Part shown: in pieces, positions 1 through 64,000 of the stretch
Layout: the number at the start of each line of letters is the position of its first letter
Position numbering within the stretch: position 1 is the first letter of the stretch
Assembly: GCA_016748015.1 (NCBI GenBank)
Contig: JAAOMT010000223.1
Coordinates: forward strand, 9,754-73,753
Direction of reading: 5' to 3'
Length of the DNA stretch: 64,000 nt
Source: Geosiphon pyriformis uo1
Lineage: Eukaryota; Fungi; Glomeromycota
Made by a program: the position numbers and the translations under genes
The notes under the pieces: generated by a model
Seen by the model: only the letters and a program-made list of their open reading frames with translations
The model's database searches: none
Told to the model about the DNA's origin: nothing

Positions 1-329
1 ATTCGAAAAGCATGAAATATCTAAACAGCCGAATTTTCAGTATTTTTTTGATCAAGTAAAAAACTCGGAGGTAAATTTTATTTACTTCTGAGCAGATTAT
101 TTTACTGCCCAAAATAAACTATGACTGAGTGAAAAATTTTGATCATAAAAGTCTAATATACCAAAAAATAATAATTTTAATAAAGATCTTTAGAAGTTAG
201 CTTTCACTATTGTATTCCTTATATTACAATATAGGATATAATAATAGTATGATAAAAAACATATTTATTATTTATTGTTTATATTATTTGATAAAACTCC
301 AATCCCATAATGAGAAAATATTGCGTTTC

Positions 330-330
<1 letters not shown>

Positions 331-363
<33 letters not shown>
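331..363. repeat. (AAT)11 microsatellite
   Basis: Perfect AAT run. Similar runs lie at ~2987-3090 and, as (TAT)n, at ~63288-63324. Confidence 0.95.
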
Positions 364-1514
364 TAATATTATAATGATACCCTGATTTGGAATAACTATT
401 ATTCAATTATTTTACTTAGAATCACAAACACATATTCCAAAATTTTTTTTAATTGTTCTTTGTTTTGTATACTGAGATAAGGTAAAGAAAAAATCAAAAA
501 CTTCAAAATATGATTTTATATACACTCGAATTTTATTTTTATTATTATAAAAATAAGTTTAAACAGCCATAAACTAACATCATATTTGCTCATATTTATT
601 TGATAAATATGAGCAAATATGCATTAATGAAAATGGTTAGTTTTGTAAATTAAATGGTTTAATTTTAATAATTTAAAAACTTTTTTAATATGGTTTAAGA
701 TTTAAACCACTATTATTTTTCTTATTTTCTATCAACAAAATTGCATGCTATAAGTTAATAAAATAATTTTTTTTACCTTTTACAATATTGAAGTTAGTAG
801 TGGCAAAATTCCCAAAATACACGTTAATTATAATGAATATTTAATATTTAAATATCATTGATAAGAAAATGTTCTATAATAATAAATAGCCCTCATAGTC
901 AAAAAATTATATGATTCAAAATAACCATTTTTCAAATCTCATTAAAAGATATTTTTCAACACAAAATTCATTTAATTCAGATTTAAAAATTGATAAATAA
1001 AATTTTCTTATGTTACAGTTTGGGAATAAAAGTGAAATATTTGAGAAACCTACTCTCTCAAACACAATATAAAAGCACAAATTTTGTACTTATTAATAGT
1101 ACACGTTCATTTCAACAATAAAATAATAATAGTGCAAATATATGAAAGGTACATAAAACGCCAGAAAAAACTTAGAATTTCATTCTTAACTAGTTAAAAT
1201 TAAACATATTTTTTAAACAGAACTTGATTGTGAGAAGTCTGTCTTCCANNNNNNNNNNNNNNNNNNNNCTCTCAATTTAAAACTATTATTCAATTTAGAA
1301 AATGAATTTTTTTATTTGCATATGTGATTTTATTAATTGAAAATTGAACATTTTAAACCATTATTATTATTAAACTAAAAATTTGGTGAAAGAAGCTCTT
1401 CGATCTCTTTAAATCTGATTGCATTTAGATTCGACCGGAAAAAAATTTATCATAAATTACTAATGATTAATCTTAAATTTAGTCAAATTGATTGTTTTGC
1501 TTTAAATTCTTCCT

Positions 1515-1552
<38 letters not shown>
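1515..1552. repeat. (AATC)9 microsatellite
   Basis: Nine perfect AATC units. Confidence 0.95.
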
Positions 1553-1807
1553 GTTACAAATGTTGAACTTTGTACAACAAGAAATGAATCTAATAAATTT
1601 CTAATATTAATTTTCTGAAGAAAATGTCAATCACTTTAGCTGAAATTATTAAAAAGGGATTTTTTTCTAAAAACTTAAAAAAACTTTAAAATAAATGGTT
1701 TTAAATTATTTAGAACCTTTCACTAACCTCTTTAATAGAAATTATCTTTAAATTGTACTTATTGAATCTAATATTTGAACAAGACGCACCCAAAATTTTT
1801 TTTTATT

Positions 1808-2150
1808 NNNNNNNNNNNNNNNNNNNNNNNNNNNNNNNNNNNNNNNNNNNNNNNNNNNNNNNNNNNNNNNNNNNNNNNNNNNNNNNNNNNNNNNNNNNNN
1901 NNNNNNNNNNNNNNNNNNNNNNNNNNNNNNNNNNNNNNNNNNNNNNNNNNNNNNNNNNNNNNNNNNNNNNNNNNNNNNNNNNNNNNNNNNNNNNNNNNNN
2001 NNNNNNNNNNNNNNNNNNNNNNNNNNNNNNNNNNNNNNNNNNNNNNNNNNNNNNNNNNNNNNNNNNNNNNNNNNNNNNNNNNNNNNNNNNNNNNNNNNNN
2101 NNNNNNNNNNNNNNNNNNNNNNNNNNNNNNNNNNNNNNNNNNNNNNNNNN
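1808..2150. other. Assembly gap (N run); other gaps at 1249-1268, 57303-57360, 57878-58199
   Basis: Runs of N. The two gaps in the kinase gene do not preserve frame, so their lengths are estimates. Confidence 0.95.
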
Positions 2151-2985
2151 CTTATGTTATGTTTTAAGTGATCGAGAAAATTGGTACTTTTTTTTAAAAA
2201 AAACGACATCAAAAGCTTTAGCGTTTTCCGTTAACTGATAAAAAAAACTTCAAATTTAAGTTGTTATCTTAAAAACTCTTATGCCTTACCCTATCACTGA
2301 AAAATTGAGTTTTAAAGGGCCATAAAATATAAAAGTATTCTTCTAATCAATTTATATAAATCAAATTTGGCTTTAATCATATATAAATTATTATGGTTTT
2401 ATATATATTATAAAAGTTAGATTCTTAACGACAAGTTATAAGCATTCAAAAAAAAAATCGCAGCAAAAAACAATGTCGTGTAGAAATAACGAGCTAATTT
2501 TACATATCTTGATTCTCCCTTTTAATAATCATTGCGAGTATAACGTTAAATTATTTAACGAGTTATATATTTAAATACTTAAAAATTTTATCCTTGGAAC
2601 ACATGCCTTGAATTTCCATATGATAAGGTATTCCCTTTAAAATATTGTAACGAAAAATACTACACAGCTTTGGTGTGTAAATTTTTAAAATCACTTTTTT
2701 TATTGGTCTTAACATTAAATTTCTGAATCATTATCTTTAATTTCTCACATTTAGAAGATAATTCTCAAATCGGAACATTTCTCATATATAAAAAATAGAA
2801 TAAATGCGGAAATTAATTTGCTAAATAGGGTTAAAGGAAATATTTTAATGTATTGAGAGCATGGTTTATATTAGCTAAAATTATTAAGAAAAGATATGAT
2901 TAGTGAAATGTAAAAATACCAAAAAGTTGTTTTACTATTAATGTCAATTTTTAATGCAAACTTTTAAATTAAGTCATAGAATTCT

Positions 2986-3037
<52 letters not shown>

Positions 3038-4145
3038 GTAATATTTTGAATATTTTTAAATAATAATAATAATAATAGTAATAATAATAATGTAAAACTT
3101 TCATATAATTTTATTATTAAAAATTATCTAATTATTTAATTTTAAAACATAAATTGTTATTATTTAATTAAAATATAAATATTAATATATTTATCGATTT
3201 TTTTAATTTTCATTATTTTTATTTTTATTTATTTATTATTTTTAAAAAATTATTTAATTATTTATTATCAAATTCAATATTTCAATAAATTCCTAATTAA
3301 ATATTTGATTATCTTAGCAAACTTTGGTTATGAATATTATTTTTTTATTACAATCAAAATTTTTTTTCTTCCATATCTCAGAATATAATGTATAAAAAAA
3401 TATTTTGTTTTTCAGCCATAAAAATAGAAAATTTCTTCAATATTATAATAAAATATAAAATTAAATCTTTTAATTAAACATATTTTAAATAACCTACGAG
3501 TTTTGAGAACATTATTAGTTTAAATTTGATTGAAATTTTTTTTTAAAAATACAAACTCAAAATTTTATGTGAACAGAGCAAAAAGTACTTAAGTTACACT
3601 TTGTAGAATATAGAAATTTTCAATTTCAATTCAAAAAACAAGAAGAAAGTTTTCCATTCTAAATAATAAGAAAATTTAATTTTGAATTATGAAAAAATAC
3701 CTTCGTTTTAAAAAATAAGATTTAAAAGAAATCATTTATATTTTGATTGCAACTTTGGATATTTATATTGTTTTATTTCGATGCCCTGTAAAAAACTAAA
3801 ACACCAGTTAAAGTTTATAATCTCAATTAACGGGAATAGCAATTATGCATTTAAAAGTTATATTTCTGAAGCTATTCAGCTAAAAACGTTTTATGGTTCT
3901 AGCCTGTGATAAAAATCTAAAATTTAGAAATTACTTTCTGTTAAAAACAACTTTTAAGTTCGAAAACATTCTTAATGTTTAAAATAGATTAAATTATATT
4001 CTTTTCACTTTATTGTGAAGCTCAAAGTAGTAGAATATTCTGCCAGTGAAAATTTTTTAAATAGTAGTCTTCAGAATATGTTTAATCAAATTGAATAATA
4101 CCAATTTATAATTTGAAAAACTTCATACTCCTCAGAAAAGAAATT

Positions 4146-4710
4146 CATCTCTTTGATTTTCTAATCCAGGCATGAGCTAACCAGTTCCTTTCATTTTGAT
4201 TAAACTTTCTTATCAAGTTTTCTCTTTTTATTTGCTTCCAGAGATGATTTAGAGGTATTTTTTTTCTCTTTGGTATCAAATTCTCGGTCTTTAAATCAAG
4301 GTATTGCTTCTTGTTGCTTCCTACCTATCTATCCACCTCAACATTCGACTTTCTTTTCTTAAAGTCATCAATATTTAATTTTCAGTTGCTGTTATTTAAC
4401 ATATTAAAAAATTTGATATGAAATATTACCTGTATCCTTTCGATGGCTTAATATCAGCTGCTGATTTTACACAATGAGCCTCAATTTCAATAAAGTTGCT
4501 GTTGTCAATTAAAACAACTAGCTCTAAAGATAAGGGTTTACGAGATACTCTACTGGAAAAGAAAGAAGCCATGGAATCCAGGTATTTGGTTGAAGATTTG
4601 AGATATGACTACTTATTTACAACAAAAGCCCTTGGTTCTTTCTGTCTTTCCTTTTGCTCTCTCTCTTCGTTTTTATATAAGGTGAGTTTCGCTGGGTACT
4701 GTACTTGTTT
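4146..4710 (-). pseudogene. Intron-containing gene relic of unknown function (basic, Lys/Arg-rich)
   Basis: Minus strand reads QYPAKLTLYKNEEREQKERQKEPRAFVVNK*SYLKSS...KPSKRIQ, then a gtaat...ttaag intron (~4430-4359), then KRKSNVEVDR*VGSNKK...WIRKSKR*. Two in-frame stops. Confidence 0.4.
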
Positions 4711-4980
4711 AAAAGTTAAAACATTAAAAAATATATTTTTTCAGAAGGATTTTTTAAGATTATTGTGAATCACCTCTATAATTATCTTGGAATTGTCGCA
4801 TGCACATTTTTTTTCTTAAACAATAACAAATACAAACTCTATCATGTGACATTACTCATATATACTTGTTTTTTTTTATAGATGACTTATTTACAACAAA
4901 AGTGCTTCGTTCTTCTTTCCTGTCCTTCCTTTTGCTCTCTCTTTTTGTTTTTGTGTAACTTTTTCAAAGTGAGTTTTACT

Positions 4981-6420
4981 GGAAGGTCTATCAAATTTTC
5001 AATAAAAGTTGGCTGTGGTCTTCTTAATGATAGAAAATAAATGCTTTTAACAAACTTTTTGTGGCACACCAGATGATGTAATATTTATTAGGTTCTCAAT
5101 AAAAGTTGGCTGTGGTTTTCTTAATAATAAAAAAAGAATGTTTCTAACAAATCTTTTGCAGAACACCAAATGATTAAAGATCTATTAAGTGCTTAACAAA
5201 AGTTGGTTGTGGTTTTCTAAACAATAAAAGAGGAATGTTTTCAACAAATCATTTGTAATAAACCAGATAATTGAAGATTTATCAGGTGCTCAATAAAAGT
5301 TGGCTGTAGTTTTTTAAACAATAGAAAAAAAATGTTTTCAACAAACTTCTTGCAACACACCAAATAATAAAAGATCTATTAAGTGCTTAATAAAAGTTGG
5401 CATAATCTTCTAAACAATAGAAGAGAAATGTTTTTAACAAACTTCTTGTGGCTTATTAGATGATTAAAAGTCAATCAAATGTTCAATAAAAGAGAAATGT
5501 TTTCAATAAATTTTTTGCAATACACCAAATAATAAAGGATTTATTAAATGCTTAATAGAAGTTGATTGTAATCTTCTAAATAAAAAAAAATGTTTTTAAC
5601 AAATCTTTTACAGCATACCAAATAATAAAAAATTTATTAGGTACTTAATAAAAGTTGGTTATAATTTTCTAAATAATCGAAAAAAAATATTGTTAATAGA
5701 TTTTTTATAGCATATTAAATAATTGAAGGTTTATTAGATGCTTAATAAAAGTTGGTCATAGTTTTTTTAACAATAAAAGAGAATTTTTCCAACAAATTTT
5801 TTATAATATATTAGATAATAGAAAATTTATTAGATGCTTAACAAAAGTTGGTTATAATCTTTTAAATGATAAAAAAGAAATGTTTTGAACAAATTTTTTA
5901 CAATATACTAGAAAATTGAAAGTCTATTAAATGTTTAACAAAAGTTGGTTATGGTTTTTTAAATAATAAAAGAGAAATATTTTCAACAAATTTTTTGTGG
6001 CATATCAGATAATAGAAGATCTATTAAGTGCTTAACAAAAGTTAACTGTAGTTTTCTTAATAATAGAAGAGAAATGTTTTTAACAAACTTTTTATAATAT
6101 ATTAAATAATAAAAAGTTTAATGAAAGTTGATCATAGTTTTTTTAACAATAGAAAAAAAATGTTTTCAACAAATTTCTTATAACATATTAGATAATTAAA
6201 GATTTATCAGATGTTTAAATAAAAGTCAATTATAGTTTTTTTAACAATAAAAAAGAAATGTTTTTAACAAATTTTTTACAACACATTAGATAATAAAAAA
6301 TTGATCAAATATTCAATAAAAGTTGGCTGTGGTTTTTTTATTAATAAAAAAAATTGTTGCTAACAGATTTTTGTGGCACATCAAATAACAAAAAATCTAA
6401 ACAGTATTAAACTAAAAGTT
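4981..6420. repeat. Tandem array of ~15 copies of a 97-bp unit
   Basis: AAYAAAAGTTGG-type anchor at 5001, 5098, 5195, 5292, 5389, 5485, 5554, 5647, 5744, 5840, 5937, 6034, 6120, 6218, 6315. Copies differ mainly by C>T/G>A and a few deletions. Confidence 0.93.
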
Positions 6421-6539
6421 TATTGTATATTGTTATTACTTACTAATGGATTCAAAAATTTCTTGAATTTTATTGCTTAATTAGAATTCAGAAAAATTTA
6501 CTTGTTGACTAAAGCCTAAAGCCTAAAGTTTTTTTAAAT

Positions 6540-9250
6540 CTTCCAATTAGTATGCTTTTAAAATTCTTAACACCAATAATTCTAGTCTATAAAACTTAGA
6601 AGATATAATATTTTTGGCCACTTTATTATTTTAATACTATGCTTTTAAAAAAATAACATTAGCTATAAAACATACTATTCTACTAAGTAGTTGCTATATT
6701 CTATTAAAATTAGCTTTTTTTTGCAATTATCAAAGTTTTTAGCAGTAATCAAAGCAGCAGCCAATAATAAATTCTTAAACTTTTTCCAAACTTTTTTATT
6801 AATCTTACAGATCTTGTATTTTTATCTATTTTTAGTAAGTTTTTTATGTATTAAATTAAGTTAAGAACTAAAAATTTTTTTCAAACCAATGTCTATTAAT
6901 ATAACAAAATAATTAATATTAAAAAATTCATCTGAATAGTAAACTTGTTAATTAAAAAACAAATTTTAAATACTACTATTAATTAAAACAAAGTTTATGT
7001 ATTTTTTAATTTTTTTAAAATTAAACTATATAGAAAGTTTATACAATAAAAAACTATTGAGAAAATTAAATAAACTTATATTTAAAAATTTTCTAAAATT
7101 TATACTGTAACCAGAATCATTTTTATTAAAGTTATTACCAAGAACTACATATATACTACTATTTAAAGCTTTAACTACTATATAATTAATGTTATAAAAC
7201 TGAACTAATCTTTTCAAATTTACTCATAATTTAAAGACAAATCTTATATTTTAGGTTTGTTTTTGTTATAATAGATACAAAATTGCTCTTATTTTTATGT
7301 TAAAAAATAAAATTTTCTTGCTTAACAAAAGAATTTATCTCCTTAATATTATATGTAGTAATTTTTCAAATGAGATTGGTTATTAAAAAAAACAAATGCC
7401 TAAAACTAAACCAAAATTGTTTACTTTGGCCAAAAGCTCCAAAATCATATCTAACAATTTTTTTATATTATTTTTCAATTTTAAAAAACTTGATAAATTT
7501 AAAAGCACTGCTTTAACAACAGTTTTATTGTTAATAATTATATCTAAATTCTTATTTATTATTATATTTACTTTTTAATTTTGTAATAAAAAAATTATTA
7601 ACAATTAATATTCAGAGTTAAACTGAAAAACTATTGACTTAAGTGTATTTAAATTCTTAGTCAGCTAACTAATTTACTCTACAAAACTAGCAAAAATGTG
7701 CTCAAAAACAGTAAACTTATTATTGATTTTTAACATAACTGGTAAAAAAGACTTTATTTCTATAGAAAAATAAATTTTTGAAGACTTATTATACAGAAAA
7801 AAGAGAAAAATAAGAAACTATTAACAACTTTTGCCCAAAAAACTCTACCAAAAAAAACTGAATGTTTAATGTAAATAGTAACAAATTTGTTTTTATTTGC
7901 TTTTAAAAGAATTTTATAAAAAAATCTATTTAAAAAAACTCTTTTATTATTAGTATAATTAATTAATACATGATTTAATTTTTTATATTTAGCATACTTG
8001 GTTATATCCAAATAAAACCAGTACAGATTGCACCTTTTAGAACTGATGTAGTATTTATGATAGCATTTAATAAGTTAACAGAATTAAAACAAATTACTAT
8101 ATATTTGGCTTAAGCATATATAACAGAATAACAATTAATTACACATGTTTTCTCATCCACAAATTTAATAAAGTTCTAAATATTATGTGTATTTGTTTTT
8201 ATTAACAATATATAGAACAGTGTTTTATTATAATTCTTTGTGTTTTATGTTTTTTTTGTTTATATTAGTTTTAGACAATTTTTATAAAATTTTTTCTAAT
8301 TAAGATAGCCTATTTTGTTGTGGTCAAATCAACATAATCAAATTGTTCAAATTTAATCATAGTCTTTTATTATATTCTTATTAATTGTATTTTAATTAAC
8401 ACAATTATCCCAAATTCAAATAGTACAGTATATATAGTCTTAGCTAATGTCTTAATTAGTATTTTCTTAACTATTACAGTTTAATTTAAATACTTAGCAA
8501 ATTTTCTGAAATTGGTATTTACTAAGATGTTTGTAGTTCTTGTCTTTTTTATTGCTCATGTTAAATTTAATTCGAAAGTAAATAATATATAAATAATCTT
8601 AGCAAATTTTAAGGAAATAGAAACTTCTTTAAAATTATTAATTTCAAAAAACAAATTTCTGATTATTTTTAACTTTTTTTAAAAAAACTTTTTTATTATA
8701 GCATCTAAACTAATATTTAAAATAAATGATTTTCTAACAGACATATTGATTAAATTTTTTTAAAAAAAAACAGAATTACAGAAATATCTAAAAGAACATT
8801 ATTTTTATTTTTATTTATAAACTTAATCTTTTTCAAATATGTGTTTAATGCTTTTTTGGTTATTAATCTAGGTTTTTTAGATGTTTAATTTATATTGTTT
8901 TTATTCAAAATATTTCTTTTGTTGTAATTACACTGGTTTTTTCTACTAAAAATTCTTTTTTTATATCAATACTATTAAATTAAATAGTATTATTGGCCTT
9001 AGAATTCCAAGAACAATTAATTACTTCCTTGACAAACAACTTTTTATTAATAATACTATTTTTTAAAACATTATATTTTCTTTTTTTCCTAAAAAAACAT
9101 TCTTATTAACAATATTAAAGTTAGAGTTTCTGGTAAATTTCTTTATAATAGCAATATTAAAACCAATAATAATATTGTAATTGAATAAAAATAGTTTTGA
9201 TTTATCAAATTAAATAGTATATAATAATAACTAAAAACTTTTTTATTAAA
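6540..9250 (-). mobile_element. LINE copy D: highly decayed, 3'-truncated (ORF1 plus AP endonuclease part of ORF2)
   Basis: Colinear with LINE A and B. ORF1/ORF2 junction near 7380 reads (M)TNLI*KITTYNI; SSKFYRLELLV near 6570-6600 matches SFRFHKLELLV of copy B. Confidence 0.75.
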
Positions 9251-10265
9251 ATTAAAACTTTTTGATGATTATTAAAATAAATAAAAGCAAAAAGTTAATA
9301 AATTTAATTAAAAAAATATATTATAAATAGTATAAATTTTAATTAAATACTTATTTAAAAACAAGTTTTAAAAATTTAAAAATTATTTATTAAATCAATT
9401 TTTAATAAAAAACAAATTAAACAGAAAAACCAAAAATTAAGTTCAATAAAATTTAAATTATTTTTGTTGTGTTTTAAACAATATTTTTTTAATTATTATA
9501 TTAAATATAAATAATTATTTACATAAAAAAAAATTTTGACTACTTTATAAAAAAACTACTTATTTATTATAAATTTGAGTAAATAGATAATAAAAAAAAA
9601 TTATTAAAAATAATCGAAATAATAATAAAAAAATTTAATTAAAACAGTAAATTAAATTTGTAAAAATTAATATACATAATTAATCTTAAAATTATAACTG
9701 TTTAATTTTTCTAAAGAATTTAAAATAATAATAATTGTTTATTATTAGTAATAAAATAATGTTATTATTATTATTTTATGTTTTATTTACTTATTTTTAG
9801 AATTAATAATAAAATTTTTAAAATTTTATTTACAAAAATTAACTTGTTTAATAAAGTTATAGTTAAATTTATTAGTGTTTTAAAAATTTAAATTATTTTT
9901 TTATTGATTAGTAAAAATAAATACCAAAATTTTTTTAAATTAAAAGCATTATTATTATTATTTTGTTTAAAAATTCACAAAACTATAATATATGTCTTTT
10001 AAATAATAAAAATAATAAATTAATAATTTTGTAAAAAATATAAAGTATTAATAGAAAGTTATTAAACTTAAATATATAGATATGTTTAAAATAAAAAAAA
10101 CAATTATATTATATAGGAATACGACAGGAGGTAAAAACTCTGATTATTGTTATAATTTAAATAGTAAATTTATACTGATAAATCAAAGATCTGAAACGTC
10201 ATTGACACAAACCAAACATATATTAGGCCATATCTTCCCAAACCATAACAAACACGCAAAACACC

Positions 10266-10365
10266 ATGTCTGAAGATATTAAATGTGAATTAGAATACGT
10301 TAAGACCCAGTATGGGAGATGCGTGGAGAAGCTGAAGGAGTTTAGGAAGGGTGAGAAGGGAGATA
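10266..10365 (+). pseudogene. 5' end (codons 1-33) of the Crinkler-like kinase gene, separated from the rest by the inversion
   Basis: ATG at 10266 gives MSEDIKCELEYVKTQYGRCVEKLKEFRKGEKGD; GC- and CpG-richer than the flanks; joins in frame to RLEELKRNLR at 58691(-). Confidence 0.8.
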
Positions 10366-10858
10366 AAATTCAATTGTATTTGAGAAAGAGTTTAGTGGTG
10401 GGTTTTTTTATTCTCCATTATTGAATATTTGAGTTGTTCACATGCACATTTGTTAAGAATTTGTGGTCAGTCTGTTTATTTTTTAGGAAGTTTTTTTAGC
10501 TCGCATGACTTCATACATGTATTACAGAAGAATGTAAACATTCAATAGTTATGAAAATCTTACTGTTTGTATATCCTAACTTTTTTGCTGAAATAATCCC
10601 TCCTTTTTGGTATTCAGAAAGTTTTTTTCCAAGACACATTTGATGTGGTAAATTTTTTCATGACAAAAATGTTTGATATTTTATATATACACGTATAATC
10701 TACTGTTGTGTTTTACAAAGACACGATTTATGTTGATTTGTAGATTATAACTATAAGTAATTATAAAAAAAATTATGGCTTAAATTGGTAATAGTATTAC
10801 AATATATAGCCTTTTTTGTATATTATATTAAGTGTCCAATACTTTTTATACCTCTTTA
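10363..10858 (-). mobile_element. 5' half of a Tc1/mariner element (TIR plus N-terminal HTH region)
   Basis: TIR at 10830-10858 followed by TA. ATG at 10639 gives MCLGKKLSEYQKGGIISAKKLGY..., then after a frameshift TD*PQILNK (decayed GRP motif)...TLSQIQLNF. Confidence 0.88.
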
Positions 10859-11230
10859 TAAATCTATTTATATTAAGACTAATGTTTTAAAAACAGTTAA
10901 ATAACTAATTAAATTAGTTAGTAATAGTATTATATTATTTAAAATTGGTTAAAAAATTTTTTTTTTAAGTAAATTTTCTTTTAGAATATTAATATAATAT
11001 AATTTGATTTGATTTAAATAATTAATTATATGTAAAAAACATATAAATTGTATTTAATCTTAAGATACTTAATTTGTTTCTAATTTTTAAATAGTAATTA
11101 GGCTGTATTCATTAAATACATAATAAATTTTTTTGAAGTAATACTAATTATTTTTATATAATTAAATTATCATATATTAAAATTAATTTACATATTAATA
11201 ATATATAATTAGCTATTTAAATTTATATAT

Positions 11231-14200
11231 ATTTTTTTTTATTAAAAATTTAACAAGTGCAGTCTAACTACTACCTAAGTACATAAAACCAAATAAGATT
11301 TTAAATTAAGCATGGCTTATGTATTTTCTAGACATGACCAGCCACTCAGATTAATTAAGACAATACTATACACTCAATCTATTTACCACTAGGAAGCTAT
11401 GCAAAAAGCTAAAATGCATGCTCACCAAATCAAGATGTAAACCAAAACAAACATGAATGCCCAACCTAATACCAAACTCACAAATCAACTTATAAGACTA
11501 TAGAGATGTCAAACCAAGAACCACCAAAACCACAAATTTATTCTTTAGTAAAAAGCCGTGTTTTTTGTAATGTGCTCTCAATTTAGTATTAAGCACTTAA
11601 ATAAAAGATCAGTAATCTTTAGCAAAGCCATAAACCATATTAATAACCATCAACCCTCCATCAGACCTAGGACTCAATAGACCCACCATATCAGCTATTT
11701 AATCTTTCATCACAAAACTCTTAGCCAAAGCCATATATAAGGAATCTGAAAACTTAGCTTCTTACAAGAATTGAATTACCAAGCATTCAGCATTATCAAT
11801 ACTTATCAAGTCAAGTTCTAATAGTATTAGAAATTAACTTTTTCTTGGCATTAATGTCCTAAGTACACAAAAACAAGTGATTAGAATCCTTAACTAAACT
11901 ACATCAAATGCACAAAACACTAGAATAGCTTGGCTTGTACAGTCTTTTTTTCTTGGCTGTAGACAGTTAATAATAAACAGCTTTCATAAAGTAGGATTTC
12001 AAAGAAGCAGAGGCAGAGCTAGAGAAACCAGAACAAATATTACCATCAGAATGCCAAACTCTAAAGATTTAATGCATATCTAAATAGTTAGCAAAATTCA
12101 TGTCCACAAATCTACTTGCACATTTGTATTTTCAGTCAATAAAACTAACAGCATTAAACAGACACTATATAAAGTGACGAGCATTCTCAAAGACAGGTCT
12201 GCTCTTAACAGAAAAAAAACTATGCACCATGCCAACAGATAACACAAACTTAGACTTGATTGCAACATTTGCAAAGAAATTAGCATGCTTATTTCCAATG
12301 ACATTAGAGTAACCCTTAACCTTATTTTACTTAATTGACAGACTCTTAGAAGCAATAGTGGACTGAATGTGTTTTCTTTCAATTCAGCATTTCTCATGAA
12401 AATTGGGGCCAGTAAAGCCACTTAATGAAGCACACATATCCAAAGATGCCTAGCTATCTGAGTATAAAACTACCAAGCTTAAAACAAGAATGCAGTCTAA
12501 AGCAAAAATGATGGTCTGCATCTCTATAAAAGTTGAAAAAAACAAACCGAATATCTTAATTTCAATATTCAATGTCTGAAAAATAAGCAGTGGCACCACC
12601 ACAGGTGCCTACTAATTCCAAACCCTTAACTGACTTATCTGTGTAAATATTTATTACATTAGCTCTAATTTTTAATAATACTCTTACTAACAAAACCAAA
12701 ATCACATGAGCTTATACTGAAAGTAAAGTGGCAATTCAAAACACCACTATTAACTAAGCCACCACTCTCGATAAAAAAAACTGTAATGACAAACCAATTA
12801 GAAACATGACCTCTGAGGTCCAGTTTTTTCTATCTACAAAAAGTGTCCCAAGAGAAGCACAAGCCATAATGGTCTAAAAACTAATTTGCAAAAATGATGT
12901 CAAATCTTCTTAGCAACTCAATAACACTCAAATAATGTTCCACATTTAAGACATCTGCAACAAAAATGCCTTTGCTAGACTAAAAAACATTAGGTATATT
13001 ATTAACTAAAAAAGACTTATATAAAGCCAATGTGTTGGTTATGCCAGCCAGAAAGCAATTGATTGAATCAATTAATAATTTGACCAGAAAACTAAAGAAC
13101 TGTTGGGGCATCCAACTGGTGGCTTGGAAATCTATGGCTCTATGTTCAAACAACCTGCCAAAGATGCCCTCTGAATTGGCAAAATTAACCAAATTAGCCA
13201 GCAAACACTTAGCTTGCAACTGTCTGAAAAATTTGAGACCATACAACTCAGAATAAAACAGAGCTTTATTGGGAAAATTTTTGGGTAAGTTAGCTTTGAG
13301 CTTCAGACTTTTTTTAAGCAATCTGTTTTATTTTTCACACATATTTGCTAAAACACAACTGAATTGCAATCTATAATTAATAATAGATTGAAACACAACA
13401 AATACCAGATACAAAAATTGTTTATCTGAAACAGTCTTTCTCAACACCAGATTTGTAAAAAACTTAACATCTGAATGAGTCTTAATAATGCTAAGTTTGA
13501 AAAGACCATTAGTGGACAAAAAAATACTCAAATACCTATGAGTTTCATGCCTTTTTGCTATTGAAATACTGGAGTCACTAATTAGCAGCCAAAAATATCC
13601 TATCCTCTGATTGATGAAAATAACAACAGTTTTGTCTATATTGATAAAAATATCATTGATTTAAAAAAACTCACTAGCAATGTCCAAAATATTTTGAATA
13701 GTGGCTATGCCATTTCCAATACAAATTGTGTTATCCACAAAAGCCCCAGTCACCAAAAAAGATGTTTTGCCACCTTTGGGATCCAGTCTGCCTGATTTAA
13801 TAAAAAATTTCGAATCCAGCCTATAACCATATGTACTCTCATGTCTTTTAACTTCACAAAATAAAGAGTCATAAAAAATTCTCCACAAAAGTGGTGAGAA
13901 AACTTCCCCTTGGTCCAAACCATCATGAACAACATAACCATCTATAAGACCAAAATCTGTTATAACTTGATTGACATGGCCAATGTAAATATTTCAGAAA
14001 AACTCAATAAAATGGAGACACATCTTGATCCTAGACAAACTATTCCACAGATGAAACCACCCAACAGAATTATATATCTTTCTTATGTTCTGGAGAATCA
14101 GCCACAACTCTCTATTTTTCTTCAGTGCATCCTTAATTATAGAACTAACAGCAAAAATAGGAGCCCGAGTTATTGTACTCTTAAGAACTGAGAAGTTATT

Positions 14201-17200
14201 TCCATGCAAGACATCAAATTTACTACAAGTTACAAAAATCTTATCTAACAAGATTTTCAACAAAATTTTTTGGGCAGTCTTGATTAGTGCTATCAGTCTG
14301 GTATTGATAAGAGTCCCTTTCCAATCATATGGCTTTGGTATTATAGAAACCGAAGCATTTTTCCACATATCAGGAACAGCACTTGACATTAGACATGTAT
14401 TGAGTAAGTCCAACAAACCATCCAGAATGTATGTATAACCATGTTTTCACAACTTATTAGGGATATCAGAGAAACCAGCAGCTTTTTTTTAGGCAGATCT
14501 CTAACCACCTGCAAAAACTCATTATTTTTGATAGCATACATAACATCTTAAAAAGCAATGTTGTTGACATAGATTAAAGAGCTATACTAATCAGACCAGT
14601 AAGCAGGCAGAACACTAGAAACCACTTGTTTTTTTGTTCATTCTTCTATAATTGTATTAATTGTGAACTTAACTTTATTAGGCTCCAATATTAACTCATC
14701 ATTTACAATCAAATAGTCCAGTACCACCTTTTGAAAAAGATATTAAAGCATTTCTGATTACATGCTTCTTATCAGAGCTAAAATTCTTCATGTGCTTTTC
14801 AATTGTTTTTCTAATTTGAACATTTCTGGCACTTTCAATTTATGATACTTAGATCTGTGATATCTCTTTTTTATTCTTGACAAGTGATGTAAAATTAAAT
14901 CTAAACAAACCCCATTACTAATTATAATATACAATTTGAAAGCTTTACCATTATCAATATTAGACCAAGCATTGATAAGACAGTTAATCTCCAAGCCTAA
15001 AGACACACTAAAGCACTTTATTATCTTGGCCACCAATAACTTCAAACCAAAAAATTTTGATGATTGTTTATTCCTTGAACACCCAAACTTACTAAACCAA
15101 ACCCTAAAAAACATCTTATTAGCAAATTCCACTACCACCCCCTTTAAAACCCTCTATATAACATTCAAATCTCTACTATCTTTTGCACTATTGAATTCAG
15201 CCAACACCTTTAAAAATTTGCTTAATGAGCATTTTCTAAAATGCAACTATTTATTAAAATTGACATCTTTGAGCCTATATTTCCATTTATCTCTATTAGC
15301 CTGTTTGTAAATGCTATTAAGATAAGCATTCAAGAGGCCATTCAAATTAATAGACACCAAAACAGCTTTGTGATCTATATTAAAAAATTCAGAAACAGAA
15401 ACAATTTTATTATCAGCTACTACAGATAATAAATTATTACTGATAAAAATGTAATCAATGACTTTCTTAACATTTCTTAAGTTGTTCCAAGTAGACATTT
15501 TAATCAGTAAATAACCACAAAAAGAATTGACTAAGTCCAAATCCAAGCAAAACCTAAAACTTGCACTTCTTTTGAATCCACTCTTATTGAAATTTCCATC
15601 CAGAACCATATATGTAGAAAAGTTAACAGTTTTAGTAATAAGAAAGTTAATTTCTAAAGCCTGATTAAATCTGGTTTTAGCAAAAGTGTCAGCATATAAA
15701 CCCAAAATTACAACTGATAGTTTGCTTTTAAAAAAAAGATAAACAGAAACAAGACAACTAGAGATCTTTTCAACCTTGAAAACATGACATGCAAGAGAAT
15801 TGTTTATAATGATTGCCATCTTAGCACCTAGAAACTCTTTGTCTAAGCCAGAAGAAAATATCTTCACTCCATCAAACTTGTTTACAATCCATGGCCTAAT
15901 ATTAGATCTCAACTTCATTTCTGTAACAATAGAAACCACATTACCAAATTTTACATGCCAATGAACAACATTCTTCTGCTTGGCAGAGACATTGATACCT
16001 CAGACATTACACATAGCAAATCTCTATACCAGATTTGTTATTAAGAAGAACAAGTAATGAGAACTAAACCAGTATTGTCTATTTTAGCTGAAAGACCCAT
16101 AACTGTGATTGACAGATTTTTTAAGATTTTTTCTATCTTTAAGATAACCAAAAAATCAAAACCTATTACTTTTACAATAGTCTTACCACCAATGACCACA
16201 CCCAAACTCTCACTTATCACTATATTTGCTCCTTAATTCTGTGATGAAGGAGTCACCAATGGCTGACTTTTAGAATTAAGCTAGAAAACTGTTGATCCAG
16301 ATGTGTTCAATCTCTTAGCCAACTTGTTGATGTATTCTGCAAGGCTGGCAAGACTATGCTTAAGAGCAGCAAACTTATTATTCAATTCAAATAACACTGG
16401 CAGAAAAGATTTCATCTCTGAAAAAAAATCAGGACCTGACAAACTATTACCAGCAGAGAGAGGAGGGAATAAAAACCCACCAACAATTTTTGTCCAAGAA
16501 ACACCACCAAAAAAAATAAGATAAGATATCACTGACCATTTAGCATAAATGAATGCCAGTCTACTTTTATTATTTTCTGACAATACTCTACAAGATAGAC
16601 TATTAGGAGAATTTTTTCCACCCAGAACACAGCTCAAAGATATATGACCAATTCTCTCACAAGATGAAACCAATGCAGTTTGATATCCCTCAGCATTGGC
16701 ATGGTTTCCATTACAGCATCTAGAGATTCAGCAAAGTTAAAGCAAACAACAGCACATCTACTCTGGGAATATAAAACAGGATGATGATCAATAACACATG
16801 TTTTTCTATCCACCAAACCAATAAAGTTTCAAATATCATGAGTATTAATCTTAACAGATAGTGTATAGAGCAAAGTCTTATAGTAATCCCTAACATCTCA
16901 TAATTTTTTGTTTAAATTTGTCCTAGCAATGTGCACAGCATTTTTCTGATCAGAATAGACCATTCTGCAGTGACCAAATCAGCATAATTTAATCACTTAA
17001 ATTCTACCACAGTCTTCTGTTAGAGTTCTACCAACTGCATTTTGATTGATTTAATAATACCAAACTTAAAAAACATAGTGCACACAGCCTCAGTAGAAGT
17101 ACTAATTGGAATTTCTTTCAAAACCACAGCCCAATTAGAACACCTGGCAGATTTTTTAAGATCAGTATTTACCATAATATTTGCATTAGTAGTCTTTTCA

Positions 17201-17948
17201 GTGGCTTTTATTAGATTCAATTTGAAGGTAAATGTCATTTTAATGATCTCTATAAATTTTAAGGAAGTAGACACCCTTTCAAAACTATTGATTTCTGAAA
17301 ACAACTTCTTAATTATGGCATATTTATCTAAAGGCATTTTGCCAACCACCTTATCCAACCCAATATCTAATGCAAACAATTTTTTAACAGAAATATTGAC
17401 CAAATTCTTCAAAGAAGGAGGGAGTTCCAAAGAGCTATTTGAGAAAACATCATCTATATTATTATGACTTGTAAAATTTATCTTTCTTAATGACTTGCCC
17501 AATGCTTTTTAGTTTTGATACTTGGCTTTTTAGATGTCTGATTAAGATTACCATTAGCAAAAACACTACTTTCATCATAGTCAAAGCTGGTTTCCTTTAC
17601 CAAACACTCTTTTTTCATATTAATGCTATCAGACTTGGTGGTATTATCAGTCTTAAAATCTGATAAACAATCATTTGGCTTCTTAGTAGATTTTTTTTTA
17701 TCTCCAATACCCTCTTCTAAAGTATTATCTTTCTTCTTCTTTCTTGACAAAACAGATTTGAAACCTCTACCAGAGCCAGAATCTTCAACAACTTTCTTTA
17801 TAACAGTAATACTAAGGCTAACAATAGTCTCAAAAACAAAAAACAGCTTGATTTTATTGTAATGAATGGTAAAAAAAACTTCTTAAAAAACTCTCTTGAC
17901 TCTTTTTTGGAAATTTGAGATAAATGAAAAAAAAAAGTTTTTTTTATT
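11231..17948 (-). mobile_element. LINE copy A: near full-length, inactivated (ORF1 ~17860-16038; ORF2 APE-RT-RNase H-Zn ~16041-11366)
   Basis: APE motifs (MCNV*GIN, VTEMKL, IDYIF), RT motifs (QGEVFSPLLW, GAFVDN), RNase H (IYTD), poly(A) at ~11232-11240. Possible low-complexity TSD TTTATATAT at 11222-11230 and 17949-17957. Many stops. Confidence 0.9.
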
Positions 17949-18645
17949 TTTATATATTAAAATTATATTAAGTTAAATATTAAAAAAATTTTATTTTATT
18001 TATAAAAAAATTAACCAGTATTATTTTAACAAATTTATTTATTTAAACATTATTTTTTTTGTTAAACTTAATATATTAAAATACAAATAGTTATTATATT
18101 ATTAAAAATATTGTAACTTATTAAAAATTTATTAATATTTGAATAATATATACTGAATTTATTTTTTTGGTTTAATAAACTTTATTATATTATCTGAATC
18201 TTATATCTAAAAAAAACAGAATATTAATTGTTTTAAAAAAATTTTTTACTAATTAGCAAATTTATTAATATATTTATTTTTAAATACACTATTATAATCT
18301 TAAATCTTAAATTAAATAATTTTAAGTTTTTTTAATATATAATATTTGTTATATAATATTATTTTATTTAGTAATAATTATAAAAGTTAAGTAATAATAA
18401 ACATATTTTTAAAATACAAATATTTAAAACTGTTTAATTATTTGAATTTATAACTACTTTGTTAAATAATAAGATATATTTTAAAGCCAAAATTATAATT
18501 TGCAATTTTATTATTGTTAATAATAAACTACAAAACTATTAAAACTAAATAATAAAATTGTTTATTTTAATTATTTTAGACTACTATCTTAATATTATAA
18601 ATAGTGCTTAGACTTTGATGAAGTTCAGTCTTGAAGAGAAAATTA

Positions 18646-19590
18646 TGTTACTAGTAAAATATTAGCCAGTAAATTAGCATGAAATTATTTTTATAATTTC
18701 TATTATTAATTAGCATATATTATTATTATTCAAATTATTACTTATGATTAATTAAAATTATTAAAGATTACTAGTTAATTAATAATCCAATTTATACAAT
18801 AGAAATTAAGATAATTAAATGACATAATATATTGAACTATGTAATATTTAAGAATTTGTAAAAATTTGTAAAATTTACCAAAATAATAAATAGTTTACTA
18901 AAATAGTTAATAGTTTATTAAAATAATTTGTAGTTTGTCAAAATTATAACAAAAGAAAAAGTTTAAGTTTATAAATTAATACTACAACAAATTATATAAA
19001 AGAAGAGCTTCTCTCTTCAAAAAAATATATCTTACTATAAATATCTTATTTTAGATTTATTTTCATTAAAAGTACAATTCAAATAAAAATATTCTTTGAA
19101 ACCTAATTTATAAAATAATTATATTTAATATTCTTCAAAATCCAACTAATATTTTAAAATTAATTAGCTACCAATTTTAGTAAATCATTAATAATTTCAG
19201 ATCTGAATTATAAAACGATTTTCTTAACAAAATCTTATTTCTCTTATATTTTTTTTATTTTTTTTATTTTTTTTTATTATAATTATTAAAGTAGTCTATA
19301 GACAAGATTTTTGTAGAAGAGTTAACTTTTACAGTAAAATAATTACATAGTTTAATGAGCTTCTAAACAAGCAATTTCTGAGAAAAAGTTGATATTTACT
19401 ACAACATAACTACACAAAATAACTGGTACAGAATTGGTCATTTTACTTATAAGTTCAATAATTCAAATTATAAAAGATAATTGAAGATAAATTCAGTTAT
19501 CAGAGGTTCAACTACTTTTAAAAAACGTGAATTTACAGCAAACAAATCTTAATAACATTTTAAAAAAAAGACCAAAAATTTCTGGTAATA
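18646..19590 (+). repeat. Left LTR of old Gypsy
   Basis: Starts TGTTACTAG, ends TCTGGTAATA (decayed GTAACA), followed by a decayed PBS-like TTTAATGTTT. Confidence 0.85.
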
Positions 19591-21629
19591 TTTAATGTTT
19601 TTTTATGGAAATAATACAGTAATAACAACTTCAAAGTAACAACTACAACTGACACAACAACTCTAAAGTATTATTAGTCAATTTACACTTACTGCAAGCA
19701 TAAACTTAACATCCAAGATAGAATTGAAGTTTTCAAAAAATTACTATATTAATACATTAAAAACTATATCAATAATTATTTTTTTGGAAACTATAATATT
19801 TTAGAAGTTAAAAACTATCTCTACAAAAATTTATTACATTATTTTTACTTAGAAACTGAAAATTTTAACAGTAAAACACTCGACACTTACTTTCAAAAAC
19901 TCAACTTTAATATTATTTAATATTGTAAAAAAAATACTTAATACAATCCAAATTTTTTTTGGACATAGAATCAAAACTAAAAATAACAACAAAAAAAAAC
20001 AAAACAAAAACGAAATCTAAAAACAACTTACAACACACCAAGAATAACTGTCAAACATCTACAAACACCTAAACAAAAAATCAGTATCAAATTATTATTT
20101 TCTATTATACTATTTTCAATTTTACTTGCTTAACTGCAAACACCTAATTTAGTTTTTATTTGGTTCTCAAGACCAGAAGATTTTACTTTACCAAAAAACT
20201 CAACATAACAGCCTGAACAAATTTTTACTAATACTAATTTTCTCAATTTCTTAGCAAAAAACCAAAATAATTACTTTGATAATAACAAAAATGGTTTTGA
20301 ATTTACTGAGAAAAAAATTATTAAAAATGAAAATACAGATAAATTAATAACCATTTATATTGCAAAAATTACAGAATTTACACGAAAAAATGCTAACACT
20401 AGTCCACAAAAATGACTTGACAAAGTTTTAAAAGCAGAAAATACAAATAAATAAAATACCATAAGAGTGTTCAAAGCTATTCTTTATTTTTTTTAAAAAA
20501 TGACAGATAAATGATTTGAAAACTTGGCTGAATCTTTTGAAAACTGGCAAACATTTAAAAATGCTTTTTAAAAACAATTTACCAACAATAACATCTTATT
20601 ATTCTCTGAAACCAATTTTAAAACATTAAACAAAAACTTTTTGAATCTGTTATAATCTATTTTGAAAAATTCAACAAACTTTTTTAACAAATTTGACAAT
20701 TAAAAACCAACAAGTATAATTTTAATGCTCAAATTTTGGACTAATTCATTGCTAAATTAAAAGATAAATTGATCAAAAAAGATTATTTCCATGCTTTAGC
20801 AGACTTAATTACAGGTATTTGACATGCAAAAAACTATAAAATCACTATAAAAGAAGCTAATTGCACCAAACTTGTAAATTTTATAATTAAAAAAACTAGC
20901 TTAGCAGCTAAAAAAAATCAAAAATTATTTTATCAATTAACAACAATAGCAGCAACAAAAATATTAGTTTCCATAATATTAAAGTCAAAAAAACTTTGTA
21001 TTATTATTTAACAATTAATCACAAAGCTGTCACTACTGTAAAATTCTAGAATATTGAAAACAAAATTGCAGAAAAATGCAAAAAAACCAACAACAAAAAA
21101 GTAATTAACATTATTTTTAACTTTAACAATTCTATTACCAATCTTTACTATCAACTTATTATTCACCAAGATTTTAATATCAAAACAACTTTTATCAACT
21201 TATTTCACAATTCATTTAACAACAATATCTATAATCTCTAACTTAGCAATATCAAGTATTTGCTCAAAAATTGGTTCAACAAAACCAATTTGCATCTTAA
21301 AACTAATTTACAATAAACAACAACAAATTTAATTTCAACAACTAATTAGTTTCTCAAAATTCAATTCAACAAAAACTCACACATTATTATACTTAATCCA
21401 GCTATTTTATAATACCAGAAAAATTGAAGTTTCAGCAAATTGCACTTTTTAAAAGTAAAAATGCAGTCCCAAGACAAAAATTTTCTAGTAATACAATTCT
21501 ACCAGCCAGAATTATCTAAAATACCAACTTCTAAGACATATTTCTATTCAAATTTGAAGCAAATAAATCACTATTTTTGCTTAACAATGCAGTCATTACA
21601 AAACAAAAAACAATTACAGCTATATACAT

Positions 21630-22622
21630 TGTTACCAGAGGTTTTTGGTCTCTTTTTTTGAATGTTGGTAATGTTTATTTGTTGTGAATTTACGTTTTCT
21701 AGATATGGTTGAACCTCCAGTAACTGAATTTATCTTCAAATTATTTCCTATAATTTGAACTGCTGGGCTTATAAGTAAAATAGCCAATTCCTTGCCAGTT
21801 GCTTTTATGTAGTTACATTGTAGTAAACGTCAACTTTTTCCCAGGAATTGCTCGTCTGGAAGCTCACTAAAAATGTGTAGTTACTTTGCTGTGAAAGTCA
21901 ACTCTTCTACAGGAATTCTCGTCTGTAGGCTACCCTAATGATTATGATAATAAAAGAAAAAAAAAGAAAAAAAAAAGAAAAAAAATGTAAAAGAAATAGA
22001 ATTCTGTCAAGGGAAACGTTTTCTATCCAGGCCTGGAGTCACTAACAGTTTACTGAAATTGGTAGCTAATTAATTTCGAAATGTTAGTTGGGTTTTAGAG
22101 ATTTTCTAAGTGCAATAATTAAATAATTTGGGTTTTCAAATTATTTGATATTTATTTTTTTTTGTGTGTAGAGAAATGGTTCTAAGTAATAAATCTAAAG
22201 TAAAATACATTTTCTCGAAAAAAGAAGCTTTTCTTTTATACAACTTGTTGTAACACTATTCTATGAACTTGAACTTTGCTCTTTTCTACAATTTTGCTGA
22301 ACTAAAGATACATTTCGGTAAACTACAAGTTATTTCTGTGAACTATTAGATATTTCAATGAACTATCAATTATTTCGGCAAATTTTTACAAATTTCATCA
22401 AACTTTTAAATGCTACATATTTCGAGATATTGCATGATTGATCATTGCACTTAGGTTACATTTGTGTTATGTACAAATTGGGTTATTAATTAAATGATAA
22501 TTTTGAACATTTTTTGCTAATGTAATAAGTGATAATTTGAAACGATAATATATGCTAATTAATGATAAAATTTATAAGGGTAATTTTATGCTAAACAGTA
22601 TCTCTAATTTCGTCTAGTAACA
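21630..22622 (-). repeat. 3' LTR of young Gypsy (993 bp)
   Basis: Direct repeat of 29771-30751; the polypurine tract GAGGAGGAGG (22635-22626, -) precedes it. Confidence 0.95.
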
Positions 22623-23310
22623 TAACCTCCTCCTCAAGACTGAGCTCTGTTGAAGTCCAAGTACTGTCTGTAATTTCCAGATAATAATCCAAAATTATTG
22701 AAGAAATTTGGTCTGAAAATTGTTGAAATTTCAGTTCTGTGAGCTTTCCAATGTATTGAATCTTCAAAGATTGTAAAATTGGGTTTTGTAGGACGTTTTT
22801 ACAAGTGTAGAATAGGTCATAAAGTTTAAGAGCAGTTCTTAATTTATAGTGACTGTTTGTAGGTCCAGCTGTTGTTTTGAATTCATTATGAAGTTGTTTT
22901 TGAATAGCTTCTTTTGTGAGGTTTGCTGCTGTAAGTTCCCGTTTTCATTCATGAAGTGTTTTTTCAATGTAGAAATATCTATATATTAAAGTATAGTCGT
23001 GGTTTTCTTCATTAAGACACAGTTGAAGTTTTTGTTGAATAATAGCATTTGGTGGAATACTAATAGGAATGGACATTAAATTTTCTCTTAAAGCAAGTTT
23101 CAAGAGTTCTGGTAGATAAATTCCAGAGTAACTTCTTGTGTTTTTTTTGTAGGGGTGATAATTTCGTGAATTTGGGGCTAAATTGGCAACTATTTCTGTT
23201 TGGGTATAATTAATATGTTTTCCTGTAATAGTGATAGATAATTCGGGTATTGTCTTTAAAGCTAGCATTAATTTTTGAGATATTTGTTGAATATTTTAAG
23301 GGATAGTCAT
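22591..23310 (-). pseudogene. Gypsy 3' accessory ORF3 (~239 aa, unknown function)
   Basis: MTIP*NIQQISQKLMLALK...LHE*KRELT...LYDLFYTCK...SLEEEVMLLDEIRDTV*. Two stops, both explicable as C>T. A homolog lies in the old copy at ~42569-43290. Confidence 0.75.
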
Positions 23311-23455
23311 TATAAAATTTTGAGTGAGAAAAATAGATTGAAATTATTTTTGGTATGTAAGTTTTTATGTTATTTTTGTCTTTCTGTGTATTTTGTTTTG
23401 TTTTGTTTTTGTGAAATTATTTTTAAATTATAAGGGAATAACTAGTAAAATTAAA

Positions 23456-26400
23456 TTAAGTGTTCAAGTTGGACGGTTGTTCAATGACAACTATTGGTTC
23501 TAAGTTTTGGAGAATATCTTTGGGATTGACTATAAGAGAATGTGTACCAATTTGTGGAATTAATGGTTTAGGATTGTTTCTGGAATGATAGTGTTTTAAA
23601 CGATCTCTATGTGCAACTTTTGCTAGGATTTTGTTATCAAGTCTTAACTTGTATGATTTATTGCCTAGTATTTCATAGATAAAAAATGGTCCATCCCATT
23701 TATTTTCAAATTTTCCACTCCATTGTTTTTCAGCTTTAGTTCTGTATAGGAAAACTTTGTTTCCAACTTTAAAATTATTGGTAACTAGAGGCAATTTGTT
23801 GTTATGCCATTCTTTTTGTTGAGTTTGGAAGTGTTCAATATGGGTGGCTGCTTTTCGTCGTCTTTCTTCCAACATGCTGAGAAGTGTGTAGGCTCTTCAT
23901 TGAAGTGTTTCTTGGAAATTGTTTTCATCAATTGGTTGTGCTGGATATGTTTTTATTGTGAAACTAATTAGTAATGTTGCTGTCCTTCCATAAGTTAGAT
24001 CAAATGGTGTGTGTTTTGTGGTATTTTGTTTTAGTGTTCTGTATGCTAGTAACACTAATGGAATAAAGATATCCTACTTTTGCTCAAAATCGGTTGAGAC
24101 TTTGGCTAATGACTCACACAATGTTCTGTTAAAACGTTCCACGAGTTCATTTGTTTGTGGATGGTAGAGTGAAGACAGAGGTCTTTTGACATTGAATTGT
24201 TCATAAATTTTTTGTATTAGATTGTTCACAAAATGTGTCTCCTGATTGGATATCAGTGATAATATCGAATTTCTTTGGCCAAAGATAAAAGTTGAAATGA
24301 TGTAGGGCCCAAATTACAGCTGCTGTTTCCAATTCAGTGGCAAGATAATTTTTTTCAGCTGGTTTTAATGTTCTGCTAGCATAGGCAATTACTCGCTCAT
24401 TTCCATTGTCATCCAGTTGTGATAGGATAGCACCAAAGGCAGTATAAAAGGCATCTGTTGCTAATTAGAATCAGTTGCTAAAATTTGGGTAGGCAAGAAT
24501 TGGAGCTGTCATTAATTTTTCTTTGAGAATTTCAAATGCATTTTGGCATTCAGCAGTCTATTTGTATTCGACGTTTTTGGTAGTAAGCTGGTTGAGAGGT
24601 TTTGCAATTTCTGAGAATCTTTTGATAAACTTCCGATAGTAGGAGGCTAATCCTATGAATCCTTTTAGTTTTGTAGTGTTTTGAGGAGTTTTAAAGTTTT
24701 TGACAGTGCTAATTTTTCTAGGGTCCGGTTTGATTCCATCTTTACTAATGATGTGACCAAGGAAGACCAGGCTTGTTTTTCCAAAGTAGCATTTTTTGAT
24801 ATTGAGTTTTAGTCCTGCTTTTTGTAATTGTTGAAAAACTTCTCGCAGGTGTTTTAAGTATAATTCGAATGATAGAGAATAAACATCAGTATTGTCAAGA
24901 TAAATGACTACTGACTTCCAAAGGAGTTCTTGGTACACAACATCTATTAATCTCTGAAACATTGCTGGTACATTGCATAATCCGAAAGGCATTACATTGA
25001 ATTCGTAATTTCTGCCTTGGGTAGTAAATGCTGTTTTGGGGCGATCTTTGGGATTCATAGTAACTTGTCAGTAACCACTTTCTAAATCTAGTGTTGAAAA
25101 GTATTTGTATTTTCCCAGGGCATCTAACATGTCATCAATTTGGAGAAAGGAATAGGCATCTCCAATTGTAACACTGTTGAGTTGTTAATAGTCAACACAA
25201 AATCGTATCTTTCCATTTTTCTTTTTAATTAGCACTACAGGTGAAGCCCAAGGATTCATGAAGGGTTGGATGAGCCCATTGTTAAGCATTCATTGTATTT
25301 CTTCTCGAATGAATTGGTGGCTTTCTGGAGCAACTCGGTAGACTTGTTGTCACCTTGGTTTGGCATCTCTTATGTAGATTTGATGTTGAACCAAATTGGT
25401 TCTTCCTAAGTCATTGTTGTTTTTGGCAAAAATATCAGCAAATTCTGCAATTAGCTCTTTGAGCTGGTTTTGTTGTTGTGGTTCAAGTTGTCCCATGTTG
25501 ATTCGATATAGTTTTTCCATGACAACATGGTAGTTTTCAGAGCTGAAATTTGGGTTGATTTTTGGTAGTGAATGTCCAATAATCTCAAAGAAATTGGGGA
25601 CTGTTTGAGGTAATTCTTGCTGAAATATATTACTGTGAATAACTCCAATTTCTAAATTATTTAATAAAACTATGGAGTAATTATTGGGGTTGTAAAAAAT
25701 AACTTGGACTTTCTTTGTTCCTTTTGGAATATAAATGTTTGGGATCGAAATATTATGTTCTAAGCAGACTTGTTTATTGGACTCAAAAATTTGTTGTATG
25801 GTTGTTGGCTTTGGGCAGATGTAGATTTCTGGATGTTCTCCAAAGAGTGAAATAGTAATTGGTTGTGGAAGTCTGAGAATCTGGTGGGATTCATTCTGTG
25901 TGTTAAGAGCTATATTAACTGGAACTGTGAATCGTCCAGTTGAACCAAAACCTTGGGTTCCTCTATTGCTTTTTCCTAATTGTTCTCTTTGATTGACTAG
26001 TTGCAAACCCGAAATGTTGATTAGGGGTAAATAAATAGCTTGGGCAATTTTTTCAGCATGTTTGATTTTGAATGATTTGTCAGCTTCATTTTGAAGCATT
26101 ACTGTAATGTCTCCAGTATATCCAGCATCAATTATTCCTCCTTTGACATTGATTCCTTTGCTTGCCAAAGAGGACTGAGAGGCAATTTGAATCATTGCTC
26201 CTGGCGGGATTTTGAGTGCAATTCTGAGATTGATTTTTGTGAGAGATTTGGGTTTAAGAACAAAAGTATTCTTGTCTGGATATCTTAGGTTATATTCAGC
26301 ATCAATTTCATGTGCTTTTTTGGGTTTTATTCTTTGTCTGTTGTTGTTGAAGTATTTAAGTTGTAAGGCAGGCTGATTTTCAATAAGATAGATGGGTGTT

Positions 26401-29400
26401 GTTTCAATTTCTTCCATTGCTTCAGGTTCTCCAAATTCAATTTCATTCTCATCACTTTCACTGGGCAAGAGGATGCTAAGAGCGTAGCATTTAGAACACC
26501 ACTGTTCATCATAAGGCATAATGCATTCTTCACATAGCCTAATGTTCATTTGCTCTAATTGTTGAATTTAAGCTTTTTGGGTTGGGTAGGTGTGACTTGC
26601 AATTTGGTAGTAGACTTCTACTTCATCTTCGTAATTGAATCCAGCTAATTCTATAGTGTATTCAATGTATTCTGCTTCCTTCATTTGACGGACATCTTCT
26701 TTGGTAGCTCCATTAATTAATGCCATTGTTAAGTCGAAAATCATTTCAGCATCATGGGGGTAGTAATAAAGTTTGTTGAAAGCACTGTTGTATGTTGCAT
26801 TAAAAGATGTTTCTCTTTTTACTTTTTCTGAAATTGATAAAGCATATTGGCAGGTCTGATCGCAGACTCCTTCTCTTATTGCTATATCAATCCAATTGCA
26901 TTCTTCTAGTAGCATATCTCCACAAGTTAAACAAGAGGTGTTATCCCATTTTCCGCTTCTTTTTATTAAATGGCTCCATCATTCTCTATGGCAAGTCTTA
27001 CAGTAATAACAAGTATGATTTTCATATTCTTCTTCAGGTAAAATGCAGACTCCCATTGATGAGAGTTTCTTGTGACAGTCCTTGCATTTGAATAGAATGT
27101 AGGGGTGTTGTTTTCATGCTTTTGGTTTTGAATAGGAGACATTCCATCTGGTTGTCACTAGTTCTTTTGGTTCAAGAGAATTATTTGTTGAAAAGTACTG
27201 TTGTTCAGTTTCATCAGCCCAGTTGAAGGTTGATCCAAGTGCCATAAATGTTTTAATGATGGGCTTTTCTTCTTCTGGTTTGAATTCAAAAACTGGGGCT
27301 TTTTCAGAGCATTTGTTAAATATACCACAAGTGGCAGATACCCGGGTGTATTGTCCTTAGTAAGAGATTGTTAACTCTTATGTCTCTCAATTCAGATTAG
27401 TATTGGCTTTTTGAAGCCAATCATTTCTGACAAGAGCTTGGTACTGGGGCACGTCCATCACAAGAACTTTGACTGAAATGGTGATTCCATCAAGAGTAAA
27501 TGGAAAATTGTCAATTTCTCCTACTGGAGTTTTTTTCATACTATCAGCAGTAATGATTACTGTTTAAGCTGGTCGGTCGACATTTCTCTTTAACTGTTGC
27601 ATTAACTGGTAGGTGATAATGCTTCCAGTAAATCCACTGTTTAAGATCAAGCAAATTGTTTTTCCTTCGACTTCTGCTTCAGTGTACATAGCCGTGATTG
27701 CTTTTTGTTCATTGGTAGCTGCATTGCTAAGCAGGAATGGGGACTTATTTGCTTCAAATTCAAAAGGGAATATATCTGAAAGGTTGGCGTTTTCAGCAAT
27801 TCTGGCTGGTGAGATTGTGGTGGGAGTATAGGAAGGGTTTTGTTGTTGTGCTGTAGCTTTACCTTCTGAGAGTACAGTATGGTGAAAATCCTGTTCTTCT
27901 GGCATTGTTAAATAACTGGGTTGAGTATGATAGTGGTTGGGTCTTGGTTGAGCTGGATTTCGGGGAACCAATTGGTTGTTTGAACTGATTCTATTGTTGT
28001 TTACTTGGTATTGGTTTTGTGGTGTGAATTGATTTTGTGTAATCAATCTTTAAGCAGGTACTTGATAATGTTGTGTGGGTGGTTGTTGGTATTGCTGTTG
28101 GATTGGCTGTGGGGCAGACTGATAATAGTTATTTTGGTATTGAGGTTTTGGTAAATAGTAAGCTGGTGGTGGTGGTTGATAATAAGATTGCTGTAGTGGA
28201 GGGTAACGTTGATTACTCTTATTTTGTTGGTCTCATTGTAACTTTCTGCAATCTCTTTTCCAGTGGCCAGAGATTCCACAGTAATGGCAATTCTGAGGCT
28301 GGTTATTAGAAAGTGGTACAAGTTATTTTGATTTCGTCTTTGGGGTGGTTGATATCTTTGGAGTTGCTATTGTTGTTGATTGGTGAAATAGTTTTCAATC
28401 TTCTTTGTGAGTTGGTCAATTTTTTTCTCAGCTGCTGAGCTGGTTTTTCCAATTGCCAAATTTACAAGTTTTGTTTGATTGGCCTCTTCCATGACCATTT
28501 CATATCTTTTTGCATGCTGTATGGCAGAGTTTAAATCTTCTGGGACATGTAGACGGACTTTTTTAATTAGTTCATCTTTTAGACCAGTGATAAATTGATC
28601 CAAGATTTGAGCATCGGAATAATAATTGTTTGTTTCGAGTTGGCAAATTTGTTTGAAAAGTTTGTTAAATTTTTTAATATAAGTTATAACAGATTTGGAG
28701 GATTCTTGTTTGATATTGCAAAACCGATTTTGAAGGATGATGAAGGTATTATTGTTGGTAAACTGTTCAAGGAAGGCTGCTTTAAAAGCGTTCTAATTAT
28801 TGAATGGAGCAGCCAAGTTTTCAAACCATTCTCCTGCTGTTCTTTTGAGAAAGTAGAAAATTGTTCTTAACATTCTGGCAGCATTCCATCCATTTGCATC
28901 TTCAGCTTTAGTAACTTGGTTAAGCCATTCTTGGAGACTGGTCTTAATGTTTTCTCCATTAAATTCAGGAATTTTTGCGATGTATGCTGTCATTTTGTCT
29001 TCTTTGTTTTCATTGTCTATTGATTTTTTTTCAGTTATTTTAGAGTCATTTTCTTCATTTGCTGCTGTCTCAGAGTGTTCACTTTGATTTTCAGCTAGAA
29101 AATCAAGAAGACTGGAACTAGTTTGAAGGAGTTCTTGCTGTCTGGTGAGGTTTCTGAGTGATGTAAAATTTTCTAGTCTTGCAAATCAATTTAAGGATAA
29201 ATTAGGTGTTTGTGCTTGTGCAAATGAAGCTAGAAAAGATGTGATGGTGAGTGGAAGTTTTGAACTGGTTCCTTGTTCAGGTGTTTGTAAGTGTTTGGCA
29301 GTTGTTTTTGATAGTATTGGAGTATTTGGGGTGGTTTTTGAGTATTGCTTCAATTTGTGTTTGCTTTTGTTGCTTGTTTCTGTCTCCAATTCAAAATCAA

Positions 29401-29725
29401 TGAAGTATTGAGACTGCACTGAGTATGTTTCTTCACAGTACTTGATAATGTTAAAATTAAGTTCTTGAAAGTAAGTGGCAAGTGTTTCACTATTAAGGTC
29501 TTCAGTTCTCAACTGTGAATAGTGTGCTAAATTATTGTAAAGGTTGCTTCTAACTTCTGAAATATTGTAATTTCCAAAAAGATAATTGTTAATGCAGTTT
29601 TCAATGTATTGGTATACTGATTTTTTGACAACTTCAATTCCGTCTGGAATGTTGAATCTTTGCTTGCAATGGGTGTAAATTGACTGATAATACTCTAGAG
29701 TTGTTGCATCTGGTGTGGTTGCCAC
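23456..29725 (-). pseudogene. Gypsy gag-pol polyprotein
   Basis: Capsid-like IAKIPEFNGE...WFENL; zinc knuckle CHYCGISGHWKRDC (~28250-28290); protease LILNSG (D>N); RT (VMPFGLCN, IYLDN); RNase H; integrase core remnant with GPF C-terminus. Stops, one frameshift near 28320 and one internal deletion. Confidence 0.93.
25936..26370 (-). other. Trimeric-type dUTPase domain within Gypsy pol
   Basis: Five motifs in order: DAEYNL, ASQSSLA, GGIIDAGYTG, KIAQAI, RGTQGFGSTG. Confidence 0.93.
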
Positions 29726-29754
29726 TTTGAATTTGTTGTTACTGTGTTATTTCT

Positions 29755-29768
29755 GTTAAAGAGCACCA
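29755..29768 (-). promoter_or_regulatory. Primer binding site of young Gypsy
   Basis: TAACA|TT|TGGTGCTCTTTAAC directly after the 5' LTR; complementary to a tRNA ending GAGCACCA. Confidence 0.75.
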
Positions 29769-29770
29769 AA

Positions 29771-30751
29771 TGTTACTGGAAGTTTTTGGTCTCTTTTCTT
29801 GAATGTTGGTAATGTCTGTTTGTTGTGAATTCACGTTTTCTGGATGTGGTTGAACCTCCAGTAACTGAATTTATTTTCAAATTATTTCCTATAATTTGAA
29901 CTGCTGGGGTTATAAGTAGAATGGCCAATTCCTTACCAGTTGCTTTTATGTAGTTACGTTGTAGTAAATGTCAACTCTTTCCCAGGAATTGCTCATCTGG
30001 AAGCTTACTAAAAATGTGTAGTTACTTTGCTGTGAAAGTCAACTCTTCTACAAGAATTCTTGTCTGTAGGCTACCCTAATAATTATGATAATAAAAGAAA
30101 AAAAAGAAAAGAAATGTAAAAGAAATAGAATTCTGTCAAGAAAAACGTTTTCTATCCAGGCCTGGAGTCACTAACAGTGTACTGAAATTGGTAGCTAATC
30201 AATTTCGAAATGTTAGTTGAGTTTTGGGAATTTTCCAAGTGCAATAATTAAATAATTTGGTTTTTCAAATTATTTAATATTTATTTCTTTTTGTGTGTAG
30301 AGGAACAGTTCTAAGTAATAAATCTAAAGTAAGATACATTTTCTCAAAGAGAGAAGCTCTTCTTTTATACAACTTGTTGTAACACTATTCTATGAACTTG
30401 AACTTTGCTCTTTTCTACAATTTCGCTAAATTAAAGATACATTTCGGCAAACTACAAGTTATTTCTGTGAACTATTAGATATTTCGGTGAACTATCAATT
30501 ATTTCGGCAAATTTCTACAAATTTTGGCAAACTTTTGAATGTTACATATTTCGGGGTATTGCATGATTGATCATCGCATTTAGGTTACATTTGTGTTATG
30601 TACAAATTGGGTTATTAATTAAATGATAATTTTGAACATTTTTTGCTAATGTAATAAGTGATAATTTGAAACAATAATATATGCTAATTAATAATAAAAT
30701 TTATAAGAGTAATTTCATGCTAAACAGTATCTCTAATTTTGTCTAATAACA
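29771..30751 (-). repeat. 5' LTR of young Gypsy (981 bp)
   Basis: Direct repeat of 21630-22622. Confidence 0.95.
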
Positions 30752-33700
30752 ATATAGAAGCTAAAATTAAAAAAAAACCAATTTAATTAATTTTAAATAG
30801 TAAATCTACTAAAAGCATTATTACTTATTAATTAATACAACAACTTAAATAAAATGTAGATAGATCTGCTCAAACAGTTATTATTATAGCTGATAGTATG
30901 AAAAAACTTTAGTTAGAAAAATTAACAACTTTCTATTCAAAATTAATAAAATCATTATTTTAATTAAAGTTCTAATTATAAATGCACTTTAATACTAAGC
31001 TCTTATCAAAAACAATTGGCTTTTCAAAGCCAATGCAAATTTAAATTGAAAAATTTAGAAACTCAAAATTTTAGACTAAGAACAATATATTAAAGTATTT
31101 GCTACTTATAATACTTTTAACAAATAATTAGAAAAAGCCTTTGTGTTCAAATTAAAGAAAAAAAAATGCCAATTACTGAAACCTATATGGCTTTTGAATT
31201 AGCATTTAATTGGGCTGTAAAACAAAACAAGAAATTTTTGAAAAGACCAAAAGATAGAACATTGCCTATTATTCTAAATTAGAACTACAAAAACAGTCAT
31301 CATATATTTAACTCAAATGTAAAAATTACAAGAAAAAACTTTTATTTATGGGAGTCTATATATTACCAGAAAAAAAATAAAAGACACACACTTATTATTA
31401 TTATAAAGCCTGCCACAAAAAATAATTTGAATACTCCAAATAATATAGAAAATAAGATAATACTTCTTGCTTAACATGCAAAAAACTATTACCAAAAGAA
31501 TACAACTGGATCAATATTATAATAAGAGAAAAAGTTTGCAATTAGATCTGCTAATATGCTCTATCAATTGCAAAAAAAGTATACAAAAGAATCTTTTTTA
31601 ATGCAGTATATAACAGCATTCTAAACAAATTTTATTATTATTTATATGATAATTGGTCATGATTCTAATTAATAAAAAAACCCAAAAAGATGTCTACTAA
31701 ATAAAAAAAGCTGAATATATTAAATATACTTTTGAAATTGCTAAATACAACTATGAAAATAAAGTAGAAGTATACTACCAAATTACAAGTCACACTTATT
31801 CGATTAATAAAGCTTAAATTCAATAATTAAAGCAAATAAACATCCAATTATGCAAAAAATGTATTATGTTTTATAATGACCAATAATATTCAGAATACTA
31901 TGCTTTTAATATTCCTTTGTCCAATAAAAGCAATAAGCACAAAATTGAATTTGGAAAATTGAACCAAAAAAAAAAACTGCAACAACTCTAATCTATCTTA
32001 CTGAAAACCAGCTGGTTATGTAACTTAAGTATTTTGCTAATAATAATCAAAGAATAAAGCCAAAAAATATCCACGAAATTTATGCTGAATATAACTTACA
32101 GCAAAAATACTTTGATCTTTTAACCAAAGTTTTTAACAAAAATCAACTTTAAAATTGTTTTTAAAATACTACCAAGAACAATAATTCAAATTGCTTTTCA
32201 ATTATTATTGACAAACAAAAAAATCAATGTTTAAAAAAGAATTATTGATGCAAAATATATTAAAAATATCATTATCATATTATAAAATGAAACCAAAAAA
32301 CTATTTAAAATAAAACATACTAAAAAAATTGCTTAAGCAATTTATCTATTCTTAATCAACATTTTGAGTTTATAACCAGTTAATCAAAAAAAAACAATTA
32401 GGCAAAAGTGATAGAAAAACCCAAAATTTTGGTTCAATAGAACAATTTATAGTTGTAATAAATATAGTTCTTAATACACAAAATGAATTTTACCAGATTT
32501 TTCGATTTTTACAACTAATTATTATATTACTATTTGGAAAACATCATGAAATTTATACTTGTCCGAAACCAATTATTATTTAATAAATCTTTAAATTATA
32601 TAAAAAAATTTGTTTGAAACACAAAATTTCAATTCTAAACATTTATATTCCAAAAAAATAAAGAAGTTTTAAGTTATATTTTATAATTTTAATTATTATT
32701 TCATTATTTTATTAAATAGATTAGAAATTAAAATTATATATAGCAATATTTTTTAGAACAAAATTTTTTAAACTGTTTTTAATTTTATTGAAATCATGAA
32801 ACATATATTACTTCTAAATCCAAGTATTAATTCTAATACTAAAAACTATCACATTATAGAAAAAAAATTTTTTAAATCAACATGAATTCTTTGAAACTTT
32901 AATAACAAAGACAATTAAAACAGTTAATTGCCAAATATGCTAATATATTTACCAAAAATAACAACAATTTCAGAAAAACTAACATTATATAACATTAAAT
33001 TTACATAAAAGATGTTCTACCAAAATATCAATAAGCTTATTAAGTATTACCAACTAATTATCAATTTATTAAAAAAAAAGTTTAACAAATGCTTAACAAT
33101 AAACTTATTCAACCATTAAGAAGTCTCTAGATCTTACCAATAGTTCTTGTTAAAAAAAATAACAAGATCAAATTTTGTGTAGATTATTGTTAACTCAACA
33201 ATATAATAATTGGAGATATATACTTCTTACTAAGAATTGATAATATGTTAAATGCTTTAAAAAAACCAAGTACTTTTCAACTTTAGACTTAAAAAGCAGA
33301 TACTGGCAAGTTGAAATAGACTTTAAAGATTGTCCAAAAACAGTATTTATAATACAAAAAAGAAATTACAAGTTTAATGTTATGCTTTTTGAACTTTGCA
33401 ATATATTAGCAACATTCTAATAACTAATAAATATTGTTTATAAAAAACTTTTATTGCAATTAGTAGTTGTTTATCTTAATAATACTGATATCTATTTTCC
33501 AACTTTTGAAGCTTATCTTATTTATCTGTAAAATATATTTCAATAATTATGAAAAGTAGGATTAAAATTAAACATTGAAAAATATTACTTTGGAAAATAA
33601 GTCTAATTTTTTTTAAATATATTATTAGCAAAAATAAAATTTAACTTAATCCAAAAACAATCAGTACTATTAAAAACTTTCAAGTTTTTTAAAATATTAC

Positions 33701-34463
33701 AGAACTAAAAAAATTTATAGAATTAGCTTTTTATTACTAAAAATTCATTAAAAATTTTTTTGAAATTACCAAACCACTCAATTATCTAATCAACAAAAAT
33801 GTGAAATATTAATAAACACAAACTTAACAAAAAACATTTGATATTTTTAAGAAAAAACTTATTACAGTCTCAATTTTTGCTTACTTAGATTTCAGTAAAA
33901 AATTTTAATTAGCTATTAATGCTTTATATATAGCTTTTGGTATTATCTTATTATAATTAAATAATAATAGCAATAAGTAAGTAATTATATATGCCAATAA
34001 AACACTCAAGCTAACAGAATTCAAATATAGCTTAACTGAATTAAAAACAGCAGCTGTTATTAAGCTTTCAAACACTTTTAACAATATCTTTGAAATAAAT
34101 TTTAATTTGACATTATTACTGATAATATTAGTCTTAAATGACTCAATAAAAAGAGTTCTGAACTTAGTATAAAACAATCTCAATAAACTGATTTTTTTGT
34201 AGATTACAAATATATTATATACTACAAACCAAAAAAATTACACATTAATATAGATAGTCTTTTAAGAATAAAATAAGATTAGAATCAATATCTACAACTT
34301 AACAACTTAATAACAACAAAATAATCAACAGACAATAAATCTTAGCAATTACAAAAACATTAAAAATTACTTGAAAATTTTTATTATATTAAAAAACTAG
34401 TCTTTAATTGACAAATAATAATTGCAACACAAAACAATATTTCCTATATCACAACAATATTTA

Positions 34464-37400
34464 ATAAAAAAAAAACCTCTTTTTTTTCTACTTCCAAAAA
34501 ACCCCAAAAAAAATTTTTTCGAAAAAGAAGTTTTTTATTTTTTTTTGTTATTTCTTACAAACATTTTTCAATCAAATAATCCTTTTGTGAAGAACCTGGC
34601 TGCTGTTTCAGGTAGTGCTATATCTAAAAAGAAGGCGTCTATAGGGGTTTTTCATGGTTCTGTTGGGAGTTATTTCTTCCAGAAGAAGAGAATTTCTGTT
34701 GATAATGTCAAGCATTCTAAAGATGAAAAAAATATCTCTTTGGTTAAATCTGGTTCCAGTCATAGTGTGTATTCGGATATGAACAGTGTATTTGGTAATA
34801 GTAGAGACAATGATATTTCTTTTGGTGTTGGCAATAATTCTTTCCTTAGTTTGGTGACAAACACTCTTAAAGCTAAAAAAGTAAATACCAACCTGGTTTG
34901 TGGCTCCCCTCTTGGCTCAATCAATTATGACATAGATAAAGATGATAGACCCCTCTCTTTCTCTCTTAAAACCTTTCTGAAAAAAAAATGGATTGACCCA
35001 AAAATTGTCAAATCTTAAGTTGAAGTGTCTGTCAGAAAGTTTTTTGCTCTTAATATCAATTTTAGTGCTATGGAAAGGAAATTGGTGACAGTAAAGACTT
35101 ATTTCATCAGAAAAATTTTTTCATCAGTCAATGGTTTTGGGGGGGCCACTACCCCCTTAAAATTTAAAGGGATTATCTGATCAATATTTACTTCAGAAAA
35201 AAGCATGAAAATGGCTACTTTATTGGCCAGAAAGAAAAGAATCATTGTAAACAACAATCTTAAGAAACAAAAAATTCATTCAGATTGGGCTGTGGTAATT
35301 AAAAAAATTCTCATGAATATGCCAAAAGAGATGATTGTCACTGCACTAGCTGAGTTTGGTGAAATTAAGTCGATCAAAATTCAACTAATTGGAATGTGGC
35401 AAAAAGCTGTGGTGGAGTTTACTAAATCAGACCAAGCTAATTTGTTGGTTTTTAAGTGGTTATTTTTAATTGGTAAAAATTCTGTGTGTGTAGCCAAAGC
35501 AGTGGAAGATTGTGAGACTTGGGCTTCAAGGAATCAGTTCAGAGCACTTTTGTTTACTTTACCAGTAGGAATGACAGCACATGATTTTAGGACTCTTCTG
35601 GAAAGGGTTGGTAGGAAAACCTGCATCATAAACAGATCTCTGGAAACTGGTAATAAAATTTGTTGTGTTGTGGTTGGTTTTGAATCTAATGATGATTTGG
35701 AATCTGCCTTTTGCACAAAATCTATCTATAATAGAATAAAACTGTCTTGGGCTAAGATAAATTTGGTTTGTTGTATAAAGTATAGGCATTTTGGATATTC
35801 AGCTCTTAAATGTGATGCTTTAGAGATACTTGTGCTGCCATCATCTAAAAAGTCATATAAAAAGTTCACTTTAGAGGAAGCTTGCTTTCGGCTCGCTAAG
35901 TTGTATAAAAAAAAAGATGTTTCAATCTCTTGTTCTGCTGCCTTTGGTAGCAAATTTTGGGTTCAAGTGGTTTTACTAGCTAATTTTTTTGATGGTGCTT
36001 GCTTCAAATCTGGTTCTAGTTCTTTTCCTCTTGGCATCTTATGTTTGGGTAGTATTTTTTCTTCTACTTCAGATGATAACTCTGGCTTAAGTGATTATTT
36101 AGCAGTATTAAAACACTTTTTAGAGCTTTTGTCAGATCAAGTTTCTGTTTTGTTGAAAAAATCAAGCTTTATGAAGTTAGTGCTTTTGACTGTATCTCTT
36201 TCTGCTCCCTCTCTGGTTGTCTTTGTTTTTTTAGCTCCTGTTCTGAATTCAGATATGGTTTTGGACAATGTATTGGTGTCATCTACTCCCTTTCCCTCTG
36301 TTGGTTCAGATTTGGTTGTCAATTTCAGCTCTAGTAATTCTAAGGTTCTAACAACCAAAGTGAGTAAATTAGAATCCAAAATGGTGGCTTTGGAGGCTTC
36401 TATTAATTTGGTTTTGGAGAGGTTGGATCATCTGTATTCTGGTTTGGGTTTGTCAACTTTCTCTTCATCTCAATGATAAGTTTTGTTTGAAAAATTACTA
36501 CATGCAATGCCTAAGGTATAAACAATTTTGCAAAACAGAAAAATATTGTTTGTTGGCATAAGGATATGAGCAATTTGATTTCAATCATTACTGAGACTAA
36601 GTTGAAAAATAGAGTCTATCTGTAGATTGCTGACAAGTTTGATGGTGTCTGTGTTTTTACTTCTGGTTTGGATTCTGAACATTTAGGTTCTGGTGTTGCT
36701 ATTATCATGAATTCTTCTTTGGCAAAACATGTGTGCAAAGTTTTTGAAGTGCCTGATCAGATCTTTTCTATTAGACTTCTTTTCAAAAATAAACTTTCTG
36801 TGTTGATCTTAGGACTTTATGCTGGTGCTTCATCTGGAGTTCAGTTTTCACAGGCTGGTAAGATCAACTTTCTTATTGCAAAGGCTGTTAATGAATCTTT
36901 TTTTATCATTTTTGGTGGTAATTTCAATAAAAATGGTTCATGAAAATGTGCTAGTTTTAAAAAGTGTATTAGTTTGGGGCTGGTCAATTCTTTGATGGGT
37001 AGTTCATTAGTGAATTGTCTTATATGGAGTAATTCAAGGGGTGTAAGGAAGACAATTGATTACATTTTAGTTTTATCAAATTTAGTTAGTGTGGTTGTGG
37101 ATTGTGATGTTATGGATATTGGTGATCACTTTAATACTGATTATCATGCTGTTTCTGTTTCAGTGGGTTTGGGTGGCTTGCTAGACACTCAGTTGAACTC
37201 TCTTTGTAAACAGACAAATAAAAATCACTAGAAGTTTGATTTTGATGGTGCTGATAATACAAAGTGAAACAAGTTTAAAGATGCTATAACAGCCAATACT
37301 GCTATGTTCTCTGATAATTTTACCACTTTCAAGCATTTTTTGGACCTGGATGCAATGTGAGATACAATTTACAAAGTTATGTCACTTTCGGTTGATAAAA

Positions 37401-40400
37401 TATTCAGGAGGAAATGATTTAAGGGCTTTGATAGTGTTTTCACCAAGAAATCTTTTAGGTTTCATAAGCTTGAGCTTTTGGTCTCAAAGATTGCTAAGAC
37501 CTCTCATAAAGGGGATGGCAATAGGTTTGCTTTTCTTATAGAATGTTGGGATTCTTTGGACAATGTTAAAGCTTTAATTGTGCAGAAAATTGTAAACTCT
37601 GGTGCAGGTTTTGATCATATTTGCTCAGCTTTTTTTAGTGTGCAAAAAACATATTATGCTTCCAAGCTTGCTGAGTTTTTGCAAGCTGAAGAATCAAAAA
37701 TAAGATCAGCTATTGATAAACAGATAGAAAATTTTGCAGTCAACAAAGGCAACACAATCAGGAGCATGCTAGAACGTTCTTTTCAAAAAGTGGTTTTAAA
37801 CCATCTAGTGGTTGGAGATGAGCTGATTCTGGAACCTGATCTGGTTAAGGCCAAGGTTGACATTATTATGGAAGGCTGGACCAGGAAACACAATGTGGTG
37901 AAAGATTTTTCTGATAATTGGTCTCATTAATATTGGCCATTGAAGTATATTTTTGATGATGCTTTTTCAAACATAATATGCTTAGTTAGTTTTGATAAGC
38001 TGCTTGGGATGGTTTCTAATCTGCCTGATGGCAAAGCTGCTGGTCTTTCTGGAGTGTTAAATGAGCTTTGAAAGCATTGCGATGAATTGGTTTTAGATAT
38101 GCTTTTGGTGCTTTTGAACTTCTGTTTGTTTTGTGAATTAATGCCTAGTGCTTGGAAGGAAGCTTGGGTCTTGACAATTCCAAAACCATATAAGTGGAAG
38201 GGAGTTCTTACGAATACTTGACCTATTGCCTTGATCAAAACTGCCTGCAAAATTCTTTTCAAGATTCTCTCGGACAGGGTTTTTTTGGCATACAGCTCTT
38301 TTGATGTCTTGCATAGAGACAATTTCTTGGTTTTAAAGGATACAATAATACAATCTCCTATTTTTGCCATTGATTCAGTTATTGAGGATGTCTTAAAAAA
38401 GAACTGTGAACTTTGGCTGGTCTTGTAGGATATGTATAAGGCTTATGACTTTGTTAGTTGGGAGCATCTTAAGAACAATTTGATTAGAATAAAGATATGT
38501 GACAAGTTTATTAGATTTTTTGGTAACATTCACAATAATTGTGTTAACAGAATGATAACAGATTTTGGTTTGACAAATAGATATCAGATGCATGATAATT
38601 TGGATTAAGAGGAAGTGTTTTTGCCACTTTTTTGGGGCATATTTTATGATTTTTTTTTGTGTGAGGTCAAGAGACAGAAGAGCATTTGTGGATATAAGCT
38701 GAATTTTTATTTTGTTGCCAAAACTGGTTGTTTGGAATTTCAAGTTGGATTAACATCTTTTCTTATTGCTGGTGCTTTTGTTGATGACACAATTTGGATT
38801 GGTAGCAGCCAAGCTGCAACTCAACACATTTTTGATGTTGCTAGCAAATTTTTTCAGATCAATAACATATTTATTAACAATGACAAAACAGTAGCAATTC
38901 CCATTAATTACAAAGTTATGTATCTCAATTTGTCTATTAGCAGTTTGCCTATATTTATTGTTAAGAGAGGAGAGTTTTATTGCTACCTAGGGATTTTTTT
39001 GTTAACTGAGAGTTTGTCAAAGCCTGGTCTGGTTAAGACCAATGCTGATGTTAAATTTTTTGCCAATCTGGTTTTAAGAAAAACCATTTCTGATAAACAG
39101 TTCTTGTATCTGGTATTGGTAATTTTCCAACCCATTGTCAGCTACAGAACACAGTTCAGTTTTGTTTCTATCAGTATGTATGATAAGTAGGACTCTTTGA
39201 TTTACAGAAGCTTAAAGTTGAAGTCCAATCTATCTCTAAATTTTTTCAATGATACACTTTATTATCTTTCATTATATGGTTTGAAGACTTTCAAGCAAGT
39301 TCAATCTGAAAGCAAGATTGCTTCAATTGTGTGCTTTGCAAATTTTTTTGGGATTTTGGGTCTGTTGTTTTTGCACAGGTCTTATAACTTGCAGGTTCTG
39401 TCTTGAAGTCCACTCTATCTTGGTGTTCTCAATGCATATAAAAGTCAGTACTTCTAATAATTTTTTGGCAGGTATGGTTCATATTCTTTTTGGGTGTGGT
39501 CTGTTTCTAAATGGTCATGTAAACAATTCTTTCTGTTTTCATAGTAGAACTTCCATGTTTTCTGTTTTTGGCAAGACTAATTATTTTAAGTTCCTTCTGT
39601 CTCTTTGAAGATATGGTATTGCCTTTGTTGACCAACTTTGTGGTAAAAATAGTGCTGTTTTTGATTGAAAAACATTTAAGCATTGGAAAAAACTAGACCT
39701 ACATGGCCCTATTCTTGAGTAATTTAGACTTTTTGTTGACTTTCTCAATGGTGTTGCTTCTTTTTCTGCCTGTTTTTTTTCTGCAAGTACTATTGAGTCT
39801 TTGGATATTTTGGAATTTAGTAAGTTTGGATTGATTCATGATCAGTTGCTGAGTCTCAAGACTAATTGCTTTTCTGTTTATACAGATGGATTTCTGAAAG
39901 GCTTAGGGAGTGTTAACATAAGAGCTGGTACAGTAGTCTTTTTTGAGAACATAAGTTTAGATTTGGGGGTCAGAGTATCTGGTTTAATGTCTTTTACTTT
40001 GGCTGAGCAGCAGGCCATTGCATTGGCTATTGAATGTGTCTCTCCTAATAGCTCAGTTAGTGTTTTTATGGACAGTTAGGCTGTCTTAAATGTGTGCAAA
40101 TCAGAATTGGGTCTGATTTATTCTGATTTTTGGAATTGCTGTTGGGTTGAGTGTCAGCATATTGTAAACATTATCAGGAAAAAGAATTTGAGTATTAGCT
40201 AACACAAGGTAAAAAGTTATTCAAGTGTCATGGGCAATAAGCATGCTGATGTGCTTGTTGACACAACATCTCTTTCTCTTTAGTGTCTTATTTTTTGTGT
40301 AAAAAAACATTGTATTTTAGCTAAAGGTAATGTCGTTTCTGATAACTTTAGGCATTTTGTTTATGGGGTCTTTCAGTCTATTCTTTATGCATGCTGAGAG

Positions 40401-41290
40401 ATCAGTTCAGGTTTTAGGGTTTTAAATAAAAGTTTGTACTTAAACATTGATTGGCTTAACTTGTTGTTGGTATAGCATCCAGATTTACACATGGCTGTTG
40501 GTTTTACCAGTAAATTCATGACTAGTACTTGCACATATTTCATAAAGGCTTTACACTATTAACTGTCAGTTGTTGTTTAGAAGCAATTGTATAACAGATG
40601 CTACCCAAGTGTGCTATGTCTATACTATAGCGAGGTTGAAGTTTCTGATCATGTATTTTCTTGCATGGTTAATGATTCTAGTTGTTGTTATCTGTTGAAT
40701 GCTCATATCACTGCTTGGAGTGTACTTTCTGGTCTTTCCATCTCTTTTTCAAGAGTTTCTCAATTACCGTCTTCCTGTATCTCAAATGTCATGGTTTGTA
40801 CAGCTTTTTACAAAGAACTTGTTTTTAAAGAATGGCTTTAAAAAGCTATATTTGTCTTTGAAGATGCAAAGTTAATTGGTCGGAAGGTTGTTGAATTTGT
40901 TTGTAACTTGTGTCTTGTTTTTAAGAAAGAGATTTGGTTGGTTTATGCTAAGTATTAAGCCTGCATGGAAAAGAGTGGAATAATATCATGGGACAGTTTG
41001 GCTCTGGCTTCAGTTTCAGAACTGTCTGTAGTGCTTTCTATGAGTGTTGTTAGATTACTAGGTATTGCTAAGACAATTGGTGTTGGTTTTGGATTTTGCA
41101 AGTCTTGTTTGTTTTTCTCAAGTATTGGAGACTTAGTCTCAGTGCATATAGACACTTAGTGTGGTTTTGATTGGTCCAAGTGGCTAGTTACATGTAGAAA
41201 ACACATGATTCATATCTAGTTTAGATCAATCTACTTGATGTATTGTACTAGGTAGTGTTTGGACTTTGCTCATAAAATGAATAAAAAAAA
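34464..41290 (+). mobile_element. LINE copy B: full-length, inactivated, inserted in the old Gypsy (ORF1 to 36476; ORF2 36473-41159)
   Basis: TSD ACAATATTTA at 34454-34463 and 41291-41300; poly(A) at 41283-41290. ORF1 has an RRM-like segment and a decayed zinc knuckle. ORF2 has APE (TCNA*GIN, IDYIL, TDYH), RT (GAFVDD), RNase H (VYTDG, EQQAI, DS, NKHAD) and a C-terminal Cys/His motif. Confidence 0.95.
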
Positions 41291-43253
41291 ACAATATTTA
41301 TTATCAAAATCAGAGAAATTTAACAAATCTACTTAGATTAATTCAAGAAAATAAAAAAAAAACATTTTTTACAATATATATACAAACTTATTATTAACAT
41401 ATCTAAAAAAAAATAGTACAATTCAAAGAACTTAAAAATATTATTTTTGGTTCTATATGTAAAAAAAAATTTAATAATATATTGTGATAGTTGTTAGAAA
41501 AGAGAAGAAATTTATCTTACTAAATTTTTAAATCCAATCAAAATTAAACAACTTTTTAACAGAATTAGTATCAATTTAGTCAGATTACTACTTATTATTA
41601 CTAAAAGAAATTGTTATATAGCAGTTATAGTAAATTATCTTATCAAATAGTTCAAAGCCAGACTCATCCAAAAAGTAAATACAAAATCAGTAGTAAATTT
41701 TATTTATAAAAACATTATTTGTAAACATAAATGTCTAATTAAATTTTTATCTAATCAAAAAACACATTTTATAAACAACTTAATACAAGAAATTTGTGAA
41801 TAATTTAATATCAAAAAATTTTTATTATTACCTTATTATTTTTAAACAAATAGATTAGTAGAACATTTTAACCAGACATTGTATAAATTACTAACCAAAA
41901 TTTTAACTGATTTTAAGCAGAAATAAGATATTTTTTTTCATAAATATTACTAATATATAAAACACTAAAACAAGATACTATAAAACACATATCATTTGAT
42001 TTTACCTATGAAAAAACAGCAATACTATTAATTAATTTTACTGTAAAAACATATTCAGTACAACCAATTAACAAAAAAGTTTTTTAAAAAATATTTCAAC
42101 AAAAAGTCTATGTCTTTCTTAGTATTTTGAAAGAAAAAAAAACAAATAGCTGTCATTTATATTAAATATTTTTAAGTTCAACAAAAAAAATGATGTGATA
42201 ACAAATTGTTATTAGTTATCAATGAATTTAAAGTTAGAAACAAAGTTTTTTTACATAGAAATTGATTAAAACACTATTATTTCAGAAACAATCTTAAATC
42301 ATTAATATCACAAATTGGTACACATTTTTCTTTAATTAATTTTAAAGATATTTTTTAATATTTAGAATCAATAATTATAATAAAACAACAACCAAACCTA
42401 AACATTTAATTTACTATTATTATAATATTTTTTTAATAATACATAAATATAAAAACAAAAATAGTAAATAATTACAAAAAAAACCCAAAACCTAAAAAAT
42501 ATAAAAACTCTATATCCAAAATATTTTTTTATTTTTCAAATTTTAATCTTAATTTAATTACTTTTATTATGATAATTTCTTAAAATATTTAACAAATGTC
42601 TCAAAATTTAATAGTAGTGTTAAAAATACTCTCTGATTTATTTATAATGATTAATAAAAATCAAATAATTATATTTAAAAAAAACTATAATGCCAGTAAT
42701 AAATAATTCTCAGAATTATCACTTTTATAAAAGAAATACAAGAAGTTCTTCTAAAATTCAATTGCCAGAACTTTTGAAACAAGCTTTAATAAAAAACTTT
42801 TTATTTACCTTTATTGACATTTTACCAAATACTACAATTTAACAAAAGCTTTAACTATAGATTAGTAAACAAAGCCATAAATATACTTCTATTTTTAGAT
42901 ATTTTTATATTAGAAAAATATTTTATAAACAAAAACTAAAACTTAAAGCAATAAATCTTACTTTTAAAACTATACAGAAACAAATTTACAATGAATTTAA
43001 GATAGTAGCTGGACTAATAAACACTTACTACAAACTTAAATTAGTTTTTAAACTCTATAACTTATTTAATACTTGCAAAAATATTTTACAAAATCTAATA
43101 CTCTAACCAATAAAAATTTAATATATTGGCAAACTCACAAAATTGAAATTTCAACAATTTTTAGACCAAATTATTTCAACTATTTTGGATTATTATCTCA
43201 ATATATAGATAGTACTTGAACTTTAATAAAGCTTAGTCTTAAGAAAAAGATTA

Positions 43254-44200
43254 TATTACTAATAAAATTTTTAGCCATTAATTAGCATAAAATTACTTCT
43301 ATAATTTTAATTATTAATTAACATATATTATTATTATTCAAATTATTACTTATAATTAATCAAAATTATCAAAGATTGCTAGCTAATTAATAATCTAATG
43401 TGTATAATAGAAATTAAGATAATTGAATTACACAATATTTTAAACTATATAACAGTTGAAAATTTGCTAAAATTTGTAAAATTTGTCGAAATAATAAATA
43501 ATTTATTAAAATAGTTAATAGTTCAATAAAATAACTTGTAGTTTGTCAAAATATATTTTTAGTTTGTCAAAATTATAGCAAAAAAAAAATTCAAATTTAT
43601 TGACTAATACTATAACAAATTGTATAAAAAAAGAGTTTCTTTTTGTAAGAAAATGTATTTTATCTTCCTTAAAATTATCTTATCTTAGAATTATTATTTT
43701 TTAAAACAAGTTTCTTAGTACAAATCAAATAAAAATGAAAATACTTAAAAAACACAAATTTATTAAATACTTACATTCAAAATTCTTCAATTTACAACTA
43801 ATGTTTTGAAATTGACTAAACCAATTTTACTAATTTGTTAATAAATATAAGTCTGAACAAAAAAAAAATCTTCTTAACAAAATTTTATTTTTTTTATATT
43901 TTTTTTATATTTTTTATATTATAATTATTAAAGTAATCTACAAACAAGATTCTTGTAAAAAAGTTGATTTTCACAGCAAAATAACTACACATTTTTAATA
44001 AGCTTTTAAACAAGCAATTCCTGAAAAAAAATTGACTTTTACTACAAAGTAACTACATAAAATAACTGGTATAGAATTGACTATTTTACTTATAAGCTCA
44101 GCAGTTTAAATTATAAGAGATAATTGAAGATAAATTCAGTTATTGAAAGTTTAACTGCTTTCAAAAAATATGAATTAATAACAAATAGACATTAGTAACA
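43254..44200 (+). repeat. Right LTR of old Gypsy
   Basis: Follows a decayed PPT AAGAAAAAGA; starts TATTACTAA, ends TTAGTAACA; homologous to 18646-19557. Confidence 0.85.
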
Positions 44201-45561
44201 GTACATATAACATAAAATGTAATACAGCTGTGTTTTTTGCTAACTTAAATTTAAGTATAAGTATTGAACTTAAAGATTTGGTTTTTTTTACATTAATAAA
44301 ATTGTAAACAATCACTCTAGTCTTAAAATGTGTTTTTATTTTTAGTACTGTTATAATATATTCAAATAATCAGATTATTTTAGATGTTTGTACTGCAAAA
44401 TTAGACATAATTTTGCCAAATTTTTGTAATTATTGTTGACTTGAAAGACATTGTATTGTAAATTTAATCAAGTATAAAAATTTTAGTATTTTTTGGTCTA
44501 AAATTAGAAGTTATTTGGATGTTTTATATAATAAGTGTACTAATAAGCTGGCTGATATTGCTTTTTGTTTAAGTTTGATGTTTTCTGTTTTTATTAAAAA
44601 GAGATATATTAAGACTATTAGAATAATAGTATTTAAAAATGTTTGTTATTTTGTTTGCAATATATTTAAAACTGTTTGTTATGTTTGCTAAAAGATTAGA
44701 CATAATTCTGATATTATCAATAAAAATATAATTCAAAATATAGATTGAGTTTAGACAATATTAGTTTAGTATTCTAATTTGTATAAGGCTTTTGATTTTA
44801 TAAATTAGTCTACTACTGGTTTATTTTATAAAAACTTTGTATTATTGTTTGTTTATTGCTATTTGTAAGTACTTATATAATAAAAAATATCTTAGTGTAT
44901 TGTATTTTTACTGCAGAAAAGTAGAACTTTTTAATTATTTTTTATATATAAAACACTGTTGCTTGCAAAAAATTGTTTAAGTTGTATTTGGTTCAGTGGA
45001 ATTCTATATTGAGTTTGAATTTATTATTGTCTTTTGTTTTACAAATGCTCTTTTTATGTGTATTTAATAATATTATTTATACTGTTTTGTGCAAAAGTTA
45101 TGTGTTTAGAAAATAATATTTGGAAACTGTATTTGTTTTTAGTTGTGATAAAACTGCAGATAAAAAAATTATTAACTTTGTATAAAACTTGAAAATAGCT
45201 TATTATATTAAAATATAATTGATAATATCTAAATATAAGGCAATTCTAAAAAAAATGATTTAATTACATGTAATGGTTTTATGTTTTTAGTAGTCTATTA
45301 TCTTTAATTTTTAATAATATTGTTAAATTACTTAAAATTGCAAAGATGTATAATATTGGTTTTGGTTTATATAAGCTTTATATGTTTTTTGGTATTAGTT
45401 GTGAGATTTTTGTTAAGATAAATTTGTAGTATTGTTCTAATTAGCCCAAATAACTAGTTATATATAGAAAATACATAATTTGTTTCTAGTTTAAGTTACT
45501 TAATTTGACATATTATGCTAGATAATATTTAAATCTTACTTGTAAAATAATAATAAAAAAA
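44201..45561 (+). mobile_element. LINE copy E: 3' fragment (RNase H to poly(A)), decayed
   Basis: NTAVFFANLNLSISIELKDLVFFTLIKL*TITLVLKCV aligns with the RNase H of copy B; shared 3'UTR and A tail at ~45430-45561. Confidence 0.8.
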
Positions 45562-48500
45562 TTTAAAGTATTGAAAATTATTTTTTAACTTTATGTTTTA
45601 ACTAATTAGTATAGTTTTTTATACTATATATTATATTTTTAACTTTTTTTTATTAAAAAATTTTATTGTAAAATACTAATATATAACAACAATTTAATTA
45701 ATTATTTTAAAACATAATTTTATAATAGAAAGTACTATATATAAAGTATATATAATTAATACAAATGTTAATATAATTATATTAATAAATTTATATCATA
45801 TATTTATTGCTAACTATGCCAAAAAACACTTTTTTGTTTCTACTAAAGAGATTTATAAAAATTTTTTCGAATAACAACATGATAAATAAATTATAACTAC
45901 ATATTTATTAAAAAAATAATTAAAATATTATTACAATATGTTTTAGTATATAATATAAGTTTTATTATTAACTTTATTATATGTATTTTTATCTTTTTAA
46001 TATATTGTTATAATTTTTTTTCTCTTTTTTATTGTTGCTAATATGTTTTATTGTTTTTTGTAGCTAGAACTATTTTTAATAAGTCTATTTTTCTCAATCT
46101 ATCTTGATTAATATTTATTTAAAGTAATTATTTTAGTTATAAGTTTTGTATAAAATAAATACTAAATTATAATTTTTTTTTATATATAATCTATAACTTA
46201 TTTTTTTATTTTAAAGTAAGTACTTTTTTTTTGTTTTATAATTAAACTTAATTAAATTATAAATATTTTTTTTTATTTCTAACTACAATAAATAAAAATC
46301 CAAATTTAATAAAAAAAGTTTTAAAGCTAAGCACCATACCATAATAATTTTAGTGTTTTATAGCAGTTTGAAAAACATATTAATAACTGTACTAATAAGT
46401 AAAAAGAAGTTAATATATATTATGTATTATATATTGTTTTTTTTCAAAAATTTAGAACTAAAAAGTTTAAATTTTTTATTAGCTTGCTCAAAACTGTTTT
46501 GTTTTATATCTATTTTTTTACAATTATACTAGCTTAGAAATTTTACATGTAACAAAAATTGTTTGCAATTTTTTTTGATTTAAGTAAAAATACAATAATA
46601 GTATTTTTTTATTGTTGTATCAAATTTCTTAACAGAAAAAACATTGAAAATTGGAACTATTAACAACAATCTAACAATTTTAAATAAAATATTGTAAATA
46701 AAGCTTTATGTTTAGTAAAATTCTAAAAAAAAACATGTATATATTAAATTAGATAAAAAATCAAGAAGTTATAAAACAATTTTATAAAAAAAAACTTGTA
46801 GAATTTTGAGAAAAAATTTGGTTTTATCTATTAAAAGCCATCAAAACAGAAACAAAATTTGTATTTGTGTTTAATAAATCACAATTTTTGCTACAAAAAT
46901 TACTTTTAGAAAAAAATACACTATTTATTTATATTTTTAAGTTCTATGTTGTTTTTTTTGGAAGTTTTTGTTATATTTGCTGATATTATTTCAAGTTTTT
47001 TTAACTTTGTATTATTAATATTTTTGAATCTTTTATTTTAATTATGTTTACATTAAAATAATTTTTTTTACTATTTATAATATAATTATGTTTGATTTAA
47101 TTGCTAAAACAAATTCAAACTTAAATTAATTATTAAAGTTACAAAAATTGTTTACATTAGGATAACTTTTGTAAAGTACAACTTTGAACAGTAATATTAA
47201 AATCAAAAATCTTTTAAGACTAACAAAACAAAAACTTTTAGGCAGTATAATTTTATATGCTTGACTTAAAATTTTAACTTTAACTTCTGTTTTTGCTGTT
47301 TTGTTTTCTTATATTTTACTTAATATAATTAAGTATTACATTGTTTTGAAACTAGTTTCTAGATTTATGAAGATATATATTAATATTTCAAAAAATTTAC
47401 ATTGAATATTGGTAGTTTATCTATCTAAATTAATACTTGTTAAAGCTGTAACATTATTTATACAAAAATATGAATATTCAAAAAACTATTTGGCTTTTTA
47501 AATTTATAAATTAGATATATAGAATTTGGCTATAGTAAAAAATTATTTATTTATTTATTTTTAATAAATACTTAAAATTATGTTGATAAAAATAAAAAAT
47601 ATTATTAAAATACTTTAAAAATTTAGAATATTTAAAAAAGTTTGTTTTATAGCCAATTAGAATAAAAAAGTTTTTGATATCTTTTTTTAGACAAAAAAAC
47701 TATTATAATTGAATTTTAAATTTTTTTTCAGATTAATTAATAGTTTACTTGTATTTATATACTTTATTTGGTTTATTTATATTTCAAATCAGACAAAATT
47801 AAGAAACTGTAACATGTAAACATAATCAAATAAAAATTAACTTGATACTTTTAGTTTTGTTAAATTAAGATAAATCTTATTTTATATTACTTGATTTAAT
47901 ATTTTATTTTCTAATTTAAATTAAAAGTTGGGATTAGAGATATAATAAGTGATTTGTATTAACCACAAATCTACTTTTAAAAAAATATATCTTCAAAAAT
48001 AAAAAAAAACTTAATTCATATTAAAAAAACAAAAAATAGAAATTACAAATAATATCAACTTAATTGCTTAATAATTGTTTTAATTATTAAAAACCAAAGA
48101 CTTAAACATAAAAATAACAATTAATAATCAAAAAATTCATTATAAAATTACTCAAAAAAAAACAAATAGAAAAACTTTATACAAGTAGACAACTGTGTAA
48201 AAAAAATTGTTAAAAAAGTAAAAAATTTTTTCAGAAATTAACAAAGACTGAAAAAATTGGAAAAAATAATTTCTAATAATATACTGCTATTACTACTTAA
48301 GACAAAAACTGAATATTTAAATATTTTAATAAATGTATAAGTTTTTTACAGTCTTGTAGAAAATAATAGTAAACAAATTTTTTAAATATTTAATATATAC
48401 TAGTTTTTTAAATAAGCTTTTAAGTTCTAAAATAAACATAAATAAGCATAAATTAATCTTCAATATTTAATTTTAAGAAGAATAAATATTTTATTTAATT

Positions 48501-49079
48501 GAAATTTTTATTGTTGTAATATTATTTTATAGAAAAAGTAAGGAATCTATAATTATTTTAAGTTTTATAATAAATTGAACATTTAATAACTTTTATTTAT
48601 TTAAAATAATAGTTTTATAATTATTTTTGTCATATTGGATTTGGTTACTACTTTTGTTAGTAAAATTGTAATTTAAATAATTTTATTTTTAAAAAATACA
48701 AAAAATTTTTTTTATTGAAAACTTATTAAAGTATTTTATATATATGTATATAAAAAATATTTAAAATTTAAAATTTAACTGGTAAAAAAAATATAAATAT
48801 GTACTTCAAAGTTATATTTCTAATGTTCTTCAACTAAAAAGCTTTTTATAGTTTTGGTTTGTGATAAAACCTTAATTTTAAAAGTTATTTTTATTATTTC
48901 AACTTATAATTTCTAAAGTATTTTTGATTTAAGATAGTAGTATATATAATACTTTGCCATTAAAAATTTGTAAAATAGATAGCATAAGCTTTAAAAAATG
49001 TAAATAAAAGCAAATTTATCTTTTTATGATTTAAAAAACTTTATACTTTTTGACAAAAAATTTTACTGCTTGATTTTCT

Positions 49080-50210
49080 GATCCAAACATTATAGAATAT
49101 TTATATTTTGTTGTCTTTCTATAATAGTCTTCTAGATTATTTTTAAAATTATTGCTTTTTAATCTTATATAGTTCTATCTAAATCAGGGTCTATTATTTG
49201 GCCCATCATAAGGTCTATTTTTTTTAATAAATTTGTTAAGTTTAGTATTTTCAGTTTTGTTATTTCCAAAAAAAAAAATTTTTTTTTCTATCTAATTATT
49301 CCTTCCAAAAGTGACAATATTGTAGATTATAGCTGTTAATTAGCTAACCAATTCTTTTTACTTTTATTATGTTTACTATTGCTCTTTTATTATTACATAA
49401 TTGATGAAAATTGGCTGAAATAAATTCATTTTGAGTTGCTTTAAAGTAAAAATTTAAAATTATTTTTAAGTGGATTTTCAAAAAAAAAAATTTATCTTTG
49501 TCTTGAATCCAATGATCTAACTGTTTTATATTATGTGATTAAAAAAGCTTTGAATCAATATTTAATCGAGTAAAACATAATGGCTGAGCATCTACAAACT
49601 TTTAATAATTACCTAGTACAAAATAATGATGTAAAAAATCTTTATATAAAGTTTTAGATAAAATTTTAGCAAATGATTTTATTTTGTGATAAAAGTCAAC
49701 TAATGATATGTTAAAAAACCGGATTAAAGATAAAAATTCTTCAATGATTTCTTTAAAAGTGTTAAAGTTTTCATCTGTTTAGTAAAAAACTTTTTTGATC
49801 TGAATATTTTTATCCAATTTAGCAACTTTCTATTCTACAATTTTTTTCCATATTTTAGATTTTTCTATATTTAAATCATTCTGGATTAAAATTAAGGAAA
49901 AAGTATTTTTACTGAAAAAAGTAAAATCTTAGAAATTGAATATTATAACTAAATTGTTAGCAGCTATTTCAGTGCAAAATTCTTGTAACTTTTTAAAAAA
50001 ATTATGCATAAATAAAGTTTTTTGCAAAACGGCAAAATTTTTTTTTAGCTTTTTTATATAGTGCTCAATCAAATATTCTTTAAGTGAATCAATAATATTC
50101 TCTAAAATAAGTTAATCAGCAGTAATAAGCAATTCTAAAATGATGTGTACTTTATATCTATCAAAAGAAATTTCACTATTATAAATATATCTAAACAAAA
50201 AAATAAAATA
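49080..50210 (-). pseudogene. BTB-BACK-TLDc protein pseudogene
   Basis: YIYNSEISF...ILELLITAD*LIL (end of BTB); LQEFC...IWKKIVE*...LSLIRFFNIS (BACK); QLDHWIQDKDK...NFHQLCNNKRAIVNIIKVK (TLDc). Many stops. Confidence 0.75.
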
Positions 50211-50789
50211 CTGTAAACTTTCATGAATAAACAATCTTTTACATCATCAATTTTTTAGAGAAGTTGCTTATTTATAAGACTTTTTAAATACTTAATGCCT
50301 ATTAGTTTAATAGTTAAATTATTTACTGTACATATATCTATTATAAATTTTAATCGTGTTACTAATTTATTGACCATCTGATTAAGCTATTTTATTGGTA
50401 TTAGAAGCTAATATTTCGATTATTATAAATATAATAAAATAAAATAGATACTTGTATAAAATACAACAACATAAAAATAATATTTTTAAATAAGGCATAA
50501 TTTTGAGTAGTATATACTGTAGTATTTTTAATATTAATCTTAAGAAACTTTGGATTTATTGTAGCAAAAATTATTAAGTTAAATTTCAAATTAAAAATTG
50601 AATACTATTATTATGAGACTCAAAATCTTAACAAATATCTATTTGATAAATATATTATATTAATTCTAAAGGATTTTTCATTTGTGATTATGTAAGCTTT
50701 TTGTATCCTAATCATGTGATTTGACATATTTGTCTAATTTTTGGCACTTGTTTTTATTAAATTACTGTAGCAAAATTATCAAGAAAAAT

Positions 50790-51260
50790 TTCGACTGCTT
50801 TAGTGCTATTAGGCAACAATTTAAATGAAAAAATTATCGAATTTCAAAGATTTATAATCTAATTTCAACTAATATAATTTTTTTTAAATAGTTAATATAG
50901 ATAAAACTTTCATTTATTTTGATGTAACAGGTTCTACTACAATTACTGTAAAAAGAGCCAAAACTATTCAAATTCAAACAAGTAGTAATAATAAAAATTG
51001 GTTTACTTGTGTTTTAGCTATAATAGCAGATGATAGCAAACTCTTTTTTATGATAATTTTCAAAGATGTACAAACTTCTTTTAATCTTTTCAAAGATATT
51101 GTTATATATATGTATAAAAAAGCTTGGATGGATGCACATTTAATGTGTGAATGGATAGATCAAATTTGAAACAAACATCTTGAAATATTAACAGCATCCA
51201 AACCTATCTTTTTACTTGTTATAGATTTATTTAAAGAGCACAAAACTGAATCTCAAAAAT
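50790..51260 (+). mobile_element. pogo/Tigger-like DDE_1 transposase fragment
   Basis: IVNIDKTFIYFD...WFTCVLAIIADDSKLFFMIIFK...KAWMD...LLVIDLFKEH matches the pogo pattern NMDET...KAWMD...LLVxD. Confidence 0.8.
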
Positions 51261-51329
51261 AAATACTTCAAAAACCAAAAGATTTAATATTTGTGAAATA
51301 GTTAGGTCTTCTATTAGTATTCTGGAATA

Positions 51330-54300
51330 TACTTTAAATAATAATGAAGTTATGCACTTTTATTATCTTTTAGTGTTTTTAAATAAAAAGTAAATCACTT
51401 TTAAGATTATTAAAACTCAAATAAAAATAGCTATTAAGAAATTATTTGTTTTGAACATTAATTTTTTAGTAGTAAAAAACAAATTAATAATAATAAAAAT
51501 TCAAGTAATCAAAAAATTATTCTTATTAGTCAATAATTTTGGAGGAGTTACTACTTTTTTAAAATTTAAAATAATAATTAGATTTACATTTATATTAAAA
51601 AAAAGCATAAAAAAGACCATATTATTGGCCAAAAACATTATGATAAATAATAATATTAAAAAACAAAAATTCTGTTTAGATTAAACTATAGTAATCAAAA
51701 AAATTCTTATGAATATGCCAAAAATAATTGTTATTACAGTAACTAAATATAGTTAAATAGTATTAATCTAGTTATAGTTAATTAGACTATAACAGAAAGC
51801 TATAATAAAATTTGTCAAATCAAGTTAAACCAATTAATTAATATTAAAATGGATATTTTTATTTAGAAAAAATTTAATATATATAGCCAAAGCTATAGAA
51901 AATCACAATATTTAAATATTAAGAAATTAATTTAAAATGTTTTTGTTTATTTTGACTATAAAAATAACTGCTTATAATTTAAATATTTTATTAAAAAAAA
52001 TAGTGGAAAAACATATATAATTAATTAATTATTTAAAACTGGTAATAGAATCTATTATGCTGTGATTGATTTTGAATTAAAAAAAATTTTGAATCAATTT
52101 TTACATAAAGCTAATTTTTAATAATATAAAACTTTTTTGAACTAAACTAAATGTAGTTTATTGTGAAAAATATGAATATTTTAGATATTTTGTTCTGAAT
52201 TGTAATATACTAAGTACATTTATTCTTCTATTTTTAAGAATATATAAGAATTTTATTTCAAAAGCAAATTGTTTTTAATTGACCAAATTATATATCAAAA
52301 AAAATTTTTTATTTTACATTTTGCTGTTTTTAGTAACAAATTATAAACTTAAGTGGTTTTATTAGCTTCTGTTTTTAATAATACTTGCTTTGGTTTTGGT
52401 TTTAGTTTGTCTTTTTTTGATACTTTATATTTTGATAGAACTCTTTTTGCTCTATAAAATAGTTTGTTTATTGATATTTTTTTGGTTTTTTTAAACCATT
52501 TTTTGGAATTTTTGGCTAATTAAATGTTTAGTATTGTATAAGAACTTAGTAATACAAATTTAATACTTTTAGTTTTTGCTTTTTAATTTTTTTTATCTGT
52601 TTTTGTGTTTTTAAATTCAAGTTTGAATTTAAATATAATTTTAGATAATTTGTAACCATTTTTTTTTTATTTTTTTTAGTTACAATAACTAAAACTTTAA
52701 ATTTAAATATAAATAGGTCTAAGATTTTAATTATCAAAGTAAAGATTTTAATTATTAAAGTAGATAGCTTAAAATTAAAAATAATTGCTTTTAAAATTTT
52801 TGTTAGTTCAGTTTTAATAAGATTAAATTAATTATGTTTTGGTTTAAACTTTTTAATATATTTTTCACTTTAATAACCAATTATGTTTAAAAATTTGTAA
52901 TATGTAATATTAGAGAAATAAACAATTTGGCTAAACAAAAAGATATTATTAGATAGCATAAAAATTCTAGCAATTTGGTTTTTATACTTATTAAGACAAA
53001 ACTAAAAAAATAGATTAAGTTTTGAATTATAAACAGATTTTCAGATGTAAAAGTTTTTATTTTTGGTTCAGACACTAATTATTTAGATTTAAAAGTAACA
53101 ATAATAATAAATAATATTTTTGTTTAATATATATGCAAAGTTTTTAAAATTTTTAGTCATCTTTTTTAATTTATCTGTTATTTGACAATAAACTTTTAAT
53201 AATAATACTGAGTTTATATGTTAATATTTTTGTTAGTATATATTTTGATTGAATTTGTAAAATAAATTTATATATTGTTAAAGCAGTTAATTTAAGTTTT
53301 TATGTAATATTAAGTGGTAATTTTAATAAAAATATAATAAAATAAAATATAAATCTGAAAAAATATTTTAATTTAGATTTGTATAATTTTCTTTCAAATA
53401 ATTTTGTTGTTAAACTTCTAATTTAAAATAATTTAAAAAGTATAAAAAGACTATAAATTATATTTTTATTAATAAATATTTTTTGATGGCTGTAGTTAAT
53501 CAAAAAATTAATAGTGTATTTGATTTCTTTAATATTGATCACATGGCTGTTATAATTTCTTTTAACTTAAGTGGTTTTTTAAATAAATATTTAAATAAAA
53601 TTTAGAAATATGCTAATAAAAATTAATAAAAGTTTAAGATTAAAAATATGAATTATGCCAAATAAACATGTTTTAAGAAAGTCTTTTTTGCTAAGTTTTT
53701 AATAGTAATAAATAAGTTTGTAAATATAAAAATTCTTGATAATTTAGATGTTATATAGAAAATATTAAAAAAAATAATAATAAATTTAGCTAATTTGATA
53801 TTTTTTAGACATTAATTTAGCAAGTTTAAGTGTTTAAAAAACTAAAGTTTTTTGGATTAAAATAGCTAATAACTAAGATTATAAAGAAATTAAGCTTAAA
53901 CAACAGACTTAAATGTGATTATTTCATTAAAAGATAGTCTACTATTAATGATAAAAAGTTTTTTAAAGTTAATAAAATTATAATAAAAAAAGCAAAAAGT
54001 ATTTATAGTGCTGTTTAATTTGTAATCTTATTAGTATATACTATTAAGTTATATAAAAGAAGATATTTTTTTTAGTATAATAAGTAAAATTTGAATAAAT
54101 AAATTAGTTTTAATTATTGATAATCTATTTAATAACAAGATTGTCAGTTTGTTTAAAATATTAAATAAACTTTAAAAACATTATAATAACATATTAATAA
54201 GATGTTTTTTGAATCTAATAAACTTTTATTTAACTTTTGACAATGTTTTAGTTTTTTTGAAAAACAGTATAAGTTTTAATAATTTTCAAGTTTTATAATT

Positions 54301-56613
54301 GGAATATTATTTTTACAAATATATAGCTTATTGTATTTATTAAGATAACTAAAAAAATTTTTGACAAAATTTTTTTGATTTGTATTTTTTTGCTTATAAT
54401 AAATATAATGTTTTTTAAAATGCCAATTTCTTGGTTTTGAAAGATACTTTGACCCAATTTTTTGTGTTTGCAATTGGTTTGATAATAAAAAATACTTTAA
54501 AAAAAAGTTAAGAATTTTAATTGGTTTAATAAAATGTGTGTAAAACATATAATTTAGTTAATTAATATTATTTAGAAACTAGTTTGAAGTATATGTTAGA
54601 AATAAAATATTATGATTAAAAAAAGATTTATATTTAAAACCAATTTGCTCAAAAAATTTTTTAATCAAACTTTATACTATTTATTTCTGTATAAATTAAA
54701 GTTTTTTAAACAGATATAAACAGAAAGTAAAATAACTTTAGTAGTTTGGTTTTTTAATACAATTAAAATTCTTGGCCAATTATTTAAACACTACTTTTTA
54801 GATTTGCAAGTTTTAGAATAGATATTTATAAACTTACTATAGTACTCAATTAAGGTAAAAATTAGTCCTGTAAATAATTATTTGGTAAACATTGTAAAAT
54901 TTTTTCTAAATAATCAGATTTCTTTAATCAACAACTTATTTAGCATATTTTGTAGTTTTTATTACTTTTTAATATCCAAGATTTTGGAATATTTTTATTA
55001 TTTTAAGATAATTTACTCTTTGAAATATTTTAGTGTTGTTTTCAGAAACAAGTTATTAAATAAACAAAAATTAATTGTAAATTAAAAAATTTTTTATTAT
55101 TAAAAAAAATTAAATCTTAGAGACTTAATACTATTATAACTTAAAAAAACTTTAGTTTTTATAAATAATTTCTTATTAAACCTAATAAAATTGCTCTTAT
55201 TTTTAATTGGTTAAATTTTTTGTGTTTAAGAAAATTTTTGAATATTTAAAAATATTTGCATAGATTATAAACAAGTATTTTTAATGTTTATATTAATAAT
55301 TTTTTAAAATATTTAAATATGGTAAAGGTGGTTAGTAAAATAATAGCTTATTTTTTTAATAGTAAAATAGATATAAATATAAAGATACATAAATTATTGT
55401 TTTTAATGATATTGAAATTACAAATAATTGTTTTAATATTAAAATGTATTTTTTTTTCTGCTTAATAATTTTGCATATAAACAGTTAAGCTATTATAAAT
55501 ATATGTGTTTTAGATTTTAAGTTTTATCTATTTAATTTTTGAAATAAGTATTAAATAGAAAGATATTATATGACTAATTTTAATTAAATTGAAAAATATT
55601 TTTGTTAAATAGGTAAAAATTAAAAATTATTTGAAAAATACAGAAAATAACTGAACTGATGTTTTTGTATATATTACTATATAGTCTTGGGTTATTTTTT
55701 CTATTGAAATTTGCAAAAAATTTATTGTGGCTAATAATTAAGTCATATTAAAAAATACTTATTACTTTGTTTATAATATCTATCAGATTATAGACTGAAC
55801 TAGTATGACTGTAGTTTGATATTTAAACTTTTACATGGTTTCAAAGTTTGCTAACAAGACTTTAACTGTTTTTGGGATATATTTAATAAAAACAGTCTAT
55901 AAAAAATTATTAATTATAATTAGAAAAAAACTTTGTAATAAAAGTTATTTAAATATTTTGTGTTTAAGGTGTAATAATATTAAACTATTTAATTATGTTT
56001 TTATGTGTTCAAGAAATGTTTTTATTTGTTCTAAAATTCTGTTGAATTATATTAATTTATAAAAGTCTTTGATAAAATCTTATTTTCTGTTATTATTCTT
56101 GGTATTGTATATTTTTTTTTGAAAATTTTGTGTAAAAACTTTGTTTTTAAGAACTGGACTAATAAGACAGTATTAATTTTTAGTAATAAAAAAAAAACTG
56201 TTTTAGTGGTGATTGATTTTATTTATTATTTAGTCGAAAAATATAGTAGTAAATTATAGTTGTTTAGATTAAAGTTCAGGGTAAATATAGAAAAAAGTGA
56301 TTTAATTGATAATATAAATATAATAACTGTTGGTTTTGAAATTTTTTTAGTGTTTTGTTAGTTAAAGTTGTTCATTTGCTTAATATTATTAAGTTTTTTA
56401 CTGTTAGTTTTAAATTGTACAAAGTTTATTTATTTTTTTTAAGTATTGTTAATAATATAGAAATTTATATAAGTATATAGTATTGTTTTGATTGGTTCAA
56501 GTGGCTGTTCATATGTAGTAAACATATAAATCATATTTAATTAGATTTACTTAGTTTGTTTCTGTATATTAAATAATGATTGGACTGTACTTATTAAATA
56601 TAGAAGTAAAAAA
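51330..56613 (+). mobile_element. LINE copy C: very decayed, with internal ORF2 deletion
   Basis: Colinear with copy B from mid-ORF1 to the 3'UTR and A tail; junction ATAA at 52873-52876; tether/RT region shortened near 54000-54280. Confidence 0.8.
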
Positions 56614-57097
56614 TTAATTAATTTTGTTATTTTGTTATTTTTTTATTTAAATAATATTATATACAAAAAAAAGTTTTTAAAGTTAACATAATTTATAAAA
56701 TAAATTTGATTATACCAAAAATAACAAGTTTAATAATATTAAATTAAAGAAAAAAATTGCAATTTAAAATATAATATTAACTAATTTAGATAACTGGTTA
56801 CATACAAACAAAACATAATCAAATTTTGTTTTTTTATAAATTGTTAATATTAATATTTTAAACTTAAAATTATTACAAATTAAAATAAGCATCGCATATT
56901 TTTTATTCAAAAAATAATGTATTATTTAAAAATCTGAAATAAAAAATACAGTTATTAACAGCTAAAAAAATAAAATACTTTTTTAATTCCGAAAATATAA
57001 AAAAACAAAGATAAACATGACAAATTTAAAAATTAAGATTGATTTAAGCAAATAATAAAACTTGTATAACACAATTGTACATCAGTAATTTAAAAAT

Positions 57098-58694
57098 CTA
57101 AGCTTGCATTATAGATAATTGCTCCTCTGGCAAATTAAACCATTCATCTTTTAGAGCATCATTTGCAGTCGGTCGACTATTAGAATTTTTGTTCATCAAT
57201 TTTTCCCTAAACTGTTGAGCGGATGAAGAAAGTGAAATATGGTTGTAAATTATAGTATGTTTGAAAAGATTTCCAACCATCCATATATCTCCTGCAGCGC
57301 TANNNNNNNNNNNNNNNNNNNNNNNNNNNNNNNNNNNNNNNNNNNNNNNNNNNNNNNNNNCGAATATCCCGATGGACGACGTTCATCTTATGAAGTTTTT
57401 CTAGCGTTACAAGTACATGCCGTATAGCATCTCGCAGCTCGGGTTCACATTCAGGAAATGTCTTAAAGCCAACTGGAGCCAAATGTACTACCACTGAGTG
57501 ATTTGTAAGGTAATAGTCAAGAACCTTGATTGGCTCTAAGCCTGGAAGCGTATTTTGGTAAAAATTTTTATGGAAACCTAGATCAACAATGCTTGTTTTG
57601 TCTATTTTTTTAATGATCTTGTCGAGGAGTATTGTAACAACACAATGTGACCGTTGGATATCATCGAATAGCCTCAATATTGGAGCTGTGATGTACTGAT
57701 CTCGACACAAAGTCCGAAGAATCCGAAAAAAATTGATTGTGTACTTAAGCACTTGATAGTTGTATCCTCGGTTTGAACTGTTAAGGACCAGATGTTCGCC
57801 AATTGTCTGACGTCTTGGTATCACGCCCGTTGTATCATCCACGTAATAATAGTAAAATTGCAAATGTGTGCCCCCCANNNNNNNNNNNNNNNNNNNNNNN
57901 NNNNNNNNNNNNNNNNNNNNNNNNNNNNNNNNNNNNNNNNNNNNNNNNNNNNNNNNNNNNNNNNNNNNNNNNNNNNNNNNNNNNNNNNNNNNNNNNNNNN
58001 NNNNNNNNNNNNNNNNNNNNNNNNNNNNNNNNNNNNNNNNNNNNNNNNNNNNNNNNNNNNNNNNNNNNNNNNNNNNNNNNNNNNNNNNNNNNNNNNNNNN
58101 NNNNNNNNNNNNNNNNNNNNNNNNNNNNNNNNNNNNNNNNNNNNNNNNNNNNNNNNNNNNNNNNNNNNNNNNNNNNNNNNNNNNNNNNNNNNNNNNNNNG
58201 TTCAACTGGCAATTTTTGAAGTAACTTTGAGGTAAAACAGTTTTCAAGATTGCTGCGTGTGATTGGTTCATCGAAGGGACGACAGAGAAGTTCTAGAAAT
58301 GATGAGGTGTTGTCAGGCATGTCAAGTCTAGCACGCTTCGCAAGGTGTTCTAGAATAACCATAGAAAATAGAAAGTAATAAGCGTTATACACCAAATATT
58401 CTCTTAGATATGGATATTCCTTCCATAAAACGCATATGATTACAAAATGAATGAATAGTAATATAGATTGTATGGATGGAAAAGTGGAATTTACAAATTT
58501 GTTACCTGTATCATCTATTGCTGCACGTAGTTTTTCTGCCCATTTTCGCAGCTCCTCCTTCCACTCGTCCTTCTGTATCTCCAGCTTTTTTTCTTGCTTT
58601 TCCAGATCTTCCTTTTCTTCTATCCATGCCTCTTTTTCATCAGTATCCGTCCACTTTTTTACTCTCAGATTCCTCTTCAACTCTTCTAATCTAT
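57098..58694 (-). pseudogene. Main body of a Crinkler (CRN)-like kinase gene lacking its 5' end (coiled-coil header, intron 58505-58350, kinase domain)
   Basis: Charged helix RLEELKRN...WAEKL; G|gtaac...ttctag intron; KRAR; HLAPVG...ELRDAIRHVLVTLEKLHKMNVVHRDIR; AGDIWMVG; RPTANDALKDEWF. No stops in the visible exons; two N gaps. Confidence 0.8.
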
Positions 58695-59552
58695 TAAAGA
58701 TACCAACAAATCTATTTCTATACAAACTATTTGAAATGAATTAGCTTAAGAAGAACTTCACTTGTGCATTCCTTGTCTCAAGCCATTAATTTCCAAATCA
58801 AATAAAGAAAAACATTTACAATGGGCTCATACTTATGAAAATTGGACAGTAGAAGATTTTAAACAAGTTGTTTGGTCAGATGAATCTACATATATACAAT
58901 TTAGAACTACAAGATTTGGACATGTATAGTGTAAACCTTCCAAAGAGTTTTATAAGGATTGTATTACAGTCACAGTTAGAAAAAGCTTTGGTCACATGTT
59001 TTGGGAATGTTTTTTATGGATTGGTTTGGGTCTTTTAGTTCTTTTGATTGGTCATATTACTGGAGTTATACACCACAAAACTTTGGCTAATTATGCAATT
59101 TCTATGGTAAAACTTTATGCAAAAAAAACTAAAAAAAAGTTTTTTTTTCAGAAAGACAATGCACCAATCTACACATCAAAAGTCGCGTGTTCTTTTCTTA
59201 CTTCTTCAAATATTGAATTACTTCCTTGGCCAGCACAAAGTCCTGATATTACTCCAATAAAAAATTTTTGGTCATATATTGAAGTTAAAATTTGTCAACA
59301 TAATTCACAACTTTCAAATATTGTGGAATTAAAACAGTAGATTAAGGAAGAATGGGATACAATATCTGCAAATTACTATCATAATTTGATCAAGTCTATG
59401 TTATGTCGAGTTCAAGCTATTCTTGAAGCAAATGAGGGTCAAACAAAATACTATCATGTATTTTAATATAATAATAAAAAATAAACAATTCATAAGTTAG
59501 TTCTTTTATATAACATATTATAAAAGTGTCCAATATTTTTTATACTCCCCTG
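58692..59552 (+). mobile_element. 3' half of the Tc1 (DD34E) element with right TIR
   Basis: IKDTNKSISIQTI*NEL...VVWSDES...QKDNAP...WPAQSPDITPIKN: 34 residues between D and the E position (now K by G>A). TIR at 59524-59552, then TA. Confidence 0.92.
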
Positions 59553-59589
59553 TATATTTTTATAATAATATTAAGTTAGAAAATATATT

Positions 59590-61480
59590 ATTATCAATTG
59601 TAAACAAACTTACATAAAGACCAAACATATTAATGTTCTTATAATTATTTTCAGTTTTTAAAGCAATTATTTTTTACTTTAACTTATCAATTGCTTTGTT
59701 AAAATATCCATATATACTAAAATTTTATTGACTTTAAGACCAAATATACTACTTAAAACCAAATTATTATTAATAAATTGTTCAAATACAGTAATTAAAA
59801 ATTTAATTAACTTAATAATAAATTTAACTAAAGCAAAAAACTTAATCAAATTAAACTTCAAAAAGATCAACTAAGAAAAAACTACAAAAATATTAGTTAT
59901 TATATTAGCAAAAAAAATAAAACCAACTAAAAAATTAGAAATTAAAAAAAGCATAAAAGCAGTAGTTTTAACATAAAACTTAACATCAATAAAACAAAAC
60001 ACAAAAGCCTTAAAAATCTTTGGAAAAAAAAATAGAAATACTATATAATTAACAGCCAAATAATTTAAGTTTTAATATTTAAAGCAGCATTAATATCTAA
60101 AAGTTTCTATATTTTCTTAAAGTACCAATTATAATAATAATTGTATCTAAATTACTTTATAAGTCAAACATAATCAGAATAAACTAAAAACAATAACCAA
60201 AATAAAATAAGTAAAAAATGAAACAAATTTGATTACTAACTTAAAAAATTATATTACTAATTTTATAAATAATGCAGCCAGAAAAAAAATTTCTCAACTT
60301 GGTTTTGAACTTATTAAAATACAGAATAATCTCATTTTATTTATAAAAAGGAGAATTCTAATACTATTTTTGCTTAGTAAAACTAATCAATAATTCAAAA
60401 CAGATATAACAGCATATAAAATTTTAAAATAAACAACTACATATTATCAAACACTAATAGACTTTAGTATAACATAAGAGATTTTATCAAATACACCAAA
60501 AACTATCTTAATATTAATAGCAAATATATCTAAAGATATATTATATAATATAATAGTAGCAAAAAAGAAACCAAACTCAGAAACTACTAAAAATTTGACA
60601 ATTTTAAGAGTAGTTAAGCAAACAAAACTTGTAAGCTTAACTAAAAAAGCTTTTAAAGACTTTTGAAAAACAAATTTTATACAAAAAAGTTTTATATTAT
60701 TTTTTAATACTATTTTTACATCTAAAAAATCATGTACAAATTAAAAACAGCCTTAATATAAACCAATTTAATCTTAAAAATAACATTAAATATCAGAGTA
60801 AAAACCACTTATCTAGCAAATTTTTAATAATTAAAAATAGTTTTCTAAGTATTATTAACAGTAATACCAAAAACTAATAAAAAAGATATTTTAGTTTTTA
60901 TTTAATCAGTTCAGTTTTCAAAAATAAGTGATTTAACAAAAAACTATTGTTTTGTTTTTACAGTTAACAATAATTTGCTAAAAAATATTATATTTGACAA
61001 TACAACTAGTAGTTAATTTTAGTTTATTTTAGATAATAAACTAAATAATATAATAGAAATCTTATTTAAGATTTTATTAAAAACCACAAAAAATTTTAAT
61101 ATACTAATAACAGAAATAAATAGTCATTTTTACTTTTTAAAATTATTGGTCTTTTTGATTATTTTTTCAAAAAAATAATGCTAACAATATCAAATATATA
61201 AACTATGATAAAAAAAATCAGCTTTTTAATTAATCTGTTATTAAATACTTTTAGGCTTTTTGAAAAGATAAAAACAATATTAAGACTGATCTAAATATGT
61301 TTTTTTAAAAAAATTATGACTGGTAAAAAACCAGTTAAAGATAAAAAAAATGTTTTAGTGGTTACTAAAAGCAGCTTTTTATTATTACTAACTAAAAAAA
61401 AGCTTTTAAGATGTTTTGCTTAACTGTTTTTACAACAAAAAAAACTTCTTTAGTTGAAACTTTGTGAAATACCAAAAAAA
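59590..61480 (-). mobile_element. Decayed coding relic, possibly ORF1 of another LINE family
   Basis: Same strand-composition bias and C>T/G>A decay as the LINE ORF1s; consecutive ORF fragments at 59679-60059; no diagnostic motif. Confidence 0.35.
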
Positions 61481-62596
61481 AGTACCAGTTGTAGCTTTTT
61501 TACTTTTTGCTCTAATTGTGATCATAAAATTAAGAAGACAAAAAGATTTTTTCAAAATATTATGTTTTTAAATAATAAAAATATTTAAGAGTAAAAGGAT
61601 AATTCTATATTTATAATTAAAGTTCAAAAATTTGGAAAATTTTTAATTTTAAAATATTGCTATAAAGTGTTTTAAATTTTAATTGATTTAATAAAATAAT
61701 TAAATAAATAATTTAAATTTTGAAAAAATTATTTCTTAAGAAATGTATATATTTTTCAAAAAATTTATTTTTAAGAATAAATTATTATTAAATTTTTTAA
61801 TCAAATTATTTATTTATTGAAAGCTATTTAATGATATTAAAATGGTTTTTACTAATATTTTTATAAAAATTAAAAATAAACACAGTACTTATAACATATT
61901 CAAAGCTTATAATGAATAAAACTAATTGAAAATTGTAAACAATATTTTATTAGATTAGAATTCACAAAATAATAAATGTGTATTATAATAAAACAAATTA
62001 GAAAACAAACTTGTTTTTTAAATTCAAAGATACATAAAAACACTCGTATATAAGTAGATAATTATTAGATATCTGAACTTTGTTTTAAATAAATAAATAA
62101 ATAAATAATTTTTTTTTTAAATAAACAAAAATATTATATATACATTATAACTTTTGACATTTTTTTATTATATTTACATTAGTTAGAATTCAAGAGAAAA
62201 ATTTCATCATTAATATATGGTAACTTAAAAGTAAGTTATCATATATAAATACAGATTATTATATTAAAAGTGCCAATTGAAACATATAATTATAACAGCT
62301 GTGGTATCTTTTATTAAAAACTACAAAATAATTTTTAACCTTCAGGTTTATTTTGAAATAATATGCAATTATAATTTTTAAGACTGATCACATAAATTGC
62401 TTATACATTGAATTTGTTTTTTTGTTAAAATAATTAATCATTAAAATAAAGTTGTTCAGAAAGCAAAAAGTGAAAAAAATGTATCCGTTTTAAATTGCCA
62501 GATATTTCTATAGATTCTCTTCATAAATTTATTATACTCTGAATCTTTTACAAATTATTATCAACAATAAAAATTTTTTATTCCTTTGATTTCAAA

Positions 62597-63285
62597 TAGT
62601 GTTCCTCACGGTCCGGTTCGATCCGGATTTTAGCAAAGAACCTGACCCGAACCGGAAACCAGTTCGGGTCTAAGAATAGACCCGGACTCGACTGGAGTAA
62701 ATCCGAACCGGACCCGGATCCGGATCTGGTCAAAATTATAATTAAAGATCTGCCGGAAGCCCAATTAATGAAATGTACTCAATTATATGAAATGGTCGAT
62801 TATGTTTTTATAATCCATTGTTTAACAAGATTAATAAATTCTTTGGAATTGAATAATTCATGATGGTAATTTATAGTCTAATAATTGTATATATTATTAT
62901 AAATTATATTAAAAATATCAAATTGAAAATATAATTTAACACTTACAGCTTTATTTTTTAACATATATAAAAACAGAAACTTTCTGTTTTATACTTGATT
63001 CTTTTAATTCAGGTACTTTGTTTTTATGGAGAGATTTGAGATGTTTTCGAAAGCCTGAAGTTTGATCCATCATCTTGAATTTTTAAACTTTTGCCACAAT
63101 ATTTACATATTGCAATTAATATATAATTAATCCATTTTTATCTTTAATTTGTTGTTATTTAAAGTGATTCCATACAAATGATCTATAAATAAATATAATT
63201 AGCATATATACAAAATAAATTTAATATATAAATTTTTTAAATAAAAATATATTACCTATTAGAAGCTGTTTTACTTGATAATAAT

Positions 63286-63325
<40 letters not shown>

Positions 63326-63676
63326 CTTCTTCCTCTTTAGATTCATTCAAGTAAATTATATTTGTTTGTTGTTGAGTTTCATTGTAAGTTTCATCAAAAG
63401 AAATTGTAGATGGGCTTTTGACATTTTTTTATTATTTTAAACCAGTATATAAAAATTTTATAAAATAAAATAAAAACAAACGAAAAATAACTAGTTTAAA
63501 TTTATGAAATTTGTGTATTATGAAAAGCAGCCAATCAACTTCATATTATTATTTTACAAGTTCGGGTCCGGGTATTATCGGTTCGGGTCTCTATTAAGAC
63601 CCGGGAACCGATTAGATCTGCAAAACTAGAGATCCGAACCGACCCGTTAGGTCGGGTCCGGGTCTGCGGAACACTA
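62597..63676 (-). mobile_element. Internally deleted hAT element (1080 bp) with BED-finger relic
   Basis: TIR TAGTGTTCC(T/G)CA at both ends; many subterminal ACCCG/CCGAAC repeats; minus strand ~63180-63025 reads FVW..HFK...CKYCGKS...SGFRKHLKSLH. No 8-bp TSD. Confidence 0.85.
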
Positions 63677-63677
63677 T

Positions 63678-64000
63678 CATTGGATTCAAGGCAAAGACAA
63701 AAATACTCCTTTTGAAGATCAACTTTGAAATCATTTTAAATTTTTATTTCGAGACAGTCTAAACGGATTCAATTCTGCTGATTTTCATCAGTTATGTGAT
63801 AATAAAGGAGCAAGAGTAAGCGTAATCAAAGTGAAAGGAACTGGTCAGCTTATTGGTGGCTGTAATTCACAATCGTGGCATTCTAGGAATGCTTGGTTGG
63901 AGGGAAAAGGGAGTTTTATTTTTTCCCTTGGAGATAGCAAAGTTGGAAATGCTAAACTTAGAAAATTTGCTAGCGGATGTGGACCTTATGATGAGTCCTT
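63678..64000 (+). pseudogene. TLDc-domain gene fragment, cut at its 5' side by the hAT and running off the window
   Basis: HWIQGKDK...QL*NHFKFLFRDSLNGFNSADFHQLCDNKGARVSVIKVKGTGQLIGGCN...SFIFSL; paralog of the gene at 49080-50210. Confidence 0.85.

Follow-up and report, generated by a model that had tools for sequence, protein, structure and literature searches.

A reciprocal 48-kb inversion in the Geosiphon pyriformis assembly interrupts a kinase gene and a degenerate Tc1 element

Features of the locus

The window, that is, the whole stretch of 64,000 nucleotides of Geosiphon pyriformis DNA analyzed here, contains a kinase gene, a Tc1/mariner element and an older repeat that hosts this element, each of them divided between the two ends of a flipped segment. 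These features, together with the assembly gaps, are listed below.

1249-1268, 1808-2150, 57303-57360 and 57878-58199, no strand: runs of N in the window (assembly gaps)
10000-10265, plus strand: upstream region of the kinase gene; blocks 80–98% identical to it lie 5' of many paralogous kinase genes
10266-10365, plus strand: start of the kinase gene, 33 codons and one base (MSEDIK...GEKGD), cut at the left junction
10363-10365, no strand: left breakpoint, ATA, an inverted match to 58692-58694; the cut can be placed at any point within the 3 bp
10366-10858, minus strand: 5' part of the Tc1 element, 493 bp; its 5' terminal inverted repeat (TIR) is at 10858-10830 and TA at 10860-10859; 88–95% identical to more than 40 copies
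10859-12400, minus strand: left half of the older repeat; copies elsewhere are 67–84% identical
12401-56299, no strand: interior of the flipped segment, rich in transposons, including LINE-like elements, and free of N runs
56300-57302, minus strand: last kinase exon (about 57301-57098), which completes the kinase domain and holds the stop, and 3' flank; 83–93% identical to and collinear with paralogs
57303-57360, no strand: assembly gap of 58 N in the kinase gene; the corresponding stretch of the paralogs is about 202 bp long and contains an intron
57361-57877, minus strand: middle piece of the kinase gene, 171 codons open, ending in an HRDI catalytic-loop motif; 92–93% identical to paralogs
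57878-58199, no strand: assembly gap of 322 N in the kinase gene; in the paralogs its place is taken by open coding sequence, about 432 bp long, with a PD-(D/E)xK-like motif
58200-58691, minus strand: kinase piece after codon 33, 163 codons open, with a coiled coil followed by a hydrophobic stretch; 91–98% identical to paralogs
58692-58694, no strand: right breakpoint, TAT
58692-59552, plus strand: 3' part of the Tc1 element, 861 bp, with a DDE_3 transposase remnant and the 3' TIR; TA at 59553-59554
59553-61100, plus strand: right half of the older repeat; full-length copies elsewhere are 74–81% identical

The interior also holds an LTR retrotransposon with dUTPase, reverse transcriptase and an integrase SH3 domain, and Pfam scans of eight of the larger interior ORFs returned retroelement-type domains only. 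In the repeat search of the whole window a weak repeat arm was recorded at 9323-9388 and disregarded.

Geometry of the inversion

At the left junction ATA occupies 10363-10365 in the context ...GAGAAGGGAG-ATA-AAATTCAATTG, and at the right junction TAT occupies 58692-58694 in the context ...CTTCTAATC-TAT-TAAAGATACC. When 10366-58691 is flipped back, three nested structures are rebuilt to the base, namely the kinase gene, the Tc1 element and the older host repeat, so that the ancestral arrangement can be read directly. No base is added or missing at either junction, every base is used once, and the homology between the breakpoints is confined to the 3 bp of ATA/TAT. The junction letters and flip coordinates in the first-pass annotation, as well as its statements that nothing was gained or lost and that 3 bp are shared, proved exact to the base; the older host repeat is a further layer that it did not contain. 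The inverted segment measures about 48.3 kb as assembled and about 48.6 kb when its two gaps are given the lengths found in paralogs.

Both junctions lie within gap-free contig sequence, the left one 8.2 kb and the right one 492 bp from the nearest gap. Neither junction is a scaffolding join; a scaffolding flip at gaps was considered and rejected.

The kinase gene

In the assembled order the kinase start is read into the antisense strand of the Tc1 element, and the resulting ORF (10266-10424) reaches a stop after 52 amino acids. In 16 loci, representing 10 distinct paralogous places, the left piece up to 10365 directly adjoins the reverse complement from 58691, and all of these paralogs share the sequence ...AGATA/GATTAGAAGAG (the slash marks the joint). 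Moreover, the first 113 bp of the piece that begins at 58691 match three other loci at 100% identity, and the pieces 58691-58200, 57877-57361 and 57302-56300 share their order and strand with three paralogs. The identities in the list refer to pieces that were compared with the paralogs separately, never as one joined sequence. Both gaps inside the flipped segment interrupt the kinase gene, and their N lengths are too short by comparison with the paralogs; in fact, about 432 bp in place of the 322 N would bring the flanking kinase pieces into frame. The last exon matches positions 227-263 of the Pkinase profile.

This copy, one of a large gene family, is truncated after codon 33 and inactivated by the inversion, because its promoter drives a 52-codon stump while the rest of the gene, with the nuclease-like plus kinase module, lies 48 kb off and has no start.

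The gene had been called Crinkler-like. The C-terminal module of its family, nuclease-like plus kinase, bears out this name: 390 residues align at 44% identity (E = 1e-91) with the Funneliformis mosseae protein P0009, which itself carries the Crinkler N-domain PF20147 (56 bits). The N-terminal header does not, for it differs from that domain, and PF20147 matched neither the 33-residue start in the window nor the long ORF (554 aa) of a paralog that appears intact.

The Tc1 element and the older host repeat

The two Tc1 parts (493 + 861 bp) rebuild an element of 1354 bp with TA at both sides. Its length agrees with that proposed beforehand for a Tc1 with 29-bp TIRs and flanking TAs; in the window copy 22 positions of the 29-nt TIRs agree. 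In 12 other copies, the reverse complement ending at 10366 adjoins 58692 onward, with the sequence ...GATTGAATTT/TATTAAAGATAC. Thus both rebuilt joints, which the first-pass annotation had proposed to compare with paralogs, are contiguous elsewhere in the genome (the kinase joint at 10 distinct loci and the Tc1 joint in 12 copies).

The DDE transposase remnant, the TIRs and the TA target duplication identify the element as Tc1/mariner. The DDE_3 profile hits the 3' part with E = 1.8e-6 and 28.3 bits, just under the Pfam cut-off of 28.6. The transposase frame is disrupted at several points and its ORFs lie in different frames; the window copy is degenerate and dead. A search with the full-length element, in which 40 candidates were scored, returned whole or nested copies and no other split one; it gives no estimate of frequency.

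The older repeat provides the third layer. Two other copies of it (C733 and C632) have an empty Tc1 site with a single TA, and in both of them the left half joins 59553 onward through this one TA.

Origin of the inversion

The most probable explanation, which we hold with good though not full confidence, is a real balanced inversion in G. pyriformis, produced when two double-strand breaks were repaired by precise end joining. The ancestral order would have been the kinase promoter, the whole kinase gene on the plus strand, about 46 kb of transposon-rich DNA, and the old repeat with the Tc1 element on the plus strand. One double-strand break would have hit the kinase gene at codon 34, and the other would have fallen 493 bp inside the Tc1 element, already dead by then; end joining would have put the segment between them back the other way round, without loss or addition and using no more than 3 bp of chance microhomology. 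At 76% A+T, a match of at least 3 bp between two breakpoints has a probability of 0.096, that is, about 10%.

Two other routes were examined and rejected. First, homologous recombination between inverted repeats finds no substrate, as none of the 21 inverted pairs in the window lies at 10363 or 58692. Second, transposase-mediated inversion does not agree with a break 493 bp inside the element, where the sole TA duplication stems from the original insertion; the earlier remark that this is not ordinary transposase end chemistry was therefore well founded. With no long inverted repeat at the breakpoints and an internal break in the Tc1 element, homologous recombination and transposase chemistry drop out and end joining is left.

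We infer that the DNA itself, and not the assembly alone, has this arrangement, and that it arose by breakage and rejoining. The contig of the left junction (2151-57302) by itself carries the kinase start on the plus strand and, 47 kb away, the reversed 3' end of the gene on the minus strand, which means that the inverted layout rests on more than the scaffolded gaps. Counting against this, the contig of the right junction is tied to the rest across two gaps within a multi-copy gene family. Exact scans of metagenome contigs gave 0 matches for either junction, a result of little weight because records of this genome were possibly omitted, and an exact look-up of the junction-spanning ORFs in public assemblies found none on record. 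Among sequencing runs, one (X1) contains the stretch, with 0.79 of its words, and probably derives from the sample used for the assembly; two runs from that sample contain next to none of it.

It is unlikely that the locus is truly uninverted and that its junctions stem from chimeric molecules or from the assembler. Such an artefact would be favored by repeats, and both junction partners are repeats, with the right junction 492 bp from a gap in a gene family whose copies are 91–98% identical. However, it would require two independent mis-joins at exactly reciprocal bases, inside contigs and with each base used once, and the 3 bp common to the partners are insufficient for a crossover in a graph assembler; the 47-kb span within a single contig speaks against it as well. 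Known amplification chimeras produce single inverted joints rather than reciprocal pairs. A second-hand account of the Geosiphon genome gives assembly statistics and speaks of a “k-mer binning based approach”.

We consider it quite unlikely that a real young inversion still coexists with the original orientation among nuclei or individuals, with no programmed switch involved. In its favor, Glomeromycotina are multinucleate, and the kinase pieces run through 1302 coding bases with zero stops. The first-pass annotation had taken the absence of stops as a sign that the event is recent or polymorphic; the absence itself stands, but it is weak evidence, limiting the divergence since the break to about 3–5% or less. 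Moreover, the assembly has no second contig in the other arrangement, and elsewhere the flanks find their best matches in paralogs, at 98% identity or less. A wider form of this idea, which we regard as distinctly improbable, would make the inversion one of many base-precise balanced inversions in the genome that share a loss-free mechanism of cohesive or blunt ends; some of them, perhaps the one in the window, would differ among the nuclei of one fungus, with broken and whole copies of effector-like genes present together.

An enzyme-guided event or reversible switch, by a site-specific recombinase or by transposase- or topoisomerase-type staggered cuts at TA that leave cohesive ends at both sites and possibly turn an effector-like gene on and off, is very improbable: the rejoining is wholly balanced and TA lies inside ATA/TAT at both breaks, where staggered cuts of 2-3 nt would yield ends that fit when flipped, but TA is very frequent at this A+T content, random pairs match at 3 bp about as often as calculated above, the Tc1 copy is dead and broken far from its end, and the eight scanned ORFs bear retroelement-type domains alone. 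The on/off switch suggested at first finds no support, as inverted recognition sequences beyond 3 bp and flanking inverted repeats are both absent.

Comparison with known systems

The switches of the Hin, Gin, Fim and Flp systems resemble the locus in that the orientation of a segment joins or parts a promoter and a coding region. However, the window lacks inverted recombination sites, and its segment consists of 48 kb of transposons whose eight scanned ORFs are of retroelement type. Transposase-driven rearrangements, by alternative or intramolecular transposition of cut-and-paste elements, likewise can have a Tc1/mariner element at one breakpoint and TA at both breaks, whereas the breaks in the window lie off the TIRs of a degenerate element and left no new target-site duplication. 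Inversions by non-allelic homologous recombination between inverted repeats or copies of a transposon are balanced too and may have a transposon at one breakpoint, but the partners here, a kinase gene and a Tc1 element, are unrelated rather than copies of one repeat.

With regard to the broken gene, the modular CRN effectors offer a comparison through the F. mosseae protein with the Crinkler N-domain, to which about 390 C-terminal residues of the Geosiphon family, those of the nuclease-like plus kinase module, are similar. At the N-terminus, however, where that protein has the Crinkler domain, the Geosiphon proteins begin with a coiled-coil and hydrophobic header; in addition, the partner of Geosiphon is a cyanobacterium and not a plant.

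The balanced two-break inversions made by NHEJ in many eukaryotes share with the locus reciprocal junctions, 0-3 bp of microhomology, unrelated breakpoints and a lack of flanking inverted repeats. The case in the window is unusually clean in comparison, both of its junctions being free of deletion, duplication and filler. It also differs in that the ancestral state can be recovered three times, because both breaks hit repeated sequences, and this threefold legibility makes the inversion a good marker. In other respects, the loss of one member of a large gene family through a two-break inversion in transposon-rich DNA belongs to ordinary genome evolution.

Junctions and layout of the assembly

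The first-pass annotation had described the segment 10366-58691 (~48.3 kb) as a reciprocal inversion splitting a kinase gene and a Tc1 transposon, and we read both of its junctions directly. At the left junction, ATA (10363-10365) is preceded by ...GAGAAGGGAG and followed by AAATTCAATTG, while at the right junction TAT (58692-58694) is preceded by ...CTTCTAATC and followed by TAAAGATACC, both exactly as had been claimed. The window has a G+C content of 24% and contains four N runs, which are given here together with the parts of the split elements.

Features at and around the junctions
1249-1268, N run
1808-2150, N run
10266-10365 (+), start of the Crinkler-type kinase gene
10366-10858 (-), 5' part of Tc1
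10859-12400 (-), half of an older repeat around Tc1
56300-58691 (-), remainder of the kinase gene and its 3' flank
57303-57360, N run
57878-58199, N run
58692-59552 (+), 3' part of Tc1
59553-61100 (+), other half of the older repeat

The nearest gap lies 8.2 kb from the left junction and 492 bp from the right one. Because both junctions lie within uninterrupted sequence, scaffold joins are ruled out as their origin. Moreover, the long contig 2151-57302 alone carries the kinase gene start (+) and the last exon (-), 47 kb apart. The genome used for comparison comprises 128.3 Mb in 792 contigs, with the window at C526:9754-73753; a table in PMC9453076 gives the Geosiphon pyriformis assembly as 129 Mb, 795 scaffolds and 64% repeats.

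The kinase gene and its paralogs

The left flank (10000-10365) and the reverse complement of 58691-58200 were compared separately, not as one joined sequence, and each gave dozens of genomic matches. The two adjoin with 0 bases between them in many places, for example at 28031 and 28032 of contig C641 and at 208043 and 208042 of C627, and further on C606, C538, C568, C515, C542, C724 and C559. The joint, ...AGATA followed by GATTAGAAGAG, is present in 16 fetched loci, or 10 distinct places. From the ATG at 10266 the reading frame runs for 33 codons before the break. The first 113 bp beyond it (58579-58691, -) are 100% identical in C641, C627 and C606 and 99% identical in C538, and these matches to the piece end at base 113, pointing either to an N-terminal header that different C-terminal modules have in common or to gene conversion.

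Immediately ahead of the breakpoint, about 27 bp (9 codons; 10334-10360) are missing from several paralogs, so that family members differ in length there without a change of frame. The upstream blocks 10000-10098 and 10091-10365 are contiguous in the window and ~270-650 bp apart in many paralogs, reflecting either an insertion in the paralogs or a deletion in the window copy. Some 4 kb right of the window end, at C526:77913-78094 (-), the N-terminal part of the family recurs in a more diverged copy (81% identity).

Two of the gaps, 57303-57360 and 57878-58199, fall within the flipped segment and inside the kinase gene. The pieces 58691-58200, 57877-57361 and 57302-56300 keep the same order and strand in three paralogs (C673, C635 and C771). 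The 322-N gap corresponds to ~432-439 bp in paralogs, with open coding sequence in C635, and a 432-bp fill would bring both flanking pieces in frame; the 58-N gap corresponds to ~202 bp, intron included. The gap lengths written in the assembly appear too short, so that "in frame as written" is meaningless, and nothing in these alignments would speak against one single collinear kinase gene.

The Tc1 element and its target site

The reverse complement of 10366-10870 has more than 40 genomic matches with identities of 88-95%. In the fetched full Tc1 copies, the base equivalent to 58692 comes directly after that equivalent to 10366, and the joint, ...GATTGAATTT followed by TATTAAAGATAC, is contiguous in 12 copies. 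Once rebuilt, the element measures 493 + 861 = 1354 bp with TA outside either end, in agreement with the length and flanking TA proposed earlier. Its terminal inverted repeats, 29 nt long, agree at 22/29 positions; six of the 7 differences between the 5' (10830-10858) and 3' (59524-59552) repeats are transitions. The 3' part retains a DDE_3 remnant by profile match, and its ORFs are spread over several frames, which argues that this copy was or is dead. Elsewhere, at C560:152206-155704, one Tc1 copy is nested within another in opposite orientation, an ordinary nested insertion with no inversion.

The DNA outside both Tc1 ends belongs to the older repeat family, whose copies are 67-84% identical. 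On C733 and C632, matches to the reverse complement of 10859 onward and to 59553 onward overlap by exactly TA, and these loci are empty sites of the Tc1 insertion with a single TA. A single flip restores the gene, the transposon and the transposon's target site, which is far beyond chance, and this triple restoration fixes the ancestral state.

Origin and age of the inversion

We judge the inversion to be real because the two junctions are exactly reciprocal, both lie inside contigs, their 3-bp overlap is too short for a graph cross-over, and a single long contig already has the inverted layout. Junctions and paralog joints together confirm the earlier observation that both the kinase gene and Tc1 were split. 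The ORFs spanning the junctions have no exact match on record in public assemblies, and both junctions gave 0 exact matches in two metagenome contig scans.

With homologous recombination and transposase end chemistry both excluded, two double-strand breaks followed by precise rejoining in the flipped sense would explain the layout. Staggered cuts of 2-3 nt at TA would have left compatible ends, although a TA at both breaks is no evidence of them in a window so rich in TA. As for homologous recombination, the breakpoints have only ATA/TAT in common (at the window's base composition, 9.6% of breakpoint pairs chosen at random would match over at least 3 bp), and a repeat search across the window found no long inverted repeat at them. 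Transposase end chemistry fails because neither break coincides with a Tc1 end. The probable reading is thus an ordinary inversion, balanced and made by end joining, that inactivated a single member of a large family of Crinkler-type kinases amid transposon-rich DNA. It adds an example to a known kind of event and, unsurprising in itself, can serve as a marker.

The four kinase pieces contain 0 stops over 1302 coding bases. In them 5.2% of possible substitutions would create a stop, and the computed chance that they stay open falls from 0.51 at 1% divergence to 0.13 at 3% and 0.03 at 5%, while Tc1 family copies are ~10% apart. By these values the break is younger than the Tc1 family spread, without having to be recent. 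The idea of an orientation switch finds no support: no recombination sites occur at the breakpoints, no contig of opposite orientation was found among genome matches to both flanks, and the interior ORFs scanned have retroelement-type domains only. An LTR retrotransposon occupies 23456-29725 (-); in its pol region, reverse transcriptase and an integrase SH3 domain are accompanied by a dUTPase domain (E = 1.9e-20).

Identity of the kinase family

One apparently intact paralog consists of a 554-codon ORF, then an intron and the last exon. Its N-terminal part is coiled-coil and hydrophobic; a stretch resembling PD-(D/E)xK, which faintly matches HSDR_N, and a protein kinase domain containing HRD are also present. 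Over residues 158-541 the paralog shares 44% identity (E = 1e-91) with a protein of Funneliformis mosseae bearing the Crinkler N-terminal domain PF20147, whereas a profile search found no PF20147 match in the Geosiphon kinase proteins (the window's kinase start and the intact paralog). The accurate label is therefore a Crinkler-type C-terminal module with another header. "Crinkler-like", as first annotated, does not extend to the N-terminal domain; it does describe the C-terminal module, in which the Geosiphon family resembles the Funneliformis protein.
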